A DNA stretch of 54,484 nucleotides from Escherichia coli (lineage in GTDB: Bacteria > Pseudomonadota > Gammaproteobacteria > Enterobacterales > Enterobacteriaceae). This document shows positions 1 to 54,484 of this stretch, piece by piece. The translations under genes and the position numbers were made by a program. Location of the stretch: the NCBI RefSeq assembly GCF_003334355.1, contig NZ_QOWP01000027.1, one strand, 5' to 3'. How positions within the stretch are numbered: position 1 is the stretch's first letter; the number at the start of each line of letters is the position of its first letter. The notes beneath the pieces were generated by a model. The model did no database searches, was not told the origin of the DNA, and worked only from the letters and a program-made list of their open reading frames with translations.

Positions 1-237
1 GAAGGTTGGGAAGATATAGAGGATTTTGGGGAAACACATCTCGATTTTTTGAAGCAATATGGTGATTTTGAAAATGGTATTCCTGTTCACGATACCATTG
101 CCAGAGTTGTATCCTGTATCAGTCCTGCAAAATTTCACGAGTGCTTTATTAACTGGATGCGTGACTGCCATTCATCAAATGACAAAGACGTCATCGCGAT
201 TGATGGAAAAGCACTTCCACACTCCTATGATAAAAGT
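1..237 (+). pseudogene. ISAs1-family (H-repeat-associated) transposase internal fragment, yafF-like remnant
   Basis: Frame +1 from the window edge reads ...[77 protein letters not shown], matching the middle of ISAs1-type transposases, then diverges and terminates; no N-terminus or C-terminal catalytic region present. Confidence 0.55.
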
Positions 238-302
238 GGTCGCAGGAGAGCGGGCTTTCGTAGTCTTCCCCGACTCTCCCCAGCCCTAAACACAACCCCC
301 AC

Positions 303-1073
303 TCACCGCAACCTAAACTCATCCGCATCCTGCCATGCCGGAAACTTTTCTCTATATTCCCGCAATGCCATCATCGACAGCTCCGCATCAATGCGCGTTG
401 CCTGATGCGCGTCGGCAGTAGCGATAATCTCGCCTTGTGGATTAATCACCCGGCTGTCACCGCGATAATGGCAGCCGTTGCCATCGCTGCCGACGCGATT
501 GCATCCCGCCACATACGCCTGATTCTCAATCGCGCGGGCCGTCAGCAATGCCTGCCAGTGCAGAGAGCGCGGAGCAGGCCAGTTGGCGACGTACAGGGCG
601 AGGTCATAATCGTTGAGATTGCGCGACCACACAGGAAAACGTAAGTCGTAGCACACCAGCGGCAAAATACGCCAGCCGCGCCATTCCACAATCACTCGCG
701 CATTGCCCGCTTTATAATGTAGATGCTCATCTGCCATGCGGAACAGATGACGCTTATCATAAAAATGTACCGTGCCGCCCGGCTCAACCAGCAAAAAGCG
801 GTTAACCGAACCAGACTCCGTTTGTAATGCAACACTGCCTGCAATCAGCGCATTGCACTGCTGCGCCTTAGCTGTCATCCAGTTCACTACGTCATCTTGT
901 GCTAGCGACGAAGCTGCCGCTTCCATGGCAAAGCCGCTGGTAAACATCTCCGGTAGAACGATCACATCGCGCCCGGTAATACCTTCCAGTTGACGATCAA
1001 AATGACGCAGGTTGGCAGGACCATCCATCCACACCAGTGGTTGCTGCAAAAGCGTAATCTTCAAACCAGGCAC
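303..1073 (-). CDS. yafV: C-N hydrolase (nitrilase superfamily) omega-amidase YafV
   Basis: 259-aa ORF with nitrilase-superfamily features (…LPEMFTSGF…, catalytic Cys context VCYDLRFP); probable GTG start at 1073, TTG at 1082 is the ORF-track start. Confidence 0.88.
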
Positions 1074-1226
1074 GGTGTACAACTCCTTTATGCGAAGGGT
1101 TTTATAACTTTAACACCTTATCAGGCAGTTGCCTTAGCGCAGAATAAATTGATAACAAATGCTGATATTGGAAATATCTGATTTGCAAATTATCGTGTTA
1201 TCGCCAGGCTTTAGGAGGTTAATAAC

Positions 1227-1700
1227 ATGGGCAGGATAAGCTCGGGAGGAATGATGTTTAAGGCAATAACGACAGTCGCCGCTCTGGTCATCGCCACCAG
1301 TGCAATGGCGCAGGATGATTTAACCATTAGCAGCCTTGCAAAGGGCGAAACCACCAAAGCTGCATTTAATCAGATGGTACAAGGGCATAAGCTGCCTGCC
1401 TGGGTGATGAAAGGCGGTACTTATACTCCCGCACAAACCGTAACGTTGGGAGATGAGACGTATCAGGTGATGAGCGCGTGCAAACCGCATGACTGTGGCT
1501 CGCAACGTATCGCTGTGATGTGGTCCGAGAAATCTAATCAGATGACGGGGCTGTTCTCGACTATTGATGAGAAAACGTCGCAAGAGAAACTCACCTGGCT
1601 GAATGTGAACGATGCGCTTTCGATTGATGGTAAAACGGTGTTGTTCGCGGCGTTGACCGGCAGCCTGGAAAACCATCCGGATGGCTTTAATTTTAAATAA
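1227..1700 (+). CDS. ivy: Inhibitor of vertebrate lysozyme (periplasmic)
   Basis: 157-aa ORF with signal peptide (…ALVIATSAMAQDD) and CKPHDCG loop motif typical of Ivy; ATG at 1227 preceded by AGGAGG. Confidence 0.9.
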   Translation: MGRISSGGMMFKAITTVAALVIATSAMAQDDLTISSLAKGETTKAAFNQMVQGHKLPAWVMKGGTYTPAQTVTLGDETYQVMSACKPHDCGSQRIAVMWSEKSNQMTGLFSTIDEKTSQEKLTWLNVNDALSIDGKTVLFAALTGSLENHPDGFNFK

Positions 1701-1742
1701 TTAGCGGATAAAGAAACGGAGCCTTTCGGCTCCGTTATTCAT

Positions 1743-4187
1743 TTACGCGGCTTCAACTTTCCGCACTTTCTCCGGCAACTTTACCGGCTTCGTCGCCAGC
1801 TCTTCCGGATCAAAGTCATCAACGTTAATACTGCGCAGACGGCTTTCTTCAGCTTTCACCAGAATAGCGGCTTCATCTTTATCAATCAGCCCCTTCACCA
1901 GCGCGTTGTGCGCCAGTTCATCCAGACGGGTAAACGGCAGGTTTTTACCCAGCTCTTTACAGATCCGCTGATGAATTGGGTCGGCGGCAATCACATCCAC
2001 CAGCGCCTCTTCCAGCAAGCCAACCGGATTATGCTCGCTCGGCGTCAGGTACTGACCGCGACCAATGCGGGAACGGGTGGCGTTCGGCACTTGTAAAATC
2101 TTCGCCACTTTATGATCCAGCTTGTCAGAAGGTGCCAGATAATGACGTCCGGTCGGGAAGATCACCACATTCAGCAGCCCGGCAACCACGCGGTTCGGGA
2201 AGTTTTGCAGTAAATCATCCATCGCCTGTTCAGCCTGATACAGCGCATCTTGTACGCCCCAGTGCACCAGCGGCAGGTCGGCTTCATTACGGCCTTCGTC
2301 GTCATAACGCTTCAGCACGGCAGAGGCGAGGTAGAGCTGGCTTAAAATATCCCCCAGACGGGCCGAGATGCGCTCGCGACGTTTCAGGCTGCCGCCCAGC
2401 ACAGCCATCGAGACATCAGAAAGCAGGGCGAGGTTGGCGCTCAGGCGGTTCAGGTGCTGATAGTAGCGTTTAGTGGCATCGCCGGTTGGCGTGCTGCTGG
2501 TTAAACCGCGCGTCAGGCCCAGCCAGAAGCTGCGAACTTTGTTGCTACCGACGTGACCGATATGTTTGAACAACAGTTTATCGAACGCGTTGACGTCATT
2601 GTTCTTCGCCGCTTCCATCTCTTCCAGCACGTACGGATGGCAACGAATCGCTCCTTGTCCGAAGATCATCATGCTGCGGGTCAGAATGTTAGCCCCTTCA
2701 ACGGTGATGGCAATCGGTGCGCCCTGGTAAGCACGCGCCAGGAAGTTGCTTTGCCCGAGCATAATGCCTTTACCGCCGGTAATATCCATCGCATCAATAA
2801 TCGACTGCTGCCCGCGGTGGGTACAGTGATACTTAACGATAGCCGACAGCACGGCAGGTTTTTCGCCGAGCATAATGCCGTAGGTAATCAGCGATGCCGC
2901 AGCATCCATCACGTAGGCATTACCGGCAATACGCGCCAGCGGCTCTTCAATCCCTTCCATCTTACCAATAGAGATTTTGAACTGACGGCGAATGTGAGCA
3001 TACGCGCCGGTTGCCAGCGCTACCGATTTCACGCCGCCGGTTGAGTTGGAAGGCAGGGTGATGCCGCGGCCTACCGAGAGGCACTCCACCAGCATCCGCC
3101 AGCCTTGCCCGGCCATTTTCGGCCCGCCGATGATGTAATCGATCGGCACGAAGACATCTTTACCGCGCGTCGGTCCGTTCTGGAACGGTACGTTCAGCGG
3201 GAAGTGGCGACGACCAATTTCCACGCCCGGCGTGGTGGTTGGGATCAGCGCACAGGTAATGCCTAAATCTTCTGCACCGCCGAGTAATTTTTCCGGGTCG
3301 GAGAGTTTAAACGCCAGCCCAAGCACGGTCGCAATCGGTGCCAGCGTAATGTAGCGTTTGTTCCAGGTCAGACGCATCCCCAGCACCTGCTGGCCCTGCC
3401 ATTCGCCCATGCAGACAATCCCGGTGTCCGGAATCGCGCCCGCATCGGAACCCGCTTCCGGGCTGGTCAGTGCAAAGCAGGGGATCTCCTGACCACGCGC
3501 CAGACGCGGCAGATAGTGATCTTTCTGCTCGTCAGTGCCGTAATGTTGCAACAGTTCGCCCGGGCCTAATGAGTTCGGCACGCCGACGGTAATCGCCAGG
3601 ATCCCGCTCACGCCGGAGAGTTTTTGCAGCACGCGAGACTGGGCATAAGCTGAGAACTCCAGTCCGCCGTACTCTTTTTTGATAATCATCGCGAAGAAGC
3701 GATGCTCTTTAAGGTACGCCCACAACTCCGGCGGCAGATCCGCCAGCTCATGAGTAATCTGGAAATCATTCGCCATCCGGCAGGCTTCTTCTACCGGGCC
3801 GTCGAGAAACGCTTGCTCTTCGGCGGTCAGGCGCGGCTGCGGATAGTTATGCAGCTTTTTCCAGTCCGGCTTGCCCTGGAACAAGTCGCCCTCCCACCAG
3901 GTGGTGCCCGCATTAATCGCTTCTTTCTCAGTGCGCGACATCGGCGGCATCACCTTACGGAAACCGCGAAATACCGGCGCGGAAATCATCGACTTACGCA
4001 TAGGCGCAAAGTTAAATGGCACGAGGATAATGGCCAGAGGCACCAGTACCCACGCCGACCACAGACCAGCAACGCCGAGGGCGGCTGTCCAGGCGAGCAA
4101 AATCAGACTGCTGATAAATAAGCTCACGCGGTGATAGAACAACGCGCCGAGCAGGACAACCGTAGCGAGAATACTCAAAATCATCAT
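1743..4187 (-). CDS. fadE: Acyl-CoA dehydrogenase FadE
   Basis: Long ORF (track 840 aa); N-terminal membrane segment [17 protein letters not shown]… then acyl-CoA dehydrogenase domains; start placed at internal ATG (4185-4187) giving 814 aa. Confidence 0.9.
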
Positions 4188-4426
4188 AACGAAAAGCCCC
4201 TTACTTGTAGGAGGTCTGACCACTTGTGATGATATGGTTGTAGTGGATGTAAAAACATTTAGCAATGTGTTTACAATATAATTACAACAAAGCTCACATT
4301 GTTGCTGTTTTTATCCGCACTTCAGGTCAAAAAGTCCTGGTCATAGCACCTGCCCGTACTTCTCGCTTTTGGCGGTATCCGGTACACTGCATTTTGTCTA
4401 TTACATTTATGCTGAAGGATATCCTC

Positions 4427-5005
4427 ATGTACCAGGATCTTATTCGTAACGAACTGAACGAAGCGGCGGAAACGCTGGCTAACTTTTTAAAAGATGACGC
4501 CAATATTCACGCCATTCAGCGCGCGGCGGTCCTGTTAGCAGACAGCTTTAAAGCCGGTGGCAAAGTGCTTTCCTGCGGCAACGGCGGTTCCCATTGCGAC
4601 GCTATGCACTTTGCCGAAGAGTTGACCGGTCGCTACCGTGAAAACCGTCCGGGCTACCCGGCGATTGCTATTTCTGACGTTAGTCATATTTCCTGCGTCG
4701 GTAATGATTTCGGTTTCAATGATATTTTCTCCCGCTACGTTGAAGCGGTAGGTCGCGAAGGCGATGTACTGCTGGGGATCTCCACCTCCGGTAACTCTGC
4801 AAACGTGATCAAAGCGATCGCAGCGGCGCGTGAGAAGGGGATGAAAGTGATCACCCTGACCGGTAAAGACGGCGGCAAAATGGCTGGCACGGCGGATATC
4901 GAAATTCGCGTACCGCACTTTGGTTATGCCGACCGCATTCAGGAGATTCACATTAAAGTGATCCATATCCTGATCCAGTTAATTGAAAAAGAGATGGTTA
5001 AGTAA
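4427..5005 (+). CDS. gmhA: Sedoheptulose-7-phosphate isomerase (SIS domain)
   Basis: 192 aa from ATG at 4427 ([17 protein letters not shown]…), SIS-domain motifs ([28 protein letters not shown]); upstream part of the track ORF is non-coding leader. Confidence 0.92.
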
Positions 5006-5011
5006 GTCTGG

Positions 5012-5147
<136 letters not shown>

Positions 5148-5210
5148 CTGAAAATTCTTAAATCAATCTTCGCCGGGGGCCATGCGCTCCCGCTGTTGTG
5201 GAGGTTACCC

Positions 5211-5978
5211 ATGTGCGAATTGCTCGGGATGAGCGCCAACGTCCCTACCGATATCTGCTTTAGTTTCACCGGACTTGTACAGCGTGGTGGTGGAACCGGG
5301 CCACATAAAGATGGCTGGGGCATTACCTTTTACGAAGGTAAAGGCTGTCGCACATTTAAAGATCCACAACCCAGCTTTAATTCCCCCATCGCCAAACTTG
5401 TCCAGGACTACCCGATAAAATCCTGTTCGGTGGTGGCTCATATTCGCCAGGCTAATCGGGGCGAGGTGGCGCTGGAAAATACTCACCCATTTACCCGCGA
5501 GTTATGGGGGCGTAACTGGACTTATGCCCATAACGGACAACTGACGGGCTACAAATTACTGGAAACCGGCAACTTCCGCCCGGTAGGCGAAACCGACAGC
5601 GAAAAAGCCTTCTGCTGGCTGCTGCATAAATTAACGCAGCGTTACCCGCGTACACCGGGCAACATGGCGGCAGTGTTTAAATATATCGCCTCACTGGCGG
5701 ATGAACTGCGGCAGAAGGGCGTTTTCAATATGCTGCTTTCTGACGGGCGCTATGTAATGGCGTATTGCTCGACTAATTTACACTGGATCACCCGCCGCGC
5801 GCCGTTTGGCGTGGCAACGTTGCTGGATCAGGATGTGGAAATCGACTTCAGCTCGCAGACCACACCGAATGATGTGGTCACGGTGATTGCAACACAGCCG
5901 CTGACGGGCAATGAAACCTGGCAAAAGATTATGCCAGGCGAATGGCGCTTATTTTGCCTCGGGGAGCGTGTAGTTTGA
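5211..5978 (+). CDS. yafJ: Class II glutamine amidotransferase-like protein YafJ
   Basis: Start at ATG 5211 ([14 protein letters not shown]…; N-terminal Cys nucleophile typical of Ntn/class-II GATase), GGAGG RBS at 5198-5202. Confidence 0.88.
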
Positions 5979-6689
5979 TGCCAGTTGTGGCTGCACAACT
6001 TCGTGGCTTAACGGCTTGCTGACCACGTAACGACCATTGACCACAGAAACGGTCGGTGGCTTACGGGTTTGCTCAAAGTAGTCGTAACCCGGCTTCAGTT
6101 GCTCCCAGAAGTCCTTAAAGTTGGAATATTTATGGCGCTTCATATTGGCGTCGGTCATGCGGAACGGGTAAATACTCACTTGCACGCTCGGCTGACCAAA
6201 CACCAGCGCACCAGTAACGAACTGGAAGATCTCATCAATACCCTGATTGGTCATTGCGTAGCAGCCGATGGAAACACAATCGCCGTGGATCATCAGGTAT
6301 TTCCCTTCATAACCATGCGCACGGTCATAGGCATTGGGGAAACCAATATTAATCGCTTTGTAGTAACGGCTGTCTGGTTTTAACTGATTACGCTGGACGC
6401 TATAAAACCCTTCCGGGCTTTTGAAATCGCCCTGACGCTGTTTTGGCCCTAAGCCGCCGGAATATTTACAGATTTTATAGCTGTCGAGCAGTTGATATTG
6501 CTCGCCCATTTTGACGTAGAGATCGAGCGTACGTTCTTCCTTGAAGATCTGGATGTAGACAGGGGATCCCATCAACTGCTGCTTATACTCTTTGCTCACT
6601 GGCGTGGTCGAGCTACTGCTGCCCAGCAAACCGGCAAACGAAACGCACGGGATCAACAACATCGCAAGAATTAATGCGATTTTACGCAT
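5949..6689 (-). CDS. yafK: L,D-transpeptidase-family periplasmic protein YafK
   Basis: 246-aa ORF with signal peptide and YkuD-like catalytic region (…[15 protein letters not shown]…); ATG at 6689. Confidence 0.88.
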
Positions 6690-6844
6690 ACTGCTTATTC
6701 CTTGATAAAACGGTTACACACGCCAGGACGGCAAAATAGATCCCAAATCGGAATAGTCTGGATTTGGAAGGCTCACATTATCACCAAAAGAGTTTTACGC
6801 AAGCCTGTCGGCGCAGGGTTTACAAATTTCATCGGCAGCGTGCT

Positions 6845-7123
6845 TTACCCAAAGAGCGCCGCGTGAGTTCCAGTTCTCTCAAATCGTAAAAGTTTATCGG
6901 TAAGTTTGTAAATCAGGATCCAGTCCGGTTCGACATGAGCATCGCGATAACCTTTCCATGAACCTTGCAGCGGGTGGTCTTTATAAACAGCTGGAAGCGG
7001 TAAAGCATTATTGATAAGAAGCGTCATAAGATATTTCAATTTATTCATATCCTTATGACGCTTTTGTGCAAGTTTTACATCCTTTGAAAATTGTCCCGAG
7101 TATTCAATATCCCTTTGAATCAT
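6845..7123 (-). CDS. yafQ: Type II toxin YafQ (RelE/ParE-fold mRNA interferase)
   Basis: 92-aa ORF directly downstream of dinJ with 2-nt gap; sequence MIQRDIEYSGQFSKDVKLAQKRHKDMNKL… typical of YafQ. Confidence 0.9.
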   Translation of the reverse strand: MIQRDIEYSGQFSKDVKLAQKRHKDMNKLKYLMTLLINNALPLPAVYKDHPLQGSWKGYRDAHVEPDWILIYKLTDKLLRFERTGTHAALFG

Positions 7124-7125
7124 AT

Positions 7126-7386
7126 TTAAATTCCTAATTTATCAAATAAATCATCGGCGTCTTTGGCCTTATGAACATCAACGCCAGCTTCGCTGTTTTT
7201 GATTGATTGAATGGTTAATTGATTAGGCTCGCGTAAATCAAACGGCAATGCCTTTTCACGCGCGACCTTTGTGAGGGTTATGCGAACCAGGTCAGAGATG
7301 GTCAGCCCCATCCCGGCCAGTACGTCCGCCGCCTGATTCTTCAGATCTTCATCGATTCGGGCGCGAACAAACGCGTTAGCAGCCAT
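7126..7386 (-). CDS. dinJ: Antitoxin DinJ
   Basis: 86-aa RHH-type antitoxin (MAANAFVRARIDEDLKNQAADVL…), ATG at 7386, LexA-box-like sequence upstream. Confidence 0.9.
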   Translation of the reverse strand: MAANAFVRARIDEDLKNQAADVLAGMGLTISDLVRITLTKVAREKALPFDLREPNQLTIQSIKNSEAGVDVHKAKDADDLFDKLGI

Positions 7387-7401
7387 TGGGGGATCTCCTG
7401 T

Positions 7402-7419
7402 GCTGTATATTTATTCAGC
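7402..7419 (-). promoter_or_regulatory. Putative LexA (SOS) box upstream of dinJ-yafQ
   Basis: gctgtatatttattcagc on + strand; reverse complement reads CTGaataaatatACAG, close to LexA consensus CTGT-N8-ACAG. Confidence 0.55.
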
Positions 7420-7595
7420 TTGAATTGTAGCTCAAATGAGCAACAGCGACAATCCATGAGTAATTTAATAAACGGATGTTTTTACATAATTAACTGAAAT
7501 ATATTTATTAATTTTATAATAATGGTTTATTAAGTTTGTTCAGGTACGGGCCGGGATACACTGTAACATCAATGCATGACCAGCCATTATTGAGA

Positions 7596-8434
<839 letters not shown>

Positions 8435-8520
8435 CGTTTTTGCGAGCCGCTTTCCTGTTATTCCATCACCTCATTGCCGACCTTTCCTTTTCTTCTTACC
8501 GTTGAGAAAAAGGAGTCGCC

Positions 8521-9018
8521 ATGTCTGAATATCGTCGTTATTACATCAAGGGGGGAACCTGGTTTTTCACGGTGAATTTACGCCATCGTCGAAGCCAACT
8601 CTTGACCACCCAGTACCAGATGCTCCGTAACGCCATTATTAAAGTTAAGCGAGACAGGCCTTTTGAAATCAACGCCTGGGTCGTTTTGCCAGAGCATATG
8701 CATTGCATATGGACATTACCTGAAGGCGATGATGATTTTTCCTCTCGCTGGCGGGAAATTAAAAAGCAATTTACCCATGCTTGTGGATTGAAAAATATCT
8801 GGCAACCACGTTTTTGGGAGCACACCATCCGCAATACCAAAGATTATAGGCATCATGTTGATTATATTTATATAAATCCAGTAAAGCATGGTTGGGTAAA
8901 GCAAGTGAGTGATTGGCCATTCTCAACGTTCCATCGCGATGTCGCGCGAGGGTTATATCCCATCGATTGGGCGGGGGACGTAACGGATATAAATGCTGGC
9001 GAGCGTATCATTTTATAA
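8521..9018 (+). CDS. yafM: REP-associated tyrosine transposase (RAYT, IS200/IS605-like HUH)
   Basis: 165-aa ORF, HUH motif (…LPEHMHCIWTLP…) and C-terminal Tyr region (DYIYINPVKHGW); flanked on both sides by REP clusters; AGGAG RBS. Confidence 0.85.
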   Translation: MSEYRRYYIKGGTWFFTVNLRHRRSQLLTTQYQMLRNAIIKVKRDRPFEINAWVVLPEHMHCIWTLPEGDDDFSSRWREIKKQFTHACGLKNIWQPRFWEHTIRNTKDYRHHVDYIYINPVKHGWVKQVSDWPFSTFHRDVARGLYPIDWAGDVTDINAGERIIL

Positions 9019-9020
9019 TT

Positions 9021-9226
9021 ATGCGCAGATGCCTGATGCGACGCTGGCGCGTCTTATCATGCCTACAAACCTGTGCCGGATCGGTAGGCCGGATAAGGCG
9101 TTTATGCCGCATCCGGCAGTTATGCGCAGATGCCTGATGCGACGCTGGCGCGTCTTATCATGCCTACAAACTTGTGCCTGAACGGTAGGACGGATAAGGC
9201 GTTCACGCCGCATCCGGCAGTTGTGC
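9021..9226. repeat. BIME (about 4 REP units)
   Basis: Alternating REP palindromes (gcctgatgcgacgctggcgcgtcttatcatgcctaca / ggtaggccggataaggcgtttatgccgcatccggca) repeated twice between yafM and lfhA. Confidence 0.85.
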
Positions 9227-9241
9227 ACCAATGCTGGATAC

Positions 9242-11335
9242 TTACATCAACGCCCCCATAATCTTCAACTCCAGCTCATCCGGCACTTCGTTATACGACA
9301 GCACATGCAGCCCCGGCGCAAACAACCTTGCATAACGCGCCAGCAAAGGGCGCAGCTGCGGTGGCACCAGCAGCACCGGGTCTTTCCCCGCCGCTTTCAT
9401 CTGCTCTTTCACCTGTGGCATCGTACTCTGGAACTGGTTGAGCATATTCGGATCGACCGGCACGCTGTCGAGCATCACTTTCCCGCCCTGTTGCGCCTGA
9501 TTCACCACGTTGGTCAGCAGATTTTCCAGCTCATTATTCAGCGTATACACCGTCAGCTCCTGCTTGCGAACGAACGGATGGGTAATGCTTCGCCGCAGCG
9601 CCAGGCGCACATCAGCTGCCAGCAGAATATGATCTTTGGTCACCGCGCTACTGGCGACCAGCACGGTGGCGATGGTGACGATATCGCGCAGGGAAACGCC
9701 TTCGGTCAGCAGCGCCCGGTACACTTTCAGCAACTGGCTGTAATTGAGCGCCGCGCTTAAATCTTCCGCCAGGCGCGGTGCCATCGACGCCAAACGGTTA
9801 TGCAACTGCGTAATATCATCATAGTTAAACAAATCAGGAATATAGCTGCGCACAATCTTGTTCACATGGGTAGCAATCACGCTGGCGCTGTCGATCACCT
9901 GATACCCCATATTCAGCGCCTTCGCCTTCTGCGCAGGCTGGATCCAGGTGACCGGCATCCCATACGCCGGGTCGTTCCCCAGCACGCCGTCAATCTCGCC
10001 GTAGGTTTCGCTGGAGGGCAGGGCCATCAGTTTATCCGCCGGAATATCCGCTTCATCAGCCTTAATGCCGTTGATGAAAATAGCGTACTGGCTGGGCTTA
10101 AGGCGGAAGTTTTCCCGAATGCGGATCTCCGGCAGCAGCACGCCGTTGCCGTCAGAAATCACCTGTCGCACGCCGCGAATACGCTGGGTGAGCGGGTTGC
10201 CCTGGGCTTTGTCCACCAGCGCCACCAGCTTGTAGCCGAGGCTTAAGCTGATGGGCTCGATCAGCGGAATGGTTTCCCAACTGACCTGTTGCTCGCTGGT
10301 TTCGGTGATGGTGCGGGTCAGCGTTTCGAGACTTTTCTCTTCCGCTTCCGCCGCCTGCGGGCGTTTGCTCATCCGCCAGCCGGTAAAGCCAAGCAGGGCG
10401 CTGAACAGCAAAAACGGCAGATGCGGCATTCCCGGCACCACCGCCAGCACAAACATAATCCCGGTAGCGGTGTAGAGCACCGACGGGCTTGCCAGCAGCT
10501 GGTGGCGCACGTCATGGGCGATATCGCCGTTGTCGCTGACGCGGGTGACGATAATCGCCGCCGCCGTGGAGAGCAGCAGGGAAGGGATCTGCGCCACCAG
10601 GCCGTCGCCGATGGTCATCAGCACATACTGCTGGAAGGCAGCATCGGCGCTCAGGTTGTATTTGAAGATCCCGATACAGACGCCGCCGATCAGGTTGATC
10701 GCCAGAATCATCATCCCGGCGATGGCGTCCCCGCGCACAAACTTCGATGCCCCGTCCATCGCGCCGTAGAAATCGGCCTCGCTGGCAACATCTTTACGCC
10801 GGGTTTGCGCCTGCGCCTGGTTGATCAATCCGGCGTTAAGATCGGCGTCAATCGCCATCTGTTTGCCGGGCATCGCGTCTAAGGTAAAGCGGGCAGAAAC
10901 CTCGGAAATACGCTCGGCCCCTTTGGTGACGACAATAAAGTTGATGATCATCAGGATGATAAACACCACGAAGCCGACGACAAAGTTGCCGCCGATCACC
11001 ACCTGACCAAACGACTCAATCACCTTACCCGCCGCGCCCGCGCCGAGATGCCCGTGCAGCAGCACCACGCGCGTAGAAGCAACGTTAAGCGTCAGGCGCA
11101 TTAAGGTGGTGATCAGCAAAATGGTCGGGAACAGGCTGAATTCCAGCGGCCTTTTCGCCGACACCGCCACCAGCAGCACCATCACCGCCAGCACAATGTT
11201 GAAGGTGAACAGAATATCCAGCAACGCAGGCGGCAGCGGCAAAATAACCATCGCCAGAATACAAAGTATCACCAGCGGCACGCCGAGATTGCCGCCGCGC
11301 AGCAGCGCGAGGAACGATTTAGTTGTTTTCGCCAT
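9242..11335 (-). CDS. lfhA: Flagellar type III export gate protein, FlhA homologue (lateral/Flag-2)
   Basis: 697 aa; N-terminal TM region with FlhA signature (…LPLPPALLDILFTFNIVLAVMVLLVA…FPTILLITTLMRLTLNVASTRVVL) and large cytoplasmic domain; ATG at 11335. Confidence 0.93.
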   Translation of the reverse strand: MAKTTKSFLALLRGGNLGVPLVILCILAMVILPLPPALLDILFTFNIVLAVMVLLVAVSAKRPLEFSLFPTILLITTLMRLTLNVASTRVVLLHGHLGAGAAGKVIESFGQVVIGGNFVVGFVVFIILMIINFIVVTKGAERISEVSARFTLDAMPGKQMAIDADLNAGLINQAQAQTRRKDVASEADFYGAMDGASKFVRGDAIAGMMILAINLIGGVCIGIFKYNLSADAAFQQYVLMTIGDGLVAQIPSLLLSTAAAIIVTRVSDNGDIAHDVRHQLLASPSVLYTATGIMFVLAVVPGMPHLPFLLFSALLGFTGWRMSKRPQAAEAEEKSLETLTRTITETSEQQVSWETIPLIEPISLSLGYKLVALVDKAQGNPLTQRIRGVRQVISDGNGVLLPEIRIRENFRLKPSQYAIFINGIKADEADIPADKLMALPSSETYGEIDGVLGNDPAYGMPVTWIQPAQKAKALNMGYQVIDSASVIATHVNKIVRSYIPDLFNYDDITQLHNRLASMAPRLAEDLSAALNYSQLLKVYRALLTEGVSLRDIVTIATVLVASSAVTKDHILLAADVRLALRRSITHPFVRKQELTVYTLNNELENLLTNVVNQAQQGGKVMLDSVPVDPNMLNQFQSTMPQVKEQMKAAGKDPVLLVPPQLRPLLARYARLFAPGLHVLSYNEVPDELELKIMGALM

Positions 11336-12458
11336 CCAGTTTAAGCACCTCTTTGGGAATGGAAATATCTCTGTTCAGGGCCGGGCGCGGCTGTGCGCCC
11401 TCGCGCCAGTGTTTCATTTGCAGGACGTAGGTCAGAACGTGGGCGATGGCCCGGTAAAGCTGAAACGGAATTTGCTGATTCACCTGGGTGGTGTAGTAAA
11501 CCGAGCGCGCCAGCCGCGGGAACTCGACCACTTCCACCTGATTCTCAGCGGCGACCTGGCGAATATAGAGGGCGATTTCATCGGTGCCTTTCGCCACCAC
11601 AAACGGCGCGGCGGCGCGCGACTGGTCATACTGCAACGCCACGGCGTAGTGGGTCGGGTTGGTGATCACCACGTTGGCTTTCGGCACCACTTTGCGAATT
11701 TGCCCCATCGCCAGTTGCCGTTGCAGTCGCCGCACGCGCGCCTTCACTTCTGGCTTGCCTTCCTGGTTTTTATACTCTTCTTTCAGCTCCTGTTTGGTCA
11801 TCTTCAGCCCTTTGGTGAACAGGGCTTTCGCCAGCGGTACGTCGAGAAGCGCAAAGAAGATAAACAGGATGACAAAGTTGCGCATCACGCTGGCGTAGAG
11901 CGACAAACCCTCATTCATCGCCAGTTTGAACGGTAGCGCCTGCAGGCCGAGAAAGGCGGCAAAGTTATTGCGCAGGCTAATCCACAGCATCACCAGCACC
12001 ACTACCGACTTCACCGTCATCTTCCCTGTTTCCGCCAGATGCTCACTGGAAAACAGCCGCCCAATGCCTTTTAACGGGCTGATTTTGCTGAAATCCGGGA
12101 GGATTTTTTTCGGTAAGAATAGCCAGCCGCCGGGTACCAGCGAAGAGAGCAGCGCGGCGGCAGGCATCGGCAGCAGCGTGAGAATAAACTTGCCGAGAAT
12201 TAACAGGTGATGGCGCAGAAACTGACCGATCACTTCCGGGTTATTAATCTCCTGCGCATACTGATGCACGCTGATAAAACTCTCGCGCACAAAATCGGCA
12301 TACCACGGAAAACTACTGGAGATCACCACAAACGCCGCAAACAGGCTCGCCGCCAGCCCCATATCCTTCGAGCGCGGCAGTTGCCCCTCTTCACGCGCTT
12401 TACGCAGCTTTTGCGCCGAGGGTTTCTCTGTTTTTTCTTCGCTGCTGCTATCCGCCAT
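11319..12458 (-). CDS. lfhB: Flagellar export switch protein, FlhB homologue
   Basis: 379 aa; N-terminus MADSSSEEKTEKPSAQKLRKAREEGQLPRSKD and NPTH autocleavage motif (VVITNPTHYAVAL) diagnostic of FlhB; overlaps lfhA start by 17 nt. Confidence 0.93.
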   Translation of the reverse strand: MADSSSEEKTEKPSAQKLRKAREEGQLPRSKDMGLAASLFAAFVVISSSFPWYADFVRESFISVHQYAQEINNPEVIGQFLRHHLLILGKFILTLLPMPAAALLSSLVPGGWLFLPKKILPDFSKISPLKGIGRLFSSEHLAETGKMTVKSVVVLVMLWISLRNNFAAFLGLQALPFKLAMNEGLSLYASVMRNFVILFIFFALLDVPLAKALFTKGLKMTKQELKEEYKNQEGKPEVKARVRRLQRQLAMGQIRKVVPKANVVITNPTHYAVALQYDQSRAAAPFVVAKGTDEIALYIRQVAAENQVEVVEFPRLARSVYYTTQVNQQIPFQLYRAIAHVLTYVLQMKHWREGAQPRPALNRDISIPKEVLKLDGENN

Positions 12459-13230
12459 AGTGACCTTTCAGCGCGTCGAGCTGTTGCAACACAAAATTCG
12501 CCAGATGCAGATAGTGATCCGGCAGGTTGTAGAGCAGGGTGGCGAAACAGACCAGCCCCGCCAGCATGTTGATGGGAAAGCCGAGCGAAAAGAGGTTCAG
12601 CGGCGGCGCAATGCGGTTGAGCAGGCCAAAGCAGCCCTGCACAATCAGCATGATAAAAGTGGTTGGCAGCGCCAGCAGCGATGCGGACGCCAGCACCCAG
12701 CTAAAGGCCAGCGCGATGGTGCGCAGGGTTTGCGGATGCAGCGCGTTGCCAATCGGCCAGTAGGTGAAGCCCTTATACAGCACGCTCACCAGCAGCAGAT
12801 GCCCGTCCATGGCAAAAAACAGCAGGATCGCATAGACGTTAATTAACTCCGCAAGCACGGTGGTCGATGCGCCGCTGCTTGGGTCGTTCATCACCGCCAT
12901 GCTCATCCCCATATTGAACGAGAGAATTTGCCCGGCCAGTTGCAGCGCCAGAAACAGAAACTGAAACATCAGCCCGAATAACATGCCCCATAAAATTTGC
13001 TCCACCGTCAGGATCAGGCTGTTGAGTGAAAGCAGGTCGTGGGGAATGGGATGGGGGATCAACGGCGTGATGATGATTGCCAGCGCCAGCGACAAAATAA
13101 TCCGCACGCGCACGGTCAGGGCGCTGTTATCCAGCACCGGCACATAGCGCAGAAACGCCATAATGCGCACGAAGGGAAACCACAGCCCCAGCGCCAGATC
13201 CATCAGTTGCGTAACGTCGCTTGTGCGCAT
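12448..13230 (-). CDS. lfiR: Flagellar export apparatus protein, FliR homologue
   Basis: Polytopic membrane protein of FliR size; start set at ATG 13228-13230 (MRTSDVTQLMDLALGLWFPF…), 2 nt after lfiQ stop. Confidence 0.87.
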   Translation of the reverse strand: MRTSDVTQLMDLALGLWFPFVRIMAFLRYVPVLDNSALTVRVRIILSLALAIIITPLIPHPIPHDLLSLNSLILTVEQILWGMLFGLMFQFLFLALQLAGQILSFNMGMSMAVMNDPSSGASTTVLAELINVYAILLFFAMDGHLLLVSVLYKGFTYWPIGNALHPQTLRTIALAFSWVLASASLLALPTTFIMLIVQGCFGLLNRIAPPLNLFSLGFPINMLAGLVCFATLLYNLPDHYLHLANFVLQQLDALKGHYGG

Positions 13231-13231
13231 C

Positions 13232-13504
13232 TTAATGCACCAGCAGGGCTGCCTGGGTAAACAGATGAATGCAGAGATCATGCAACTGGATAATCATCCA
13301 TTTGCCGCACACGCCCAGCACCACCAGCGTGACAATCAGCCTTGGCAAAAAGCTCAGGGTCTGTTCGTTAATCTGCGTCACCGCCTGGAACACGCTCACC
13401 AGCAGGCCAACCAGCAGGCTTGGCACGACCAGTACCGAAACCAGCAAAATCACCACTTTAATGCCGCTGGCGACAATGTCGGCGGCTACGTCTACGGTCA
13501 GCAT
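13232..13504 (-). CDS. lfiQ: Flagellar export apparatus protein, FliQ homologue
   Basis: 90 aa, two TM helices, FliQ-like core (…VFQAVTQINEQTLSFLPRLIV…). Confidence 0.9.
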   Translation of the reverse strand: MLTVDVAADIVASGIKVVILLVSVLVVPSLLVGLLVSVFQAVTQINEQTLSFLPRLIVTLVVLGVCGKWMIIQLHDLCIHLFTQAALLVH

Positions 13505-13506
13505 AA

Positions 13507-14259
13507 TCAGCCCAGCCCCAGCCCGCGAATGCTGGTGGTGAGCGTGCCGATGGTCAGCGACCAGCCGTCGATCAGCACAAACAGCATCAGCTTAAAGGGC
13601 AGCGAAACGATCAGCGGCGACAGCATCATCATCCCCATCGCCATCAATACGCTTGCGACAATCAGGTCGATAACCAGAAACGGGATGTAAATCATAAAGC
13701 CAATCTGGAAGGCGGTTTTCAGCTCGCTCAACACATAGGCGGGCACCACGATAGAGAGATCCTGATCGGCGGCATTGCCCTTCGCGCCGCCGATGGTCAT
13801 GATTTGCGCCATCGCTTTTTTGTCGGTCTGCGCCAGCATAAAGCGTTTCAGCGGCGTCGCGGCGGTGCTTAACGCATCGGTCAGGGTTATCTGATCATTT
13901 TCAAACGGTACTACTGCGTGGTCGTAAATATTGAGCCAGATGGGGCGCATCACCAGCATGGTGAGGGAGAGCGCAATGCCAATCAGAATACGGTTCGGCG
14001 GCGTTTGTTGCAGCCCCAACGCCTGGCGCAGCAGCGACAGCACGATAATAAAGCGCGTAAAGCAGGTCATCATCAGCACCATCGTCGGCAGCAAACCGAC
14101 GAGGGTCATCAGAATCAGCACCTGGATTTTGACGCTGTACTCCTGTGTGTTGCCGTGGGTGACCACGTTAAGCAGCGCAATATCGCCGCCCTGGGCCAAC
14201 GCCAGCGGCGCAAGCGCCAGCAGCCCAAGGCCCAGCGTCAGTTGAGTGCGGCGTTTCAT
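13507..14259 (-). CDS. lfiP: Flagellar export apparatus protein, FliP homologue
   Basis: 250 aa, signal peptide plus FliP signature (…MTLVGLLPTMVLMMTCFTRFIIVLSLLRQALGLQQTPPN…). Confidence 0.92.
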   Translation of the reverse strand: MKRRTQLTLGLGLLALAPLALAQGGDIALLNVVTHGNTQEYSVKIQVLILMTLVGLLPTMVLMMTCFTRFIIVLSLLRQALGLQQTPPNRILIGIALSLTMLVMRPIWLNIYDHAVVPFENDQITLTDALSTAATPLKRFMLAQTDKKAMAQIMTIGGAKGNAADQDLSIVVPAYVLSELKTAFQIGFMIYIPFLVIDLIVASVLMAMGMMMLSPLIVSLPFKLMLFVLIDGWSLTIGTLTTSIRGLGLG

Positions 14260-14627
14260 GGTGCCAGGTCGTTGATATCGCGGGTGTTAAATTCCAGCAC
14301 GCGCAGGCCGTACTTCTCGTTGACCACCACCACTTCCGCTTTGCCCAGCAGGATATTGTTCACTTTAATATCCAGCGGCTCCCCGGCGAGTTTATCCAGC
14401 TCAATCACCGTGTCGTCGTCGATGTTAAGGAGGTCGGCTAACATGATCTCCACCGACGACACTTCCAGCGTTAAGGTCACCGGAATGCGTTTTAGCAGCG
14501 TCATCGAGTCGGAAAAACGGTCTTCCAGGCGGGTGACCAGCGTTTCAGCGTCGGCGGATTTTGCGACAGGCGCAACTTCATCGGTGAGGCCAAAATCCCC
14601 GGCTAAAATATCTTCTTGCTTACTCAT
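14256..14627 (-). CDS. lfiN: Flagellar C-ring protein, FliN homologue
   Basis: C-terminal SpoA/FliN domain (…IPVTLTLEVSSVEIMLADLLNIDDDTVIEL…); stop overlaps lfiP ATG (ATGA); start ATG 14627 (MSKQ) or 14639 (MRIAMSKQ). No FliO gene between lfiN and lfiP. Confidence 0.85.
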   Translation of the reverse strand: MSKQEDILAGDFGLTDEVAPVAKSADAETLVTRLEDRFSDSMTLLKRIPVTLTLEVSSVEIMLADLLNIDDDTVIELDKLAGEPLDIKVNNILLGKAEVVVVNEKYGLRVLEFNTRDINDLAP

Positions 14628-15471
14628 GGCTATTCTCATTTTTGCCCGCCAGCTCCGACAAAAACAGTTTGTCTTTGTCTTCCACAATCAGGGCGCTAAA
14701 TAATTCAGATTGCCCAATCGCCACCGGGAACGTTTCTCCCAGCGAGATGGGTAAAATATCCCCGGCTTTTATCTGCGTGAGATCCGCGACATTCATCGAT
14801 AGCTCGGCGATTTTGACGTTCAGGGTCAGCGGCAGGGAGCGGATGATCTCTTTAATCAGGGCCGGTTTATTGACGGATTTCGCCACCTGCTGCGGTTTAC
14901 TGTGCTCGCTGTGGCGGATCAGATTTAAAATAAAATCGGTGTGGGCGTCGTCGAGCAAAATACGAAAACTGCTCTCTTCATCGCCCGCGAGGGTAAAGGT
15001 TAATTGATACGCCCAGTGGGTAATTACCGTGCTGCTGTCCAGCTTTAATTTCAGCGCAATACCGGAGGTTTGCAGATTAAATATCAGCGTGCAGATATCC
15101 AGCGCGAGTCGGTTTTTTAACCGCGTTTCGGTTTTGGTCGGCAGCCCGTTATGCGCTTTCGCCTCTTCAAGAGAGGACTCCAGACCATAAAAATTGCCCA
15201 GCAGCATTAACAGCAAGGAGCGATCGATATCAAACGCCAGATGCCCGACCTGGGAAACCATCATTTCGGCGTTTTTATTAATAATATCCATTTCGCAGCC
15301 AATCTTTTTTAAGGTGATATTGCTGCGATGCTTTTTGAGAAAGTAGCTGCCCAGATGCGAATCAATCACGTCAAAATTCCCCGTAAACAGGGTCGGCAGG
15401 CGATGGTAGGGGCGTCCGAGCCGATTACCTTCTAATTTAAAGATGCCTGGCGTTTTACTGTACTTCAGCAT
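14620..15471 (-). CDS. lfiM: Flagellar C-ring switch protein, FliM homologue
   Basis: 283 aa, first gene of minus-strand operon lfiMNPQR-lfhBA; FliM-like size and position; ATG at 15471. Confidence 0.87.
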   Translation of the reverse strand: MLKYSKTPGIFKLEGNRLGRPYHRLPTLFTGNFDVIDSHLGSYFLKKHRSNITLKKIGCEMDIINKNAEMMVSQVGHLAFDIDRSLLLMLLGNFYGLESSLEEAKAHNGLPTKTETRLKNRLALDICTLIFNLQTSGIALKLKLDSSTVITHWAYQLTFTLAGDEESSFRILLDDAHTDFILNLIRHSEHSKPQQVAKSVNKPALIKEIIRSLPLTLNVKIAELSMNVADLTQIKAGDILPISLGETFPVAIGQSELFSALIVEDKDKLFLSELAGKNENSHE

Positions 15472-15649
15472 GGCTTACTTTCTCTGCTGTAATGGTATGG
15501 GCGTTTTTGTGCACGCAAATCCGGCAGTGACACAAGGTGAGGTATTAAATAGAGAGGGCGTGAAAGGGGCAAATTATTAATAGAGTGAAAAAATAATTAA
15601 ATTATTAAAGGGTGAGATGTCGGGCATCGTCATAAAACATTGCACGAAC

Positions 15650-15735
<86 letters not shown>

Positions 15736-15858
15736 GCTATAACTCATTGTTATTCAACAAATAATATTTTTATTATCGTTTAATTCGAACTTGTTAATCC
15801 CGCCGATGATACGCTTCAGAACATCCTGTTTTCTGTCGCTACTTATATCGTTCACCCT

Positions 15859-16845
15859 ATGTCTGAACTTATTGCAACTGCCGCTTCCAGCATTAACGCT
15901 TTTACTCTGGCAAAGCGTGTCGCCGCCTTTAACGTGCCGGTGCTCATTCAGGGCGAAACCGGTGCGGGCAAAGAGTGCGTGGCAAAATATATTCACACCG
16001 TAGCTTTTGGTGAAAATGATAACGCGCCCTATATCGGCGTGAACTGCGCAGCGATCCCGGAAAATATACTGGAAGCCACCTTATTTGGCTACGACAAAGG
16101 TGCATTTACCGGCGCAATTGCCAGCGTGCCTGGAAAAATGGAACTGGCGAATAACGGCACCTTATTGCTCGATGAAATTGGCGATATGCCGCTGGCATTA
16201 CAGGCCAAAATATTACGCGTATTGCAGGAACAACAGGTTGAGCGATTAGGCAGCAACCGACAAATTAAACTCAATTTTCGCCTGATTGCCTGCACCAATA
16301 AAAACCTTGAGCAGGAAGTCGCCGCCGGGCGTTTTCGTGAAGATCTCTATTATCGTCTGGCGGTTATTCCTATTACCATGCCGCCGCTGCGCGAACGTCT
16401 GAACGATATTATTCCGCTGGCAGAGTCATTTATTAAAAAATACTCCACGGTGCTGGTGAAAAATATCACCCTTTCAGAATCTACCCGCCGGGCGCTGCTG
16501 AATTACCGCTGGCCCGGCAACGTGCGCCAGCTGGAAAACGCCATTCAGCGGGGAATGATCTTGAACCGCGACGGCGTGATTTACCCGGATGTCTTAGGCT
16601 TGCCGGAAACGGACGTTGCCGATCGCAGCGAACTGCAATGGCCTGTTCAGCCCGCCGTACACATTGCCGAAACCAGCGATTTAGGCCAGCACGGACGAAG
16701 CGCCCAGTATCAATATATCGCCGACCTGATGCGTAAATATCAGGGCAACCGCAGCAAAATCGCCGACCTGTTAGGCATTACCCCGCGCGCACTGCGCTAT
16801 CGACTGGCCTCCATGCGCAAGCAAGGTATCGAAGTTTTCTCCTGA
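15859..16845 (+). CDS. lafK: Sigma-54-dependent transcriptional activator (AAA+ plus HTH, no receiver domain)
   Basis: 328 aa; Walker A GETGAGKE about 30 residues from start, GAFTGA-like motif (GYDKGAFTGA), Walker B (LLLDEIGDM), C-terminal Fis-type HTH; in-frame stop at 15781 upstream, so no N-terminal REC domain can be encoded. Confidence 0.88.
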   Translation: MSELIATAASSINAFTLAKRVAAFNVPVLIQGETGAGKECVAKYIHTVAFGENDNAPYIGVNCAAIPENILEATLFGYDKGAFTGAIASVPGKMELANNGTLLLDEIGDMPLALQAKILRVLQEQQVERLGSNRQIKLNFRLIACTNKNLEQEVAAGRFREDLYYRLAVIPITMPPLRERLNDIIPLAESFIKKYSTVLVKNITLSESTRRALLNYRWPGNVRQLENAIQRGMILNRDGVIYPDVLGLPETDVADRSELQWPVQPAVHIAETSDLGQHGRSAQYQYIADLMRKYQGNRSKIADLLGITPRALRYRLASMRKQGIEVFS

Positions 16846-16859
16846 CCCGGAAGTTAAAA

Positions 16860-17201
16860 ATGAGCATTACCACAATCAACAGCACCATGCAGGCGCAAAT
16901 CATGCAGGACGTGCAGCGGATGCAGGCCAACGCCCAGGCACCGGTGCTGCCCGCCATGACCTTCAGTTCCACCGACCCTGACGTTTCGTTTAACCGCATT
17001 ATGAGCGGCGCGCTCGGTCACGTTGACCAGTTCCAGCAGGTGGCGGAGCAGCAGCAAACGGCTATCGACATGGGCAAAAGCGATGACCTGGCAGGTGCGA
17101 TGATCGCCAGCCAGCAGGCGTCGCTCTCTTTCTCCGCGCTGGTGCAGGTGCGCAACAAAATCGCCACCGGGTTTAATGACCTGATGAGTATGTCGATCTA
17201 A
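16860..17201 (+). CDS. lfiE: Flagellar hook-basal body protein, FliE homologue
   Basis: 113 aa, FliE-like size and C-terminal region (…SLSFSALVQVRNKIATGFNDLMSMSI). Confidence 0.87.
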   Translation: MSITTINSTMQAQIMQDVQRMQANAQAPVLPAMTFSSTDPDVSFNRIMSGALGHVDQFQQVAEQQQTAIDMGKSDDLAGAMIASQQASLSFSALVQVRNKIATGFNDLMSMSI

Positions 17202-17205
17202 CCCT

Positions 17206-18852
17206 ATGAATGCACAAATAAAGAAGTTAACCCAGGCGTTTCCGGCGTTTCGACTGCGTCTTGCAGATAACAAACGCTGGGCGCTGATGGCGGGAGTGGG
17301 GCTTGCCGTTGCGGCAACGGCGATTATCGTCAGCGTGCTGTGGACCGGCAATCGCGGCTACGTCTCGCTCTACGGCCGCCAGGAAAACCTGCCCGTTTCG
17401 CAGATTGTCACCGTGCTGGACGGCGAAAAGCTCAGCTACCGCATCGACCCGCAGAGCGGGCAGATTCTGGTGCCGGAAGATGAACTGTCGAAAACGCGTA
17501 TGACCCTTGCCGCGAAAGGCGTGCAGGCGATATTGCCCAGCGGCTACGAGCTGATGGACAAAGACGAAGTGCTCGGCAGCAGCCAGTTCGTGCAGAACGT
17601 GCGCTATAAACGCAGCCTCGAAGGGGAGCTGGCGCAGAGCATTATGTCGCTGGACGCGGTGGAGAGCGCGCGGGTGCATCTGGCGCTCAACGAAGAAAGC
17701 TCGTTTGTGGTCAGCGATGTGCCGCAAAACAGCGCCTCGGTGGTAGTACGCCTGCACTATGGCGCGAAGCTGAATATGGACCAGGTGAACGCCATTGTGC
17801 ATCTGGTTTCCGGCAGTATTCCGGGGCTGCACGCCAGCAAAGTCAGCGTCGTCGATCAGGCGGGAAATCTGCTGACCGACGGTATTGGCGCGGGCGAGGC
17901 GGTTTCTGCCGCTACCCGTAAACGCGATCAGATCCTCAAAGATATTCAGGACAAAACCCGCGCCAGCGTGGCAAACGTGCTGGATTCTCTGGTTGGCACA
18001 GGGAATTACCGCGTCAGCGTGATGCCGGATCTCGATCTCAGCACTATCGACGAAACCCAGGAACACTACGGCGACGCGCCGAAAATCAACCGCGAAGAGA
18101 GCGTGCTGGACAGCGACACCAATCAGGTGGCGATGGGCGTGCCCGGTTCGCTCAGCAACCGTCCGCCGGTTGCGGCGAATCAGATGACCAACGGCACGGA
18201 AGAAAATCGCTCGCCGGAAGCGTTATCCAAACACAGCGAAAGCAAGCGCGATTACTCTTACGACCGCAGCGTCCAGCATATTCAGCATCCCGGCTTTGCG
18301 GTGAAACGACTCAACGTGGCGGTGGTGCTCAATCAAAACGCTCCGGCGCTGAAAAACTGGAAGCCGGAGCAGACCACACAGCTCACCGCGTTGCTGAACA
18401 ATGCCGCCGGTATTGACGCGCAACGTGGGGATAACCTGACGCTTTCACTGCTTAACTTTGTGCCGCAGGTGGCCCCGGTCGAGCCTGTCATTCCGCTGTG
18501 GAAAGATGACAGCGTGCTGGCCTGGGTGCGCCTGATTGGCTGCGGCCTGCTGGCGCTGTTGTTGCTGTTCTTTGTGGTGCGCCCGCTGATGAAACGACTG
18601 ACGGCGGTACGTACGCCGGTTATCGCACCAGAACCGGAAGCCGTCAGCGAACCGTGGATCGCCACGCCGGAAGAAGAACGTAAAAACGTCGACCTGCCGT
18701 CGCTACCCGGCGATGACAGCCTGCCTTCGCAGAGTTCCGGCCTCGAGGTAAAACTCGAGTTCCTGCAAAAACTGGCCATGAGCGACACCGATCGCGTAGC
18801 CGAAGTTCTCAGACAATGGATCACCAGCAATGAGCGAATTGACAACAAATAA
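17206..18852 (+). CDS. lfiF: Flagellar MS-ring protein, FliF homologue
   Basis: 548 aa with N-terminal TM (…WALMAGVGLAVAATAIIVSVLW), periplasmic ring domains and C-terminal TM (…LIGCGLLALLLLFFVVRPL). Confidence 0.92.
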   Translation: MNAQIKKLTQAFPAFRLRLADNKRWALMAGVGLAVAATAIIVSVLWTGNRGYVSLYGRQENLPVSQIVTVLDGEKLSYRIDPQSGQILVPEDELSKTRMTLAAKGVQAILPSGYELMDKDEVLGSSQFVQNVRYKRSLEGELAQSIMSLDAVESARVHLALNEESSFVVSDVPQNSASVVVRLHYGAKLNMDQVNAIVHLVSGSIPGLHASKVSVVDQAGNLLTDGIGAGEAVSAATRKRDQILKDIQDKTRASVANVLDSLVGTGNYRVSVMPDLDLSTIDETQEHYGDAPKINREESVLDSDTNQVAMGVPGSLSNRPPVAANQMTNGTEENRSPEALSKHSESKRDYSYDRSVQHIQHPGFAVKRLNVAVVLNQNAPALKNWKPEQTTQLTALLNNAAGIDAQRGDNLTLSLLNFVPQVAPVEPVIPLWKDDSVLAWVRLIGCGLLALLLLFFVVRPLMKRLTAVRTPVIAPEPEAVSEPWIATPEEERKNVDLPSLPGDDSLPSQSSGLEVKLEFLQKLAMSDTDRVAEVLRQWITSNERIDNK

Positions 18853-19840
18853 GAGCAACAGCTACCTGGAACAGGCGGCGATCCTGCTGCTGTGTCTGGG
18901 CGAAGAAGCGGCGGCGACGGTGATGCAAAAACTCAGCCGCGAAGAAGTGGTGCGCCTGAGCGAAAACATGGCGCGGCTTTCCGGCGTCAAAACCAGCATG
19001 GCGCGCAAAGTGATCAATAACTTCTTTGATGAGTTCCGCGAACAGAGCGGGATTAACGGCGCATCGCGATCCATGTTGCAGGGCATTCTCAACAAAGCCC
19101 TCGGCACCGAGATCGCCAGCAGCGTGATCAACGGCATCTACGGCGATGAGATCCGCTCGCGGATGGCGCGACTGCAATGGGTTGAACCGCGCCAGTTGGC
19201 GATGCTGATCTCCGAAGAACATCTGCAATTGCAGGCGGTGTTCCTCGCGTTTCTGACGCCGGAAATCTCGGCGGCGGTGCTCTCGTATCTCAACGAATCG
19301 GTGCAAAACGAGATTCTCTACCGGGTGGCGAAACTCAACGACGTCAACCGCGACGTGGTGGATGAACTGGACAGGCTGATCGAACGCGGTCTGTCGGTGC
19401 TCTCTGAACACGGCTCGAAGGTGAAAGGCATCAAACAGGCGGCGGATATCGTCAACCGCTTCCAGGGTAACCAGCAGGTGATCCTCGACCAGATGCGCGA
19501 GCGCGACGAAGAGGTGCTGGAGCAGCTCCAGGATGAGATGTACGACTTCTTTATCCTCAGCCGCCAGAACGAAGAGGTACGTCGACGTCTGCTCGACGAA
19601 GTGCCGATGGAAGACTGGGCGGTGGCGCTGAAAGGCACCGAAGCCCTGTTGCGGCGCTCGATTTACGCGGTAATGCCAAAACGTCAGGTGCAACAACTGG
19701 AAGCGATCACCGCGCGACTGGGGCCGGTGCCGGTCAGCCGTATCGAACAGATCCGCCGCGAAATCATGGGCATCGCCCGTGAACTGGAAGAGGCGGGCGA
19801 AATTCAGCTACAGCTCTTTGCGGAACAGACGGCGGAGTAA
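18830..19840 (+). CDS. lfiG: Flagellar motor switch protein, FliG homologue
   Basis: 336 aa; FliG-like N-terminus (…QAAILLLCLGEEAAATVMQKLSREEV) and C-terminal torque-generating domain. Confidence 0.92.
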   Translation: MSELTTNKSNSYLEQAAILLLCLGEEAAATVMQKLSREEVVRLSENMARLSGVKTSMARKVINNFFDEFREQSGINGASRSMLQGILNKALGTEIASSVINGIYGDEIRSRMARLQWVEPRQLAMLISEEHLQLQAVFLAFLTPEISAAVLSYLNESVQNEILYRVAKLNDVNRDVVDELDRLIERGLSVLSEHGSKVKGIKQAADIVNRFQGNQQVILDQMRERDEEVLEQLQDEMYDFFILSRQNEEVRRRLLDEVPMEDWAVALKGTEALLRRSIYAVMPKRQVQQLEAITARLGPVPVSRIEQIRREIMGIARELEEAGEIQLQLFAEQTAE

Positions 19841-19843
19841 CCC

Positions 19844-20554
19844 ATGACCATTGAAACACTGCGCGGGCGCTATCGCCTGCACCGTTTCCCGCCGCGCCAG
19901 CGTGCGGTGACCGGAGAACCGCTCACCGCCAGCATCAGCGCCGCCGACTACCAGCGCCAGTTGATGGACGGTTTTCAGGAAGGGCTGCAAAAAGGGTTTG
20001 CTCAGGGAATGACGGAAGGTCAGGAACAGTGCTTTAGCGAAGGTCATCAGCAAGGTTTTGCCGAGGGGCGACGCCAGGGCTACACCGAAGGCAGCCTCGC
20101 CGGGCAGCAGGAAGGGCGCAAACAGTTTGTTGAGGCGGCGCAGCCGCTGGAAACAATCACCGGGAAAGTTAACGACTTCCTCGCTCATATCGAACGTAAA
20201 CAGCGGGAAGATTTGCTGCAACTGGTGGAAAAAGTCACCCGCCAGGTGATCCGTTGTGAACTGGCGCTGCAACCCACGCAGTTGCTGGCGCTGGTGGAAG
20301 AGGCGCTGGCGGCCTTCCCGGCGATGCCGGAAACCCTGCAAGTAATGCTGAGCACGGAAGAGTTTAACCGCCTGCGCGACGCGGTGCCGGAAAAGGTCAG
20401 CGAATGGGGGCTGACGCCTTCGCCGGATTTGCCACCGGGCGAATGCCGGGTGATCACCGACAAATCCGAACTGGATATCGGCTGCGAGCATCGCCTTGAA
20501 CAATGCATGACCGCGCTGAAAGAAACACTCACGCCGGAGTCGCAGGGTGAGTGA
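19844..20554 (+). CDS. lfiH: Flagellar export ATPase regulator, FliH homologue
   Basis: 236 aa with Gly/acidic repeat region (GFQEGLQKGFAQGMTEGQEQ…) typical of FliH; position between fliG and fliI homologues. Confidence 0.85.
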   Translation: MTIETLRGRYRLHRFPPRQRAVTGEPLTASISAADYQRQLMDGFQEGLQKGFAQGMTEGQEQCFSEGHQQGFAEGRRQGYTEGSLAGQQEGRKQFVEAAQPLETITGKVNDFLAHIERKQREDLLQLVEKVTRQVIRCELALQPTQLLALVEEALAAFPAMPETLQVMLSTEEFNRLRDAVPEKVSEWGLTPSPDLPPGECRVITDKSELDIGCEHRLEQCMTALKETLTPESQGE

Positions 20555-21884
20555 TTTTTCTGCGTTCGATAACGCCCTGCGCTCGCTGGAGTCGATCCCG
20601 CTGGCCCGCGTCGCCGGGCGGCTGGTGCGCCTTAACGGCATCCTGCTGGAGAGTGTCGGCTGCCCGCTAATGACCGGGCAGCTGTGCCGCATCGAAAGTG
20701 CCAATCACACGCTGATCGACGCGCAGGCCGTGGGCTTTAATCGCGACATCACCTATTTAATGCCGTTTAAACAGCCGGTCGGCCTGATGGCAGGCGCACG
20801 CGTCTTCCCGGAAGAAAAAGCCCACGACATCCTGATAGGCGAAAGCTGGTTAGGCCGCGTGGTGAATGGCCTCGGCGAACCGCTGGATGGCAAAGGCCGC
20901 CTGAACGGCAACGACCTTCTGCCGCCGTTGCCGCCCTCGGTTAATCCCTTAACTCGTCGTTCGGTAGACGAACCGCTGGACGTGGGCGTGAAAGCGATCA
21001 ACGGCCTGCTGACCATCGGCAAAGGCCAGCGCGTCGGACTAATGGCAGGCAGCGGCGTCGGGAAAAGCGTGCTGCTGGGGATGATCACCCGCCAGACCAA
21101 AGCCGATATCGTGGTGGTTGGGCTGATTGGGGAACGCGGGCGCGAAGTGAAAGAGTTTATCGACCACTCGCTGGGCGCGGACGGGCTGGCAAAGTCTATC
21201 GTCGTCGTCGCGCCTGCCGATGAATCGCCGCTGATGCGTCTGAAAGCCACCGAACTGTGCCACTCCATCGCCGCCTGGTTTCGCGACCGCGGGCATCACG
21301 TCTTACTGCTGGTGGATTCCCTGACCCGCTACGCGATGGCGCAGCGGGAAATCGCCCTCTCGCTCGGCGAACCGCCCGCCACCAAAGGTTATCCGCCATC
21401 GGCATTCGGCATGATCCCCAAACTGGTCGAAAGCGCAGGCAACAGCGAAAGCGCGGGATCGATGACCGCCATCTACACCGTGCTGGCGGAAGGTGACGAC
21501 CAGCAAGATCCGATTGTCGACTGCGCGCGCGCGGTGCTGGACGGGCATATCGTATTAACCCGCAAACTGGCGGAAGCGGGGCACTATCCGGCCATTGATA
21601 TCGGCCAGTCGATCAGCCGCTGCATGAACCAGGTCACCAGCCTGGAACATCAGCAATCCGCCCGCGCGTTAAAGCAAAACTATGCCGCCTATATGGAGAT
21701 CAAACCTCTGATCCCGCTCGGCGGCTATGTGGCAGGTGCCGACGCCAGCGTCGACAAAGCGGTGAAAATGTTTCCGGCCATTGAGCGATTTTTGCGCCAG
21801 GAGATGCGCGAACCCGCCTCCCTCGAACTGGTGCAAAGCCGCCTGCAAATTCTCTTTCCTGGTGTCAAAAAGGCAGAACAGTAA
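20547..21884 (+). CDS. lfiI: Flagellum-specific ATP synthase, FliI homologue
   Basis: 445 aa, Walker A GSGVGKSVLLGMI, F1/V1-ATPase-like fold motifs; probable GTG start at 20547 overlapping lfiH end. Confidence 0.93.
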   Translation: MSDFSAFDNALRSLESIPLARVAGRLVRLNGILLESVGCPLMTGQLCRIESANHTLIDAQAVGFNRDITYLMPFKQPVGLMAGARVFPEEKAHDILIGESWLGRVVNGLGEPLDGKGRLNGNDLLPPLPPSVNPLTRRSVDEPLDVGVKAINGLLTIGKGQRVGLMAGSGVGKSVLLGMITRQTKADIVVVGLIGERGREVKEFIDHSLGADGLAKSIVVVAPADESPLMRLKATELCHSIAAWFRDRGHHVLLLVDSLTRYAMAQREIALSLGEPPATKGYPPSAFGMIPKLVESAGNSESAGSMTAIYTVLAEGDDQQDPIVDCARAVLDGHIVLTRKLAEAGHYPAIDIGQSISRCMNQVTSLEHQQSARALKQNYAAYMEIKPLIPLGGYVAGADASVDKAVKMFPAIERFLRQEMREPASLELVQSRLQILFPGVKKAEQ

Positions 21885-21886
21885 CT

Positions 21887-30979: not shown

Positions 30980-31716
30980 TGGACCGTTTGATTTATACCG
31001 CCCTGAGCGGGGCTTCTCAGACTTTGTACGAGCAGCAAATTAGCGCCAACAACCTGGCGAACGTCAACACCAACGGTTTTCGCGCCGATATGGCGATGGC
31101 GACCAACAACAAGGTGAAAGGCGGCGGCTTCGACACGCGCTATATGGCGCAGGAAGGGGCCAGCGGCGTGAACGACAGCACGGGTGTGGCGGAGAAAACC
31201 GAACGCCCGCTGGACGTGGCGATTCAGGGGGCAGGTTACATTGCGGTGCAGGATAAAAACGGCAACGAAGTGTATACCCGCAACGGCAACATTCAGCAGG
31301 ACGACCAGGGGCAACTGACTATCGACGGCAATCTGGTGCTGGGGGATAACGGGCCGATCATTCTGCCGCCGAACGCCATCGCTTCGTTTGGCAGCGACGG
31401 CACGCTGTCGGTGACGCCCGATGACGGCGACGTGACCGCGACGATGGATATCGATCGCCTGAAGCTGGTGGATATCCCGGTCGCTAACCTGGCAAAAAAT
31501 CCTGAAGGGATGCTGGTGACTGCCGACGGCGTACCGGCCCAGCGCGATGAAAATATCAAAGTCAGCGGCGGTTTTCTCGAAGGCAGCAACGTCTCAGCGG
31601 TGAGCGAAATGATGTCGTCCATCGCCATGAACCGCCAGTTTGAAGCGCAGATCAAGATGATGAAAACCGCCGAAGATATCAGCGACGCGGGCAACCGCTT
31701 ATTGCGCGGCTCGTAA
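30979..31716 (+). CDS. lfgF: Flagellar rod protein, FlgF homologue
   Basis: 245 aa with rod-family N- and C-terminal motifs (…NNLANVNTNGFRAD…; …SNVSAVSEMMSSIAMNRQFEAQIKMMKTAED…). Confidence 0.92.
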   Translation: MDRLIYTALSGASQTLYEQQISANNLANVNTNGFRADMAMATNNKVKGGGFDTRYMAQEGASGVNDSTGVAEKTERPLDVAIQGAGYIAVQDKNGNEVYTRNGNIQQDDQGQLTIDGNLVLGDNGPIILPPNAIASFGSDGTLSVTPDDGDVTATMDIDRLKLVDIPVANLAKNPEGMLVTADGVPAQRDENIKVSGGFLEGSNVSAVSEMMSSIAMNRQFEAQIKMMKTAEDISDAGNRLLRGS

Positions 31717-31724
31717 CCGCACAT

Positions 31725-31762
31725 CGTAGGCCGGATAAGGCGTTCACGCTGCATCCGGCAAC
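31725..31762. repeat. Single REP element between lfgF and lfgG
   Basis: cgtaggccggataaggcgttcacgctgcatccggcaac. Confidence 0.8.
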
Positions 31763-31794
31763 CGCGGCCCAAAAATAACACGGAATTTACCACC

Positions 31795-32580
31795 ATGAAC
31801 GCAGCATTATGGATCAGCAAAACCGGCCTCTCGGCGCAGGATGCTGAAATGAGCGCGATTGCCAACAACATCGCCAACGTTAATACCACCGGCTTCAAGC
31901 GCGACCGGGTGATGTTTCAGGATCTGTTCTACCAGACCCAGGAAGCGCCGGGCGCGATGCTCGACCAGAACAACATCATGCCGACCGGGCTGCAATTCGG
32001 TAGCGGCGTGCGCATTGTCGGTACCCAGAAAACCTTCACCGAAGGCAACGTCGAAACCACCGACAACGCGATGAATGTCGCCATTATGGGGCAGGGATTT
32101 TTGCAGGTGCAAAAGGCTAACGGCGATATCGCCTATACCCGCGACGGCAATTTGCAGGTGAACGCCGACGGCGTACTGACCAACTCGCAGGGCTTGCCGT
32201 TGCAGCCGGAAATCGACGTTCCGGCGGGGGCCACCAACGTCGCGTTTGGTGAGGATGGCACAGTGACGGCGATCTTACCCGGCGACAGCGACGCGACCGA
32301 GTTAGGGCAACTGACGCTGGTTAACTTCGCCAACCCGGCGGGGCTTTCCGCCGAGGGCGACAACCTGTATCTGGAAACCGCCGCCAGCGGTCAGCCGACA
32401 GAAGGTGTGCCGGGCGAAGATGGGCTTGGCACTTTGCAGGACAACGCACTGGAAGGCTCGAACGTGGATATCGTCAACGAAATGGTGGCGATGATTACGG
32501 TGCAACGCGCGTACGAGATGAACGCCAAAATGGTGTCGGCGGCGGACGATATGTTGCAGTACATCAGCCAGACGCTGTAA
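31795..32580 (+). CDS. lfgG: Flagellar distal rod protein, FlgG homologue
   Basis: 261 aa; highly conserved FlgG motifs (MNAALWISKTGLSAQDAEMSAIANNIANVNTTGFKRDR…; …SNVDIVNEMVAMITVQRAYEMNAKMVSAADDMLQ). Confidence 0.94.
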   Translation: MNAALWISKTGLSAQDAEMSAIANNIANVNTTGFKRDRVMFQDLFYQTQEAPGAMLDQNNIMPTGLQFGSGVRIVGTQKTFTEGNVETTDNAMNVAIMGQGFLQVQKANGDIAYTRDGNLQVNADGVLTNSQGLPLQPEIDVPAGATNVAFGEDGTVTAILPGDSDATELGQLTLVNFANPAGLSAEGDNLYLETAASGQPTEGVPGEDGLGTLQDNALEGSNVDIVNEMVAMITVQRAYEMNAKMVSAADDMLQYISQTL

Positions 32581-32589
32581 GGCGAAATG

Positions 32590-32748
32590 TCGGATGCGAC
32601 GCTGACGCCCTTGTAGGCACGATAAGCGAGTGGACGGTGCACGTAGTTTGGTTGATTAACCGTTAGTAAACCGTCCACACGCGCATCGGGCAATGTGCAC
32701 ACGCTTGTTGTCGGATGCGACGCTGACGCGTCTTATCCGACCTACAAA
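32590..32748. repeat. REP/BIME cluster plus additional palindrome between lfgG and lfgH
   Basis: Two REP-like units (gtcggatgcgacgctgacgc…cttgtaggcacgataagcg; …gtcggatgcgacgctgacgcgtcttatccgacctaca) flanking an inverted repeat gtggacgg…ccgtccac. Confidence 0.8.
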
Positions 32749-32782
32749 AGCGCATAACTCACTGTATTTAAACAGGCAGAAC

Positions 32783-33448
32783 GTGAAAAATTATCTCTGG
32801 CTGGTGGCGCTGCTTCCCCTGCTTAGCGGGTGTGAATCGCAGGCCATTCTGGTCAAAAAAGACGACGCATACTTTGCGCCACCGAAAACCGAAGCACCGC
32901 CTCCGGCAGACGGGCGTGCTGGCGGTGTATTTGAAACTGGCTACAACTGGTCGCTGACCGCCGATCGGCGGGCTTATCGCGTGGGCGATATCCTGACGGT
33001 GATCCTCGAAGAATCCACCCAGTCGAGCAAACAGGCGAAAACCAACTTCGGCAAAAGCAACACCGTCGATATCGGCGCACCGACCATTTTTGGTCACACT
33101 AAAGATAAGCTTTCCGGCTCTATCGACGCCAACCGCGACTTTGACGGCAGCGCCACTTCCCAGCAGCAGAACAGCCTGCGCGGGGAGATCACCGTTTCCG
33201 TCCATGCGGTGCAGCCCAACGGCATCCTGGAAATTCGCGGCGAGAAATGGCTCACCCTCAACCAGGGCGATGAGTACATCCGCTTAAGCGGCCTGGTGCG
33301 CGCCGACGACATCCAGAACGACAACTCGGTTTCCTCCCAGCGGATCGCCGACGCCCGTATCTCCTATGCCGGACGTGGCGCGTTAAGCGACGCCAATGCC
33401 GCAGGCTGGCTGACGCGGTTGTTTAACCATCCTCTGTTCCCGATTTAA
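32783..33448 (+). CDS. lfgH: Flagellar L-ring lipoprotein, FlgH homologue
   Basis: Probable GTG start 32783 giving signal peptide plus lipobox ([16 protein letters not shown]); upstream part of track ORF (MCTRLLSDATLTRLIRPTK) is REP-encoded and discounted. Confidence 0.85.
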
Positions 33449-34563
33449 TGCCGGAGAGTGCAATGCAAAACTGGATAAAAACAGTGGTCGTAGCCGTAAG
33501 CCTGGCGCTACCCGGCGTGGTGCTGGCGCAATCGCTGGAGTCACTGGTTAACGTACAGGGCGTGCGTGAAAACCAACTGGTCGGCTACAGCCTGGTGGTC
33601 GGCCTCGACGGTACCGGTGATAAAAACCAGGTCAAATTCACCAACCAGACCATCACCAATATGCTGCGCCAGTTCGGCGTGCAATTGCCGAATAAAATCG
33701 ACCCGAAGGTGAAAAACGTCGCCGCAGTGGCGGTGAGCGCCACGTTGCCGCCGATGTACTCGCGCGGGCAGACCATTGATGTCACCGTCTCGTCGATTGG
33801 CGATGCGAAAAGTATTCGTGGCGGCACCTTGCTGCTGACGCAGTTGCACGGCGCAGATGGCGAGGTTTATGCCCTGGCACAGGGCAGCGTGGTGGTCGGC
33901 GGGATGAACGCCACCGGGGCCAGCGGTTCGAGCGTAACGGTTAATACACCGACCGCCGGGTTAATTCCTAACGGCGCAACGGTGGAGCGCGAGATCCCCA
34001 GTGATTTTCAGATGGGCGACACCATCACCCTCAACCTGAAACGCCCGTCGTTTAAAGACGCCAACAACATTGCAGCGGCGATCAACTCCTCGTTTGGCGG
34101 CATTGCCACCGCGCAGAGCTCCACCAACGTTACCGTGCGCGCGCCCACCAGCCCCGGCGCGCGGGTGGCGTTTATGTCGCAACTGGACGATGTACAGGTG
34201 CAGGCGGAGAAAATCCGCGCCCGCGTGGTGTTTAACTCGCGTACCGGCACGGTGGTGATGGGCTATGGCGTTGCGCTACACGCGGCGGCGGTGTCGCACG
34301 GCAGTTTGACCGTTTCGATTAACGAAACCAGCAACGTCAGCCAGCCGAATGCCTTTGCGGGCGGGCGCACGGCGGTAACGCCGCAGAGCAATATCGCGGT
34401 GAATCATGCCCGTCCGGGCGTGGTGAGTTTGCCGGAGTCGAGCAGCCTGAAAACGCTGGTCAATGCGTTGAACAGTTTAGGCGCGACGCCGGACGACATT
34501 ATGTCGATTTTACAGGCGCTGCATGAGGCGGGCGCGCTGGATGCCGACCTGGAGGTGATCTGA
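33448..34563 (+). CDS. lfgI: Flagellar P-ring protein, FlgI homologue
   Basis: 371 aa with signal peptide (…[16 protein letters not shown]) and FlgI core; ATG 33448 overlaps lfgH stop, alternative ATG at 33463 has a better-placed GGAGAG RBS. Confidence 0.9.
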
Positions 34564-34862
34564 TGAAAATCAACGGCAGCGGCGGGATTGACGGCAGCGA
34601 TGCGTTAATGGGGCCGAAGGTTCAGGCCAATGATATTAAGCAGGCCGCGGAACAGTTTGAGGCGATTTTTTTACGCAACATGCTGAAAGAGATGCGTAAA
34701 ACCAACGAGTTGTTTGATTCGAAAGATAACCCATTTAACAGCGATTCGGTGCGCATGATGCAGGGGTTTTATGACGATGAGTTGTGTAACACCCTGGCGC
34801 AGCAGCACGGGATTGGGATCGCGGCGATGATTGTGAAGCAGTTGTCGCCAAAGCATAAATGA
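34563..34862 (+). CDS. lfgJ: FlgJ-like rod-binding protein (single domain, no muramidase domain)
   Basis: Only 99 aa; corresponds to the N-terminal rod-binding domain of FlgJ (…AAEQFEAIFLRNMLKEMRKT…); stop followed immediately by REP elements. Confidence 0.8.
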   Translation: MKINGSGGIDGSDALMGPKVQANDIKQAAEQFEAIFLRNMLKEMRKTNELFDSKDNPFNSDSVRMMQGFYDDELCNTLAQQHGIGIAAMIVKQLSPKHK

Positions 34863-34877
34863 GGCTCCGACGTTCGG

Positions 34878-34965
34878 TGCCTGATGCGACGCTGGCGCGT
34901 CTTATCAGGCCTACGAGTCGCCCGTATGTAGGCCGGATAAGGCGTCCACGCCGCATCCGGCGTTC
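34878..34965. repeat. REP pair between lfgJ and lfgK
   Basis: gcctgatgcgacgctggcgcgtcttatcaggcctac…gtaggccggataaggcgtccacgccgcatccggcg. Confidence 0.85.
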
Positions 34966-35044
34966 GGCACCCGGTTTACGGAACTTAAGAATCCCCAACT
35001 TTACGCCGCTTTTAACCGGCACGATTTACCGGTAAGGATCCAAC

Positions 35045-36421
35045 ATGGACATGATTAACATCGGCTACAGCGGTGCATCAACCGCGCAGGTGGAGCTGAA
35101 CGTCACGGCGCAAAACACCGCTAACGCCATGACCACGGGCTACACCCGTCAGGTGGCGGAGATCAGCACCATCGGTGCCAGCGGCGGTTCGCCGAACAGC
35201 GCCGGTAACGGCGTACAGGTCGACAGCATTCGCCGCGTCTCCAACCAGTATCAGGTGAATCAGGTGTGGTATGCCGCCAGCGATTACGGCTATTACAGCA
35301 CCCAGCAGGGGTATCTCAGCCAACTGGAAGCAGTACTAAGCGACGATAACAGCAGCCTGAGCGGCGGCTTCGATAACTTCTTCGCCGCCCTTAACGAAGC
35401 GACCACCAGCCCCGATGATTCCGCCCTGCGCGAGCAGGTGATCAGCGAAGCCGGGGCGCTGTCGTTGCGTATTGATAACACGCTCGATTACATCGACTCG
35501 CAAAGCACGGAAATCATCAGCCAGCAGCAGGCGATGGTGTCGCAAATCAATACGCTCACCAGCGGCATTGCCAGCTATAACCAGCAAATCGCGCAGGCCG
35601 AAGCCAACGGGGATAACGCCTCTGCGCTGTATGACGCCCGCGACCAGATGGTGGAAGAACTCAGCGGGATGATGGATGTGCAGGTCAATATCGACGATCA
35701 GGGCAACTACAACGTCACCCTGAAAAACGGTCAGCCACTGGTGAGCGGGCAGCAAAGTTCGACCATCGCGCTGGAAACCAACGCCGACGGCACGCCGACC
35801 ATGTCGCTGACCTTCGCTGGCACCACCTCGACGATGACCACCGACACTGGAGGTTCATTAGGCGCACTGTTTGATTATCAAAACGATGTGCTGACGCCGT
35901 TGACCGACACCATCAACAGCATGGCGTCGCAGTTTGCCGATGCGGTCAACAACCAGCTTGCGCAGGGCTACGATCTCAACGGTAACCCCGGCGAGCCGCT
36001 GTTTATCTATGACGCCAGCAATGCCGATGGCCCGCTGACCGTCAACCCGGATATCACCGCCGATGAGCTGGCGTTCTCCAGTTCGCCGGACGAAAGCGGC
36101 AACAGCGACAACCTGCAGGCGCTGATCAACATCTCCACCGAACCGCTGGAGATCGCCAACCTCGGCAGCGTGACGGTCGGGCAGGCGTGCTCGTCAATCA
36201 TCAGCAATATCGGCATTTACAGTCAGCAAAACCAGACGGAAGTCGATGCCGCGTCCAATGTCTATTCCGCAGCGCAAAACCAGCAGAGCAGCGTCAGCGG
36301 TGTCAGCATGGACGAAGAGGCGGTGAACCTCATCACCTATCAACAAATTTATGAAGCCAATCTGAAAGTCATTTCCGCCGGGGCCGAGATTTTCGATTCG
36401 GTGCTGGAAATGTGCAGCTAA
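35045..36421 (+). CDS. lfgK: Flagellar hook-associated protein 1, FlgK homologue
   Basis: 458 aa; N-terminal (…NTANAMTTGYTRQ…) and C-terminal (…EEAVNLITYQQIYEANLKVISAGAEIFDSVLEM) motifs of FlgK. Confidence 0.9.
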   Translation: MDMINIGYSGASTAQVELNVTAQNTANAMTTGYTRQVAEISTIGASGGSPNSAGNGVQVDSIRRVSNQYQVNQVWYAASDYGYYSTQQGYLSQLEAVLSDDNSSLSGGFDNFFAALNEATTSPDDSALREQVISEAGALSLRIDNTLDYIDSQSTEIISQQQAMVSQINTLTSGIASYNQQIAQAEANGDNASALYDARDQMVEELSGMMDVQVNIDDQGNYNVTLKNGQPLVSGQQSSTIALETNADGTPTMSLTFAGTTSTMTTDTGGSLGALFDYQNDVLTPLTDTINSMASQFADAVNNQLAQGYDLNGNPGEPLFIYDASNADGPLTVNPDITADELAFSSSPDESGNSDNLQALINISTEPLEIANLGSVTVGQACSSIISNIGIYSQQNQTEVDAASNVYSAAQNQQSSVSGVSMDEEAVNLITYQQIYEANLKVISAGAEIFDSVLEMCS

Positions 36422-36435
36422 GCGGGAGCGCGATA

Positions 36436-37365
36436 ATGCGAGTAACCACCCAACAAACCTACGTCTCGATGACGCAAAGTTTTAATAATCTCTCCGGCGA
36501 TCTGGCGCATGTGGTCGAGCAGATGGCAACCGGCAAGCAGATTTTGCAGCCGTCAGATGACCCGATCGCCGCCACGCGAATCACCCAGTTAAACCGCCAG
36601 CAGTCGGCGATTGAGCAGTATCAGAGCAATATCGACTCCGCGTCGGCGGGCTTAAGCCAGCAGGAGTCGATTCTCGATGGCGTCAACAACAGCCTGCTGG
36701 CGGTGCGTGACGACCTGCTGGAAGCGGCGAACGGCACCAATACCGCCGATTCGCTCGCAAGCCTCGGGCAGGATATTGAGTCGCTCACCGAATCGATGGT
36801 CGCGGCGCTCAATTATCAGGACGAAGACGGGCACTACGTGTTTGGCGGCACCATCAACGATCAGCCGCCGATTGTGGCCGTGGACGATGACGGCGATGGC
36901 GTGACCGACAGCTATAGCTACCAGGGCAACAGCGACCACCGCCAGACCACCGTTTCGAACGGCGTGGAAGTGGATACCAACGTGGCGGCGAGCGATTTCT
37001 TCGGTAGCAATTTAGATGTGCTCAACACGCTCAATTCGCTCTCTCAGGAGTTGCAAGACCCGGACGTTGACCCGGCAGATCCGCAGGTGCAGAGCGATAT
37101 TCAGAATGCCGTTGATGTGGTGGACACCGCCTCAGACGACCTCAACGCCTCGATTGCGTCGCTCGGCGAGACGCAGAACACCATGTCGATGCTGAGCGAT
37201 GCGCAGACCGATATCTCTACCTCTAATGATGAGTTGATTGGTTCATTGCAGGATCTCGATTACGGCCCGGCGTCGATCACCTTTACCGGACTGGAAGTGG
37301 CAATGGAAGCTACCCTCAAGACTTACTCGAAAGTGAGTGAGTTGAATTTATTCAGCGTTCTCTAA
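36436..37365 (+). CDS. lfgL: Flagellar hook-associated protein 3, FlgL homologue
   Basis: ATG 36436 (MRVTTQQTYVSMTQ…) with GGGAG RBS; flagellin-like N-terminal helix; directly after lfgK. Confidence 0.85.
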   Translation: MRVTTQQTYVSMTQSFNNLSGDLAHVVEQMATGKQILQPSDDPIAATRITQLNRQQSAIEQYQSNIDSASAGLSQQESILDGVNNSLLAVRDDLLEAANGTNTADSLASLGQDIESLTESMVAALNYQDEDGHYVFGGTINDQPPIVAVDDDGDGVTDSYSYQGNSDHRQTTVSNGVEVDTNVAASDFFGSNLDVLNTLNSLSQELQDPDVDPADPQVQSDIQNAVDVVDTASDDLNASIASLGETQNTMSMLSDAQTDISTSNDELIGSLQDLDYGPASITFTGLEVAMEATLKTYSKVSELNLFSVL

Positions 37366-37381
37366 CTCTTTCAGGAACCGT

Positions 37382-38359
37382 ATGCAGGTCGGACTTACAT
37401 CTTCATCACTCGCCACCGGCGGCGCGCATAGCGCTGCGGTATCGTCGTCAACCGTTGCGCCCACTCAGGCGGTGCGGCAAAAACTCCCGGCGACGGCGAG
37501 TGAATATCCGGCCTCGCCGCTGATTACCACTCGCCCGCAGCGTTACAGCGTGCAGCTTAACGACCAGCTCACCACGTTGCAGCAGGCGGATCATTATCTC
37601 GGGCAACTGGAGCAGCAGTTGCTCGATTATCGTCATAGCCAGCGTAAGGGCGGGCAGGCGCAGAGTACGGCGCTGATGCAGATGCTGGACAAACGCACCG
37701 CGCTTTCCGGCGGCGCGGTGGACCGCCAGTTGCAGCCAGTGTTGCAGGGTGAAGCGCGGGTGACTTTTCACTCGCCGGATATGGCGAATCTGGTACACAA
37801 TCCCACGCCGGGAACGCGGATGTTCAGCGTCTCTGACGGGCGGCAGACTCAGCTTTCGGCGGTGATGCTGTCTGAGGATGACAGCGCCGGGCAGTATCAG
37901 ACGCGGCTGACCAACGCCCTGCGCCGCGTGGGCGTTCAGTTGCATCAGCAAGCGGATGGCATCAGTTTCTCCACCACTGAAAAACAGTGGCCTGATATCG
38001 AGCGCACCTTAAGCGTGCGCACCGATGGCGATAAGTCGGCGTTTATGCCGCTAAAAACCTTTGCCGAACCATCACAGGTGGAGCGCTTAGCGCAAAGCCT
38101 GCAACAGGGCGGGGCGGGGATTTCTCAAATGCTGGAAAGCATTAATCAGCAGCGCGCGCAGATGGCGGTGCAGCAGGAAAAGGCGCGGCAGTTGATCGAC
38201 GGCATGTCGCGCTTCCCGCAAACGGAAAACGCGGTGCAGGCGTCGGAAAACCTCGGCGGCGTGCTCGATAGCGCCAATCATAACTATCAGGTGTTATTGC
38301 AGGCGGTGAACGGTCAGGCGCGAATTTCCAGCCAGACGGTGAGGAATTTATTGGGGTAA
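37382..38359 (+). CDS. lafW: Flag-2-specific protein, possible additional hook-associated/flagellin-like protein
   Basis: 325 aa; C-terminus (…NLGGVLDSANHNYQVLLQAVNGQARISSQTVRNLLG) resembles the conserved C-terminal helix of axial flagellar proteins; function uncertain. Confidence 0.6.
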   Translation: MQVGLTSSSLATGGAHSAAVSSSTVAPTQAVRQKLPATASEYPASPLITTRPQRYSVQLNDQLTTLQQADHYLGQLEQQLLDYRHSQRKGGQAQSTALMQMLDKRTALSGGAVDRQLQPVLQGEARVTFHSPDMANLVHNPTPGTRMFSVSDGRQTQLSAVMLSEDDSAGQYQTRLTNALRRVGVQLHQQADGISFSTTEKQWPDIERTLSVRTDGDKSAFMPLKTFAEPSQVERLAQSLQQGGAGISQMLESINQQRAQMAVQQEKARQLIDGMSRFPQTENAVQASENLGGVLDSANHNYQVLLQAVNGQARISSQTVRNLLG

Positions 38360-38366
38360 TTATCGG

Positions 38367-38403
38367 CAGGCCGGATAAGACGCGTTTAGCGTCGCATCCG
38401 GCA
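38367..38403. repeat. Single REP element after lafW
   Basis: ggcaggccggataagacgcgtttagcgtcgcatccggca. Confidence 0.75.
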
Positions 38404-38417
38404 TATATTGGCACTCA

Positions 38418-39260
38418 TCAGCATTTTTGCACAGTATTTAACAACTTCTCTAAATTCTGATACATCGCGCTATTAATATCGCTGTTCTGCCAGCCTTCCA
38501 CATTAAAAGTTAATTGCCAGCTACCATTGCACTGGTTGCGCAGAACAATATCACTTTCCAGTCGGTTACGAACATATTTATAATAGGTTGTCATTGTCAT
38601 ATTATGCGCTGACAATAAATTATCGAGTTTGTCTTTCCCTGGTGCGAGGGTTTGTGACAGTAACGGTACGGAACTATTTTCTTTTCCAGAACTAAGGTGA
38701 AATATTTTTATTCTTGGACTGTTAATTGACTCTTTTACCAGTTGCGGGGCATCAGGTGTACTTTTCAAGTGTGAATGCCCCACGGTCGAGCCAATAAATA
38801 TAACAACCGCGGTCAAGGCTAACCCCATCAGTCCTTTATGTTTTTTTCTAACAGGCACAGGCGGTGTTGTCGAAGATATCTCTTCTGGCACAATTTCCTG
38901 TATCTGGTTGGTAATAATCAGCGCTTCCGCTGGCGATGACTCCGGCAAAGACACATACTCTTTATTGCACAGGTAACCTTTTTTCGGGATGGTTTTAATA
39001 ATGTTCTGTTGTTTGCCATCATCGTCGATAGCAACGCGCAACGCATGGATTGCCGTCGGCAGGCTGTTACCGCCGACAATGCGGTTCTTCCATACTTCGG
39101 CACATAAATAAGATCGCGATAAAACCACATCGGCATTTTTTGCTAATGTTTCCAGCAAAATAAAATGGTATTCGCCGAGACGACGTGTTTCACCCGTTTC
39201 GCAATGTATTAAGGCATTAAGCGACGGGTCCATCCGCCAGTTGTTGATAATAATACTCAT
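38418..39260 (-). CDS. lafZ: ToxR/CadC-like membrane-anchored winged-helix transcriptional regulator
   Basis: 280 aa; N-terminal OmpR/PhoB-type DNA-binding region, one predicted TM helix (GLMGLALTAVVIFIGSTVG), C-terminal periplasmic domain; noticeably AT-rich; divergent from lafA. Confidence 0.75.
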   Translation of the reverse strand: MSIIINNWRMDPSLNALIHCETGETRRLGEYHFILLETLAKNADVVLSRSYLCAEVWKNRIVGGNSLPTAIHALRVAIDDDGKQQNIIKTIPKKGYLCNKEYVSLPESSPAEALIITNQIQEIVPEEISSTTPPVPVRKKHKGLMGLALTAVVIFIGSTVGHSHLKSTPDAPQLVKESINSPRIKIFHLSSGKENSSVPLLSQTLAPGKDKLDNLLSAHNMTMTTYYKYVRNRLESDIVLRNQCNGSWQLTFNVEGWQNSDINSAMYQNLEKLLNTVQKC

Positions 39261-39745
39261 AGTTGAGTTTACCTTAGCAAGGGATAAATGTTACCTGATA
39301 GTGCTTTGCATAAAGCACAGTCTTATACGTCCCTGAGAAGATGATTTTTCTGCGTGATAATTAATATTTTATGGTAATAGGATTATTCTTAATCACTATA
39401 TGGCGTGGAAATGTAACGAAATGACAGGATAGGTACAATAGCCAAATGTGTACTATTTGCAACGCAATGTAAATTTTGGCATCAGTACATTGAGAAGAAA
39501 ACGCGTTAATTGATGGTAATCTTAACTATATCAAGCGTTTGATAAAGACATATTTTGATACCTGGCCATGTGGCAGATATTGCTAATAATCCTTTTATCT
39601 GAATTTAAACTCTGCTTTTTTTAGCTAAAAGTGGCATCAGATAAACCGCGCTGAAATTTTTTTAACGGCGGTTTTAAGTTTGCTCCCGAGGTGTCGTTTT
39701 TACAGGGTATCGAAACGAAAACGATTAATCCCAAGGAGCAGTATC

Positions 39746-40660
39746 ATGTTATCTATTAACACCAATAACGCCTCAATGGCCGCCGTTAATGCAATCAGCA
39801 AAAGCAGCTCTTCTCTGTCTACATCTATGGAACGCCTGGCGACAGGTAACCGGATTAACTCTTCTGCCGATGACGCAGCGGGCAAACAAATTGCTAACCG
39901 TCTGACTGCACAGTCAAGCGGTATGGGCGTGGCGCTGAGCAATATCAATGATGCCACCGCGATGCTGCAAACCGCCGACAGCATGTTCGATGAAATGTCT
40001 GACGTGCTGGGTCGTATGAAAGACCTGTCAACTCAGGCAGCGAACGGCACCTACAGCGACGACGACCTGCAGGCGATGCAGGACGAATACGACGAACTGG
40101 GTCAGCAGATGTCTGACATGCTGCAAAACACCACCTACGGCGGCACCAACCTGTTCGGTGTTTCCGGCACCAGCAACACCGGTACTGACGGCCTGTTCCA
40201 GAGCGCGGTAACCTTCCAGGTGGGCGCGGAATCTTCCGACACCATGACCGTGAACATTTCAAGCCAACTGAATACCCTGGTGACGGATCTTTCTGCTATC
40301 AGCAACTCCTTCAGTGCGGATCAGGCAGACACCACGGGTACTGCAGGCGTGTCTGGCGGTACTGAGCTGACTGCGTCTGGCTCGGCTAACCAGATGATTA
40401 CCAGCATTTCTACCGCGATGGATGACGTTTCTCAGATTCAGTCCAAGCTGGGTGCGTCTATTAACCGTCTGAACGACACTGCCAACAACCTGACCAGCAT
40501 GCAGGACAACACCGAAGTTGCTATCGGTAACATCATGGATACCGACTACGCGACGGAAGCGTCCAACATGACCAAACAGCAGGTGCTGATGCAGACCGGC
40601 ATCACCATGCTGAAACAGTCCAACAGCATGTCCAGCATGGTTTCCAGCCTGCTGCAGTAA
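39746..40660 (+). CDS. lafA: Lateral flagellin
   Basis: 304 aa from ATG 39746 with AAGGAG RBS; flagellin N-terminal domain (MLSINTNNASMAAVNAISK…LATGNRINSSADDAAGKQIANRLT…) and C-terminal domain (…VLMQTGITMLKQSNSMSSMVSSLLQ); short Ser/Thr/Gly-rich central region. Confidence 0.93.
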   Translation: MLSINTNNASMAAVNAISKSSSSLSTSMERLATGNRINSSADDAAGKQIANRLTAQSSGMGVALSNINDATAMLQTADSMFDEMSDVLGRMKDLSTQAANGTYSDDDLQAMQDEYDELGQQMSDMLQNTTYGGTNLFGVSGTSNTGTDGLFQSAVTFQVGAESSDTMTVNISSQLNTLVTDLSAISNSFSADQADTTGTAGVSGGTELTASGSANQMITSISTAMDDVSQIQSKLGASINRLNDTANNLTSMQDNTEVAIGNIMDTDYATEASNMTKQQVLMQTGITMLKQSNSMSSMVSSLLQ

Positions 40661-40669
40661 TGGCGGACT

Positions 40670-40773
<104 letters not shown>

Positions 40774-40791
40774 TGCGTTTGTCATCAGTCT

Positions 40792-40824
40792 CAACACCGC
40801 CTGCGGGCGGTGTTGTGCTTTCTG
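40792..40824 (+). terminator. Candidate intrinsic terminator after lafA
   Basis: Perfect 10-bp GC-rich inverted repeat caacaccgcc-tgcg-ggcggtgttg followed by tgctttctg. Confidence 0.4.
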
Positions 40825-40903
40825 CGGCAGGCGTTTTTCCGCTAAAGCGGAAGCGTTCTTTCCGCCCATTTTTCAATCTATTGATTCTTCACATAAAAAA
40901 TAT

Positions 40904-40918
40904 TGGCACGCCTTTTGC
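40904..40918 (+). promoter_or_regulatory. Candidate sigma-54 (-24/-12) promoter for lafB operon
   Basis: TGGCACgccttTTGCc: exact TGGCAC-N5-TTGC spacing, about 33 nt upstream of lafB ATG. Confidence 0.55.
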
Positions 40919-40950
40919 CAATAACCTGACATCGTTATTCGGAGTCATCA

Positions 40951-42267
40951 ATGATCAACCCAAGAACCATTGCGCAAGAAATCGCCTATGCCGACGTTGC
41001 CACTCAGGCGGCAAACTTGCAGGAAAAGCAAACGGAGCTGGATGCTGAAAGCAGCGGCCTGGACTCGCTCAGCTCAGCGTTGAGCGATTTCCAGAGCGCC
41101 GTTGACGCGCTGAACAGCGATACCGACGGCCCGGTGACTTTTGCCGCCACCAGCAATAATGACTCGGCGACCGTTTCCGCCAATTCCCAGGCGCAGGCGG
41201 GAAGCTACTCATTTTTCGTTGAGCAACTGGCGCAGGGGCAGCAGACCACATTCAGTATGGGCGACGACGCCTTTTCCGCCACCGGCACCTTCGAACTGAC
41301 GATGGGCGACAGCACCATGGATATCGATCTGTCGGCGGCAGATCAGAACGGTGACGGCGATGGTTTTATCGACGCCAGCGAGCTGGTGAATGCGATTAAC
41401 GACTCCGATGACAATCCAGGCGTGTCGGCGGCACTGGTAAAAACCGACGGCACCACCACGATTATGCTCACCTCCGATAGCACCGGGGCGCAGAGCGCGT
41501 TTTCGGTGAGCGTAACGGGGCATGATGCCAGCAACGATAGCACCAGCGCGCCCGTTGCCACGGATGTTTCCTCCGCTCAGGACGCGATTATTCATCTCGG
41601 TAGCGCCACAGGGCCTGCGATCACCAACAGCAGCAATACATTTGATGATGTGATCCCCGGCGTCACCATGACTTTTACCGAAGTCAGCGATTCTGACAGC
41701 GATCTCACCACCTTTAATATCAGCGAAGATTCCAGCGCCAGCCAGGAGAAAGTACAGACCTTTGTCGATGCCTATAACACCTTGATTGATACGGTTGATT
41801 CGCTGACCACTCACGGTGATGACAGTACCAGCGCCGGGGTATTTGCAGGCGACGCCGGGCTCAGTTCACTGGCGAACCAGCTCGATGACATCGCCCATGC
41901 CAGCTACAACGGCGTGTCGATTGTTGACTATGGCATCACCCTCGATTCTCACGGCCACTTACAGATTGACTCCGACCAGTTCAACGACGAAATGGCGAAA
42001 AATCCTGACGGTCTGACCTCTATTTTCGTTGGCGACAACAGCATGGTGGCGCAGATGGACGACCTGATTAACACCTACACGGACTCCAGCAACGGCATCA
42101 TCACCCTGCGCCAGCAGAACATTGACGATCAGATGAGCAAAATTCAGGACGAAGGCGATCAGCTTACCGATACCTATAACGCCAACTACGACCGTTATCT
42201 GGAGGAGTACACCAACACGCTGGTTGAGGTGTACACCATGAAAGCCAGCATGGCGGCATTCGCGTAA
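40951..42267 (+). CDS. lafB: Flagellar filament cap protein, FliD homologue
   Basis: 438 aa; FliD-like N-terminal coiled coil and C-terminal domain; ATG 40951. Confidence 0.9.
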   Translation: MINPRTIAQEIAYADVATQAANLQEKQTELDAESSGLDSLSSALSDFQSAVDALNSDTDGPVTFAATSNNDSATVSANSQAQAGSYSFFVEQLAQGQQTTFSMGDDAFSATGTFELTMGDSTMDIDLSAADQNGDGDGFIDASELVNAINDSDDNPGVSAALVKTDGTTTIMLTSDSTGAQSAFSVSVTGHDASNDSTSAPVATDVSSAQDAIIHLGSATGPAITNSSNTFDDVIPGVTMTFTEVSDSDSDLTTFNISEDSSASQEKVQTFVDAYNTLIDTVDSLTTHGDDSTSAGVFAGDAGLSSLANQLDDIAHASYNGVSIVDYGITLDSHGHLQIDSDQFNDEMAKNPDGLTSIFVGDNSMVAQMDDLINTYTDSSNGIITLRQQNIDDQMSKIQDEGDQLTDTYNANYDRYLEEYTNTLVEVYTMKASMAAFA

Positions 42268-42289
42268 CTCAGAAGGAATATCCCTAAAG

Positions 42290-42682
42290 ATGTACCAAGT
42301 ACAGGATGGCTATTCGCAATATAAAGAGATCGATCTCGCGGCGCGTACTGCGGCGGCATCGCCTCTGGAACTGGTGCTGGTGCTGTTTTCTGGCCTGATG
42401 GACGAGCTGGAACGCGCCAAAAGCCATATTGAAGGGCGGCGTTTCGAGAAGAAAGCCCAGAGCATCAATAAATGCATCGACATTCTCAATGCGCTCACCA
42501 GTTCGTTGGAGTTTGAAACCGGCGGCGAGCTGGTGGTCAACCTTTCGCGCCTCTATGACCACTGCGTTTACCGATTGTATGAGGCCAGCGGCGAACTGTC
42601 GGCAGAGAAAATCGATGAAGTGATGCTGATCTTAAGCAACCTGCGCGAAGGCTGGGAAGGGCTTTCGGGCAAGCTGGGTTAA
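42290..42682 (+). CDS. lafC: Flagellin-specific chaperone, FliS homologue
   Basis: 130 aa with FliS-like four-helix core (…ELVLVLFSGLMDELERAKSHIE…CIDILNALTSSLEFETGGELVVNLSRLYDHCVYRL…). Confidence 0.9.
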   Translation: MYQVQDGYSQYKEIDLAARTAAASPLELVLVLFSGLMDELERAKSHIEGRRFEKKAQSINKCIDILNALTSSLEFETGGELVVNLSRLYDHCVYRLYEASGELSAEKIDEVMLILSNLREGWEGLSGKLG

Positions 42683-42686
42683 GACG

Positions 42687-42998
42687 ATGGATAAACAATG
42701 CAGGCAACTTTTCGCACTGGTCGAGGCGATGAATGAAGCCCTCGACAAGCAACGCTGGCGACGCCTTCCGGCACTGCATCAGCAGTTGATGCGCCAGTTT
42801 CACGATTACGCGGCGGCGGAAACCGATGCGGCGCAGTTGGATGCAGTGAAAGCGCGACTTTATGACGCGTTTAACGCCCTGATTAAACGGCGCGAGCAGC
42901 GCACAGAAGTGTTGAAGGCGCGTATGGAACAGCATCAGCGGCATCAGGAAGGCGTACTGGCCTACTCAATTGTTAATTTACTTTCGGAGAAGTCATGA
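42687..42998 (+). CDS. lafD: FliT-like export chaperone/regulator
   Basis: 103-aa helical protein immediately after fliS homologue. Confidence 0.65.
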   Translation: MDKQCRQLFALVEAMNEALDKQRWRRLPALHQQLMRQFHDYAAAETDAAQLDAVKARLYDAFNALIKRREQRTEVLKARMEQHQRHQEGVLAYSIVNLLSEKS

Positions 42999-44056
42999 AT
43001 CCGGCATTGCTTGCCACGCTCGGAACGCTTGCGGAAACCGCTTCGTTGAAGGCGGATATTTTACCGCCGGTGAGCGGTGAAAACGCGCCCGCGTTTACCC
43101 TGCCGAAAATGGCGGTCGCGGCGGTGGCGGAGCGCGTTCATAGCGCTAAAACCAGTCAGCAACAGGCGACGCGCCCGCAGGAGAACGATCCGGTGGCGAT
43201 GCAGGCGCTAATGGCGCTGTTACTTCCACAACCTGCCGCGCCGCATCAGGACACGCCGCAGCCGCGAAACGTCGCAACATCGCCGGTTATCCAGCAATTG
43301 ACGAAAGCGGTGGTGCAAAACGCGCCGCAACGCCCGACGCAACAGCAGGAACTCACGCCGTTGCCGCCGCAGTTGCAGGAACTGATCAGTCAGTTGCCGC
43401 AGGAGAAACCCGAACAGCAGGCCAGACTGGCGACTTACGCCAGTGAAGATTTACATGCCATTGCGTCGACGCAGCCGCGCGTCTCAACACAGCCAGCTCG
43501 CCCGAAACCTGAACTAACCCGTGTGACCGCGCGCCCGCAGGTCGAGCGTAAAACGGAAAAAGTGCCGGACAGCGAACCGGTTATTGCGCGTGCGGTGTTG
43601 CAGGTTAAGACGCCGGAGCTGGTCAGCGATCATCAGGAGATTGTCGCCAAACCCGTCACGCTTTCGATGGACGAACTGGGCGAAAAACTGACGACGCTGT
43701 TGAAAGATCAGATCCACTTTCAGCTCAACAAACAACAGCAGATCTCCACCATCCGTCTCGATCCACCGTCGCTTGGCAAGCTCGAGATCGCCGTACAACT
43801 CGACAACGGCAAACTGATGGTGCACATCGGCGCGAACCAAAGTGAAGTTTGCCGCGCGTTACAGCAGTTTAGCGACGATCTCCGCCAGCATCTGACGGCG
43901 CAAAATTTTATGGAGGTGAACGTACAGGTTTCCTCCGAAGGGCAGTCGCAGCAACAACAACAGTCGGGCCATCAGCAGGAAGAGGTGAGTGCTGCCTTAC
44001 AGCTTGATGATGCGCCTCAATTTCAACAGAACGAATCCGTTTTGATCAAAGTGTAA
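42995..44056 (+). CDS. lafE: Hook-length control protein, FliK-like
   Basis: 353 aa; Pro/Gln-rich central region and conserved FliK C-terminal domain (…IRLDPPSLGKLEIAVQLDNGKLMVHIGANQSEV…); start overlaps lafD stop. Confidence 0.8.
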   Translation: MNPALLATLGTLAETASLKADILPPVSGENAPAFTLPKMAVAAVAERVHSAKTSQQQATRPQENDPVAMQALMALLLPQPAAPHQDTPQPRNVATSPVIQQLTKAVVQNAPQRPTQQQELTPLPPQLQELISQLPQEKPEQQARLATYASEDLHAIASTQPRVSTQPARPKPELTRVTARPQVERKTEKVPDSEPVIARAVLQVKTPELVSDHQEIVAKPVTLSMDELGEKLTTLLKDQIHFQLNKQQQISTIRLDPPSLGKLEIAVQLDNGKLMVHIGANQSEVCRALQQFSDDLRQHLTAQNFMEVNVQVSSEGQSQQQQQSGHQQEEVSAALQLDDAPQFQQNESVLIKV

Positions 44057-44063
44057 AGGCAAT

Positions 44064-44531
44064 ATGAAGAAAATCGTGGTGGCGGGCGTGGTCAGCGCCG
44101 TTCTGGCGTTGGTGGTGGGGGCCGGAGCTGGATGGGGTGTCTGGCATCATTATGCCGGAAAAGGAAAACCGACTGCCGCCGCGCAGACGGAAACGGTGGA
44201 AACCCTGGATGAGAGCAAAAGCGTGTTTGTGACGTTGCCGGAAACCATTGTCACGCTGCATGACAATAACGGCGCGGACCATTATTTGTCGGCGGAATTA
44301 GTGATGGTGGTCGCCAGTGACAAAGAAGCGGAAAAAATAAAACATCAGGAGCCGCTGTATCAAAGTATTGCGGTTGAATGCCTGACGGAAATGAAATTTG
44401 AAGATTTGCGTGGCATGAAAATATCCGCCATCCGCAAACTCATTTCTGACGCGTTAAAGAAAGATCTTCAGCGTCGCAAAATGAGCGCACCGTATAAGGA
44501 TTTGCTGGTGAAAAAAGTGGTCTTCCAGTAA
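44064..44531 (+). CDS. lafF: Flagellar basal-body-associated protein, FliL homologue
   Basis: 155 aa, single N-terminal TM helix (IVVAGVVSAVLALVVGAGAGW) plus periplasmic FliL-like domain. Confidence 0.85.
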   Translation: MKKIVVAGVVSAVLALVVGAGAGWGVWHHYAGKGKPTAAAQTETVETLDESKSVFVTLPETIVTLHDNNGADHYLSAELVMVVASDKEAEKIKHQEPLYQSIAVECLTEMKFEDLRGMKISAIRKLISDALKKDLQRRKMSAPYKDLLVKKVVFQ

Positions 44532-44550
44532 TCACCAGGCGGATATAAAT

Positions 44551-45267
44551 ATGCTACAGGATGTATTCGAGTCGGAAGAATTTGCTGCCGCGCCGGTATT
44601 AACCCCGCAGCAGGAGAGCCACTACTTGCAGGCCTATTTACCGTTGGTGCGTAAAGTGGTGCGGCAACTTGCCCCGCAGTGTAATTGCATTATTGATCGT
44701 CAGGATATGGAACAAACGGCGTTAATGGGGCTGCTTAATGCCATCCGCCGCTACGGGCTGCCGGACGAAGGTTTTGCGGGCTATGCCGTGCACCGTATTC
44801 GCGGCGCGATCCTGGATGAGCTGCGCGCTCTCGACTGGCGACCGCGCCAGCTGCGACAGAAATATCATCAGATGAAAGATCTGATTCGCGAAACGCGCAA
44901 AAAACTGGGGCACGAACCGGAGTGGTCAGAACTGGCCGTGGAAGGGATCTCGCATGAAGATTATCTCGAATATCAGCAACTGGAAGGGGCGGAAACGCTC
45001 GCCAGCCTGGACGAACTGCTGAACAGCGAAGGGCCAGGCATTCCGCTTGCTGGCCGGGAGCTGGAAGATCAGTTTGTCACTCAGCAAATGCTGCAACAGG
45101 CGCTTTCACAATTAAGCGAAAAAGAGCAACTGATCCTCTCCATGTATTACCAGCATGAGATGAATCTCAAAGAGATTGCGCTGGTATTAGGGCTAACCGA
45201 GGCCCGAATTTGTCAACTGAATAAACAGATCGCGCAGAAAATTCGTGATTTTGTCTATCCGAATTAA
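44551..45267 (+). CDS. lafS: Flagellar sigma-28 factor (FliA family)
   Basis: 238 aa; sigma-70 family regions 2 and 4 (…LILSMYYQHEMNLKEIALVLGLTEARICQLNKQIAQKIR). Confidence 0.9.
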   Translation: MLQDVFESEEFAAAPVLTPQQESHYLQAYLPLVRKVVRQLAPQCNCIIDRQDMEQTALMGLLNAIRRYGLPDEGFAGYAVHRIRGAILDELRALDWRPRQLRQKYHQMKDLIRETRKKLGHEPEWSELAVEGISHEDYLEYQQLEGAETLASLDELLNSEGPGIPLAGRELEDQFVTQQMLQQALSQLSEKEQLILSMYYQHEMNLKEIALVLGLTEARICQLNKQIAQKIRDFVYPN

Positions 45268-45279
45268 AGTGAAGAAATC

Positions 45280-46143
45280 ATGCAAAAAATATTAGGTTTA
45301 CTGGTGGTGCTCGGCTGCGTATTTGGCGGTTATTTTGAAGCGGGCGGGCAATTAGTGGCTATCTGGCAACCGGCGGAAATGATCATTATTTTGGGTGCCG
45401 GTTTCGGGGCGATGATTATTGGTAACCCGAAACATGTGCTGAAAGAGATTGCCCATCAAATTAAAGGCGTGATCAGTAAAAAACAGCTCGGGCCGGAGTT
45501 TCAGCGCCAGCTATTAATGTGCCTGTATGAGTTACTCGAAATGGTGCAAAACGGTGGTCTGCGCATGCTGGATCAACATATTGAGCAACCGGAAGAGAGC
45601 ACCATTTTCCAGAAATACCCGCTGGTGTTAACCCAGAAGCGGCTGGTGACCTTTATTGCCGATAACTTTCGCCTGATGGCGATGGGTAAAATCGACGCCC
45701 ATGAACTGGAAGGCATTCTCGATCAGGAACTGGACACCGCGGAAGAGTCGCTGCTAACGCCGTCGCGCTCGCTGCAACGTACCGCCGAAGCGATGCCGGG
45801 GTTTGGCATTTGTGCGGCGGTGTTGGGCATCATCATCACCATGCAGTCGATTGACGGCTCTATCGCCCTGATTGGCCTGAAAGTGGCGGCAGCGCTGGTG
45901 GGGACATTTTTAGGCGTCTTTATCTGCTACTGCCTGATGGACCCACTCGCCAACGCCATGGAACAACAGGCGCGGGCAGAACATTCTTTGCTGGAATGCG
46001 TGCGTACCGTGCTGGTGGCGCAGGCAGGCGGCAAACCGACGCTGCTGGCGGTGGACGCCGGGCGTAAGCTACTGCATCTGGCGTCCAAACCGACCTTCGC
46101 CAACCTCGACGCGTGGGTGAATGCGATGCTGGAGCAAGAATAA
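45280..46143 (+). CDS. lafT: Flagellar stator protein, MotA homologue
   Basis: 287 aa, four TM helices, MotA/TolQ/ExbB-like. Confidence 0.92.
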   Translation: MQKILGLLVVLGCVFGGYFEAGGQLVAIWQPAEMIIILGAGFGAMIIGNPKHVLKEIAHQIKGVISKKQLGPEFQRQLLMCLYELLEMVQNGGLRMLDQHIEQPEESTIFQKYPLVLTQKRLVTFIADNFRLMAMGKIDAHELEGILDQELDTAEESLLTPSRSLQRTAEAMPGFGICAAVLGIIITMQSIDGSIALIGLKVAAALVGTFLGVFICYCLMDPLANAMEQQARAEHSLLECVRTVLVAQAGGKPTLLAVDAGRKLLHLASKPTFANLDAWVNAMLEQE

Positions 46144-46145
46144 GC

Positions 46146-47069
46146 ATGAGAAAGACGGGTAACCGCCGCGATCGTGGGGCAAAAACCACCATCGTCCGGC
46201 GGCAGATCAAAAAGAATCATGCCGGGCACCACGGCGGGGCGTGGAAGGTGGCGTTCGCCGACTTTACTTTGGCAATGATGGCGCTGTTTATGACGCTGTG
46301 GATTGTCAACAGCGTCAGTAAATCCGAGCGTGAAAGCATTATCGCCGCGCTGCACGGGCAGTCGATTTTTAACGGTGGTGGGCTGTCGCCGTTAAATAAA
46401 ATCAGCCCGTCTCATCCGCCAAAACCTGCCACCGTGGCGGTGCCGGAAGAGACGGAGAAAAAAGCGCGCGACGTCAACGAGAAAACGGCGCTGCTGAAGA
46501 AGAAATCCGCCACCGAGCTTGGCGAGCTGGCAACCAGTATCAACACAATTGCCCGTGATGCGCATATGGAAGCGAATCTGGAGATGGAGATTGTTCCCCA
46601 GGGATTGCGCGTGCTGATTAAAGATGACCAGAATCGCAATATGTTCGAACGCGGCAGCGCGCAGATTATGCCGTTCTTTAAAACGCTGCTGGTGGAGCTC
46701 GCGCCAGTGTTCGACTCGCTCGATAACAAAATTATTATTACCGGGCATACCGATGCGATGGCCTACAAAAACAATATCTACAACAACTGGAACCTTTCGG
46801 GTGACCGCGCGCTTTCGGCTCGTCGGGTGCTGGAAGAGGCCGGAATGCCGGAAGATAAAGTGATGCAGGTAAGCGCAATGGCGGACCAGATGCTGCTGGA
46901 CGCGAAGAATCCGCAAAGTGCGGGTAATCGGCGCATCGAGATTATGGTGCTGACCAAAAGTGCGTCCGATACGCTGTATCAATACTTTGGTCAGCATGGG
47001 GATAAAGTGGTGCAGCCGCTGGTGCAAAAGCTGGATAAGCAGCAGGTGCTTTCGCAGCGAACGCGCTAA
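46146..47069 (+). CDS. lafU: Flagellar stator protein, MotB homologue (OmpA-like C-terminal domain)
   Basis: Start ATG 46146 (MRKTGNRRDRG…) just after lafT stop; TM helix (FADFTLAMMALFMTLWIV) and OmpA-type peptidoglycan-binding domain (…ITGHTDAMAY…NWNLSGDRALSARRVLEE…NRRIEI). Confidence 0.9.
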   Translation: MRKTGNRRDRGAKTTIVRRQIKKNHAGHHGGAWKVAFADFTLAMMALFMTLWIVNSVSKSERESIIAALHGQSIFNGGGLSPLNKISPSHPPKPATVAVPEETEKKARDVNEKTALLKKKSATELGELATSINTIARDAHMEANLEMEIVPQGLRVLIKDDQNRNMFERGSAQIMPFFKTLLVELAPVFDSLDNKIIITGHTDAMAYKNNIYNNWNLSGDRALSARRVLEEAGMPEDKVMQVSAMADQMLLDAKNPQSAGNRRIEIMVLTKSASDTLYQYFGQHGDKVVQPLVQKLDKQQVLSQRTR

Positions 47070-47105
47070 ATGCTGAATCTTTACGCATTTCTCAAACCCT
47101 GAAAT

Positions 47106-47125
47106 CACTGTATACTTTACCAGTG
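47106..47125 (+). promoter_or_regulatory. LexA (SOS) box of dinB promoter
   Basis: cACTGTatactttacCAGTg, near-consensus CTGT-N8-ACAG palindrome about 15 nt upstream of dinB ATG. Confidence 0.75.
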
Positions 47126-47139
47126 TTGAGAGGTGAGTA

Positions 47140-48195
47140 ATGCGTAAAATCATTCATGTGGATATGGACTGCTTTTTCGCCGCAGTGGAGATGCGCGACA
47201 ATCCCGCCCTGCGCGATATCCCTATTGCTATTGGCGGCAGCCGCGAACGTCGGGGGGTGATCAGCACCGCCAATTATCCCGCGCGTAAATTTGGCGTACG
47301 TAGCGCTATGCCGACAGGGATGGCGCTCAAATTATGCCCGCATCTCACCTTGCTTCCGGGGCGCTTTGACGCCTACAAAGAAGCCTCAAATCATATCCGC
47401 GAAATCTTCTCGCGCTACACCTCGCGTATTGAACCGTTGTCACTGGATGAGGCTTATCTCGACGTCACCGATAGCGTCCATTGCCACGGTTCTGCGACCC
47501 TCATCGCCCAGGAAATCCGCCAGACGATTTTCAACGAGCTGCAACTGACGGCGTCTGCGGGCGTGGCACCCGTAAAGTTTCTCGCCAAAATCGCCTCCGA
47601 CATGAATAAACCCAACGGCCAGTTTGTGATTACGCCGGCAGAAGTTCCGGCATTTTTACAAACCTTACCACTGGCAAAAATCCCCGGCGTCGGCAAAGTC
47701 TCGGCGGCAAAACTGGAAGCGATGGGGCTACGAACCTGCGGTGATGTACAAAAGTGTGATCTGGTGATGCTGCTTAAACGCTTTGGCAAATTTGGCCGCA
47801 TTTTGTGGGAGCGTAGTCAGGGGATTGACGAGCGCGACGTTAACAGCGAACGGTTGCGAAAATCCGTCGGCGTGGAACGCACGATGGCGGAAGATATCCA
47901 CCACTGGTCTGAATGTGAAGCGATTATCGAGCGGCTGTATCCGGAACTTGAACGCCGTCTGGCAAAGGTAAAACCTGATTTACTGATTGCCCGCCAGGGG
48001 GTGAAATTAAAGTTCGACGATTTTCAGCAAACCACTCAGGAGCACGTCTGGCCGCGGCTGAATAAAGCTGACTTAATCGCCACCGCGCGTAAAACCTGGG
48101 ATGAACGCCGCGGCGGGCGCGGTGTGCGACTGGTGGGGCTGCATGTGACGTTGCTTGATCCGCAAATGGAAAGACAACTGGTGCTGGGATTATGA
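47140..48195 (+). CDS. dinB: DNA polymerase IV (Y-family)
   Basis: 351 aa starting [22 protein letters not shown]… (Y-family catalytic DMDCFFA motif). Confidence 0.95.
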
Positions 48196-48246
48196 TGTAT
48201 ACTATTATGTCTATTCTGGTGTGCATTATTATGAGGGGATCACTGC

Positions 48247-48540
48247 ATGCATCGAATTCTCGCTGAAAAATCGGTCAATATTACTGAGTTACGTAAAAAC
48301 CCAGCTAAATACTTTATTGATCAACCGGTTGCGGTTCTTTCTAATAATCGCCCCGCAGGATATCTCTTAAGTGCCAGCGCATTCGAAGCGTTAATGGACA
48401 TGCTTGCTGAACAAGAGGAGAAAAAGCCCATAAAGGCGCGCTTCCGTCCAAGTGCTGCAAGATTAGAGGAAATTACACGCCGAGCTGAAAAATATCTTAA
48501 TGATATGACGGATGATGATTTCAATGACTTTAAGGAATAA
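48247..48540 (+). CDS. yafN: Antitoxin YafN (Phd/YefM family)
   Basis: 97-aa ORF immediately upstream of yafO in dinB operon. Confidence 0.88.
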   Translation: MHRILAEKSVNITELRKNPAKYFIDQPVAVLSNNRPAGYLLSASAFEALMDMLAEQEEKKPIKARFRPSAARLEEITRRAEKYLNDMTDDDFNDFKE

Positions 48541-48542
48541 GG

Positions 48543-48941
48543 ATGCGGGTATTCAAAACAAAACTTATTCGCCTGCAACTTACAGCAGAGGAACTTGATG
48601 CGTTAACGGCGGATTTTATTTCCTATAAGCGTGACGGTGTTTTGCCAGATATATTTGGTCGCGATGCACTCTACGACGACTCGTTTACCTGGCCATTAAT
48701 CAAATTTGAGCGAGTTGCTCATATTCATCTGGCAAATGTGAATAATCCATTTCCGCCACAGTTGCGCCAATTCAGCAGAACGAATGACGAAGCGCATTTG
48801 GTATATTGTCAGGGTGCGTTTGATGAGCAAGCATGGTTGCTCATTGCCATTCTGAAACCTGAACCTCATAAACAGGCTCGAGATAACAACCAAATGCATA
48901 AAATTGGGAAAATGGCAGAAGCGTTTCGCATGCGTTTTTGA
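48543..48941 (+). CDS. yafO: Toxin YafO (ribosome-dependent mRNA interferase)
   Basis: 132-aa ORF, 2 nt after yafN stop. Confidence 0.88.
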   Translation: MRVFKTKLIRLQLTAEELDALTADFISYKRDGVLPDIFGRDALYDDSFTWPLIKFERVAHIHLANVNNPFPPQLRQFSRTNDEAHLVYCQGAFDEQAWLLIAILKPEPHKQARDNNQMHKIGKMAEAFRMRF

Positions 48942-48950
48942 ATTTATATT

Positions 48951-49403
48951 ATGAATAACATACAAATAAGAGACTATCAGCCTGGCGATTTTCAGCAACT
49001 ATGCGCTATTTTCATTAGAGCGGTTACGATGATCTCCAGTCAGCATTATTCACCACAACAAATTGCCGCCTGGGCGCAGATTGACGAATCTCGCTGGAAG
49101 GAGAAACTCGCGAAATCACAAGTGCGGGTTGCCGTCATTAATGCACAACCGGTTGGTTTTATTACCTGCGTTGAACGTTATATCGATATGTTATTTGTTG
49201 ACCCTGAATACACCCGCCGCGGGGTTGCCTGCGCTTTGTTAAAACCTTTGATTAAGTCTGAATCCGAACTTACGGTGGACGCCAGCATAACCGCAAAACC
49301 CTTTTTTGAACGTTATGGTTTTCAGACAGTTAAGCAGCAGCGCGTTGAATGCCGGGGAACGTGGTTTACTAATTTTTATATGCGATATAAACCGCAATAT
49401 TAA
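48951..49403 (+). CDS. yafP: GNAT-family N-acetyltransferase YafP
   Basis: 150 aa with GNAT acetyl-CoA-binding signature (…RRGVACALLKPL…). Confidence 0.88.
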   Translation: MNNIQIRDYQPGDFQQLCAIFIRAVTMISSQHYSPQQIAAWAQIDESRWKEKLAKSQVRVAVINAQPVGFITCVERYIDMLFVDPEYTRRGVACALLKPLIKSESELTVDASITAKPFFERYGFQTVKQQRVECRGTWFTNFYMRYKPQY

Positions 49404-49636
49404 ATCCAGCTTGCAATGAAAATAACGCCCGCCTGGTATGTGCGCGTTTTCTTATTCCACAAACTGCAAGGAGGTAAATCATGACAAATCCTTTATCAAT
49501 GACTCTTTGCAGACCTTTCCAGGATTAATTCTTTTTTTCTTGCCCTGGATTCGTCTGCCATTTCCTGATTTTTATATTTATATACTCTAAATAATTCGAG
49601 TCGCAGTACATGCAACTTGAAGTATGACGAGTATAA

Positions 49637-49903
49637 ATGGAATGGTACATGGGCAAATATATTCGTCCCTTATCCGATGCGGTATTTACCATCGCATCTG
49701 ATGACCTGTGGATCGAGAGTTTAGCGATCCAACAATTACACACCACGGCAAATTTACCCAACATGCAGCGCGTAGTGGGGATGCCAGATTTACACCCCGG
49801 ACGCGGCTACCCGATTGGCGCAGCGTTCTTCTCTGTTGGTCGTTTTTACCCGACAAGACGTCGCTGTAACGGTGCTGGAAACAGAAACGGGCCGCTACTC
49901 TGA
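49637..49903 (+). pseudogene. RtcB-family RNA ligase 5' fragment (ykfJ-like remnant)
   Basis: First about 66 residues match RtcB N-terminus including …[21 protein letters not shown]…; reading frame then degenerates and stops after 88 codons. Confidence 0.7.
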
Positions 49904-50372
49904 CACGCTGCGTTCGGCGCTGGTTTCTCTGGATGGCGATAACGCATGGGCATTAAGCGAAAGCTGGTGTGGCACTATTCAGTGGATTTGTCCGAGTCCG
50001 TATCGGCCTCATCATGGGCGCAAAAACTGGTTTCTGGGCATTGGGCGTTTTACCGCTGATGAGAAGGAACAATCGGATGCAATCCGTTATGAGACGCTGC
50101 GTTCGTCGGGGCCGGGCGGTCAACATGTCAATAAAACCGACTCGGCGGTACGCGCCACGCATCTGGCATCCGGTATTAGCGTGAAGGTTCAGTCAGAGCG
50201 CAGCCAGCATGCTAACAAACGGCTGGCGCGATTGCTGATTGCCTGGAAGCTGGAGCAGCAGCAACAGGAAAATAGCGCGGCGCTGAAATCGCAGCGGCGA
50301 ATGTTCCATCACCAGATTGAACGTGGCAACCCGCGACGGACATTTACAGGGATGGCTTTTATCGAAGGATAA
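49815..50372 (+). pseudogene. prfH: Peptide chain release factor homologue PrfH, 5'-truncated
   Basis: C-terminal GGQ domain present (…[26 protein letters not shown]…) but N-terminal part missing; no proper start context; overlaps RtcB fragment. Confidence 0.75.
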
Positions 50373-50428
50373 TGAAGGATGAAACTGCCGGAAGGCGATT
50401 AAACGCCATCCGGCAGCAAATCAAATAA

Positions 50429-54484: not shown

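Follow-up and report, generated by a model that had tools for sequence, protein, structure and literature searches.

At the left edge of the window (the whole 54,484-nt stretch of Escherichia coli DNA analyzed here) lies the 5′ part of an ISAs1/ISEc1 transposase gene, on the plus strand at positions 1–252 (CDS nt 124–375, codons 42–125) and cut by the window edge. It is joined to the 3′ terminus of an insertion sequence (IS) at 245–272 (+), which right-end comparison showed to consist of the last 19 nt of the transposase CDS and the right end of the element. The two parts share a deletion junction at 245–252 (+), placed by alignment to the ij001 copy and by motif positions, where GGAGAGCG is the sole remaining octamer. 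A non-IS spacer follows at 273–302, delimited by a four-sequence alignment and kept in every E. coli lineage compared (the window, B2 clone D i2, K-12 and GF3-3), and leads from the right end of the IS to the stop codon (303–305) of yafV, a gene for 2-oxoglutaramate amidase (WP_001118040.1) that is convergent with the relic. According to the RefSeq annotation of genomes identical over window positions 1–1100, yafV occupies 303–1073 on the minus strand (ORF 303–1082), and the earlier note was therefore right to place the fragment next to this gene; yafV itself is context, outside the relic, with ivy and fadE coming next. A mechanical ORF at 49–405 (+) from the ORF list was rejected as a gene: it is the frameshifted relic read on into the antisense strand of yafV, and its frame carries no ISAs1 homology past 252.

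Several features elsewhere in the window were observed alongside. A complete-looking Flag-2 lateral flagellar cluster (flhA/lfhA through lafA, motA and lafU) spans ~9242–47069 between rayT and dinB, with coordinates transferred from the annotation of PSS-12, which is colinear with the window; K-12 keeps only remnants of this cluster. The rayT gene (REP-associated tyrosine transposase) lies at 8521–9018, and two toxin–antitoxin loci flank Flag-2, namely yafQ–dinJ (6845–7386) and the dinB–yafN–yafO–yafP operon (~47140–49403). Adjoining rtcB-family and prfH pseudogene fragments are found between yafP and pepD at ~49649–50372 (PSS-12 annotation). At the far end, positions 54301–54484 represent the outer end of an IS10/ISVsa5-like element of the IS4 family (CTGATGAATCCCCTAATGATTTTGG...), inserted in crl after ~nt 302; crl is uninterrupted in PSS-12 and is annotated next to ISVsa5 in several K-12 laboratory derivatives.

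Frame +1 is open across positions 1–237, where 79 residues correspond to transposase residues 42–120 (including ...HSYDKS). These residues matched the NCBIfam model NF033564 ('ISAs1 family transposase') with 98 bits (E = 5.8e-28, profile positions 14–91 of 314), compared with a curated cutoff of 70 bits, and the 125-residue remnant in ATCC 8739 reached 122.9 bits against the same model and cutoff. Window residues 1–53 also matched positions 36–88 of the 88 in the Pfam model PF13808 (DDE_Tnp_1_assoc; E = 3.4e-17), the remaining part of this domain being found left of the window in relatives. The ISAs1-family matches of positions 1–237 are far above chance and confirm that an H-repeat-type transposase fragment of this family stands at the left edge. 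The fragment reaches a little beyond its proposed end at 237: the window matches the 5′ part of the gene at the DNA level as far as 252, encoding the C-terminal half of DDE_Tnp_1_assoc plus ~24 residues from the start of the DDE domain, and then matches the 3′ terminus of this IS as far as 272.

The sequence left of the window was read from relatives. Many complete E. coli chromosomes, among them that of ATCC 8739, match positions 1–1100 of the window with 100% identity, and over 25 kb the nearest complete genome is PSS-12 (NZ_AP027697.1), with 11 differences in 37 kb and no indels. In the relatives the ATG of the CDS lies 123 nt left of window position 1, corresponding to the first 41 codons, so the fragment is indeed incomplete at the window edge, as had been stated. 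Beyond the CDS start the sequence varies. PSS-12 has one relic with both ends, and ATCC 8739 has a tandem pair in which the relic is copy 2; immediately upstream is copy 1, which is full or nearly full length, carries a TAG at codon 44 and is a separate copy. The right end of copy 1 abuts copy 2 ~108 bp inside the element, leaving copy 2 without its left inverted repeat; in an ATCC 8739-type genome this boundary (...TCTTGCCTTG followed directly by GATCAAATACTCC) would fall ~158 nt upstream of window position 1. Still further upstream, ATCC 8739 has a sel1-repeat gene, an 'rhsG core protein with extension' fragment and other IS debris.

PSS-12 has an intact left end, with CAGGGAAAGATCA... starting at position 11734 of the locus (L003) and the right end at 12272, giving a relic of 539 bp (1290 minus 751). 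The aspV island of this genome (L003 10439–12272) has shrunk to tRNA-Asp (aspV), an IS1, ~290 bp and the 539-bp both-ended ISAs1 relic, in that order. The PSS-12 relic shows the variants of copy 1 in its 5′ part, among them the TAG stop at codon 44 (window position 8 is G, within a Trp codon, versus A, giving TAG, in PSS-12), and resembles copy 2 in its 3′ part, which identifies it as a product of homologous recombination between the tandem copies.

The undeleted state of the element is preserved in two other genomes. At the exact site of the relic and with the same downstream flank, ij001 carries an intact 378-aa gene (WP_053285589.1), and ECL27977 carries a full-length copy with the same site and right-end/flank junction as ij001 (L007/L008 5035–6171). 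Alignment of the window to the ij001 copy yielded two blocks, one running to window position 244 (L007 5401) and the other starting at window position 245 (L007 6153), with 751 bp (CDS nt 376–1126) of the full-length syntenic copy absent from the window. In yhhI, the 8-bp direct repeat GGGGAGCG occurs at CDS positions 368–375 and 1119–1126. The ij001 copy has the same 5′ octamer as yhhI, and its 3′ octamer is GGAGAGCG, exactly as in the window. Such a short-direct-repeat footprint is classic for replication slippage or illegitimate recombination and, judging from the microhomology and anatomy of the junction, the deletion probably arose through one of these processes at the 8-bp repeat.

A simpler account would be a 3′ truncation, in which an adjacent deletion eliminated the right-hand part of the IS and left the remainder joined directly to yafV-flanking DNA. 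The protein match does end abruptly near residue 120–125, and RefSeq labels the gene 'missing C-terminus', both as expected from a truncation. Past the protein match, however, the window reads ...GATAAAAGTGGTCGCAGGAGAGCGGGCTTTCGTAGTCTTCCCCGACTC..., where GGAGAGCGGGCTTTCGTAGTCTTCCCCG represents the 3′ end of this IS; in intact copies the element finishes with ...GCGGGGAGCGGGCTTTCGTAATCTTGCCCTG. Window positions 245–272 match the terminal 28 bp of ISEc1-type elements, stop codon and right inverted repeat included, and the DNA past 272 is the flank that follows both the full-length ij001 copy and the C-terminal remnant of K-12. Because the right terminus is retained and the flank is shared, the right end was never lost, which refutes a simple truncation and leaves us assigning it a very low probability.

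The position of this right end is well constrained. Three independent contexts (ISEc1 at rhsB, ATCC 8739 copy 1 and ij001) set it at ...TCTTGCCCTG, and the element termini are 5′-CAGGGAAAGATCA...TCTTGCCCTG-3′. The terminal inverted repeats (CAGGGAAAGATCATCAAAAG and CAGGGCAAGATTACGAAAG) are imperfect, with 3 mismatches and 1 gap over 20 columns in the comparison of ISEc1 left with right. Independent plasmid and chromosomal copies match L001 from 6552/6553 to 7839–7842 and have the same end point, and the ISEc1 copy downstream of rhsB in K-12 measures 1291 bp (L006 2234–3524). In the window, the right terminal inverted repeat is found at ~253–272 (CTTTCGTAGTCTTCCCCG), in sequence homologous to that of the ISEc1 right end; the terminus falls at 272 (...TCTTCCCCG), with 30 bp of non-IS DNA before the yafV stop codon. 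The left inverted repeat is outside the window; PSS-12 has it, whereas the deleted copy of ATCC 8739 does not.

As a consequence of the deletion, the first 375 nt of the gene run directly into the final 28 bp of the element in the wrong reading frame. Since 751 equals 3 × 250 + 1, the result is a +1 frameshift, and the old stop codon (TAG, 261–263) is now out of frame. The full-length syntenic protein has PF13808 at residues 8–94 and the DDE catalytic domain PF01609 at 102–343; residues 126–375 are deleted, comprising almost the whole catalytic domain, and the relic therefore cannot encode an active transposase. Because this domain is gone, we regard the remnant as dead rather than as capable of transposition, that is, as a relic of the ISAs1 family (ISEc1/H-repeat) and not a functional member. 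Extending the sequence leftwards, which had been proposed as a check, contributes no more than codons 1–41 in the relatives (PSS-12 also having its TAG stop) and reveals no intact gene; with the lethal lesion inside the window, no upstream sequence can make the gene intact. We are thus highly confident that positions 1–272 are the right-hand part of a dead ISEc1 copy, an Rhs-associated H-repeat of the ISAs1 family that was killed by a 751-bp internal deletion. The fragment had been described as decayed, which holds for its status as a pseudogene but is imprecise for an element that suffered one internal deletion and kept its right end.

We then considered the genomic setting of the element, for which relatives again provided the evidence outside the window. 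Upstream of yafV, ij001 and ECL27977 have an Rhs core, ydcD and two ISAs1 copies (one a pseudogene), which places the copy downstream of an Rhs core/extension and immunity-type ORFs, the location of an H-repeat of an Rhs element. Rhs fragments also occur upstream of the relic site in ATCC 8739 and GF3-3, and in PSS-12 the Rhs part is gone and IS1 abuts the relic. The relic thus appears to be the last H-repeat of an Rhs element filling the aspV–yafV interval. We take this site to be 'RhsG, min 5.3', a designation reportedly originating in an Rhs paper by Wang, Zhao and Hill (J. Bacteriol., 1998); the link to RhsG is also backed by the PGAP product annotated in ATCC 8739 ('rhsG core protein with extension') and by Table 6 of PMC3032704, which gives the interval (b0215–b0221) as an Rhs site for E. 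coli W.

These observations also qualify the view that the fragment records past IS activity next to yafV: it is an IS relic, but given the shared IS-end/flank junction and the Rhs-borne copy it need not reflect a local transposition. By eye, no direct repeat corresponding to an 8–10 bp target-site duplication was found in the flanks of the full-length ij001 copy (...GTTAAACA on the left and ACTCTCCCC... on the right) or of the PSS-12 relic (...CTCACCT and ACTCTCCCC...). For an old copy that sits among tandem, recombining Rhs sequences, such an absence is unsurprising and says little about membership.

Sequence divergence along the relic was strikingly uneven. Compared with K-12 yhhI in an ungapped alignment, positions 1–172 are 100% identical (0 mismatches), whereas positions 173–252 differ at 16 of 80 nt (20%), and B2 strains share most of the diverged patch, from ~187 to 252. 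This pattern suggests an old, diverged allele whose left part was homogenized through gene conversion with other dispersed H-repeats. Conversion would not reach as far as the deletion junction, at which homology runs out. The relic would then persist as neutral DNA that can still recombine homologously with other H-repeats and exchange sequence with them by gene conversion, a role that we propose because positions 1–172 are identical to the distant ISEc1 at rhsB and because PSS-12 has a recombinant of copies 1 and 2.

Across complete E. coli genomes, the deletion allele was detected in 970 of 5,426 (18%), across phylogroups and including B2 strains, where a genome was counted if one place covered at least 80% of window positions 1–330, which requires the junction. 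Every examined occurrence of the deletion junction sits at the yafV locus. Other counts were less informative: the 3,209 genomes with the undeleted 3′ part of the IS beside yafV are an upper bound only, since they include some two-piece joins, and the 3,443 genomes matching positions 1–1100 are ambiguous for the same reason. A probe for the junction between copies 1 and 2 matched 4,920 genomes at a coverage of at least 80% and did not discriminate tandem-copy from single-copy genomes, with pieces of single full-length IS copies joined as one place. B2 clone D i2 has the same deletion junction as the window, with further 5′ truncation and an internal stop, and GF3-3 retains only about the last 20 bp of the IS, directly after Rhs tips and a symE gene. 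The IS-end/flank junction is common to every E. coli lineage examined, which points to one ancient arrival followed by lineage-specific deletions as the simplest reading.

The anatomy of the relic and its disruption in relatives are the basis on which we consider it a probable neutral fossil, with no transposase and no function of its own. One alternative is that the truncated protein has been domesticated, such that its DDE_Tnp_1_assoc DNA-binding domain, expressed from the IS promoter, inhibits in trans or regulates other ISEc1 copies or antisense yafV. In other IS families, N-terminal fragments of the transposase act as inhibitors of transposition (IS1 InsA and IS911 OrfA), an analogy that would fit the 175-aa ORF with its own ATG that is open in ATCC 8739-type genomes and the perfect conservation of positions 1–172 relative to ISEc1. 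Yet this ORF is broken by the TAG at codon 44 in PSS-12, which has the same deletion, and in B2 clone D i2 it lacks its 5′ end and has an internal stop; in K-12 and GF3-3 the N-terminal part is wholly absent. The perfect identity of positions 1–172 is better explained by gene conversion. Nor did the surroundings of the relic show any sign of regulatory content: a scan of positions 1–1300 gave no terminator-like sites and a non-informative number of promoter-like sites (4 versus 1.6 expected), the minus-strand RNA downstream of yafV (215–305) had no special structure (z = −0.49), and positions 1–2000 had no Rfam match at E ≤ 1. On balance, we find domestication highly improbable.

A MITE-like, non-autonomous element, in which the 539-bp relic would be mobilized in trans by intact ISEc1 transposase, is the most improbable reading: both terminal inverted repeats are retained in PSS-12 and intact ISEc1 genes are present in E. 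coli, but all examined junctions are at yafV with no sign of spread, the deleted copy of ATCC 8739 lacks the first ~108 bp including the left inverted repeat, and H-repeats, though listed as IS elements, have never been observed to transpose (PMC3032704). Taking the bolder proposals together, there is only a slim chance that the surviving N-terminal DNA-binding-domain ORF is expressed as a trans-dominant inhibitor of ISEc1/H-repeat transposition or that the 539-bp form is a mobilizable MITE; the inhibitor, if real, would help explain why H-repeats are never seen moving.

Read as a dead H-repeat, the relic neatly illustrates both deletion at a short (8-bp) direct repeat and gene conversion among dispersed H-repeats. 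Its deletion junction is usable as a lineage marker, present in ~18% of complete E. coli genomes, and the relic marks the yafV-side boundary of the variable aspV–yafV island, an Rhs site. Otherwise it matters very little.

Finally, we compared the relic with known systems. It was already known, both as a RefSeq pseudogene and through yafF, its named counterpart in K-12. RefSeq/PGAP annotates this sequence at this locus as ECOLC_RS24770 in ATCC 8739 and AABK13_RS10015 in PSS-12 (pseudogene, 'ISAs1 family transposase; incomplete; missing C-terminus'); these entries do not record the internal deletion or the kept right end of the IS, and there is otherwise no substantive difference. In K-12 MG1655, yafF (b4503) adjoins yafV and shares with the relic an ancestral H-repeat copy, the IS right end and the flank. 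It keeps the C-terminal 189 bp and no N-terminal part, whereas the window keeps the N-terminal third and the last 28 bp, and the two alleles are products of different deletions. The full-length copy of ij001 and ECL27977 shares with the window its chromosomal site, right junction, GGAGAGCG variant of the 3′ repeat and TAG stop, but is undeleted and represents the parent state of the relic; its 378-aa gene has the same architecture as that of ISEc1. ISEc1 itself (H-rpt of RhsB; gene yhhI; ISAs1 family, 1291 bp) has a homologous right inverted repeat and is intact at rhsB. By comparison, the window copy has lost 751 bp with the DDE domain, carries a frameshift and differs by 20% over the 80 nt that precede the junction.

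What the first reader, a model, noticed from the sequence alone, without database searches (positions are those of the whole stretch)
6845..7419. Two SOS-linked toxin-antitoxin modules flank the flagellar island
dinJ-yafQ (with a LexA-box-like site at 7402-7419) lies about 2 kb left of Flag-2, and dinB-yafN-yafO-yafP (LexA box at 47106-47125) lies immediately right of lafU. These are core K-12 features, but the island is thereby sandwiched between DNA-damage-inducible loci, and lafU ends only about 70 bp before the dinB promoter, so read-through from the lafB operon into dinB is conceivable.
Basis: partly seen in the sequence, partly recalled or inferred. Interest (0 to 1): 0.3.

Follow-up and report, generated by a model that had tools for sequence, protein, structure and literature searches.

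The report
Known toxin-antitoxin pairs beside Flag-2

Summary
yafQ (6845-7123, -) and dinJ (7126-7386, -) sit behind a strong LexA-type box (7401-7420). dinB-yafN-yafO-yafP (47140-49403, +) sits behind the classical dinB box (47106-47125), 70 bp after the lafU stop codon. All proteins match curated families. Both boxes and the lafU-dinB spacer are essentially identical to K-12.

The interpretation needs trimming in three places:
- Neither toxin-antitoxin (TA) module is core to E. coli. dinJ-yafQ is in 61% and yafNO in 52% of 5,426 complete genomes.
- Both modules are rarer in Flag-2-positive genomes (about 48% and 31%) than in Flag-2-negative ones. The two-sided flanking occurs in at most 396 genomes and looks like accidental synteny.
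- Published work shows clear SOS induction only for dinB-yafNOP. LexA binds the dinJ operator, but damage induction there is equivocal.

The read-through idea survives only in silico. lafBCDEFSTU appears to be a sigma-54 operon with no intrinsic terminator before dinB, whereas lafA has a strong one. A LexA-occupied operator and a predicted RNA pairing that hides the dinB ribosome-binding site would both limit any effect. No transcript data exist. The loci are already known and interest is low.

The parts
6845..7123 (-). yafQ, RelE-family ribosome-dependent mRNA interferase toxin (92 aa)
   Evidence: ORF. NCBIfam TIGR00053 'YafQ family addiction module toxin', 119.9 bits against a cut-off of 87.25. 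RefSeq annotation under 100%-identical hits.
7126..7386 (-). dinJ, RelB/DinJ antitoxin (86 aa), upstream of yafQ with a 2-nt gap
   Evidence: ORF. NCBIfam TIGR02384 RelB_DinJ, 83.7 bits against a cut-off of 45.65. RefSeq annotation.
7401..7420 (.). dinJ LexA box TGCTGTATATTTATTCAGCT, between the -10 hexamer and the Shine-Dalgarno sequence of dinJ
   Evidence: Weight-matrix score 22.9 bits, the top of the window and above 18 of 24 known boxes in leave-one-out scoring. Identical in K-12.
7424..7452 (-). sigma-70-like dinJ promoter (TTGTCG, 17-nt spacer, TACAAT)
   Evidence: Consensus scan. Minus-strand view: the -10 hexamer ends 3 nt before the LexA box, and AGGAG precedes the ATG.
9242..11335 (-). 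lfhA (FlhA homologue), the left end of Flag-2. The K-12-type deletion begins about 10961.
   Evidence: ORF. The K-12 remnant is 1,719 bp.
40792..40815 (+). strong intrinsic terminator after lafA (10-bp stem, 7 GC pairs)
   Evidence: Included as a contrast with the terminator-less end of lafU.
40904..40919 (+). sigma-54-type promoter motif TGGCACGCCTTTTGCC, 31 bp upstream of the lafB ATG
   Evidence: 1 mismatch to TGGCAC-N5-TTGCW. Function is inferred.
40951..47069 (+). predicted lafBCDEFSTU operon, eight tightly packed same-strand genes (gaps of 22 nt or less)
   Evidence: ORF map. No strong terminator-like site inside on the + strand. lafU 46146-47069 matches the NF005273 LafU equivalog at 579.6 bits.
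47070..47139 (+). 70-nt lafU-dinB spacer holding the dinB promoter; no terminator
   Evidence: 99% identical to K-12. Present in 5,388 of 5,426 genomes.
47089..47116 (+). sigma-70-like dinB promoter (TTCTCA, 16-nt spacer, TATACT)
   Evidence: Consensus scan. The -10 hexamer lies inside the LexA box.
47106..47125 (.). dinB LexA box CACTGTATACTTTACCAGTG
   Evidence: Weight-matrix score 15.2 bits, a weak operator that beats 1 of 24 known boxes. Identical in K-12 and in two other Escherichia species.
47083..47145 (+). predicted RNA hairpin, present only in read-through transcripts, pairing 47083-47100 with the dinB Shine-Dalgarno sequence and AUG (47131-47145)
   Evidence: free energy -20.8 kcal/mol. 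Unpaired probability of the SD-AUG stretch is 0.20 for read-through RNA and 0.46 for RNA starting near 47123. No covariation support. Speculative.
47140..48195 (+). dinB, DNA polymerase IV (351 aa)
   Evidence: NCBIfam NF002677 equivalog, 546.9 bits against a cut-off of 256.
48247..48540 (+). yafN antitoxin (97 aa)
   Evidence: NCBIfam NF007300 equivalog, 196.7 bits against a cut-off of 99.
48543..48941 (+). yafO toxin (132 aa)
   Evidence: NCBIfam NF007377 equivalog, 245.9 bits against a cut-off of 153.
48951..49403 (+). yafP, GNAT N-acetyltransferase, the last gene of the dinB operon
   Evidence: NCBIfam NF007338 equivalog, 322.3 bits against a cut-off of 146.

Best explanation
The window is an E. 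coli chromosome segment with the ancestral, undeleted Flag-2 lateral-flagella cluster in its usual place between rayT and dinB. On either side lie two ordinary, previously characterised type II toxin-antitoxin (TA) modules.

On the left, dinJ-yafQ is transcribed leftward from its own sigma-70 promoter. Its start region is covered by a high-affinity LexA box, and the locus is also autorepressed by DinJ.

On the right, dinB-yafN-yafO-yafP is one operon. Its weak LexA operator overlaps the -10 hexamer, and LexA cleavage after DNA damage derepresses it. yafNO also has its own YafN-autoregulated promoter, which does not respond to SOS.

The flanking of Flag-2 by these modules is accidental synteny. 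dinJ-yafQ, Flag-2 and yafNO are each independent presence/absence polymorphisms.

The lafBCDEFSTU operon, predicted to be sigma-54 dependent, ends 70 nt before dinB without an intrinsic terminator. Some transcription may therefore continue into dinB when Flag-2 is expressed. I expect the effect to be small, because LexA sits on the operator and the extended 5' leader is predicted to pair with the dinB ribosome-binding site.

Shown here: gene identities, box sequences and positions, absence of a terminator, and population frequencies. Taken from the literature: LexA binding and induction behaviour. Inferred: the sigma-54 promoter, the extent of the operon, and the damping of read-through.
For: - Identities: NCBIfam equivalog or subfamily hits above the curated cut-offs for YafQ, DinJ, DinB, YafN, YafO, YafP and LafU.
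- Same gene order and annotation in K-12. The spacer and both boxes are identical to K-12.
- LexA scoring.
- Population counts among 5,426 complete genomes: dinJ-yafQ 3,320, Flag-2 interior 1,280, yafNO 2,834, dinJ-yafQ with Flag-2 615, yafNO with Flag-2 396, lafU-3'/dinB junction 5,388.
- The Flag-2 figure agrees with the 24 of 100 strains in PMC6993521, and the yafNO figure with the roughly 50% in PMC3105422.
- Mitomycin C induction of yafNO is lost when the dinB promoter is deleted (PMC2814082).
- dinB, yafN, yafO and yafP are co-induced by ciprofloxacin (PMC11002266).
- No terminator-like hairpin lies in 47070-47139, whereas lafA has a 10-bp, GC-rich terminator.
- A sigma-54 motif lies 31 bp before lafB.
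Against: - Nothing here measures transcription, so both the claim that read-through is minor and the extent of the operon are inferences.
- The LexA weight matrix was built from boxes recalled from memory.
- The cross-tabulations use three different Flag-2 probes and an 80% coverage threshold, so the percentages are approximate. They are also confounded by phylogeny.
- The predicted RBS-masking hairpin has no covariation support. Its arms overlap the -35 hexamer and the start codon, which are conserved for other reasons.
Confidence: 0.85

Rival explanations
1. Functional read-through coupling. When the Flag-2 cascade (LafK and sigma-54) fires the lafB operon, RNA polymerase runs past lafU, displaces LexA and transcribes dinB-yafNOP. 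Lateral-flagella induction would then raise Pol IV and YafO independently of DNA damage.
For: - Same strand, a 70-nt gap, and no intrinsic terminator.
- The spacer is not C-rich, so there is no obvious Rho loading site.
- The neighbouring lafA gene does have a strong terminator, so terminators are used inside this cluster.
- The lafB operon looks like one long unit, from a sigma-54 motif to lafU.
Against: - There are no transcript data.
- The spacer is equally conserved in the roughly 76% of genomes that have lost Flag-2, so its conservation is explained by the dinB promoter alone.
- A LexA-occupied operator lies in the path.
- Read-through RNA is predicted to hide the dinB SD-AUG stretch (unpaired probability 0.20 against 0.46). 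Untranslated dinB RNA would be open to Rho, and the C/G ratio reaches 1.73 near 47340.
Confidence: 0.12
2. The two TA modules act as addiction anchors that stabilise the Flag-2 island against deletion.
For: Only the geometry in this window, plus the general idea, from my own knowledge of the field, that TA loci can stabilise adjacent DNA.
Against: - Flag-2 has been deleted in about 76% of genomes by an lfhA-lafU event that leaves both TA loci untouched (PMC6993521).
- Both modules lie outside the deletion end points.
- dinJ-yafQ (about 48% against 65%) and yafNO (about 31% against 59%) are less common in Flag-2-positive than in Flag-2-negative genomes.
- B2 strains such as NC101 and O25b:H4 keep Flag-2 with no dinJ-yafQ.
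Confidence: 0.02
3. One or both 'LexA boxes' are chance CTG-N10-CAG palindromes with no regulatory role.
For: - The bare motif is not enriched in the window.
- The dinB box scores only 15.2 bits, inside the null tail.
- dinJ damage induction has not been observed in several studies (PMC4996492).
Against: - The dinJ box scores 22.9 bits, above all 60 resamples.
- Both boxes overlap predicted promoter cores.
- The CTG and CAG cores are invariant in divergent E. coli alleles and in other Escherichia species.
- A dinJ-lacZ fusion rises 2-3-fold in a lexA deletion strain (PMC6015884).
- dinB-yafNOP is damage-induced from the dinB promoter (PMC2814082, PMC11002266).
Confidence: 0.03

Closest known systems
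E. coli K-12 dinJ-yafQ type II toxin-antitoxin locus (RelB/RelE superfamily)
   Same: - Same genes, order, 2-nt spacing, promoter and LexA box. The 1.1-kb region is 97.6% identical to K-12 and the box is identical.
- HMM hits are above the cut-offs.
- The residues I recall as catalytic in YafQ (His50, His63, Asp67, His87; from memory) are all present in the translated sequence.
   Different: Nothing of substance: a few SNPs. The locus is absent from 39% of complete E. coli genomes, so it is an accessory locus, not a core one.
E. coli K-12 dinB-yafN-yafO-yafP SOS operon (McKenzie et al. 2003; Christensen-Dalsgaard et al. 2010, PMC2814082; Gutierrez et al. 2011, PMC3105422)
   Same: The four-gene form of the operon, with the same LexA box, the same promoter and the same 70-nt distance from the lafU stop codon.
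   Different: Here the upstream lafU is full length and is the last gene of an apparently intact operon. In K-12 it is a promoter-less remnant. Read-through from upstream is therefore only conceivable in Flag-2-positive strains like this one.
Flag-2 lateral flagellar locus of E. coli 042 and Enterobacterales (Ren et al. 2005; De Maayer et al. 2020, PMC6993521)
   Same: The same cluster, from lfhA to lafU, in the same chromosomal slot. The prevalence I measured (1,280 of 5,426, or 23.6%) matches the published 24%.
   Different: None found that bear on this finding. I did not check whether every Flag-2 gene in the window is intact.

Membership tests
Type II TA, YafQ/RelE toxin with DinJ/RelB antitoxin | Toxin matches the YafQ-family profile above the curated cut-off | tested here: met
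   TIGR00053, 119.9 bits against 87.25, covering residues 4-91 of 92.
Type II TA, YafQ/RelE toxin with DinJ/RelB antitoxin | Antitoxin matches the RelB/DinJ profile above the curated cut-off | tested here: met
   TIGR02384, 83.7 bits against 45.65, covering residues 1-84 of 86.
Type II TA, YafQ/RelE toxin with DinJ/RelB antitoxin | Two small adjacent co-oriented genes with the antitoxin first | tested here: met
   dinJ 7386-7126 is followed by yafQ 7123-6845 after a 2-nt gap.
Type II TA, YafQ/RelE toxin with DinJ/RelB antitoxin | Toxin cleaves mRNA on the ribosome and is neutralised by the antitoxin | not testable with these tools
   Known for the K-12 proteins (summarised in PMC4996492). The region here is 97.6% identical in DNA.
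Type II TA, YafN-YafO | Equivalog-level profile matches for both proteins, with the antitoxin gene first | tested here: met
   NF007300, 196.7 bits against 99. NF007377, 245.9 bits against 153. yafN 48247-48540 is followed by yafO 48543-48941.
LexA (SOS) regulon operator | CTG-N10-CAG palindrome with an AT-rich spacer that scores like known boxes | tested here: met
   The dinJ site scores 22.9 bits and beats 18 of 24 known boxes. The dinB site scores 15.2 bits and beats 1 of 24, so it is weak but inside the training range.
LexA (SOS) regulon operator | The operator overlaps the promoter core or the transcription start | tested here: met
   The dinB box contains the -10-like TATACT at 47111-47116. 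The dinJ box starts 4 nt downstream of the -10-like TACAAT. The promoters are consensus predictions.
LexA (SOS) regulon operator | LexA binds the site | not testable with these tools
   Literature only: LexA binding to the dinJ promoter is cited in PMC4996492 and PMC6015884. dinB is a classical LexA target (PMC2814082).
LexA (SOS) regulon operator | Transcription rises after DNA damage | not testable with these tools
   Literature: yes for dinB-yafNOP (PMC2814082, PMC11002266). For dinJ-yafQ it is equivocal: 2-3-fold derepression in a lexA deletion strain (PMC6015884), but induction 'has not been seen' (PMC4996492).
Intrinsic (Rho-independent) terminator at the lafU-dinB junction | GC-rich stem-loop followed by a run of T between 47069 and 47140 | tested here: not met
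   The + strand has no hit in that interval. The fold shows only the LexA-box palindrome and a long-range pairing to the dinB RBS, with no T tract.

The most novel reading that the evidence does not exclude
In Flag-2-positive E. coli, the terminator-less sigma-54 lafBCDEFSTU operon reads through into dinB-yafNOP. Induction of lateral flagella, for example on surfaces, would then raise error-prone Pol IV and the YafO toxin without DNA damage. That would be a link between a motility programme and mutagenesis or growth arrest, and K-12 would have lost it along with the Flag-2 deletion.
Probability: 0.07. Interest if true: 0.5.

Novelty: already known. Interest (0 to 1): 0.1.

Why it matters
As it stands this matters little, because every element is a textbook K-12 locus or a published Flag-2 feature.

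The useful outcome is corrective. The flanking of Flag-2 by two TA modules is a minority configuration, found in at most 7% of complete genomes. It is built from three independently variable elements and is not a designed arrangement.

Only the read-through possibility could matter. If lateral-flagella expression fed transcription into dinB-yafNOP, it would give Pol IV an SOS-independent input in roughly a quarter of E. coli strains. That is cheap to test by junction RT-PCR.

Tried and rejected
- A sigma-28 promoter scan (TAAAG-N14-GCCGATAA, up to 3 mismatches) gave 27 hits against 13 expected. None had fewer than 2 mismatches or lay in an informative position before lafS, lafT or lafU, so I did not use it.
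- An exact-pattern scan of the species-representative genomes with the dinB box returned only two other Escherichia species, both with an identical spacer. I therefore have no view of other genera and no covariation data.
- Covariation support for the RBS-masking hairpin: eight alleles, including the most divergent E. coli ones, show no compensatory change. There is one C-to-T change that gives a G-U wobble at 47098. The hairpin stays speculative.
- The second-ranked LexA-like 20-mer, 13284-13303 (16.5 bits), lies inside the lfiQ/lfiR coding sequence and has CAT in place of CAG. I rejected it as chance. The same applies to 52314-52333.
- The putative LexA box reported in the yafN promoter: the best matrix score there is -4 bits. 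This fits the published finding that this promoter does not respond to mitomycin C (PMC2814082).
- Rho loading site in the spacer: the C/G ratio is about 1.1, which is unremarkable.
- Ren et al. 2005 (PMC545627) and Ruangprasert et al. 2014 (PMC4110269) are not held in the library. Their content is cited only second-hand.
- The TA 'island-stabiliser' idea is rejected on the population counts.

Full report
**Observation.**
- On the minus strand, yafQ (6845-7123, 92 aa) follows dinJ (7126-7386, 86 aa) after a 2-nt gap.
- Fifteen bases upstream of the dinJ ATG lies the 20-mer TGCTGTATATTTATTCAGCT (7401-7420), with CTG-N10-CAG at 7403-7418.
- On the plus strand, lafU ends with TAA at 47067-47069 and dinB starts at 47140. 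The 70-nt spacer holds CACTGTATACTTTACCAGTG at 47106-47125.
- dinB is followed by yafN (48247-48540), yafO (48543-48941) and yafP (48951-49403).
- One detail needs correcting. The 70 bp is the distance from the lafU stop to the dinB start codon. The promoter lies inside that spacer: the -35-like TTCTCA is at 47089-47094 and the -10-like TATACT at 47111-47116, within the LexA box.

**Identity.**
- All proteins hit curated NCBIfam models above their cut-offs. The scores in bits against the cut-off are:

| Protein | Score | Cut-off |
|---|---|---|
| YafQ family toxin | 119.9 | 87.25 |
| RelB/DinJ antitoxin | 83.7 | 45.65 |
| DNA polymerase IV | 546.9 | 256 |
| YafN | 196.7 | 99 |
| YafO | 245.9 | 153 |
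| YafP-type GNAT | 322.3 | 146 |
| LafU | 579.6 | 383 |

- The window is an E. coli chromosome, with 100%-identical hits in several complete genomes.
- K-12 has the same order: dpaA, yafQ, dinJ, yafL, rayT, an lfhA remnant, a lafU remnant, dinB, yafN, yafO, yafP.
- The K-12 lfhA remnant is 1,719 bp. Alignments of K-12-type genomes to the lafU query begin at window 46298-46301. The K-12-type deletion therefore corresponds to roughly window 10961-46300.
- Both LexA boxes are identical to those of K-12. The lafU-dinB spacer differs from K-12 by one SNP (T47138C); a second difference lies in the last lafU codon.

**Are the LexA boxes more than chance?**
- The bare CTG-N10-CAG motif is not enriched: 17 found against 11.65 expected, and 8 of 100 shuffles reach 17.
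- I built a symmetrised weight matrix from 24 other E. coli LexA boxes. dinB and dinJ were excluded.
- The dinJ site scores 22.9 bits. It is the best 20-mer in the window, above the maximum of 60 Markov resamples (18.6) and above 18 of 24 known boxes in leave-one-out scoring.
- The dinB site scores 15.2 bits. It ranks third in the window, beats only 1 of 24 known boxes and lies inside the null tail.
- The dinB box is therefore credible because of its position over the -10 hexamer and its identity to the validated K-12 operator, not because of its sequence score.
- The CTG and CAG cores are invariant in the most divergent E. coli alleles and in two other Escherichia species. Two natural SNPs move the outermost bases towards the consensus: CACTG to TACTG, and CAGTG to CAGTA.
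- The two other 20-mers at or above 15 bits are 13284-13303, inside lfiQ/lfiR, and 52314-52333. Both lack CTG..CAG and I regard them as chance.

**What the literature says about SOS control.**
- For the right-hand module the case is solid. yafNO mRNA rises with mitomycin C, and the rise disappears when the dinB promoter is deleted. yafN's own promoter is autoregulated and does not respond to SOS (PMC2814082). My matrix finds nothing LexA-like at that promoter, with a best score of -4 bits.
- dinB, yafN, yafO and yafP are co-induced by ciprofloxacin, with log2 fold changes of about 2-3 (PMC11002266).
- For dinJ-yafQ, LexA binds the promoter and a dinJ-lacZ fusion is 2-3-fold higher in a lexA deletion strain (PMC6015884). 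A later summary states that induction after damage 'has not been seen' experimentally (PMC4996492).
- The better operator by sequence therefore belongs to the locus with the weaker SOS phenotype. The locus is also repressed by DinJ itself (PMC4996492), which may be why, though I did not test this. 'SOS-linked' is fair for both modules. 'DNA-damage-inducible' is documented only for the right-hand one.

**Is the flanking meaningful?** Counts among 5,426 complete E. coli genomes:

| Element | Genomes | Share |
|---|---|---|
| dinJ-yafQ | 3,320 | 61% |
| Flag-2 interior | 1,280 | 23.6% |
| yafNO | 2,834 | 52% |
| lafU-3'/dinB junction | 5,388 | 99% |

- The Flag-2 figure matches the 24 of 100 strains in PMC6993521. 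The yafNO figure matches the roughly 50% of ECOR strains in PMC3105422.
- I built two chimeric queries that reach 80% coverage only if both elements are present. dinJ-yafQ together with the Flag-2 left end occurs in 615 genomes. yafNO together with the Flag-2 right end occurs in 396.
- So about 48% of Flag-2-positive genomes have dinJ-yafQ, against about 65% of Flag-2-negative ones. About 31% have yafNO, against about 59%.
- The complete arrangement seen in this window exists in at most 396 genomes (7%). B2 strains such as NC101 and O25b:H4 carry Flag-2 with no dinJ-yafQ.
- The percentages are approximate, because three different Flag-2 probes were used and the counts are not corrected for phylogeny. 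The direction is still clear: there is no positive association.
- The common Flag-2 deletion removes DNA between lfhA and lafU and leaves both modules in place. An island-stabilising role is therefore contradicted. The flanking is accidental synteny of three independently variable elements. 'Core' is true of K-12 but not of the species.

**Read-through.**
- The last part of Flag-2 has a clear predicted structure. lafA (39680-40660) is followed by a strong terminator at 40792-40815, with a 10-bp stem and 7 GC pairs.
- A sigma-54-type motif, TGGCACGCCTTTTGCC, lies at 40904-40919, 31 bp before lafB.
- Eight genes then run from 40951 to 47069 with gaps of 22 nt or less.
- No terminator-like hairpin lies between 47069 and 47140. 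The spacer is neither T-tailed nor C-rich.

Three things argue that it would be modest:
- The LexA-occupied operator lies in the path. That it would act as a roadblock is my inference.
- In RNA that starts upstream, 47083-47100 is predicted to pair with the dinB Shine-Dalgarno sequence and AUG (47131-47145). The pairing is ACGCAUU with AAUGCGU, then CUCA with UGAG, then CCU with AGG, at -20.8 kcal/mol. This lowers the mean unpaired probability of the SD-AUG stretch from 0.46, for RNA starting near 47123, to 0.20.
- An untranslated dinB 5' region would be exposed to Rho. The C/G ratio reaches 1.73 near 47340, at or above the 95th percentile of the window.

The hairpin has no covariation support. 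Its arms coincide with the -35 hexamer and the start codon, and 7-bp inverted repeats are common by chance. I treat it as a hypothesis. The spacer is equally conserved in genomes without Flag-2, so the dinB promoter alone explains its conservation. I found no paper that addresses transcription across this junction. dinB geneticists use lafU' only as a flanking segment in K-12 dinB allele cassettes, next to a linked cat marker (PMC4564189).

**Comparison and verdict.**
- These are the K-12 dinJ-yafQ locus and the four-gene dinB operon, lying next to the published Flag-2 cluster. Every sequence-level membership feature that I could test was met.
- Biochemical features (toxin activity, LexA binding, induction) rest on the literature.
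- The one feature tested and not met is an intrinsic terminator at the junction.
- Novelty: already known. Interest is low, about 0.1.
- The only reading with some novelty is that sigma-54-driven lafB transcription feeds dinB-yafNOP in Flag-2-positive strains. I put this at about 7% for a physiologically meaningful effect. A junction RT-PCR under LafK induction in a lexA(Ind-) background would settle it.

Noticed in passing
window 8346-9241; L002:4197-4824 (strain M8): The slot between yafL and lfhA is polymorphic. This window and K-12 carry rayT (8521-9018, REP-associated tyrosine transposase). Many other strains carry a hicAB toxin-antitoxin pair there instead, with or without Flag-2 and with or without dinJ-yafQ. 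The left border of Flag-2 is therefore a small hotspot where TA and REP-associated genes are swapped.
   Followed up: partly
window 6830-7655; L002:3090-3382: In about 39% of complete genomes dinJ-yafQ is missing from the dpaA-yafL interval. Strain M8 has a 292-bp intergenic region there, against roughly 900 bp here. The exact deletion or insertion end points were not mapped.
   Followed up: partly
window 40792-40919: A strong lafA terminator (10-bp stem, 7 GC pairs, at 40792-40815) and further hairpins at 40836-40865 lie ahead of a near-consensus sigma-54 motif (40904-40919) upstream of lafB. This is a clean operon boundary inside Flag-2.
   Followed up: partly
window 47083-47145: A predicted long-range RNA pairing between the -35 region of the dinB promoter and the dinB Shine-Dalgarno sequence and AUG. 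It can form only in transcripts that start upstream of the promoter (-20.8 kcal/mol). There is no covariation evidence.
   Followed up: yes
window 47106 and 47125; L007, L009: Natural dinB-box variants move towards the LexA consensus: TACTG... in strain Q5 and ...CAGTA in strain AR_0086. They might tighten repression of Pol IV in those lineages.
   Followed up: no
window 49637-50372: An RtcB-like N-terminal fragment (49637-49903) and a prfH fragment (49815-50372) lie downstream of yafP. K-12 annotates the equivalent genes as pseudogenes.
   Followed up: no
search result H161 (NZ_CP054224.1): In at least one genome an IS1A element is inserted within the yafN-yafO region. The match is split into two pieces spanning 1,493 bp.
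   Followed up: no

Follow-up and report, generated by a model that had tools for sequence, protein, structure and literature searches.

The window, a 54,484-nucleotide stretch of Escherichia coli DNA (contig NZ_QOWP01000027.1), holds 42 uninterrupted genes between positions 9242 and 47069 (37.8 kb), in the three-cluster order published for Flag-2, a locus first described in enteroaggregative E. coli 042 (Ren et al. 2005, J Bacteriol 187:1430) and later surveyed by De Maayer 2020 (PMC6993521). It is flanked by rayT (= yafM, 8521-9018) and dinB (47140-48195), the location given by a sequence-only reading of this DNA. As that reading had also stated, the frames are open: upon translation, none of the 42 ORFs contained an internal stop, and their lengths equal those of the PGAP coding sequences in E. 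coli PSS-12, the nearest complete genome (13 substitutions over 54.3 kb), where none of the 42 genes is marked as a pseudogene. The gaps between the Flag-2 genes contain no spare ORF.

NCBIfam and Pfam gave the expected family for all the claimed flagellar classes except LafD, LfiM, and LafW. The families recovered cover the export apparatus, C-ring, and MS-ring (FlhA, FlhB, FliP/Q/R, FliG, FliN, FliF, and FliH/I/J), the rod, rings, hook, and junction (FliE, FlgB/C/F/G, FlgH/I/A, FlgD/E, FlgK/L, and the rod-binding part alone of FlgJ), and FlgM/N, LafA, FliD, FliS, the FliK C-terminal domain, FliL, FliA, and MotA/B. Together with the orthologues found in 042, these assignments support the earlier claim of a complete lateral locus running from lfhA to lafU. 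The broader statement that every structural class is present held for most classes, only partially for LfiM, matched in its C-terminal part only, and not for FliT, proposed for LafD.

The export gate and C-ring proteins are encoded by cluster 1a, an operon on the minus strand (lfhA-lfhB-lfiR-lfiQ-lfiP-lfiN-lfiM, 9242..15471, read from lfiM to lfhA). Its ORFs are intact, with junctions that overlap or span 1-2 nt, and code for homologues of FlhA, FlhB, FliR, FliQ, and FliP (773, 345, 175, 80, and 244 NCBIfam bits, respectively) as well as FliN-like (84 bits) and FliM-like proteins. LfhB carries the NPTH autocleavage motif at 267-270. The lfiN stop and the lfiP start share 4 nt (14256-14259), and blastp and tblastn searches detected no similarity to FliO, FlhD, or FlhC anywhere in the window at E ≤ 10, in agreement with the claim that neither FliO nor FlhDC is present. 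LfiM is highly divergent: its match to FliM in NCBIfam, and also in Pfam, is confined to the C-terminal FliN-like domain and a short preceding part (E 4e-7), and the N-terminal CheY-binding peptide of FliM is missing. Hence, the Flag-2 motor is probably outside chemotactic control, as lateral motors have been described to be (PMC8042155).

Cluster 1b (lafK-lfiE-lfiF-lfiG-lfiH-lfiI-lfiJ, 15859..22321, plus strand) codes for a sigma-54 enhancer-binding protein, FliE, the MS-ring protein FliF, FliG, and the export ATPase complex FliH/I/J. LafK (328 aa) has its AAA+ domain at the very start (Walker A at residue 32, GAFTGA at 81) and no receiver domain, and LfiI has a Walker A motif, GSGVGKS, at residue 168. 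Variable region 1 (VR1, 22324..26389), so named by De Maayer 2020 (PMC6993521), was assigned three filament-modification genes with NCBIfam and Pfam: a TagD-like glycerol-3-phosphate cytidylyltransferase (22324-22719, plus strand), a glycosyltransferase of 814 aa, which has a GT2 domain at its N-terminus and a weak TagB/F likeness at its C-terminus (22837-25281, minus strand), and LafV, a FliB-like lysine-N-methylase (25460-26389, minus strand). The same three genes are found in 042, with a dN/dS of 0.12 between the two strains.

The minus strand then encodes the chaperone LfgN, the anti-sigma-28 factor LfgM, and the P-ring chaperone LfgA (26516..28053); LfgN matched Pfam FlgN (E 2e-19), and LfgM and LfgA exceeded the NCBIfam cut-offs for FlgM and FlgA. 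The lfgB-C-D-E-F-G-H-I-J-K-L genes (28135..37365, plus strand) specify the rod, the hook and its cap, the L and P rings, FlgJ, and the hook-filament junction. LfgH has a lipobox (LLSGC), LfgI and LfgA have signal peptides, and LfgJ, at 99 aa, is a rod-binding protein that lacks the muramidase domain. The lfgC gene (28473-28904) is intact and codes for 143 aa, whereas that of 042 is annotated as frameshifted and its tblastn alignment begins only at residue 16.

The Flag-2-specific lafW (37382..38359, plus strand) gave no Pfam or NCBIfam match, and homologues turned up only in Enterobacterales. Its AF2 model (pLDDT 70, reaching 80-90 across residues 60-270) retrieved flagellins as the top Foldseek matches in the PDB (best E-value 1.7e-7; TM-scores low, at 0.2-0.3) and FlgL further down the list, so that a flagellin/FlgL-like fold is predicted. 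On the minus strand, lafZ (38418..39260) encodes a ToxR/CadC-like membrane-bound transcription regulator in which a winged helix at the N-terminus is followed by a single hydrophobic segment (residues ~152-170) and, at the C-terminus, ~110 aa of periplasmic domain. The LafZ N-terminus matched NCBIfam CadC, and the best PDB sequence match was the DNA-binding domain of Vibrio cholerae ToxR (E 3.5e-8). Aligned with its orthologues, E. coli LafZ is shorter in the cytoplasmic linker alone. In six other genera a VtrC/ToxS-like partner gene comes after lafZ; unlike these, and unlike the Vibrio ToxR-ToxS and VtrA-VtrC sensor pairs, lafZ has no such partner in the Escherichia loci of the window, 042, and L011.

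Divergent from lafZ across an AT-rich gap of 485 bp, lafA (39746..40660, plus strand) encodes a 304-aa lateral flagellin (NCBIfam lateral flagellin LafA, 667 bits for a cut-off of 440). The remaining genes, lafB, lafC, lafD, lafE, lafF, lafS, lafT, and lafU (40951..47069, plus strand), code for the FliD cap, FliS, LafD, a FliK-like protein, FliL, sigma-28, MotA, and a MotB-like protein, respectively. Asp39 of LafU aligned with MotB Asp32, and Pro173 and Pro222 are retained in LafT. LafD, which occupies the FliT position, showed no detectable similarity to anything, and its naming as FliT proves to have been a guess by position alone.

Promoter motifs were searched for as consensus matches, which are candidate sites and not mapped transcription starts. 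A sigma-54-type motif, TGGCATGGCGATTGC (28083..28097, plus strand), lies 37 nt upstream of lfgB and is found at the corresponding position, with 0-1 mismatch, in 042, C. rodentium, Leminorella, and Ewingella, amid diverging surroundings. A perfect match, TGGCACGCCTTTTGC (40904..40918, plus strand), precedes lafB by 32 nt and is kept in all five loci compared, from four genera; lafB is the first gene of the operon containing lafS and the stator genes. The third, sigma-54-like, CGGCACGCTTATTGC (26425..26439, minus strand), is 36 nt upstream of lafV and identical in 042. Sigma-28-like promoters were found upstream of lafA (TTAAG-N14-GTCGTTTT, 39674..39700, plus strand), with recognisable counterparts in C. 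rodentium, Leminorella, and Ewingella, and upstream of lfgK (TTAAG-N15-GCCGCTTT, 34985..35012, plus strand), where it is conserved across four genera. A similar site, TAAAG-N15-ACCGCTTTA, precedes lfgM on the minus strand of the window, within the lfgM-lfgA gap (27236-27315). No sigma-54 motif was found upstream of lfiM, lafK, lfgA, or lfgE, which leaves the hierarchy partly unexplained.

At this site, K-12 MG1655 has only lfhA and lafU pseudogenes, and its sequence aligned to window positions 4884-10954 and 46298-49606, confirming the terminal fragments that the sequence-only reading had expected there. The stubs lfhA' (window 9242-10954) and lafU' (46298-47069) meet head-to-head at an imperfect short repeat; hence, K-12 has undergone a 35.3-kb deletion of approximately 10955..46297. 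Among 5426 complete E. coli genomes, 1008 to 1266 (about a fifth) carry Flag-2, and about four fifths of strains have it deleted (PMC6993521).

The locus of 042 (NC_017626.1 284682-323159) has the same rayT-dinB site, gene order, and orientation, and full-length orthologues of all 42 products were recovered from it, 90-100% identical. It differs, besides lfgC, in carrying a RelE/ParE toxin-antitoxin pair between lafW and lafZ; the corresponding gap in the window is 58 bp long and includes a REP element. Over 38 core genes, we counted 1108 synonymous and 181 non-synonymous differences between the two loci (dN/dS 0.045), compared to a dN/dS of 0.042 for 11 flanking housekeeping genes. Purifying selection acts on the core genes no less strongly than on these neighbours. 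The lowest values include those of lafT, lafU, and lafA (0.012, 0.028, and 0), lafA showing 35 synonymous and no non-synonymous changes and a 100% identical protein.

Like the Laf systems of V. parahaemolyticus, A. hydrophila, and P. shigelloides, Flag-2 is a second, FlhDC-independent flagellar set. It shares with them the LafK sigma-54 activator, its own sigma-28 and anti-sigma factor, a short LafA-family flagellin, a MotAB-type stator, a fliMNPQR-flhBA block without fliO, and a divergent FliM. The functional Plesiomonas cluster comprises fliM(L)-fliR(L) and flhB-A(L), with FliO listed for the polar set only; motY is not mentioned for it. E. coli Flag-2 adds lafW, lafZ, and a glycerol-phosphate-type modification module, but lacks the MotY(L) and Maf-5 of Vibrio and Aeromonas lateral systems (PMC3032704). 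"Complete" is thus a relative term, given the missing MotY, Maf-5, and VtrC/ToxS-like gene. Furthermore, experiments have established function for the lateral systems of Vibrio, Aeromonas, and Plesiomonas, whereas that of E. coli Flag-2 is putative. Flag-1 of E. coli has a homologous parts list, but the identity is only 23-51%, for which reason we count Flag-2 as a separate system. Flag-1 has FlhDC, FliO, FliT, FliZ, and FlhE, none detectable in Flag-2, as well as the FlgJ muramidase domain and the CheY-binding FliM N-terminus, and it is spread across three chromosomal regions where Flag-2 forms one contiguous block.

We consider it likely that these genes form an undamaged allele of E. coli Flag-2, a known gamma-proteobacterial flagellar system of the lateral type, distinct from the FlhDC-controlled Flag-1. 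The export gate (LfhA/B and LfiP/Q/R), formed without FliO, would work with the LfiH/I/J ATPase in assembling the MS ring, C ring, rod, P and L rings, hook (with LafE as ruler), LfgK/L junction, and LafA filament. LafW may join the junction, LafB would cap the filament, the VR1 enzymes probably modify it, and torque would come from the proton stator LafT/LafU through Asp39. The retained MotB Asp, MotA prolines, FlhB NPTH, FliI and LafK Walker A, GAFTGA, and lipobox support this scheme. LafK, having no receiver domain, is probably governed by its own abundance and would fire the sigma-54 promoters of lfgB and lafB, the latter operon then supplying LafS. LfgM would keep LafS inactive until the hook-basal body is done, after which freed LafS could fire the lafA, lfgK, and lfgM promoters; ToxR-like LafZ is the putative environmental input. 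This cascade fits the V. parahaemolyticus model, where LafK drives class II genes including fliA(L), which drives class III, according to work cited in PMC4481668. Regulation by LafK, LafS, and LafZ, as proposed earlier, is consistent with both our searches and the literature.

Such an intact locus might nevertheless be a cryptic relic, whole by chance, silent, and heading for loss as in K-12 and 042. E. coli EC958, with an intact lfgC, gave no detectable LafA at 28 and 37 °C, and its fliC mutant was non-motile (PMC4637896). The 042 frameshift, the K-12 deletion, the minority of genomes retaining the locus, the 22% of enterobacterial flag-2 loci missing at least one core gene (PMC6993521), and the lack of MotY, Maf-5, and the LafZ partner gene point the same way. 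However, a silent relic would be expected to gain non-synonymous changes and indels at a dS of ~0.17, so that the housekeeping-like dN/dS, the unchanged flagellin, and the conservation of all 42 ORFs, key residues, and promoters count against this reading, which we regard as unlikely. The selection signature instead indicates natural use of Flag-2, under conditions that laboratory work has yet to reproduce. Use mainly for protein export or adhesion, and not motility, was proposed for some taxa by De Maayer et al. from effector-like VR1/VR2 cargo genes there (PMC6993521), and the faint C-rings of lateral motors (PMC8042155) would suit it. In the window, by contrast, there is no effector-like cargo, VR1 holds filament-modification genes only, and VR2 is the empty 58-bp gap. 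The strong constraint on lafT, lafU, and the flagellin is as expected for a rotating filament, making this function improbable here.

An intact Flag-2 allele is already a known kind of locus and ordinary as a discovery, having been described in 2005 and being present in ~1000 complete genomes; newly reported are the purifying selection, the conserved sigma-54/sigma-28-like motifs, the predicted LafW fold, and the ToxR-likeness of LafZ with its missing partner. Its G+C content (~0.55-0.60 against ~0.50 in the flanks, and a deviation of +4.8% for Escherichia according to De Maayer) could suggest a horizontally acquired island recent to this strain. We find this very hard to credit for an insertion site that is shared with 042 and matched by the K-12 scar; of 100 E. 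coli strains, 76 lack the locus, and every one of these bears the scar (PMC6993521). Synonymous divergence from 042 is also flank-like (0.169 versus 0.144), and at least seven intergenic gaps of the locus hold E. coli REP elements. Several gaps differ in REP content between the two strains, lfgD-lfgE for example spanning 159 bp in the window and 23 bp in 042.

Translation of the 42 genes of the Flag-2 locus (9242-47069, 37.8 kb, lfhA to lafU) gave no internal stop in any of them and lengths equal to those of the PGAP models, and no gene of the flagellar block is marked as a pseudogene in the annotation of PSS-12 (NZ_AP027697.1), the nearest complete genome. The window is a piece of E. coli chromosome that is collinear with PSS-12 and 13 substitutions apart from it, the last ~180 nt excepted. 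Hence, the sequence-only reading was right that the reading frames are uninterrupted, and the alignments that it had proposed as a search for disruptive frameshifts revealed none in the window. Even lfgC, annotated as "frameshifted" in the enteroaggregative E. coli 042, is intact here (143 aa), as was noted earlier for E. coli W and Crooks (PMC3032704) and for EC958 (PMC4637896). The allele is also free of IS elements, prophage, and cargo genes, and its genes meet in an operon-like manner, overlapping by 1-23 nt or lying 1-20 nt apart. Elsewhere, the lfgF rod gene of the Citrobacter rodentium Flag-2 locus (L008, 3796-4533) is disrupted, being split into two ORFs (175 and 66 aa), which fits the non-motility reported for this species (PMC6993521).

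The locus forms a single contiguous block from lfhA to lafU and is located exactly between yafM (rayT) and dinB, as had been claimed. In the PSS-12 PGAP annotation, yafV, ivy, fadE, lpcA, yafJ, dpaA, yafQ-dinJ, yafL, and rayT are found on its left, and dinB, yafNOP, prfH'/rtcB' remnants, pepD, gpt, frsA, and crl on its right. Between rayT and dinB, MG1655 carries the pseudogenes lfhA (b0229) and lafU (b0230). Its alignment covers 4884-10954 and 46298-49606 of the window, the two segments overlapping at the junction by 15 nt of imperfect similarity; ~10955-46297 (35.3 kb) is absent from K-12, which retains 1713 nt from the 3′ end of lfhA and 772 nt from that of lafU, the terminal fragments named in the sequence-only reading. 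The same lfhA'/lafU' scar was found in all 76 Flag-2-less strains of 100 E. coli surveyed (PMC6993521). As in the PSS-12 annotation, truncated rtcB and prfH pseudogenes lie right of yafP (49637-50372), and a fragment of an ISAs1-family transposase gene, broken by an internal stop, occupies the left edge of the window (1-253). Toxin-antitoxin pairs were observed on both sides of Flag-2, dinJ-yafQ on the left (6845-7386) and yafN-yafO on the right (48247-48941).

The E. coli Flag-2 locus was reportedly described by Ren et al. in 2005. All 42 window proteins have full-length orthologues at the same site of 042 (NC_017626.1; tblastn, 90-100% identity), only the lfgC alignment being split by the 042 frameshift, so the orthology check against 042 that had been suggested came out positive for every product. 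Conversely, 042 lacks dinJ-yafQ and carries a third toxin-antitoxin pair, RelE/ParE, between lafW and lafZ (L005, the 042 locus, 10387-11037), in variable region 2 (VR2), where the window has 58 bp; this pair accounts for the 44 genes counted in the 042 PGAP annotation versus 42 in the window. Among 5426 complete E. coli genomes, 1008 or 1266 carry Flag-2 (19-23%), as judged by at least 80% coverage of window segment 9000-33000 or 33000-54484, respectively. This matches the 24% of E. coli reported by De Maayer et al., whose 2020 survey covered 4028 Enterobacterales genomes (PMC6993521). The window is a re-identification of an already known locus, present in about one-fifth of E. coli.

All 39 conserved Flag-2 genes are intact and follow the published order of three clusters, lfhAB-lfiRQPNM-lafK-lfiEFGHIJ, lfgNMABCDEFGHIJKL, and lafWZABCDEFSTU (PMC6993521), with three genes of variable region 1 (VR1) besides. 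NCBIfam families were assigned to the export, C-ring, and basal-body proteins (FlhA, FlhB, FliR, FliQ, FliP, FliN, FliE, FliF, FliG, FliH, FliI, and FliJ) and to FlgM, FlgA, FlgB-FlgL, the LafA lateral flagellin (NF033376, 667 bits for a cut-off of 440), FliD, FliS, a FliK/YscP-type C-terminal domain, FliL, FliA, MotA, and LafU/MotB, while LfgN was placed in the FlgN family by Pfam. LfgJ, at 99 aa, is a rod-binding protein that lacks the muramidase half of enteric FlgJ. The Flag-2 proteins are only 23-51% identical to their counterparts in the K-12 Flag-1 system, making Flag-2 a system in its own right rather than a duplicate. LafW, LafD, and most of LfiM matched no NCBIfam or Pfam family. The presence of every structural class thus stands for all but the FliT assigned to LafD, and LfiM matched FliM by sequence in its C-terminal part only. 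The observation of an intact Flag-2 locus was otherwise confirmed, and its interpretation as a lateral flagellar system supported.

No match for LafD came from NCBIfam, Pfam, or the PDB sequences, nor from a blastp comparison with E. coli FliT; a FliT role is hinted at solely by its place after lafC (fliS) and its size (103 aa), and the label has no sequence similarity behind it in any search. FliO, FlhD, FlhC, FliT, FliZ, and FlhE were not retrieved when the 42 products were searched by blastp and the window as a whole by tblastn (best E 0.02). FliO is a small bitopic membrane protein whose gene lies between fliN and fliP. In the window, lfiN and lfiP share 4 nt at their stop and start codons, with no fliO between them, and none of the free ORFs of at least 25 aa in the intergenic gaps resembles a membrane protein, most of these ORFs being translations of REP elements; the predicted absences of FliO and FlhDC were both upheld. 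FliM consists of an N-terminal CheY-binding peptide, a middle domain, and a C-terminal FliN-like domain. The latter was recognized in LfiM by Pfam FliMN_C (1e-6) and TIGR01397 (4e-7, across profile positions 204-304), while the CheY-binding peptide (LSQAEIDALL) is absent and the middle domain was not detected at the sequence level by Pfam, blastp, or other sequence searches, although a short stretch before the C-terminal domain matches FliM. The lack of the CheY-binding peptide agrees with the view of lateral motors as non-chemotactic, with divergent FliG and FliM (PMC8042155). No MotY was identified among the 42 products with NCBIfam and Pfam, LafU being the sole OmpA-domain protein. MotY(L) is stator-associated and essential in Vibrio parahaemolyticus. 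Its absence from E. coli Flag-2 has also been stated elsewhere (PMC3032704), and no MotY is listed either for the functional lateral cluster of Plesiomonas (PMC4481668), which means that MotY is not defining for the whole Laf-type family.

LafK is a sigma-54 enhancer-binding protein of 328 aa that starts with its AAA+ domain and, lacking a receiver domain, is presumably controlled through its abundance. Scanning the window with TGGCAC-N5-TTGC gave nine matches where 6.5 were expected, hence no enrichment, but three of them are intergenic, in the right orientation, and 32-37 nt upstream of start codons: those of lfgB (28083-28097, a consensus match), lafB (40904-40918, a perfect consensus match), and lafV (26425-26439, minus strand, a sigma-54-like motif 36 nt upstream and identical in 042). 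The Flag-2 loci of C. rodentium, Leminorella, and Ewingella were fetched through their LafW homologues and compared with those of the window and 042. In all five, the lfgB and lafB motifs have at most one mismatch in otherwise divergent surroundings. The motif before lafV suggests that the modification genes of VR1 may be wired into the LafK regulon; a hairpin after lfgN precedes it. Sigma-54 motifs were not detected upstream of lfiM, lafK, lfgA, lfgE, lfgK, lafA, or lafZ, the TGTCAC-N8-TTGC upstream of lfiM being conserved but wrongly spaced for sigma-54.

LafS matched the NF009091 family with 448 bits. The element T(T/A)AAG-N14-15-GYCGYTTT is conserved before lafA and lfgK in several of the compared genera, and a variant precedes lfgM in the window. 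As these three genes are class III in other flagellar systems, we read it as a putative LafS (sigma-28) promoter. The E. coli FliA consensus TAAAG-N14-GCCGATAA, allowing up to three mismatches, gave scattered intragenic matches only, the -10 of Flag-2 being different (GYCGYTTT). LafK/sigma-54 would thus act on the lfgB and lafB promoters, and LafS on those of lafA, lfgK, and lfgM. With lafS inside the lafB operon, this would reproduce the V. parahaemolyticus hierarchy, in which, as cited in PMC4481668, LafK and sigma-54 drive class II genes including fliA(L), followed by class III. The proposal that regulation goes through LafK and LafS therefore finds support at the motif level, in the AAA+ domain and GAFTGA loop of LafK, the conserved -24/-12 elements, and the sigma-28-like sites, and these predicted promoters could be used as reporters.

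The main interest of the locus is whether E. coli is able to assemble a second flagellum of the lateral type, for which the window offers a clean allele. Functional residues are retained: Asp39 of LafU aligned with the proton-binding Asp32 of MotB, and LafT keeps Pro173 and Pro222; LfhB has its NPTH autocleavage site, LfiI and LafK their Walker A motifs, and LafK the GAFTGA sigma-54 contact loop; LfgH carries a lipobox, and LfgI, LfgA, and LfiP carry signal peptides. Global alignments of LafT (45280-46143) and LfiG (18830-19840) to K-12 MotA and FliG, at 32-36% identity and with approximate positions, showed the MotA R90/FliG D289 pair to be uncharged on both sides (LafT Q90, LfiG A292-I293) and MotA E98/FliG R281 to be kept as D98/R285; this loss of charge may reflect co-variation at the torque interface.

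A silent relic would not be expected to show the substitution pattern found between the window and 042 (dN/dS by Nei-Gojobori). The 38 core Flag-2 genes differ by 1108 synonymous and 181 non-synonymous changes (dS 0.169, dN/dS 0.045), a pattern that cannot be told from that of 11 housekeeping genes in the flanks (dS 0.144, dN/dS 0.042). In the flagellin gene lafA, all 35 differences are synonymous; lafT, lafU, lfgK, and lafB have a dN/dS of 0.01-0.03, and lafZ, at 0.17, is still constrained. This signature of selection, read from the alignments, argues for a use of Flag-2 in nature. On the side of silence, the sole E. coli test found was negative: at 28 and 37 °C, EC958 gave no detectable LafA and its fliC mutant lacked motility (PMC4637896). 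The swarming assays of strain W were not Flag-2-specific, and swarming cannot be attributed to Flag-2 (PMC3032704). A related lateral system is functional in Plesiomonas (PMC4481668), and expression of the Yersinia enterocolitica Flag-2 genes, as cited in PMC11420993, is maximal at 20 °C. Three leads come from the locus: this selection signature, the conserved promoters, and the absence of a VtrC/ToxS-like partner of LafZ, the last being a candidate reason for the laboratory silence.

The best PDB sequence match of the LafZ N-terminal domain is the DNA-binding domain of Vibrio cholerae ToxR (E 3.5e-8), followed by CadC, whose N-terminal NCBIfam family LafZ also matches. LafZ has the ToxR/VtrA-type architecture, with a winged helix, a single hydrophobic segment (residues 152-170), and a periplasmic domain at the C-terminus that is conserved and contains conserved cysteines. 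With 280 aa versus 316-332 elsewhere it might appear truncated, but only its low-complexity cytoplasmic linker is shorter, the winged-helix, transmembrane, and periplasmic domains being complete. Each of the six loci examined outside Escherichia (C. rodentium, C. freundii, Leminorella, Ewingella, Atlantibacter, and Pseudescherichia) has an ORF of 155-159 aa immediately downstream of lafZ (L008 10999-11472, C. rodentium; L012 4999-5478, C. freundii; and L009 11685-12152, L010 11035-11511, L013 4999-5472, and L014 4987-5460, from the other four), overlapping it by exactly 23 nt in five. Its product carries a signal peptide, and two of its cysteines are invariant. This VtrC/ToxS-like protein has no Pfam match, and its position is treated in the literature as the cargo region VR2 (lafW-lafZ), with mostly hypothetical proteins (PMC6993521); our literature search on lafZ found no paper linking a VR2 gene or partner protein to LafZ.

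The gene is absent from the three Escherichia loci compared (the window, 042, and L011, another Escherichia), and no co-transcribed lipocalin-like beta-barrel partner of LafZ was found in the window, where the gap between lafZ and lafW (38360-38417) is a REP element. Blastn of the C. freundii gene against the 5426 E. coli genomes returned no match, a search blind to orthologues below ~65-70% DNA identity. In other Enterobacterales, LafZ would work with a co-transcribed VtrC/ToxS-like periplasmic co-sensor. It is conceivable, though we consider it rather unlikely, that Flag-2 is a maintained, conditional lateral flagellum with a rewired top switch, the co-sensor of LafZ having been lost in Escherichia, with a REP element in the gap. 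Such a loss could explain the silence of Flag-2 in laboratories; if so, supplying the Citrobacter partner, or expressing LafK to bypass LafZ, would awaken the lateral flagella of E. coli.

Homologues of LafW are restricted to Enterobacterales and have no Pfam domain. An AlphaFold2 model from a 21-sequence alignment (pLDDT 70 overall, 80-90 for residues 60-270) returned flagellins as the top Foldseek matches (best E 1.7e-7, probability 1.0, TM only 0.2-0.3), with FlgL further down, and this predicted fold supports the old label of a hook-associated/flagellin-like protein. [quoted passage not shown] Strain 042 has the same set, which fits the published idea of a methylated, glycerol-phosphate-containing flagellin (PMC6993521). 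LafV covers only positions 106-363 of the FliB profile, but the same 309-aa protein is found in 042, and an N-terminal lesion was rejected. The 178-bp gap between the glycosyltransferase gene and lafV (25282-25459) holds a GC-rich palindrome (translations …SPTGRGRK… and …LSPKGRGD…) that resembles a further E. coli intergenic repeat family.

At least eight intergenic gaps of Flag-2 are occupied by REP/BIME elements (15654-15735, 22744-22837, 29698-29735, 31727-31764, 32709-32750, 34878-34966, 38360-38417, and 40668-40780), with Rfam assigning 15654-15731 to naRNA4 and 40705-40747 to ES036. Others lie outside the locus (5013-5145, 8342-8474, and 8983-9216), with REP clusters on both sides of rayT, the REP-associated tyrosine transposase gene that adjoins Flag-2. 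Gap lengths differ between the window and 042 (lfgD-lfgE 159 versus 23 bp, lfgF-lfgG 78 versus 178 bp, and lafA-lafB 290 versus 204 bp), and this difference in REP content indicates that gain or loss of REP elements continued within E. coli.

Finally, at the right edge of the window (54301-54484), crl, intact in PSS-12, is broken after codon ~101 by an IS10/ISVsa5-type element of the IS4 family: the sequence matches the ISVsa5 transposase ends of many genomes at 100%, and Rfam places RNA-OUT at 54346-54415. A crl knockout of this kind would leave the source strain with less sigma-S activity and less curli expression.

What the first reader, a model, noticed from the sequence alone, without database searches (positions are those of the whole stretch)
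34563..34862. FlgJ homologue lacks the peptidoglycan hydrolase domain
lfgJ encodes only a 99-aa rod-binding domain. The enterobacterial primary system fuses this to a C-terminal muramidase needed to drill through peptidoglycan. The Flag-2 system must therefore borrow a lytic enzyme encoded elsewhere (the primary FlgJ or a lytic transglycosylase) or use another route. No obvious lytic transglycosylase is encoded inside the cluster.
Basis: partly seen in the sequence, partly recalled or inferred. Interest (0 to 1): 0.4.

Follow-up and report, generated by a model that had tools for sequence, protein, structure and literature searches.

The report
Flag-2 rod cap without wall-cutting enzyme
The second flagellar gene cluster of this E. 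coli encodes only the 99-residue rod-capping half of FlgJ and no enzyme to cut the cell wall. This is a known kind of arrangement, but related clusters in other bacteria each carry their own cutting enzyme and this one does not.

Summary
lfgJ (34563-34862, +) encodes 99 aa whose only recognisable domain is Rod-binding (PF10135). It aligns to residues 30-102 of the 313-aa primary FlgJ. The 182-bp spacer before lfgK is filled by two REP hairpins and has stops in every frame. Orthologues in Citrobacter, Pseudescherichia and Pragia are also 100-103 aa, lack the REPs, and show purifying selection. The short form is therefore ancestral, not a truncation. No glucosaminidase or lytic transglycosylase is encoded anywhere in the 54-kb window.

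Single-domain FlgJ is a known class (Rhodobacter SltF, Borrelia BB0259). Comparison added one point. Related lateral-type clusters each keep a wall-cutting enzyme:
- Plesiomonas has a fused FlgJ.
- Vogesella has a separate FlgJ-type glucosaminidase gene after flgN.
- Vibrionaceae have an MltD-like SLT gene after flgN.

The enterobacterial Flag-2 loci I sampled have none, and the slot after lfgN holds flagellin-modification cargo.

Most likely LfgJ is a minimal rod cap and an unlinked housekeeping lytic enzyme opens the wall. Borrowing the primary FlgJ is unlikely as a general solution, because motile Flag-2-only genera are reported. This is an ordinary member of a known kind with an open partner question.

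The parts
34563..34862 (+). lfgJ: 99-aa single-domain FlgJ homologue (rod cap/scaffold half only)
   Evidence: ORF. Pfam finds PF10135 only. 34% identity to FlgJ residues 30-102. RefSeq calls it 'rod-binding protein'. The AF2 model has residues 1-13 disordered and three helices at 17-51, 61-80 and 86-94, mean pLDDT 69.
34686..34841 (+). Codons 42-93 of lfgJ: the Rod-binding (PF10135) domain, matched over model positions 1-51 of 51
33448..34563 (+). lfgI (P-ring protein). Its TGA stop overlaps the lfgJ ATG by one base, which suggests translational coupling.
34879..34961 (.). Two REP hairpins in inverted orientation (BIME-like) that fill the lfgJ-lfgK spacer. They are absent at the same spot in Citrobacter and Pseudescherichia.
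35045..36421 (+). lfgK (hook-associated protein 1). Its start limits any lfgJ extension to fewer than 61 codons.
26516..26944 (-). lfgN. In related lateral-type clusters the gene directly after flgN is the dedicated wall-cutting enzyme.
22322..26515 (-). The slot after lfgN (variable region VR1). Here it holds a FliB-like methylase (25460-26428, -), an 837-aa GT2/glycerophosphotransferase-like protein (22837-25353, -) and a glycerol-3-phosphate cytidylyltransferase (22324-22719, +). It holds no SLT or GH73.
   Evidence: VR1 is defined in PMC6993521
9242..47069 (.). The whole Flag-2 cluster, lfhA to lafU. All ORFs are full length and none has a peptidoglycan-lytic domain.

Best explanation
LfgJ is a genuine but minimal single-domain FlgJ. 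It is probably exported through the Flag-2 type III apparatus by its disordered N-terminus. There it would cap and scaffold the growing LfgB/C/F/G rod, as the N-terminal half of Salmonella FlgJ does. It has no enzymatic part.

The hole in the peptidoglycan is most likely made by a Sec-exported housekeeping lytic enzyme encoded outside the cluster. MltD is the leading candidate. Its catalytic domain is the closest E. coli relative I compared to the dedicated SLT that Vibrionaceae lateral clusters encode next to flgN.

Shown: the domain content, the conservation and purifying selection of the short form, the absence of any lytic gene in the cluster, and the presence of dedicated lytic genes in sister clusters.

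Inferred: export route, cap function, the use of a housekeeping enzyme and which one it is.
For: Domain content.

The short form is ancestral and constrained:
- Orthologues of 99-124 aa occur at the same flgI-flgK slot in Citrobacter, Pseudescherichia, Pragia and two metagenomic contigs.
- The Citrobacter and Pseudescherichia spacers are 98 and 74 bp and carry no REP; dN/dS is 0.24.

No lytic gene: none in the window or within 10 kb either side of flgJ in five other Flag-2-type loci, with positive controls detected. The held part of the cargo-gene supplement for 592 Flag-2 loci contains no 'transglycosylase'; its only muramidases are prophage GH108 lysozymes.

Sister lateral-type clusters keep a dedicated enzyme:
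- Three Vibrionaceae loci have a flgN-linked SLT with a signal-peptide-like N-terminus and a conserved catalytic ES motif.
- Vogesella has a stand-alone FlgJ-type GH73 gene after flgN.
- Plesiomonas has a fused FlgJ.

The Vibrio SLT is 40% identical to E. coli MltD residues 71-240, E 3e-38. Its best NCBIfam match is the MltD model.

Precedent for unlinked or separate enzymes working with a single-domain FlgJ: PMC8517470 (Borrelia BB0259), PMC7277832 (Rhodobacter SltF).
Against: - No experiment shows that Flag-2 is assembled in E. coli.
- No interaction data exist for LfgJ.
- E. coli LfgJ lacks the roughly 70-residue C-terminal tail present in Vibrionaceae lateral FlgJ. If that tail is the docking site for the SLT, LfgJ may have no way to recruit an enzyme.
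- MltD is nominated only by similarity to the Vibrio enzyme. Any of the E. coli lytic transglycosylases would fit equally well.
- Outside E. coli only 10 kb either side of flgJ was inspected, so a lytic gene elsewhere in those clusters is not excluded.
Confidence: 0.55

Rival explanations
1. The primary (Flag-1) FlgJ supplies the glucosaminidase in trans. It would be exported through, or act at, Flag-2 basal bodies while LfgJ provides the system-specific rod cap.
For: E. coli strains with Flag-2 also carry a dual-domain FlgJ, 313 aa in K-12. The closest sampled relative of the Flag-2 clade, Vogesella, uses a FlgJ-type GH73 as a separate polypeptide, so a GH73 not fused to the cap can serve a lateral-type system. 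Cross-complementation between polar and lateral components is documented for FlgH in Shewanella (PMC5178100).
Against: Pragia has the same minimal LfgJ. Pragia, Budvicia and Tatumella ptyseos are reported to lack flag-1 yet to be motile (PMC6993521 section 11). Rod, L-ring and P-ring proteins of the two systems share only 44% identity. LfgJ and the FlgJ N-domain share 34%, so docking of FlgJ on a Flag-2 rod is not expected. The Shewanella study found that polar genes cannot substitute for lateral ones in lateral flagellum synthesis.
Confidence: 0.12
2. No dedicated or recruited enzyme is needed. The thin Flag-2 rod passes through pores or transient gaps left by normal peptidoglycan turnover, so a cap alone suffices.
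For: No lytic gene was found in any of six Flag-2-type loci. LfgJ has been reduced to the bare rod-binding domain without the tail seen in Vibrionaceae. From my memory of Hirano et al. 2001 (J Mol Biol 312:359), Salmonella FlgJ lacking the muramidase half still allows weak motility after long incubation; I did not check this here.
Against: Every sampled lateral-type cluster outside the Flag-2 clade, except Dongshaea whose flgI is split, keeps a lytic enzyme in one of three forms. This argues that the activity is under selection. The peptidoglycan mesh is narrower than the rod (as summarised in PMC8517470). In Borrelia, loss of the lytic transglycosylase traps hooks under the wall (PMC8517470).
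Confidence: 0.18
3. The cluster is cryptic or decaying in E. coli, and the missing lytic partner is part of that decay. LfgJ is conserved because the locus was functional recently or serves another purpose such as secretion.
For: Strain J2 has an internal stop in lafK. Strain 042 is reported to have a frameshift, and K-12 has an lfhA-lafU deletion (PMC6993521 section 11). Only 1247 of 5426 complete E. coli genomes keep this region.
Against: All Flag-2 ORFs in this window are full length, including lafK. lfgJ is under purifying selection. The same architecture occurs in genera reported to be motile by Flag-2 alone.
Confidence: 0.12
4. lfgJ is a truncated pseudogene whose hydrolase half was removed by REP insertion or a frameshift.
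For: REP elements start 17 nt after the stop.
Against: Citrobacter and Pseudescherichia orthologues end at the same place with REP-free spacers of 98 and 74 bp. No GH73 remnant appears in any frame. dN/dS is 0.24.
Confidence: 0.01

Closest known systems
Single-domain FlgJ plus the flagellar lytic transglycosylase SltF of Rhodobacter sphaeroides Fla1 (PMC7277832)
   Same: FlgJ consists of the rod-scaffold part only. Wall cutting is done by a different polypeptide exported by the Sec pathway.
   Different: sltF lies in the flagellar flgG operon and binds FlgJ. E. coli Flag-2 has no such gene anywhere in the cluster.
Borrelia burgdorferi single-domain FlgJ plus the unlinked lytic transglycosylase BB0259 (PMC8517470)
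   Same: A cap-only FlgJ works with a lytic enzyme encoded away from flgJ. This is the best precedent for an unlinked partner.
   Different: It is a spirochaete periplasmic flagellum. BB0259 is a 705-position family with its own NCBIfam model (NF047373). No E. coli counterpart dedicated to Flag-2 is known.
Dual-domain FlgJ of Salmonella and E. coli Flag-1 (TIGR02541; PF10135 + PF01832)
   Same: The N-terminal rod-binding domain is homologous, 34% identity. The gene sits in the same position between flgI and flgK.
   Different: LfgJ lacks the linker and the whole GH73 glucosaminidase domain. It scores 68 bits against a cut-off of 193.
Vibrionaceae lateral flagellar FlgJ (170-179 aa) plus an flgN-linked MltD-like SLT
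   Same: Same lateral-type gene order (flgNMA / flgB-L / lafW-like). FlgJ has PF10135 only. It is 35-38% identical to LfgJ.
   Different: The Vibrionaceae FlgJ has a roughly 70-aa C-terminal tail ending in AF(S/Q)QPLI. A 214-257-aa SLT gene follows flgN. E. coli has neither.
Vogesella oryzae lateral-type cluster with a split FlgJ
   Same: It is the nearest sampled sister of the enterobacterial Flag-2 clade (70% bootstrap). Its FlgJ is also minimal.
   Different: It keeps the glucosaminidase as a separate gene, 48% identical to E. coli FlgJ residues 152-294. Flag-2 has no such gene.

Membership tests
FlgJ rod-binding domain family (Pfam PF10135) | Significant full-length match to the Rod-binding profile | tested here: met
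   E 5.9e-14, model positions 1-51 of 51, residues 42-93
FlgJ rod-binding domain family (Pfam PF10135) | Gene located between flgI and flgK in a flgB-L operon | tested here: met
   lfgI 33448-34563, lfgJ 34563-34862, lfgK 35045-36421. The same order is seen in ten other loci.
FlgJ rod-binding domain family (Pfam PF10135) | Exported by the flagellar type III system and acts as rod cap/scaffold | not testable with these tools
   Only indirect evidence: the AF2 model has residues 1-13 disordered, and I saw no hydrophobic signal-peptide-like segment when reading the sequence (no predictor run).
Dual-domain FlgJ, flagellar assembly peptidoglycan hydrolase (TIGR02541; PF10135 + PF01832) | C-terminal GH73 glucosaminidase domain with catalytic glutamates | tested here: not met
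   Pfam finds no PF01832. The match covers only positions 20-91 of 294. tblastn finds no GH73 in any frame of the window.
Dual-domain FlgJ, flagellar assembly peptidoglycan hydrolase (TIGR02541; PF10135 + PF01832) | Score above the curated NCBIfam cut-off (193 bits) | tested here: not met
   68.1 bits
Two-gene system: single-domain FlgJ plus a cluster-encoded flagellar lytic enzyme (SltF type) | FlgJ without a hydrolase domain | tested here: met
Two-gene system: single-domain FlgJ plus a cluster-encoded flagellar lytic enzyme (SltF type) | SLT or other lytic enzyme gene inside the flagellar cluster | tested here: not met
   No SLT/GH73/MltD-like match in the six-frame window. The RefSeq annotation of the cluster lists none. 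Proteins of unknown function have no lytic domain: LafW, LafD, the FliB-like protein and the 837-aa glycosyltransferase.
Two-gene system: single-domain FlgJ plus a cluster-encoded flagellar lytic enzyme (SltF type) | Physical interaction between FlgJ and the lytic enzyme | not testable with these tools
   Needs a pull-down or two-hybrid assay.
REP/BIME extragenic palindromes (downstream spacer) | Imperfect palindromes of the REP consensus, dispersed in many intergenic copies per genome | tested here: met
   Hairpins at 34879-34910 and 34932-34961. Median 11 places per genome in all 5426 E. coli genomes, none under annotated features in the rows shown. The motif occurs 22 times in the window against 0.46 expected.

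The most novel reading that the evidence does not exclude
Among lateral-type flagellar gene clusters, the enterobacterial Flag-2 lineage alone has discarded every cluster-encoded wall-cutting enzyme. It would descend from an ancestor with a split FlgJ like that of Vogesella, with cargo genes now occupying the slot after lfgN. It would build a rod with a bare 99-aa cap that either recruits a housekeeping lytic transglycosylase, with MltD the closest relative I compared, through an unknown interface, or needs no enzyme at all. If so, the slot after flgN would be an interchangeable lytic-enzyme position holding an SLT, a GH73 or nothing.
Probability: 0.35. Interest if true: 0.5.

Novelty: new member of a known kind. 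Interest (0 to 1): 0.3.

Why it matters
How a flagellar rod gets through the cell wall is understood for fused FlgJ and for a few FlgJ-plus-enzyme pairs. Flag-2 offers a natural case in which closely related clusters use a fused glucosaminidase, a split glucosaminidase, a lytic transglycosylase or nothing.

This makes the question of whether a dedicated enzyme is really required directly testable in genetically tractable enterobacteria, including reported Flag-2-only motile genera such as Pragia.

It also flags an annotation error. Rod-binding-only proteins of about 100-130 aa are named 'peptidoglycan hydrolase' by several NCBIfam models and source databases. For the E. coli gene itself the result is ordinary, because it is already annotated as a rod-binding protein.

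Tried and rejected
- Truncation by REP insertion or frameshift: rejected.
- Hidden lytic domain in cluster proteins of unknown function: LafW has no Pfam or NCBIfam family. LafD has none. The FliB-like protein is a weak methylase match. The 837-aa protein is GT2 plus a weak glycerophosphotransferase match only. LafE, LafF, LafU and others are ordinary.
- Remnants of GH73 or SLT near lfgN: none.
- Solved structure of the rod-binding domain by sequence: none. I ran no fold search because the model has only moderate confidence and is a small helical bundle.
- A genome-wide survey with the LfgJ alignment failed, because the alignment was too divergent for pattern design. I ran no further search on a single-protein query, since six Flag-2-type loci plus the published cargo table seemed sufficient.
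- Papers not held: Ren et al. 2005 on Flag-2, Stewart & McCarter 2003, Canals 2006 and Garcia-Ramos 2018. I therefore cannot say whether the short LfgJ was remarked on in the original description.
- The two De Maayer comparative papers do not mention FlgJ domains, peptidoglycan or transglycosylases.
- No held paper mentions VPA0260, my unverified guess for the locus tag of the V. parahaemolyticus flgN-linked SLT, or links a lytic transglycosylase to lateral flagella.
- YafL (NlpC/P60) and DpaA/YafK on the left flank were considered as partners. They are core genes also present next to the Flag-2 deletion scar in K-12, and nothing links them to Flag-2.

Full report
**What the window is.** The window is E. 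coli chromosome. Bases 33400-36500 are 100% identical to several complete genomes, and 1247 of 5426 complete E. coli genomes hold at least 80% of that stretch. RefSeq annotation of an identical stretch, together with my own ORF and family scans, shows the Flag-2 (lateral-type) flagellar cluster from lfhA (9242) to lafU (47069). It is flanked by ivy-fadE-gmhA-yafJ-dpaA-yafQ/dinJ-yafL-rayT on the left and by dinB-yafNOP-pepD-gpt-frsA-crl on the right. All Flag-2 ORFs in the window are full length, including lafK, which carries an internal stop in strain J2.

**The observation.** lfgJ is the ORF at 34563..34862 (+) and encodes 99 aa.
- Its ATG overlaps the lfgI stop codon by one base, and a GGAGG lies upstream.
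- Pfam finds one domain, Rod-binding PF10135, at residues 42-93 with E 5.9e-14.
- NCBIfam aligns it only to positions 20-91 of the 294-position FlgJ model, at 68 bits against a cut-off of 193. It prefers short rod-binding-only models of 97-140 positions.
- BLASTP against E. coli K-12 FlgJ (313 aa) gives 34% identity restricted to FlgJ residues 30-102.
- An AlphaFold2 model of moderate confidence (mean pLDDT 69) shows residues 1-13 disordered and three helices at 17-51, 61-80 and 86-94. No enzyme fold fits in that.
- No solved structure matches the domain by sequence.

**No hidden hydrolase.** Only 182 bp lie between the lfgJ stop and the lfgK start, and all three frames contain stops.
- The spacer holds two hairpins in inverted orientation.
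- It recurs at a median of 11 intergenic places in every one of 5426 E. coli genomes.
- The REP motif GCCGGATAAGGCGT occurs 22 times in the window against 0.46 expected.
- tblastn of seven queries against all six frames of the 54-kb window finds only the lfgJ rod-binding domain. The queries were the E. coli FlgJ C-domain, a fused Plesiomonas FlgJ, a stand-alone Vogesella glucosaminidase, three Vibrionaceae SLT proteins and E. coli MltD.
- Cluster proteins without a clear name have no lytic domain. These are LafW, LafD, the FliB-like protein and the 837-aa glycosyltransferase.

**The short form is ancestral and constrained.**
- The 104 relatives found by word-indexed search are mostly about 90-134 aa, with the shorter entries being fragments. 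Most carry PF10135 and no other enzymatic domain. They come from Citrobacter, Leclercia, Scandinavium, Dryocola, Pseudescherichia and others.
- Citrobacter (100 aa) and Pseudescherichia (102 aa) orthologues are followed by lfgK after 98 and 74 bp without REPs. REP insertion therefore did not truncate the gene.
- dN/dS between E. coli and Pseudescherichia is 0.24. Against Citrobacter, dN is 0.10 and dS is saturated.
- Pragia fontium (103 aa) and two metagenomic Flag-2-type contigs (118 and 124 aa) show the same arrangement.

**Context from related clusters.** The exhaustive representative search found 1382 relatives. The closest ones outside the enterobacteria are a mix of short and dual-domain lengths. 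I inspected gene neighbourhoods and found four arrangements in clusters with the same lateral-type gene order.
1. Fused. The Plesiomonas lateral FlgJ is 328 aa with PF10135 + PF01832. This matches the size in the published gene table (PMC4481668).
2. Split. Vogesella oryzae has a 121-aa rod-binding FlgJ. It also has a 232-aa stand-alone glucosaminidase gene that overlaps the end of flgN. That protein is 48% identical to E. coli FlgJ residues 152-294 and matches FlgJ model positions 135-292.
3. Replaced. V. parahaemolyticus, the V. fluvialis group and Photobacterium halotolerans have FlgJ of 170-179 aa with PF10135 only.
   - A 214-257-aa PF01464 SLT gene lies directly after flgN, overlapping it by 20 nt in V. 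parahaemolyticus.
   - These SLTs have signal-peptide-like N-termini and keep the catalytic Glu-Ser motif.
   - They are MltD-like: 40% identity to E. coli MltD residues 71-240, E 3e-38, and the best NCBIfam match is the MltD model.
   - The Vibrionaceae FlgJ carries a roughly 70-residue tail ending in AF(S/Q)QPLI that E. coli LfgJ lacks.
4. None. [quoted passage not shown]

In E. coli the slot after lfgN is variable region VR1 of De Maayer et al. Here it holds flagellin-modification-type genes. The held part of their cargo-gene table for 592 loci contains no transglycosylase; its only muramidases are prophage lysozymes.

**Relationships.** I built neighbour-joining trees from concatenated FlgF/G/H/I (1066 columns) and FlgE/F/G/H (1094 columns).
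- All lateral-type clusters fall in one clade against E. coli Flag-1 (100% bootstrap).
- The enterobacterial Flag-2 loci form one clade (100%).
- Vogesella is their sister (70%).
- Plesiomonas groups with Vibrionaceae (74%).

Taxon sampling is small and support for the deep nodes is moderate. The order of events (fused, then split, then lost; or replaced by an SLT) is a reasonable reading, not a result.

**How it most likely works.** LfgJ is the rod cap and scaffold of the Flag-2 system and has no catalytic role. Sister clusters preserve a wall-cutting enzyme in three different forms, so the activity seems to matter. In Flag-2 it is therefore most likely supplied by an unlinked, Sec-exported housekeeping lytic enzyme. 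MltD is the closest E. coli relative I compared to the Vibrio enzyme, but the choice among the E. coli lytic transglycosylases is open. I put this at 0.55.

The rivals are as follows.
- Borrowing the primary FlgJ (0.12). This is disfavoured because Pragia, Budvicia and Tatumella ptyseos are reported to lack flag-1 yet to be motile (PMC6993521 section 11), and Pragia has the same minimal LfgJ. The two systems' rod and ring proteins are also only 44% identical.
- Passage without any enzyme (0.18). This fits the loss of both gene and tail, but runs against the conservation of lytic genes in relatives and against the Borrelia phenotype (PMC8517470).
- A cryptic or decaying system in E. coli (0.12). 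This is supported by lesions in other strains, but not by this intact locus or by purifying selection.

**Comparison with what is known.** Single-domain FlgJ with a separate lytic enzyme is established for Rhodobacter SltF (PMC7277832) and Borrelia BB0259 (PMC8517470). It is described as widespread outside beta- and gamma-proteobacteria (Nambu et al. 2006, as cited in PMC8517470). LfgJ meets the defining features of the rod-binding family and fails those of dual-domain FlgJ. It also fails the feature 'lytic gene in the flagellar cluster' of the SltF-type pair. RefSeq already names it 'rod-binding protein'. Other sources and four NCBIfam models call such short proteins 'peptidoglycan hydrolase', which is a misnomer. 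I could not read the original Flag-2 description. The two large comparative Flag-2 papers do not discuss the point.

**Verdict.** The gene is an ordinary member of the single-domain FlgJ class. The modest added interest is comparative. [quoted passage not shown] That leaves a clean, testable partner question. Interest 0.3.

Noticed in passing
L011:10001-10747 (V. parahaemolyticus), L006:1388-2032, L008:1495-2268: Vibrionaceae lateral flagellar clusters carry an MltD-like SLT gene directly after flgN, overlapping it by 20 nt in V. parahaemolyticus. The SLT has a signal-peptide-like N-terminus. I found no paper in the held library that describes it as a lateral-flagellar lytic enzyme.
   Followed up: partly
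L015:2460-3158 and L015:10001-10366 (Vogesella oryzae): A split FlgJ: a 121-aa rod-binding protein at the flgJ slot, plus a stand-alone 232-aa FlgJ-type GH73 glucosaminidase that overlaps the end of flgN and has no obvious Sec signal.
   Followed up: partly
L011:1631-2170, L006:10001-10513, L008:10001-10522; SLT C-termini in P0367 and P0289: Vibrionaceae lateral FlgJ has a roughly 70-aa C-terminal tail ending in a conserved AF(S/Q)QPLI motif. The linked SLT proteins also end in QPLI/PPLV-like motifs. This may be a docking signal, and E. coli LfgJ lacks the tail.
   Followed up: no
window 15701-15730, 22747-22776, 29701-29730, 31730-31743, 34879-34961, 38370-38383, 40671-40700; rayT at 8521-9018: REP elements sit in many intergenic gaps of the E. 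coli Flag-2 cluster. The REP-associated transposase gene rayT lies just outside it. The lfgJ-lfgK REPs are absent from the Citrobacter and Pseudescherichia orthologous spacers.
   Followed up: partly
window 1227-1700 (ivy), 5949-6689 (dpaA/yafK), 7536-8345 (yafL): Three cell-wall-related core genes lie on the left flank of Flag-2: a lysozyme inhibitor, the Lpp-peptidoglycan amidase DpaA and an NlpC/P60 peptidase. mltD lies about 7 kb further left in K-12. All are also present in K-12, where Flag-2 is deleted, so a functional link is unsupported.
   Followed up: partly
window 22324-22719 (+), 22837-25353 (-), 25460-26428 (-): The VR1 cargo between lfiJ and lfgN is a glycerol-3-phosphate cytidylyltransferase, an 837-aa GT2 protein with a weak CDP-glycerol glycerophosphotransferase match, and a FliB-like lysine methylase. 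This suggests an unusual flagellin modification, possibly with glycerol phosphate.
   Followed up: no
window 15859-16845 versus L001:2459-3445: lafK, the sigma-54 activator of Flag-2, is intact in the window but has an internal stop in strain J2. The dinJ-yafQ toxin-antitoxin pair present in the window (about 6845-7390) is absent from J2. Flag-2 regulation is therefore decaying in some strains.
   Followed up: partly
NCBIfam NF009349-NF009352 (PRK12708.1-1 to -4); source names of P0023, P0266, P0270: Curated models of 97-140 positions, and several source annotations, call rod-binding-only proteins 'peptidoglycan hydrolase' although they have no hydrolase domain.
   Followed up: no
L014:8898-9997 (Dongshaea marina): flgI of this lateral-type cluster is split into two ORFs of 184 and 196 aa. 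The cluster may be decaying, which weakens it as an example of a system without a lytic gene.
   Followed up: no

Follow-up and report, generated by a model that had tools for sequence, protein, structure and literature searches.

The lattice-forming axial proteins that are known all build the inner D0 tube with two helices, one from each terminus. The C-terminal tail of flagellin in addition binds a chaperone, and long, disordered N-termini are a usual feature of export substrates. The described proteins with which LafW, the subject of this analysis, can best be compared are FlgL (HAP3), represented here by LfgL, and flagellin (FliC or LafA), especially the small-D2 flagellins such as the A-type FliC of Pseudomonas aeruginosa (PDB 4nx9). 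A further point of reference is FljJ of Caulobacter crescentus, a specialised flagellin that forms no filament alone, is made early and is located beside the hook; FljJ and FlbT co-repress translation until FljJ is secreted, and FljJ is 49% identical to the structural flagellins (PMC7591256). A paralogue of flagellin can thus serve as a regulator coupled to secretion.

LafW itself is known from the literature as "a putative hook-associated protein". The study in question states that flag-1 systems lack orthologues of it, uses it as a marker of flag-2 and assigns the gene, in Enterobacterales, to a "lafWZAB..." cluster; it also reports that degraded Flag-2 loci are common in E. coli (PMC6993521). 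Flagella of the lateral (flag-2) type occur widely, in Enterobacterales, Burkholderia, Pseudomonas and related bacteria, and only three genes, lafW among them, are said to separate flag-2 from the classical system. Neither PMC6993521 nor PMC7526173 gives functional data on LafW, and our search of the literature found no experimental data on the protein or its homologues.

The DNA analysed here, to which we refer as the window, is a stretch of 54,484 nucleotides from Escherichia coli (contig NZ_QOWP01000027.1). A preliminary description, made from the sequence alone, had noted in it a 325-aa ORF directly after the junction genes and had interpreted the product as a flagellin-like axial protein, which could be an additional junction or cap component or else a secreted regulator. 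The results reported below support that interpretation in part.

lafW, its surroundings and its relatives

The ORF itself is confirmed, with its ATG at 37382 and its stop codon ending at 38359 on the + strand, 16 nt past the lfgL stop. Its DNA is 100% identical to ECOLC_RS18050 of E. coli ATCC 8739 (WP_001195946.1, "hypothetical protein"), a gene that lies between flgK-flgL and a convergent lafZ-type regulator, inside a complete second flagellar cluster adjoining dinB. This identity, together with the position directly downstream of lfgL in the flag-2 locus, places the ORF in the LafW family: the host locus is Flag-2 (lateral) and the gene is the one already named lafW. The features around it are the following.

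35045-36421, + strand: lfgK, upstream of lafW in the same transcription unit
36436-37365, + strand: lfgL, upstream of lafW in the same transcription unit
37363-37365, + strand: stop codon of lfgL, with a 16-nt gap to the lafW ATG
37373..37376, + strand: ribosome-binding site AGGA of lafW, 5 nt before the ATG, read from the sequence
37382..38359, + strand: lafW CDS, 325 aa plus stop, taken from the ORF list and identical to the annotated ATCC 8739 CDS
38368..38404, between the convergent lafW and lafZ: REP-like palindrome, inverted repeat GCCGGATAAGACGCG...CGTCGCATCCGGC, read from the sequence
38418-39260, - strand: lafZ, which directly faces lafW in E. coli

The short lfgL-lafW spacing fits co-transcription of lafW with lfgKL, and the palindrome between lafW and lafZ probably marks the end of the transcription unit. 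A search of the window with the strict sigma-28 consensus gave no match, and promoter and terminator scans around lafW gave matches at chance level only. REP/BIME-type palindromic elements occupy the lfgJ-lfgK spacer (34870-34965) as well as the lafW-lafZ spacer (38368-38404); the former carries a 7-bp indel relative to ATCC 8739, by which the strain of the window differs from ATCC 8739. LfgJ (34563-34862) is a 99-aa protein that consists of a rod-binding domain with neither a muramidase nor an SLT domain, and no peptidoglycan hydrolase for the E. coli Flag-2 system is evident within the window; FlgJ of Pseudomonas alcaligenes (locus L008) and of locus L010 is a fusion of rod-binding and SLT domains. 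Distant Enterobacterales have, between lafW and the lafZ-type regulator, an extra ORF of 158-172 aa without Pfam domains (L002, 9019-9537; L004, 9035-9511), which overlaps the 3' end of lafZ and is absent in E. coli.

Among 5426 complete E. coli genomes, 1277 carry lafW, in one copy per genome; for two of these 1277 matches the record is classified as a plasmid. None of the six divergent E. coli alleles that were compared (DNA differences up to about 5%) has a disrupted ORF, and dN/dS across E. coli alleles is 0.066 for lafW, 0.032 for lfgL and 0.025 for lfgK. Since the reading frame is intact in the six alleles and dN/dS is as low as 0.066, lafW is no chance ORF; it is a real, maintained gene under purifying selection that is about twice as relaxed as that on its neighbours. 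The first 150 nt of the gene (37382-37531, codons 1-50) have a dS of 0.025, based on small counts, versus 0.14-0.55 elsewhere in the gene, which could reflect a constraint on the mRNA or on translation initiation, or a recent recombination tract.

A homologue search of a collection of 5.8 billion proteins returned relatives of LafW down to 36% identity. All are about 320-345 aa long and devoid of Pfam domains; the name "flagellar hook-associated protein" is frequent among them, and some are called "lafW". A wider search, in which a profile of 24 homologues was compared with 1.84 billion cluster representatives at E<=1e-3, extended the family to 243 clusters at 50% identity, mostly of 330-380 aa. 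The Enterobacterales that carry LafW include E. coli, Citrobacter, Yersinia enterocolitica, Y. pestis and Y. pseudotuberculosis, Atlantibacter, Siccibacter, Pseudescherichia, Leminorella, Ewingella, Rosenbergiella and Tatumella; beyond this order, the named members come from Pseudomonas alcaligenes, Burkholderia dolosa, B. lata, Trinickia, Rubrivivax and Parazoarcus. The LafW family is wider than previously described.

In nine of nine independent loci the order is flgK-flgL-lafW at the end of flgB...K-L, with a gap of 9-72 nt between flgL and lafW, and this order is kept where flagellin, fliD and fliS lie elsewhere and unrelated genes follow (L006, L007, L008, L010, L011). The adjacency of flgL and lafW in the nine loci, also in those with the flagellin genes elsewhere, argues that lafW is evolutionarily part of the flg operon and not of the "lafWZAB..." cluster. 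Between E. coli and the non-enterobacterial loci, identity is 17-22% for LafW, 31-41% for FlgL, 40-44% for FlgK and 54-59% for FlgI, and in the comparison of E. coli with Citrobacter LafW reaches 65-68% and LfgL 86-90%. LafW is the fastest-evolving gene of its operon, with a rate about twice that of FlgL.

The names under which the family is annotated are inconsistent. Those assigned by PGAP are mostly "hypothetical protein" and in some cases "flagellar hook-associated protein", and one genome (NZ_AP045773.1) carries the label "flagellar biosynthesis protein FlhF", to which domain analysis lends no support. As judged from the sequence comparisons described below, the function that the label "hook-associated protein" asserts has no basis in sequence or experiment; the label derives from the position of the gene and from a naming made in 2005, not from detectable homology. 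In Plesiomonas shigelloides, a 349-aa hypothetical protein encoded between flgL_L and lafA has been named "maf-5", although its authors note that Maf domains are absent (PMC4481668). True Maf proteins carry the MAF_flag10 domain, which is absent from every member of the LafW family that we examined; the "Maf-5" protein shares the position and the size class of LafW, which makes it a probable homologue of LafW under a misleading name. The analysis thereby corrects the annotations "hook-associated protein" and "FlhF", and probably that of the Plesiomonas "Maf-5" as well.

Sequence comparisons and predicted fold

Pfam and NCBIfam scans of LafW gave no family match, and this result, like the earlier report on flag-2 (PMC6993521), agrees with the preliminary statement that the protein has no counterpart in the primary (flag-1) regulon. 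None of 119 diverse family members matched Flagellin_N (PF00669), Flagellin_C (PF00700), Flg_bbr_C or other domains at E<=0.1; a weak match to the Flagellin_IN motif was the only one to recur (4 members, best E 7e-3). On visual inspection, the conserved blocks of LafW look like flagellin motifs. When the LafW family was aligned by hhalign with profiles of FlgL, flagellin, FlgK and FliD, each built from nine loci, no comparison was significant when set against the controls (P=0.04, 0.12, 0.11 and 0.046, respectively). The negative controls FlgE, FlgI, FlgG and FlgH gave P values from 0.078 to 0.36, and the positive control, FlgL with flagellin, gave P 2e-16. A search for LfgL homologues, intended for a deeper FlgL profile, returned only sequences of at least 85% identity, which were of no use for that purpose.

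HMM searches of PDB sequences were carried out with four LafW profiles (a narrow and a broad profile of the whole protein, one of the central domain and one of the C-terminal part). Flagellins stand among the top three matches for two of these, but with E values of only 0.17-5; the weak alignments keep register across ND1, the beta-hairpin and CD1, and extend to the last residue of flagellin. The best match of the central-domain profile is the anticodon-binding domain of ThrRS (E 0.045), a generic beta-alpha-beta unit, and the matches of the C-terminal profile are mostly designed coiled coils. The profile search proposed in the preliminary description thus finds flagellins among its top matches, but neither these E values nor the hhalign P values of 0.04 to 0.12 reach significance, and membership of LafW in the flagellin/HAP3 sequence family is not demonstrated by such comparisons. 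LafW also lacks the conserved ND0 of FlgL (MR[VI]S..Q...M...) and its PSDDP motif. Comparisons with the FliD (HAP2) cap and with the injectisome tip proteins IpaD and SipD gave weak scores; FliD differs from LafW in that the helices at both its termini are conserved, and it has its own gene in the locus (lafB, 40951-42267).

An AlphaFold2 model of LafW, derived from the alignment of 24 sequences, has a mean pLDDT of 70.8. Its regions are the following.

Residues 1-50, 37382..37531, + strand: disordered and poorly conserved, with no helix and pLDDT 30-37
Residues 51-111, 37532..37714, + strand: a long helix plus short helices, equivalent to ND1 of flagellin and FlgL
Residues 51-89 and 93-109: the long helix and the short helices, respectively, of the AlphaFold2 model, predicted with good confidence
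Residues 112-230, 37715..38071, + strand: compact alpha/beta domain, at the place where flagellin carries D2, pLDDT about 90
Residues 231-277, 38072..38212, + strand: CD1-equivalent helices, with helix 247-277 of the model of good confidence and a sub-threshold, in-register alignment to flagellin CD1
Residues 278-325, 38213..38356, + strand: conserved amphipathic CD0-like tail ending in TVRNLLG, with helices of low confidence (283-325)

The predicted structure contains the arrangement that characterises the flagellin/HAP3 structural superfamily, namely a D1 bundle (ND1a, ND1b and CD1) with an outer domain inserted between its parts, and the whole-length Foldseek matches of the model are flagellins, including their outer domain, and not small co-chaperones. 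Judged from this model, LafW appears to be flagellin-like only at the level of the fold.

The two ends of the protein differ in the extent to which they resemble an axial subunit. Per-column conservation is lowest at the N-terminus (1.0 bit versus about 1.9 in the ND1-like helix and the central domain), and the first 50-70 residues are of variable length and do not align from one clade to another. Proline and glycine make up 16.5% of the LafW N-terminus versus 5.6-11% in axial proteins, and its helical hydrophobic moment is 0.63-1.37 versus 1.5-1.8 for FlgL and FliC. The N-terminal D0 of FlgL, FlgK and flagellin from the same nine loci is clearly conserved, and in FlgL and LafA D0 is conserved as much as, or more than, the other parts; a conserved helical (heptad) D0 segment of this kind is missing from the N-terminus of LafW. 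The C-terminus does carry the conserved amphipathic helical segment of axial proteins: among 119 sequences V320 and L324 hardly vary, the tail has a helical hydrophobic moment of 0.9-1.65, similar to FlgL, FliC and FlgK, and the tail consensus ...[T/A]V..LL[G/S] (...TVRNLLG in E. coli) can be set beside that of LafA, ...MV.SLLQ (...MVSSLLQ). The flagellin/HAP-like C-terminal helix of the preliminary description is borne out as a conserved amphipathic tail and as likeness of fold, but not as significant likeness of sequence. The central domain, whose counterpart is the variable part of flagellins, is as conserved in LafW as the helices. No signal peptide or TM-type hydrophobic segment was found in LafW, so that the protein, if it is exported, would have to leave the cell by way of the flagellar type III apparatus; residues 1-50 are a possible type III export signal.

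Possible roles of LafW

A protein without ND0 would not complete the inner coiled-coil tube of D0, and LafW is therefore unlikely to be a lattice-forming subunit. What had been called a flagellin-like axial protein is then flagellin-like in its predicted fold, and not in its sequence, and is probably not a true axial subunit. We tentatively favour the view that LafW is an exported, low-copy, non-lattice accessory or adaptor of the distal hook-filament region and a very diverged paralogue within the flagellin/HAP3 structural superfamily. Most likely, flgL or a flagellin gene would have been duplicated and the copy would have come to lie last in the flgKL operon, in the ancestor from which the lateral-type systems of beta- and gammaproteobacteria descend. 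LafW would be synthesised along with the junction proteins and leave the cell through the Flag-2 type III apparatus, as one of its late substrates, with the disordered N-terminus as a putative export signal and the C-terminal tail as a candidate interface for a chaperone or for assembly, and it would act at the distal end of the hook, whether at the junction, in the first layer of flagellin or at the cap.

The main alternative, which we regard as rather unlikely, is that LafW is a secreted regulatory mimic of flagellin. Cytoplasmic LafW would bind a chaperone or regulator through its D1 and C-terminal tail until the hook-basal body is complete, and its export would then free late gene expression, or the translation or export of flagellin, by a logic analogous to that of FlgM and FljJ. 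A flagellin-like fold in which polymerisation is improbable, ND0 being missing, would suit such a role, as would the conservation of the tail that in flagellin binds the chaperone and the rate of evolution of LafW, the highest in its operon, since regulators and chaperone partners often evolve fast. The precedent of FljJ (PMC7591256) is an incomplete one: FljJ is a bona fide flagellin, recognisable as such at 49% identity, that works with FlbT, whereas LafW has no Flagellin_N or Flagellin_C match and no FlbT- or FlaF-like gene was found among the neighbours of lafW in the nine loci. A simple chaperone decoy would, moreover, have no need of a central domain that is as conserved as the helices. 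Retention of the name "hook-associated protein" in its literal sense would make LafW a canonical fourth hook-associated (axial) protein, which would add a ring of about 11 LafW subunits to the hook-filament junction. This is improbable, since lattice subunits need both terminal helices; FlgK, FlgL and flagellin conserve the ND0 that in LafW is replaced by 50-70 unconserved, Pro/Gly-rich residues of low hydrophobic moment, and matches to Flg_bbr_C, Flagellin_N and Flagellin_C are lacking.

Quite improbable, too, is a role within the cytoplasm, in which LafW would not be exported but would serve late substrates as a co-chaperone or adaptor, comparable to the FliS-binding HP1076 of H. pylori: the hits that would support it are not significant, the whole-length Foldseek matches are flagellins with an outer domain, and the long, disordered N-terminus is of the kind usual in export substrates. 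The rapid evolution of LafW, the existence of truncated lafW alleles and the frequent degradation of Flag-2 in E. coli (PMC6993521) might be taken to mean that lafW is a duplicate of a flagellin gene or of flgL that is in decay and no longer has a function, but its low dN/dS, the six intact divergent alleles, the same position kept across beta- and gammaproteobacteria in a family of 243 clusters and the high confidence with which the central domain is predicted to fold make this a very remote prospect. The least probable proposal of all is that LafW is an enzyme or assembly factor, namely a Maf-type factor of flagellin glycosylation, the peptidoglycan hydrolase partner that LfgJ lacks, or FlhF. 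It draws on the "maf-5" label in Plesiomonas (PMC4481668), on the restriction of E. coli LfgJ to a rod-binding domain and on the FlhF label in one RefSeq genome, and it is opposed by the report of the Plesiomonas authors themselves that Maf domains are absent. We rejected all three candidates after finding that 0 of 119 LafW members carry a MAF_flag10 (DUF115), SLT, glucosaminidase or SRP54-type GTPase domain; as for the hydrolase, LafW has no signal peptide and coexists with FlgJ-SLT fusions in loci L008 and L010.

LafW itself is not new; new are the evidence on its fold, the missing ND0, the wide distribution and the linkage to flgKL. It is possible, if doubtful, that these features define a distinct class, that of an ND0-less protein of flagellin fold which is conserved throughout lateral-type systems and would serve either as a checkpoint regulator coupled to secretion, a mimic of flagellin let out through the completed hook, or, in keeping with the accessory role that we favour, as a non-lattice distal component, an adaptor of the junction or cap for which the classical flag-1 system has no need. 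A vague label has in this way become testable in terms of export, location and chaperone partner, and LafW could reveal an extra step in the assembly of the junction or filament, or a new secretion-coupled checkpoint specific to lateral systems.

Variant alleles and a matching spacer in E. coli

Several complete E. coli genomes (P0016, P0017 and related clusters) carry lafW variants of about 250 aa that are without the C-terminal quarter, the CD1/CD0-like part, one of them labelled "lateral flagellar putative hook associated protein"; these variants may mark the decay of Flag-2 in their lineages. E. coli strain E41 has an internal stop in lfgK (L015, 101-1477) while lfgL and lafW are intact, and is an example of the piecemeal inactivation of Flag-2. 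In E. coli Res13-Sevr-PER07-33 (NZ_CP062811.1), which is without Flag-2, a type I-E CRISPR array lies next to cas2e/cas1e (L017, 1168-1867), and one of its spacers is the exact reverse complement of a segment of lafW (38206-38238 of the window). The flank of this protospacer is not the canonical AAG PAM; the match suggests, from the sequence, that Flag-2 DNA was once met as foreign DNA.

What the first reader, a model, noticed from the sequence alone, without database searches (positions are those of the whole stretch)
38418..39745. ToxR-like membrane regulator LafZ and a 485-bp AT-rich control region divergent from the flagellin gene
lafZ encodes an OmpR/PhoB-type winged helix fused to a single TM helix and a periplasmic domain, the ToxR/CadC one-component architecture. 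It is oriented divergently from lafA across an unusually long AT-rich intergenic region, and the gene itself looks AT-richer than the surrounding GC-rich flagellar genes. This suggests an environmental-sensing regulator (pH, bile, osmolarity or similar) of lateral flagellin expression, possibly H-NS silenced and possibly of distinct evolutionary origin.
Basis: partly seen in the sequence, partly recalled or inferred. Interest (0 to 1): 0.5.

Follow-up and report, generated by a model that had tools for sequence, protein, structure and literature searches.

The report
LafZ: ToxR-like regulator of Flag-2
This is lafZ, an already named but never tested membrane-anchored ToxR/VtrA-type transcription factor in the E. 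coli lateral-flagella (Flag-2) locus; its AT-rich control region is conserved across enterobacteria, and E. coli has lost the small partner gene that follows lafZ in most other genera.

Summary
The window is the E. coli Flag-2 locus. lafZ (38418-39260, minus strand, 280 aa) encodes an N-terminal OmpR/PhoB-type winged helix, one TM helix and a 115-aa periplasmic domain. It lies divergent from lafA across a 485-bp spacer of 35% GC. This is the lowest-GC stretch of the window.

The gene and its "putative transmembrane regulator" label are already published (Ren 2005, cited in De Maayer 2020). I found no functional study.

What I add:
- In about 67 of 80 related loci a roughly 155-aa membrane or periplasmic ORF overlaps the lafZ stop codon, as in toxRS and vtrAC. 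It is absent from Escherichia and Pseudocitrobacter, where a REP element sits instead.
- E. coli lafZ is still under purifying selection (omega 0.05-0.12 in both folded domains).
- lafZ plus the spacer is a mosaic segment, with dS about ten times that of its flanks.
- lafA has a conserved sigma-28-type promoter, so LafZ is not required to explain flagellin transcription.

The sensing role, the targets and H-NS silencing remain inferences.

The parts
38418..39260 (-). lafZ coding sequence (280 aa plus stop): a membrane-anchored ToxR/VtrA-family transcription factor
   Evidence: ORF. RefSeq annotates it as 'transcriptional regulator' WP_087899589.1. An orthologous family was found.
38961..39260 (-). 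Cytoplasmic OmpR/PhoB-type winged-helix DNA-binding domain (residues 1-100)
38835..38945 (-). Disordered, fast-evolving juxtamembrane linker (about residues 106-142)
   Evidence: pLDDT is below 50 for residues 112-140. Length is variable in alignment A1. omega is 0.3-1.4.
38772..38834 (-). Single transmembrane helix (residues 143-163), preceded by RKKHK
   Evidence: Hydropathy peak of 1.97 at residues 143-161. AF2 helix at 143-163.
38421..38765 (-). Periplasmic VtrA/ToxR-like domain (residues 166-280) with the order beta2-alpha-beta3-alpha. The invariant Cys244 codon is at 38529-38531. Cys280, the last residue, is at 38421-38423.
39261..39745 (.). 485-bp lafZ-lafA intergenic region at 35% GC. 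It holds the lafA promoter at its right end and, presumably, the lafZ promoter and regulatory sites.
   Evidence: Composition. The equivalent spacer is 413-974 bp at 29-40% GC in 48 loci. It is poorly conserved except for the 100 bp nearest lafA.
39654..39700 (+). Sigma-28 (LafS)-type lafA promoter. It comprises an A/T tract (39654-39663), a -35-like TAAGTTT (39675-39681), an 11-nt spacer and a -10-like GTCGTTTT (39693-39700).
   Evidence: Coordinates. The motif TTAA(G/T)-N14-15-(G/T)NCGYYT is found upstream of lafA in 45 of 46 loci, against 0.21 expected in shuffles.
39382..39411 (-). Weak candidate sigma-70 promoter for lafZ (TTTCCA-18-AATAAT)
   Evidence: Consensus scan scores 9 of 12. The block ...ACATTTCC...TAAGAATAATCC is recognisable in Escherichia and Pseudocitrobacter alleles. 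This is tentative.
39746..40660 (+). lafA, lateral flagellin, divergent neighbour of lafZ
   Evidence: RefSeq annotates it as 'lateral flagellin LafA'. ORF.
38369..38412 (.). REP-type palindromic element filling the 58-bp gap between the convergent lafW and lafZ. It occupies the position where other genera carry the partner gene.
   Evidence: Sub-threshold Rfam naRNA4 (REP-derived) hit on both strands. Sequence read. The gap is 56-62 bp in Escherichia and Pseudocitrobacter, against about 450-540 bp elsewhere.

Best explanation
lafZ encodes a bitopic inner-membrane transcription factor of the ToxR/TcpP/VtrA family that belongs to the conserved gene set of the Flag-2 (lateral flagella) locus.

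Shown here:
- It has a cytoplasmic ToxR-like winged helix, a disordered linker, one TM helix and a periplasmic VtrA/ToxR-fold domain with two invariant cysteines.
- Both folded domains are under purifying selection in Escherichia.
- Its position divergent from lafA, across a long AT-rich spacer, is conserved across Enterobacterales.
- In most genera a roughly 155-aa membrane or periplasmic ORF overlaps its stop codon. Escherichia and Pseudocitrobacter lack that ORF.

Inferred:
- LafZ binds DNA while tethered to the membrane and couples an envelope or periplasmic condition to Flag-2 expression. In other genera the signal would come through the partner protein. In E. coli it would come through the LafZ periplasmic domain alone, for example through its Cys244-Cys280 redox state or its stability.
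- The most likely sites of action are in the AT-rich lafZ-lafA spacer. There LafZ could autoregulate, or boost or de-silence the sigma-28 lafA promoter, in the way ToxR and CadC counteract H-NS at AT-rich promoters.
- The AT-rich region upstream of the master regulator gene lafK is an alternative target.
- lafZ itself shows no sigma-54 or sigma-28 promoter. It therefore probably feeds an outside signal into the LafK to LafS to lafA hierarchy rather than being a class within it.

Conserved synteny (lafW, then lafZ convergent with it, then lafA divergent) and conserved spacer properties come.

For the partner ORF:
- It overlaps the lafZ stop codon in most loci.
- It is absent from the window.
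- It is absent from 5,426 complete E. coli genomes at blastn sensitivity.

Purifying selection is seen on the wHTH (omega 0-0.06) and the periplasmic domain (0.08-0.12), with the linker and TM helix near neutral.

Promoters:
- The lafA promoter is a conserved sigma-28 type.
- Sigma-54-like promoters lie upstream of lfgB (28083) and lafB (40904).
- No sigma-54-like site faces lafZ.

The family traits are described in PMC9214523: overlapping partner gene, a C-terminal Cys in the overlap, fast evolution, and the beta2-alpha-beta3-alpha periplasmic fold.
Against: - There is no experimental datum on LafZ in the searchable literature.
- No ToxR-box direct repeats occur in the spacer.
- The H-NS high-affinity motif is not enriched there.
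- No motif conserved across genera was seen upstream of lafZ.
- lafA already has a complete sigma-28-type promoter.
- ToxR, TcpP and VtrA depend on their partners, and E. coli LafZ has none.
- lafZ plus partner persists in Erwinia loci that have no Flag-2 structural genes nearby, so its targets need not be flagellar.
- TM topology and disulfide formation are predictions.
Confidence: 0.6

Rival explanations
1. LafZ, with its partner where present, is a regulator whose main targets lie outside Flag-2. Its place in the locus would be historical.
For: Intact lafZ-partner pairs persist in Erwinia loci with no flagellar genes within 6 kb (L029, L033). Six loci from three families (L036, L042, L049, L060, L069, L080) keep lafZ, the partner and lafK with no structural genes in the 12 kb held, and five of them also keep lafS. 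L032 keeps lafS but shows no lafK. A sigma-54 promoter precedes lafS in L036, L049 and L069.
Against: In 48 loci lafZ keeps the same divergent position next to lafA. De Maayer et al. treat it as a signature gene of Flag-2. The regulator-only clusters could still control flagellar genes located elsewhere, because only 12 kb was inspected.
Confidence: 0.2
2. In E. coli, lafZ is a functionless relic. Having lost its partner, it sits in a largely cryptic locus and the AT-rich region is simply silenced DNA.
For: The partner is absent. Several truncated LafZ protein clusters with more than 100 members occur among E. coli sequences, although many may be assembly fragments. The literature reports frequent Flag-2 gene loss.
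Against: omega is 0.05-0.12 in the wHTH and periplasmic domains between partner-less Escherichia lineages, at dS 0.1-0.65. It is 0.04-0.08 against Pseudocitrobacter. The full-length cluster has 2,295 members. Both cysteines are retained.
Confidence: 0.12
3. The AT-rich lafZ-spacer block is recently acquired foreign cargo unrelated to the flagellar system.
For: Its GC is 12-20 points below that of its neighbours. dS is ten-fold higher than in the flanks. The adjacent lafW-lafZ junction is described as a cargo hot spot.
Against: Orthologous lafZ occupies the same position in Enterobacteriaceae, Erwiniaceae, Yersiniaceae and Budviciaceae. The long AT-rich spacer is also conserved. The high dS points to allele replacement within the orthologous family, not to an unrelated insert.
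Confidence: 0.05
4. LafZ is a CadC-type self-contained one-component pH/ligand sensor.
For: NCBIfam's best partial hit is the CadC N-terminus. Some sources label it 'CadC family'. There is no partner in E. coli.
Against: The similarity is confined to the wHTH. The periplasmic domain is 115 aa with the VtrA fold, unlike CadC's large two-subdomain sensor. Most orthologues have an overlapping partner ORF.
Confidence: 0.03

Closest known systems
ToxR (with ToxS) of Vibrio
   Different: There is no toxS-like gene in E. coli. There is no detectable sequence similarity in the periplasmic domain. No ToxR-box repeats occur in the adjacent spacer. The genomic context is flagellar rather than porin or virulence.
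VtrA/VtrC bile-acid co-component receptor of V. parahaemolyticus and the 'co-component' superfamily (Kinch et al. 2022, PMC9214523)
   Different: The partner's lipocalin-like fold was not tested here. It has no Pfam, NCBIfam, PDB-sequence or YqeJ hhalign similarity. The partner is missing in the window. The paper does not mention flagella. Its Y. pseudotuberculosis cassette BZ17_3283/3282 may be the Yersinia lafZ pair, but I could not verify that.
CadC of E. coli
   Different: The CadC periplasmic sensor is far larger and has a different fold. LafZ orthologues normally have a partner.
LafK / LafS hierarchy of lateral flagella (Vibrio, Aeromonas, Flag-2)
   Same: It lies in the same locus. Sigma-54-like promoters precede lfgB and lafB, and a sigma-28-type promoter precedes lafA, which fits that hierarchy.
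   Different: LafZ is an additional regulator that has no counterpart in the primary flagellar (flag-1) locus. It has no sigma-54 or sigma-28 promoter of its own.

Membership tests
ToxR/TcpP/VtrA-type transmembrane transcription regulators (co-component superfamily) | N-terminal cytoplasmic OmpR/PhoB-type winged-helix DNA-binding domain | tested here: met
ToxR/TcpP/VtrA-type transmembrane transcription regulators (co-component superfamily) | Single TM helix placing the C-terminal domain in the periplasm | tested here: met
   One hydrophobic segment at 143-161 after RKKHK. AF2 helix at 143-163. This is a prediction only; topology has not been shown experimentally.
ToxR/TcpP/VtrA-type transmembrane transcription regulators (co-component superfamily) | Small periplasmic beta2-alpha-beta3-alpha domain of the VtrA/ToxR fold | tested here: met
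ToxR/TcpP/VtrA-type transmembrane transcription regulators (co-component superfamily) | Periplasmic cysteine pair forming an intramolecular disulfide | tested here: inconclusive
   C244 and C280 are invariant in 52 sequences. Bond formation and geometry could not be examined.
ToxR/TcpP/VtrA-type transmembrane transcription regulators (co-component superfamily) | Co-transcribed, often overlapping, downstream gene for a membrane-tethered lipocalin-like periplasmic partner | tested here: not met
   In the window only 58 bp with a REP element follow lafZ. There is no tblastn hit in the window and no blastn hit in E. coli genomes. In about 67 of 80 loci from other genera an overlapping ORF of about 155 aa is present, but its fold was not tested.
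ToxR/TcpP/VtrA-type transmembrane transcription regulators (co-component superfamily) | Signal-dependent DNA binding and promoter activation from the membrane | not testable with these tools
   This needs EMSA or ChIP and reporter assays.
CadC-type one-component sensors | Large periplasmic CadC sensor domain (two subdomains) | tested here: not met
   The periplasmic part is only 115 aa. Pfam finds nothing beyond Trans_reg_C. The fold matches VtrA.
OmpR/PhoB two-component response regulators | N-terminal receiver domain with a phospho-acceptor Asp, and a C-terminal wHTH | tested here: not met
   There is no Response_reg hit. The wHTH is N-terminal. All response-regulator matches cover only their C-terminal domains.
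Flag-2 LafZ orthologous group (Ren 2005; De Maayer 2020) | wHTH-TM protein encoded between lafW and lafA, divergent from lafA, in a Flag-2 locus | tested here: met
   Synteny in the window and in 48 loci. I made no direct comparison with accession CAH19147.1.

The most novel reading that the evidence does not exclude
LafZ is the DNA-binding half of a VtrA/VtrC-type co-component envelope sensor (lipid, bile or a similar ligand) that gates the secondary flagellar system of Enterobacterales. On this reading, the single 'hypothetical cargo gene' of variable region VR2 is its overlapping sensor partner. The Escherichia/Pseudocitrobacter lineage deleted that sensor and left a REP element. Its LafZ is an orphan, still under selection, that is either signal-blind or rewired. 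This could help explain why Flag-2 expression has been so hard to elicit in E. coli.
Probability: 0.3. Interest if true: 0.6.

Novelty: already known. Interest (0 to 1): 0.35.

Why it matters
Flag-2 is present in about a quarter of complete E. coli genomes (1,276 of 5,426). I found no study in the searchable literature that identifies the signals controlling it. LafZ is the only Flag-2 gene with the hallmarks of an envelope-signal input, so it is the obvious handle for testing what controls the system.

Three things make concrete experiments possible:
- LafZ belongs to the ToxR/VtrA class.
- Most orthologues carry an overlapping partner ORF, previously filed as cargo.
- E. coli lacks that partner.

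The experiments that follow are overexpressing the cytoplasmic domain, swapping in a Citrobacter lafZ-partner cassette, and testing bile, fatty acids, pH and redox. The annotation itself is not new.

Tried and rejected
- Single-sequence AF2 gave pLDDT 31 and was unusable.
- The sequence profile of the periplasmic domain against the PDB found nothing.
- The partner family found nothing in Pfam, NCBIfam, PDB sequences or by hhalign against K-12 YqeJ. Source names are only 'hypothetical protein'.
- Rfam has no family in the spacer. The only hits are REP-derived ones flanking lafZ and lafA.
- No terminator-like site was found.
- There is no credible small ORF in the spacer; all candidates are 37 aa or shorter with TTG or GTG starts.
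- The ToxR box TNAAA-N5-TNAAA has no match in the spacer.
- The H-NS motif TCGATAAATT has one 2-mismatch hit in the spacer, so there is no local enrichment.
- No sigma-54 promoter faces lafZ.
- Direct and inverted repeats in the spacer are only short pairs at chance level.
- No motif conserved across genera was seen upstream of lafZ.
- The supplement of Kinch et al., which could link BZ17_3283/3282 to Flag-2, is not held.

Full report
WHAT IS THERE

The window is an E. coli chromosome segment carrying the Flag-2 (lateral flagella) locus. A 1.5-kb query around the finding is 100% identical to strain PSS-12. It is found in 1,276 of 5,426 complete E. coli genomes. RefSeq annotates the neighbourhood as flgK, flgL, a hypothetical protein (lafW), a 'transcriptional regulator', lafA, fliD and onward to the FliA-like sigma factor, motA and lafU, followed by dinB.

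The ORF at 38418-39260 (minus strand, 280 aa) is that regulator.

COMPOSITION

- lafZ is 42.5% GC (GC3 43.8%) and the spacer is 35.5% GC.
- Nineteen other genes of the window have 50-61% GC (GC3 57-77%).
- Only 0.1-0.2% of equally sized windows are as AT-rich, and the window's GC minimum lies here.

THE PROTEIN

Pfam finds one domain, Trans_reg_C, at residues 25-97 (E=3.6e-13). NCBIfam hits are all partial matches to wHTH domains, and the best is the CadC N-terminus.

Against PDB sequences, the best hits are the ToxR DNA-binding domain (8b4b, E=3.5e-8) and CadC (5ju7, 2e-6).

There is one hydrophobic segment at 143-161 after RKKHK.

A search of 1.84 billion representative proteins gave 45 clusters below 1e-30. 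A 52-sequence alignment (A1) shows an invariant wHTH core and two invariant cysteines, C244 and C280, the latter being the last residue.

With that alignment AF2 gives pLDDT 86.6:
- wHTH at residues 1-100;
- a disordered stretch at 112-140;
- a helix at 143-163;
- a confident C-terminal domain at 173-280 with the order beta-beta-alpha-beta-beta-beta-alpha.

A sequence profile of the domain finds nothing in the PDB, as expected for this fast-evolving family.

LafZ is therefore a ToxR/VtrA-type membrane-tethered regulator. It is not a CadC-type sensor and not a response regulator.

WHAT THE LITERATURE ALREADY SAYS

De Maayer et al. 2020 (PMC6993521) cite Ren et al. 2005 for LafZ as a 'putative transmembrane regulator'. 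They state that lafK, lafW and lafZ are conserved signature genes of Flag-2 that are absent from flag-1. They give LafZ orthologues 38.9% average identity. They also define a variable region, VR2, between lafW and lafZ. VR2 is present in 80.7% of loci, averages 0.6 kb, usually has one hypothetical gene, and is interpreted as horizontally acquired cargo.

Searches for lafZ with Flag-2, and for Flag-2, lateral flagella and ToxR, found no functional study. Its mechanistic claims are untested.

COMPARATIVE CONTEXT

A scan of one genome per species returned 80 loci.

tblastn synteny shows lafW and lafZ convergent, and lafZ and lafA divergent, in most Flag-2 loci of Enterobacteriaceae, Erwiniaceae, Yersiniaceae and Budviciaceae.

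In 48 loci with lafA directly divergent:
- the spacer is 413-974 bp (median 565);
- its GC is 29-40%;
- lafZ is less GC-rich than its flanks in 47 of 48, by a mean of 12 points in the Escherichia/Citrobacter group and 4 points elsewhere.

The long AT-rich spacer is therefore a conserved property of the system, not an E. coli oddity.

THE lafA END OF THE SPACER IS EXPLAINED

Upstream of lafA, every genus shows an A/T tract, then TTAA(G/T)TT, then about 11 nt, then G(T/C)CG(T/C)TT. A relaxed pattern matches 45 of 46 loci, against 0.21 expected in shuffles.

In the window these elements lie at 39654-39663, 39675-39681 and 39693-39700. This is a sigma-28-type promoter. By my own knowledge the consensus is TAAAGTTT-N11-GCCGATAA, and the promoter is presumably read by LafS.

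Sigma-54-like sites precede lfgB (28083) and lafB (40904). None faces lafZ.

The remaining 390 bp or so is poorly conserved even between close relatives. It contains:
- no Rfam family;
- no credible small ORF;
- no ToxR box;
- no excess of the H-NS motif.

The only lafZ promoter candidate is a weak TTTCCA-18-AATAAT at 39411-39382.

A PARTNER GENE THAT E. COLI LACKS

In most loci outside Escherichia and Pseudocitrobacter, the gap between the lafZ stop and the lafW stop is 450-540 bp rather than about 60 bp.

That gap holds a 150-160-aa ORF on the lafZ strand. It starts 20-40 nt before the lafZ stop, has an N-terminal signal or TM segment, and has a conserved G(F/Y)YDL...Y motif. tblastn finds it directly after lafZ in about 67 of 80 loci.

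It has no Pfam, NCBIfam or PDB-sequence match and is only ever named 'hypothetical protein'.

This layout is that of toxRS, tcpPH, vtrAC, psaEF and yqeIJ as described by Kinch et al., including the overlap that covers the C-terminal Cys codon. It is evidently the single gene of 'VR2'.

Kinch et al. list a Y. pseudotuberculosis cassette, BZ17_3283/3282, with a transcription-factor model spanning residues 235-348. The Yersinia LafZ ORF in L077 is 348 aa, so these may be the same pair. I could not verify this, and the paper never mentions flagella.

In the window, the position is occupied by a REP element (38369-38412). No homologue exists elsewhere in the 54 kb. The Citrobacter gene has no blastn match in 5,426 E. 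coli genomes.

I could not model the partner because the structure jobs were exhausted. Its VtrC/ToxS-like fold therefore remains an inference from position, size and topology.

IS E. COLI lafZ STILL FUNCTIONAL?

Nei-Gojobori estimates between the window and other partner-less Escherichia lineages give:
- omega 0-0.06 for the wHTH;
- omega 0.08-0.12 for the periplasmic domain;
- omega 0.3-1.4 for the linker and TM helix.

Against Pseudocitrobacter, the periplasmic domain still shows omega about 0.08. Both folded domains are therefore maintained by selection, which argues against a relic.

MOSAIC HISTORY

Between E. coli and Pseudocitrobacter, the flanking genes have dS 0.24-0.29 and their proteins are 96-100% identical. 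lafZ has dS about 2.8 and 63% protein identity. Nucleotide identity falls to 34-57% between roughly 38600 and 39650 and recovers at the lafA promoter.

A ten-fold excess of synonymous change cannot come from selection on the protein. The lafZ-spacer block has a deeper ancestry than its flanks, which implies allele replacement by recombination.

REGULATOR-ONLY CLUSTERS

Seven loci carry lafZ-partner flanked by other Flag-2 regulator genes, with no structural genes in the 12 kb held:
- L036, L042, L049, L069 and L080 carry lafS divergent from lafZ-partner and convergent with lafK.
- L060 has lafK but no lafS hit.
- L032 has lafS but no lafK hit.

Clear sigma-54 promoters (TGGCAT-N5-TTGCT) precede lafS in L036, L049 and L069. 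Several Erwinia loci keep only lafZ-partner.

Either these regulators serve flagellar genes elsewhere in the genome, or LafZ has targets beyond Flag-2. This is the main rival to a purely flagellar role.

VERDICT

The feature is real and correctly read as a ToxR-like membrane regulator, but that annotation is already in the literature.

The most likely mechanism is a membrane-tethered wHTH factor that feeds an envelope signal into the LafK/LafS hierarchy. It would probably act in the AT-rich spacer or at lafK. In E. coli it would do so without the partner used elsewhere.

My confidence in its identity as a ToxR/VtrA-family factor is about 0.9. My confidence in the full mechanism is about 0.6. 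Direct control of lafA is perhaps 0.35.

Interest is modest, at 0.35. The co-component reinterpretation of 'VR2', and the loss of the partner in Escherichia, are the parts worth following up.

Noticed in passing
L009:6929-7408 (Citrobacter gillenii), with equivalents in about 67 of 80 loci such as L055:6896-7366 and L029:6854-7318; absent at window 38360-38417: A roughly 155-aa ORF with an N-terminal signal or TM segment overlaps the lafZ stop codon by 20-40 nt. It has no Pfam, NCBIfam or PDB match and is always annotated as hypothetical. It looks like a ToxS/VtrC-type partner, and it corresponds to the single gene of the published 'VR2 cargo' region. It is missing in Escherichia and Pseudocitrobacter.
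   Followed up: partly
window 38369-38412 and 40650-40747: REP-type palindromic elements flank the lafZ-lafA pair. One fills the lafW/lafZ gap. The other lies after lafA, where Rfam ES036 scores above its gathering threshold at 40705-40747 and naRNA4-like hits occur at 40650-40701. The post-lafA stretch is also the least conserved part of the locus between strains (25-61% identity).
   Followed up: partly
window about 38500-39650 compared with L007 and L008: lafZ plus the spacer has dS about 2.8 between E. coli and Pseudocitrobacter, while the flanking Flag-2 genes have dS about 0.25 and 96-100% protein identity. This is a recombination mosaic inside an otherwise near-identical locus shared by two genera.
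   Followed up: partly
L032, L036, L042, L049, L060, L069, L080 (about 4000-9300 in each): Regulator-only clusters with no Flag-2 structural genes in the 12 kb held. L036, L042, L049, L069 and L080 have lafS divergent from lafZ-partner and convergent with lafK. L060 lacks a lafS hit and L032 lacks a lafK hit. Strong sigma-54 promoters (TGGCAT-N5-TTGCT) precede lafS in L036, L049 and L069. Erwinia loci L029 and L033 keep only lafZ-partner.
   Followed up: partly
window 28083-28098 (+) and 40904-40919 (+): Sigma-54-type -24/-12 promoter matches (TGGCATGGCGATTGCT and TGGCACGCCTTTTGCC) lie just upstream of lfgB and lafB. This fits LafK/sigma-54 control of those operons.
   Followed up: no
window 37382-38359 (+): LafW (325 aa), the other Flag-2-specific gene, has no NCBIfam match at all. 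RefSeq annotates it variously as 'hypothetical protein' or 'flagellar biosynthesis protein FlhF'. It also evolves fast: 31-69% identity where LfgK is 37-91%.
   Followed up: no
L027 (CACSKA010000002.1, labelled Chryseobacterium sp. 18061): A record labelled as a Bacteroidota genus carries an enterobacterial-type Flag-2 segment nearly identical in layout to L026 (Citrobacter sp. 18056, same study). It is probably a mislabelled or contaminated assembly.
   Followed up: no
window 39301-39318: A perfect 7-bp inverted repeat with a 4-nt spacer (GTGCTTT-GCAT-AAAGCAC) lies about 40 bp upstream of the lafZ start codon. It is not conserved in the divergent Escherichia allele L005. It could be an operator or a leader hairpin.
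   Followed up: no
window 6851-7750, 15501-15850 and 48201-49800: These are the other low-GC stretches of the window (minima 0.36, 0.43 and 0.37). The second is the region upstream of the master regulator gene lafK. The third covers yafN-yafO-yafP next to dinB.
   Followed up: no

What the first reader, a model, noticed from the sequence alone, without database searches (positions are those of the whole stretch)
39746..40660. Compact lateral flagellin with Ser/Thr/Gly-rich central segment
LafA is only 304 aa (no large D2/D3 hypervariable domain). Its central region (…SGTSNTGTDGLFQSAVTFQVGAESSDTMTVNISSQLNTLVTDLSAISNSFSADQADTTGTAGVSGGTELTASGSANQMITSISTAMDD…) is rich in Ser and Thr, the typical acceptor landscape for O-linked flagellin glycosylation, consistent with the transferase cassette in the same locus.
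Basis: inference. Interest (0 to 1): 0.4.

Follow-up and report, generated by a model that had tools for sequence, protein, structure and literature searches.

The report
Known E. coli lateral flagellin LafA
This is the already-annotated filament protein (LafA) of the second, "lateral-type" flagellar system that about a quarter of E. coli strains carry; the idea that it is sugar-modified is plausible and already published as a prediction, but its Ser/Thr richness is not evidence for it.

Summary
The ORF is real and exactly as described: window 39746-40660 (+), 304 aa, flagellin N and C domains, no outer D2/D3 domain. The window is 100% identical to E. coli PSS-12, where the gene is annotated lafA (WP_000949083.1). 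It matches NCBIfam's LafA model end to end (667 bits, cutoff 440) and lies in an intact Flag-2 locus next to dinB. It is single-copy in 1,278 of 5,426 complete E. coli genomes.

LafA is unusually Ser/Thr-rich (26%, about the 98th percentile of compact flagellins), but this is protein-wide. The buried N-terminal helix is as rich as the centre (Fisher p=0.03 for the centre). A structural model shows the "central segment" is mostly ordinary D1 fold. Only two short inserted loops (aa 138-148 and 196-215) are truly Ser/Thr/Gly-rich.

The transferase cassette exists: a GT2 + CDP-glycerol-phosphotransferase fusion, a TagD homologue and a weak FliB-like gene. It occurs in the same number of genomes as lafA. 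Glycosylation from these genes was already predicted in 2020 and remains untested, and some lateral flagellins are not glycosylated.

New here: the LafA protein is invariant across diverged E. coli alleles (37-41 synonymous, 0 non-synonymous changes), and there is no lysine in the exposed region. Verdict: ordinary and already known.

The parts
39746..40660 (+). lafA coding sequence, 304 aa, lateral (Flag-2) flagellin
   Evidence: ORF and translation. NCBIfam NF033376 lat_flg_LafA_1 at 667 bits against a cutoff of 440, covering 1-304 of 304. Pfam Flagellin_N and Flagellin_C. RefSeq annotation WP_000949083.1.
39734..39738 (+). Shine-Dalgarno AGGAG, 7 nt before the ATG
   Evidence: Read directly from the sequence. 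Invariant in three diverged strains.
39261..39745 (+). lafZ-lafA intergenic region, AT-rich and much more conserved than synonymous sites. It contains a weak sigma-28-like candidate, TTAAGTTT-N11-GTCGTTTT, at 39674-39700 (inference only).
   Evidence: Divergence is 2.7-4.7% overall and 1.3-1.7% in the first 230 bp, against dS of about 0.20 in lafA. A strict sigma-28 consensus search found nothing here.
40157..40189 (+). Codons 138-148 (GVSGTSNTGTD): Ser/Thr/Gly-rich loop insertion 1 between helix ND1b and the D1 beta-hairpin
   Evidence: Gap relative to Shewanella FlaA and Vibrio flagellins. Coil in the model. Variable among orthologues. Site of larger insertions in Citrobacter variants P0116 and P0118.
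40208..40252 (+). Codons 155-169: the canonical D1 beta-hairpin (VTFQVGAESSDTMTV)
   Evidence: Strands 155-158 and 166-169 in the model. FQVG motif aligned to solved flagellins. 83-90% conserved among orthologues.
40259..40327 (+). Codons 172-194: short helix after the hairpin, shared with other compact flagellins
   Evidence: Helices 172-185 and 187-194 in the model. Aligns to Shewanella FlaA 162-183, which carries glycosylated Ser and methylated Lys.
40331..40390 (+). Codons 196-215 (TTGTAGVSGGTELTASGSAN): Ser/Thr/Gly-rich loop insertion 2, at the position where larger flagellins carry D2/D3
   Evidence: Coil with the lowest pLDDT within D1, 63-67. Most variable stretch with indels among orthologues. 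Second insertion site in the Citrobacter long variants. Absent from Shewanella FlaA.
40657..40747 (.). REP-type palindromic elements just after the lafA stop codon
   Evidence: Rfam ES036 at 45.8 bits (gathering 37.6) and a sub-threshold naRNA4 hit. Every E. coli genome matches this spacer many times.
40792..40815 (+). GC-rich hairpin, terminator-like, downstream of lafA
   Evidence: Consensus scan only.
40951..42267 (+). lafB (FliD-type filament cap)
   Evidence: NCBIfam FliD hits and RefSeq annotation.
42290..42682 (+). lafC (FliS-type flagellin export chaperone)
   Evidence: TIGR00208 at 79 bits against a cutoff of 53.75.
22324..22719 (+). TagD-like glycerol-3-phosphate cytidylyltransferase (VR1)
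   Evidence: Full-length match to B. subtilis TagD, PDB 1COZ, E=4e-33. TIGR01518 E=5e-33, scoring 113.8 bits against a cutoff of 165.4, so below NCBIfam's curated cutoff.
22837..25281 (-). 814-aa multidomain transferase (VR1): N-terminal GT2 domain, an unassigned middle part, and a C-terminal CDP-glycerol glycerophosphotransferase-family domain
   Evidence: Pfam GT2 E=2.5e-17 and weak Glyphos_transf E=0.011. The C-terminal 339 aa has stand-alone homologues at 45-66% identity that carry PF04464 and the NCBI name 'CDP-glycerol glycerophosphotransferase family protein'.
25460..26389 (-). LafV, putative FliB-like lysine-N-methylase (VR1)
   Evidence: NF038110 E=3.9e-10, but 39.8 bits against a cutoff of 85. 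No Pfam match. RefSeq names it lysine-N-methylase in PSS-12 and hypothetical protein in other strains.
37382..38359 (+). lafW, hypothetical protein. It is not a Maf-type glycosyltransferase.
   Evidence: No NCBIfam or Pfam family.
38418..39260 (-). lafZ, CadC/OmpR-type winged-helix regulator divergent from lafA. De Maayer et al. describe it as transmembrane.
   Evidence: Weak CadC and OmpR-family DNA-binding hits. RefSeq names it 'transcriptional regulator'. The transmembrane description comes from PMC6993521; no membrane-topology prediction was run here.

Best explanation
lafA encodes the filament subunit of the E. coli Flag-2 (lateral-type) flagellum. It is a minimal D0/D1-only flagellin. 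The N- and C-terminal helices form the conserved filament core. The 'central segment' supplies the rest of D1 (beta-hairpin plus a short helix) and two short Ser/Thr/Gly-rich loops (aa 138-148 and 196-215), which should lie on the filament surface where larger flagellins carry D2/D3.

By analogy with other flagellar systems, it would be exported through the Flag-2 type III apparatus with LafC (FliS-like) as chaperone and polymerised under the LafB (FliD-like) cap. This step is inferred.

If it is modified, the most likely chemistry is cytoplasmic O-glycosylation of exposed Ser/Thr by the GT2 domain of the 814-aa VR1 enzyme. The sugar would then be capped with phosphodiester-linked glycerol, transferred from CDP-glycerol (made by the adjacent TagD homologue) by the enzyme's C-terminal TagB/F-like domain. 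This matches the logic of the P. aeruginosa FgtA and C. difficile CD0240/CD0242/CD0244 flagellin pathways. Candidate sites are T102/S104, S153, T180, S190, T196/T197 and the two loops.

Shown here: gene identity, fold class, composition, genomic linkage, and selection. Inferred: export route, surface exposure, and any modification.
For: Identity:
- NCBIfam LafA model at full length, 667 bits against a cutoff of 440.
- Pfam N and C domains.
- 100% identical to annotated lafA in E. coli PSS-12, followed by fliD and fliS homologues in a locus with no pseudogene flags.

Fold:
- AlphaFold model with D1 pLDDT of 80-95.
- Best Foldseek and sequence matches are D0/D1-only filaments: Shewanella FlaA/FlaB and B. 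subtilis Hag.

Loops:
- They are gaps relative to Shewanella and Vibrio flagellins.
- They are variable among orthologues.
- They are insertion hotspots in 361-366-aa Citrobacter variants.

Functional constraint:
- 37-41 synonymous and 0 non-synonymous differences between diverged alleles.
- Lowest dN/dS in the locus.

Modification route:
- GT2 domain.
- PF04464-family C-terminal domain.
- TagD homologue.
- The VR1 block is found in 1,278 genomes, the same number as lafA.
- Published analogy of a GT + phosphotransferase fusion (FgtA) and the CDP-donor logic.
- Shewanella FlaB glyco-serines S105 and S180 align to LafA S104 and S190.
- The Plesiomonas LafA glycopeptide maps to the 99-104 loop.
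Against: - No experimental data exist for E. coli LafA modification.
- LafA protein was not detectable in ST131 strain EC958 in LB broth or soft agar at 28 or 37 C, so even expression conditions are unknown.
- Aeromonas AH-1 lateral flagellins are unmodified, so lateral flagellins need not be glycosylated.
- The Glyphos_transf match of the E. coli protein itself is weak (E=0.011). The assignment rests on homologues.
- One strain examined (DETEC-E1070) has the GT but no adjacent TagD gene.
- Surface exposure of the loops is inferred from a monomer model, not from a filament structure.
Confidence: 0.9

Rival explanations
1. LafA is an unmodified flagellin. Its Ser/Thr richness is simply the composition of a small, acidic, type-III-exported coiled-coil protein, and the VR1 enzymes act on another substrate (for example a cell-envelope glycan) or are inactive cargo.
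For: - The Ser/Thr excess is protein-wide and includes buried helices.
- Aeromonas AH-1 LafA1 and LafA2 have exactly the predicted masses.
- VR1 is described as a cargo-integration hotspot.
- VR1 genes evolve faster than the structural genes, with dN/dS of 0.09-0.20.
- TagD is absent next to the GT in one strain.
Against: - The VR1 block sits inside the flagellar locus and is present in the same number of genomes as lafA: 1,278.
- It is still under purifying selection, with dN/dS well below 1.
- The same domain combination modifies flagellin in P. aeruginosa and C. difficile.
- The closest solved structural relative, Shewanella FlaB, is glycosylated at aligned positions.
Confidence: 0.4
2. The gene is a silent evolutionary relic: Flag-2 is cryptic in E. 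coli, and LafA is never made into a filament.
For: - The EC958 lafA mutant has no motility phenotype and no LafA was seen on western blot.
- By recollection of Ren et al. 2005, which was not held in the library, the prototype strain 042 carries a frameshift in lfgC. The EC958 paper supports this only indirectly, noting an intact lfgC in EC958 'compared to O42'.
- About three quarters of E. coli genomes have lost the locus.
- Some database entries have in-frame deletions that cut D1 helices.
Against: - With dS of about 0.2 and no amino-acid change in LafA, and dN/dS of 0.008-0.07 for the other structural genes, selection on the proteins is ongoing and strong.
- The upstream regulatory region is also constrained.
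- All Flag-2 genes are intact in this strain.
- Flag-2 is reported as expressed at low temperature in Yersinia and needed for swarming in Plesiomonas.
Confidence: 0.1

Closest known systems
Lateral flagellin LafA of the enterobacterial Flag-2 locus (NCBIfam NF033376 lat_flg_LafA_1; E. coli 042 / Citrobacter rodentium type)
   Same: Same family, length, domain order and gene neighbourhood (lafZ, then lafA-lafB-lafC, ending with lafU next to dinB). The protein is identical to RefSeq WP_000949083.1.
   Different: Nothing: this is a member, not a variant.
Shewanella oneidensis FlaA/FlaB (PDB 9OXJ, 9OXK, 9LAH), D0/D1-only flagellins that are O-glycosylated and Lys-methylated
   Same: Closest solved fold, with 33-34% identity. 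Modified Ser S105 and S180 align to LafA S104 and S190, and the others align next to Ser/Thr.
   Different: - LafA is about 30 aa longer through two Ser/Thr/Gly loops.
- LafA has Thr/Ser/Asn where FlaB has methylated lysines.
- Shewanella uses a nonulosonic acid, and Maf-family proteins are suspected (not shown) to take part. The E. coli locus has a GT2/TagB-type enzyme and no Maf.
P. aeruginosa PAO1 b-type flagellin glycosylation (FgtA/PA1091) and the C. difficile Type A pathway (CD0240-CD0244)
   Same: Both combine a GT-A-type glycosyltransferase, a cytidylyltransferase that makes a CDP-activated donor, and a TagB/F-like phosphotransferase that caps the sugar through a phosphodiester. In FgtA the GT and phosphotransferase are fused, as in the E. 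coli enzyme (compared).
   Different: - The E. coli cytidylyltransferase is a close TagD homologue, which suggests CDP-glycerol rather than CDP-threonine.
- There are no CD0241- or CD0243-like genes.
- Sequence similarity to FgtA itself was not tested here.
- No chemistry is known for E. coli.
Aeromonas and Plesiomonas lateral flagellins (LafA, 275 aa in Plesiomonas, about 30 kDa in Aeromonas)
   Same: Compact lateral flagellins in a laf cluster. Glycosylated in Plesiomonas, and reported as glycosylated in A. hydrophila AH-3 by work cited in the AH-1 paper.
   Different: They use legionaminic or pseudaminic acids, with a Maf-5(-like) gene next to lafA in Plesiomonas. E. coli LafW has no Maf domain. 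AH-1 LafA is not glycosylated at all.

Membership tests
Lateral flagellin LafA, type 1 (NCBIfam NF033376) | Full-length score above the curated cutoff of 440 bits | tested here: met
   667.3 bits, E=2.6e-201, covering 1-304 of 304.
Lateral flagellin LafA, type 1 (NCBIfam NF033376) | Flagellin_N and Flagellin_C helical domains | tested here: met
   PF00669 at 4-138 (E=1e-34) and PF00700 at 219-303 (E=2e-21).
Lateral flagellin LafA, type 1 (NCBIfam NF033376) | Located in a lateral/Flag-2 flagellar cluster, upstream of the FliD-like cap and FliS-like chaperone | tested here: met
   lafB at 40951-42267 and lafC at 42290-42682, with the complete three-cluster Flag-2 locus between yafL/rayT and dinB.
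Lateral flagellin LafA, type 1 (NCBIfam NF033376) | Polymerises into the lateral flagellar filament | not testable with these tools
   Needs purification of filaments. LafA was not detected in EC958 under lab conditions.
Outer-domain-less (D0/D1-only) flagellins | No folded domain between ND1 and CD1; structure superposes on D0/D1-only filament subunits | tested here: met
   Only 80 residues lie between the Pfam domains. The model shows a hairpin, a short helix and two loops. The top Foldseek hits are the 272-aa Shewanella FlaA/FlaB, with Hag and Kurthia lower down.
O-glycosylated flagellins | Dedicated glycosyltransferase genetically linked to the flagellin | tested here: met
   A GT2-containing 814-aa enzyme lies in VR1 of the same locus. 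The VR1 block is present at 80% coverage or more in 1,278 genomes, and lafA is found in 1,278. Matching counts are not a per-genome test.
O-glycosylated flagellins | Ser/Thr at surface-exposed positions equivalent to experimentally mapped sites | tested here: inconclusive
   S104 and S190 align with Shewanella glyco-serines, and the others align next to Ser/Thr. T102/S104 match the Plesiomonas glycopeptide region. Exposure is inferred from a monomer model, and there is no sequon to test.
O-glycosylated flagellins | Measured mass excess or glycopeptides | not testable with these tools
   Reference masses computed here: 31,668.4 Da, or 31,537.2 Da without Met1.
FliB-type lysine-methylated flagellins | FliB-family lysine-N-methylase encoded nearby | tested here: inconclusive
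   LafV hits NF038110 at E=3.9e-10 but scores 39.8 bits against a cutoff of 85. No Pfam match.
FliB-type lysine-methylated flagellins | Lysines on the exposed part of the flagellin | tested here: not met
   There is no Lys between residues 93 and 233. Positions aligned to Shewanella methyl-lysines are T168, S172 and N176. Most orthologues in other genera do have 1-3 Lys in this stretch.
Maf-dependent (nonulosonic acid) flagellin glycosylation | Maf-family (PF01973-type) transferase adjacent to the flagellin gene | tested here: not met
   LafW, at the equivalent position, has no Pfam or NCBIfam match.

The most novel reading that the evidence does not exclude
E. coli LafA is decorated on its two small Ser/Thr/Gly loops and the ND1a-ND1b loop with an O-linked sugar capped by phosphodiester-linked glycerol. 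This teichoic-acid-like modification would be made by a GT2-TagB fusion enzyme and a TagD homologue. The glycan, not the protein, would be the variable surface: LafA is invariant while the transferase genes evolve about ten times faster than the structural genes. This would be an undescribed flagellin glycan chemistry in Enterobacteriaceae.
Probability: 0.3. Interest if true: 0.5.

Novelty: already known. Interest (0 to 1): 0.2.

Why it matters
As it stands, little: the gene, its family and the glycosylation hypothesis are all in the databases and the literature.

If tested, the Flag-2 system of E. coli is a long-standing puzzle. It is present in about a quarter of strains, including ST131, yet has never been seen working in the lab.

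The strong purifying selection found here argues that the system is used somewhere in nature. The predicted sugar-phosphoglycerol modification gives a concrete, falsifiable target.

There is also a practical point. The whole candidate region lies in a single 142-residue tryptic peptide, so a standard trypsin workflow would miss any modification.

Tried and rejected
- **Maf-type glycosylation route:** LafW, which sits where Aeromonas and Plesiomonas have maf-5, has no Pfam or NCBIfam family. Rejected.
- **Centre as a disordered Ser/Thr/Gly linker:** the model shows a hairpin and a helix, and only two short loops fit that description. Rejected.
- **Hypervariable central antigenic region as in FliC:** within E. 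coli the protein is invariant, although across genera residues 141-150 and 171-225 do vary. Rejected for E. coli.
- **Short "E. coli LafA" database variants (247-280 aa) as natural minimal forms:** they are exact in-frame deletions, and several remove parts of the conserved ND1 helices. They are probably defective alleles or assembly artefacts.
- **Strict sigma-28 consensus search** (TAAAGTTT-N11-GCCGATAA, up to 3 mismatches): no hit upstream of lafA. Only a weak candidate was found by eye.
- **Rfam scan of the flanking intergenic regions:** only REP-derived families were found.
- **Single-sequence searches of the transferase's middle and C-terminal parts** against NCBIfam and the PDB: nothing found. 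The C-terminal domain was resolved only through homologues, and the middle part remains unassigned.
- **Ren et al. 2005:** could not be read because it is not held in the library.

Full report
**Observation**

It runs from ATG 39746 to the stop at 40660 on the + strand and gives 304 aa, with the quoted segment at residues 140-227. A longer TTG-initiated frame starts at 39680. The ATG is preferred because it has an AGGAG Shine-Dalgarno 7 nt upstream and RefSeq uses the same start.

**Identity**

- The protein matches NCBIfam NF033376 (lat_flg_LafA_1) over its whole length at 667 bits, against a curated cutoff of 440.
- It carries Pfam Flagellin_N (4-138) and Flagellin_C (219-303).
- The window is 100% identical to the chromosome of E. 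coli strain PSS-12, where the gene is annotated "lafA, lateral flagellin LafA", WP_000949083.1.
- It lies in the Flag-2 locus: cluster 1 (lfhAB, lfiM-R, lafK, lfiE-J), variable region VR1, cluster 2 (lfgN-L), then lafW, lafZ, lafA-U, ending next to dinB. Every gene is annotated as intact.
- lafA is single-copy in 1,278 of 5,426 complete E. coli genomes.
- Orthologues at 75-92% identity are widespread in Citrobacter, Kluyvera, Scandinavium, Enterobacter and others.

This is a known, curated gene.

**Compactness**

Only 80 residues separate the two Pfam domains. An AlphaFold model built on 40 orthologues has mean pLDDT 75 and 80-95 across D1. The termini are low-confidence, as expected for a flagellin monomer. 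Its elements are:

| Residues | Element |
|---|---|
| 5-32 | helix |
| 40-100 | helix |
| 101-104 | loop |
| 105-128 | helix |
| 129-154 | loop |
| 155-158 / 166-169 | beta-hairpin |
| 172-194 | short helix |
| 195-212 | loop |
| 213-303 | C-terminal helix |

Foldseek and sequence searches put it closest to D0/D1-only filament subunits: Shewanella oneidensis FlaA/FlaB (272 aa), with B. subtilis Hag (304 aa) and Kurthia also matching. "No D2/D3" is therefore correct. It is also ordinary: lateral flagellins are typically this size (Plesiomonas LafA is 275 aa, Aeromonas LafA about 30 kDa), and about half of all flagellins lack outer domains (abstract of PMC11532411).

**Ser/Thr richness**

The numbers:

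- S+T is 26.3% for the whole protein, 35.2% in residues 140-227 and 22.7% elsewhere (Fisher p=0.03).
- The first 30 residues reach 37%. They form the innermost helix of a filament.

Against 72 compact flagellin representatives, LafA is at the 98.6th percentile overall, the 97th for the centre and the 96th for the remainder. Its centre/rest ratio of 1.42 is near the family median of 1.25. The protein as a whole is therefore unusually Ser/Thr-rich, and the centre is not specially so.

The stretches that really are Ser/Thr/Gly-rich are two short loops: aa 138-148 (GVSGTSNTGTD) and aa 196-215 (TTGTAGVSGGTELTASGSAN). Three lines of evidence single them out:

- They are gaps relative to Shewanella and Vibrio flagellins.
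- They are the most variable parts among orthologues, and indels cluster around aa 191-200.
- They are exactly where 361-366-aa Citrobacter variants carry larger insertions.

Loop 2 is at the position where bigger flagellins insert D2/D3.

**Does this imply glycosylation?**

Composition alone does not. Flagellin O-glycosylation has no sequon (general knowledge). A. hydrophila AH-1 lateral flagellins have exactly their predicted masses, while that paper cites earlier work reporting AH-3 lateral flagellin as glycosylated.

The genetic context is more informative. VR1 holds three genes:

1. A full-length homologue of B. subtilis TagD, the glycerol-3-phosphate cytidylyltransferase (PDB 1COZ, E=4e-33).
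2. An 814-aa protein with an N-terminal GT2 domain (E=2.5e-17). Its C-terminal domain has stand-alone relatives at 45-66% identity in other Enterobacterales, and these carry PF04464 and the name "CDP-glycerol glycerophosphotransferase family protein".
3. LafV, a weak FliB-like protein (39.8 bits against a cutoff of 85; no Pfam match).

The VR1 block is present in 1,278 genomes, the same number as lafA.

A GT, a cytidylyltransferase and a TagB/F-like phosphotransferase together make the C. difficile Type A flagellin glycan (GlcNAc-phospho-N-methyl-threonine). In P. aeruginosa PAO1, FgtA carries the GT and phosphotransferase fused in one protein (PMC10714395). By analogy I propose an O-linked sugar capped with phosphoglycerol.

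Shewanella FlaB is the closest solved relative and is glycosylated on five serines. These map to LafA as follows:

| Shewanella FlaB | LafA |
|---|---|
| S105 | S104 (identical) |
| S143 | Q152 (S153 adjacent) |
| S171 | D181 (T180 adjacent) |
| S180 | S190 (identical) |
| S185 | D195 (T196 adjacent) |

All of this is inference. De Maayer et al. 2020 drew the same prediction from the same genes (GT2-1 in 222 strains, TagD in 235, LafV in 342) and stated that it needs experimental confirmation. I found no later experimental work. In ST131 strain EC958, LafA was not detectable by western blot in LB broth or soft agar at 28 or 37 C.

**What the analysis added**

1. *LafA is invariant within E. 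coli.* Alleles differing by 4-4.5% in DNA (PCN033, DETEC-E1070, AR_0104) encode the identical protein: 37-41 synonymous and 0 non-synonymous differences. One further allele has N187S only.
2. *LafA is the most constrained protein in the locus.* Per-gene estimates from three strains:

   | Gene(s) | dN/dS |
   |---|---|
   | lafA (dS 0.20-0.22) | 0 |
   | core rod, ring, hook, junction, cap and stator proteins | 0.008-0.07 |
   | transferase | 0.13 |
   | TagD | 0.09 |
   | LafV | 0.19-0.20 |

   A few other cluster genes run higher: lfgN and lfgA are about 0.13, and lafD, lafE and lafS reach 0.11-0.57. This argues against a decaying relic. It also contrasts with FliC, whose exposed domain is hypervariable (general knowledge).
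3. *The lafZ-lafA intergenic region is constrained.* The 486-bp region is only 2.7-4.7% diverged, and 1.3-1.7% in its first 230 bp, far below dS. This suggests regulatory DNA.
4. *There is no exposed lysine.* LafA has no lysine between residues 93 and 233. The positions aligned with Shewanella's methylated lysines are T168, S172 and N176. Most orthologues in other genera carry 1-3 lysines in this stretch. The annotated "lysine-N-methylase" therefore has no obvious exposed target in E. coli LafA.
5. *The centre is invisible to trypsin.* With no Lys or Arg between 92 and 234, the whole candidate region is one 142-residue, 14.6-kDa tryptic peptide with 41 Ser/Thr. The reference masses are 31,668.4 Da, or 31,537.2 Da without Met1.

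**Verdict**

The gene call, the size and the presence of the cassette are right. The Ser/Thr argument is weak, most of the "central segment" is ordinary D1 structure, and the glycosylation hypothesis is already published and untested. The finding is a correct reading of a known gene.

The residual interest lies in the untested prediction of a phosphoglycerol-type flagellin glycan, and in the strong selective constraint on a flagellin that nobody has yet seen expressed in E. coli.

Noticed in passing
window 39746-40660 compared with L002, L003, L004, L005: lafA alleles that differ by 31-41 nucleotides encode the same protein: 0 non-synonymous changes in three strains and one N187S change in a fourth. 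LafA has the lowest dN/dS of all Flag-2 genes (dS 0.20-0.22, dN 0).
   Followed up: yes
window 19400-47070 compared with L006 and L007: Most Flag-2 genes show dS of about 0.15-0.35 between strains, against 0.03-0.11 for the flanking core genes gpt, frsA and proB. pepD and dinB are intermediate. The Flag-2 alleles are therefore more deeply diverged than the neighbouring chromosome, which fits old lineages or recombinational import.
   Followed up: partly
window 39261-39745: The AT-rich lafZ-lafA intergenic region is 4-15 times more conserved than synonymous sites: 1.3-1.7% divergence in the first 230 bp. It is probably constrained regulatory DNA. No strict sigma-28 consensus is present, only a weak TTAAGTTT-N11-GTCGTTTT candidate at 39674-39700.
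   Followed up: partly
window 25460-26389 (-) and LafA residues 93-233: The gene annotated as lysine-N-methylase (LafV) is only a sub-threshold FliB match with no Pfam domain. E. coli LafA has no lysine anywhere in its exposed middle. Orthologues in other genera often have lysines at positions 147, 184 and 187. The E. coli enzyme's target is unclear.
   Followed up: partly
window 22837-25281 (-): The 814-aa 'glycosyltransferase' fuses a GT2 domain to a CDP-glycerol glycerophosphotransferase-family domain that is a separate ~350-aa protein in Enterobacter, Pantoea, Cedecea, Buttiauxella and others. A middle part of about 230 aa has no detectable family.
   Followed up: partly
L007:1-3685 (E. 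coli DETEC-E1070): In this strain, two hypothetical genes lie next to the Flag-2 transferase where the window has the TagD-like gene and lfiJ. This suggests a different VR1 or a rearranged or deleted cluster 1.
   Followed up: no
window 40657-40950; L006:18916-19119; L007:18916-19560: REP-type palindromes (Rfam ES036 above threshold) fill the lafA-lafB spacer. Its length varies between strains: 290 bp here, 204 bp in PCN033 and 645 bp in DETEC-E1070. A RayT REP-associated transposase gene lies beside lfhA, at about window 8521-9018.
   Followed up: partly
LafA residues 93-234 (window 40022-40447): There is no Lys or Arg for 142 residues, so trypsin yields a single 14.6-kDa peptide that holds 41 of the 80 Ser/Thr. 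Standard bottom-up proteomics would not see modifications in this region.
   Followed up: yes
proteins P0035, P0047, P0052, P0076, P0092: Database 'E. coli LafA' entries of 247-280 aa are otherwise identical to the window protein but carry clean in-frame deletions. Several remove parts of the ND1 helices. They are likely defective alleles or assembly artefacts.
   Followed up: partly
proteins P0116, P0118 (Citrobacter, 361-366 aa): Some Citrobacter LafA orthologues have gained about 60 residues, split between the same two loop positions that are short Ser/Thr/Gly loops in E. coli. This may be an outer domain beginning to grow on a lateral flagellin.
   Followed up: no
LafA residues 88-97 (window 40007-40036): R90, L94 and Q97 are present in the ND1a helix. 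From memory, these are the residues important for TLR5 recognition in Salmonella FliC, so LafA would be expected to be a TLR5 agonist if exposed as a monomer. This was not tested.
   Followed up: no
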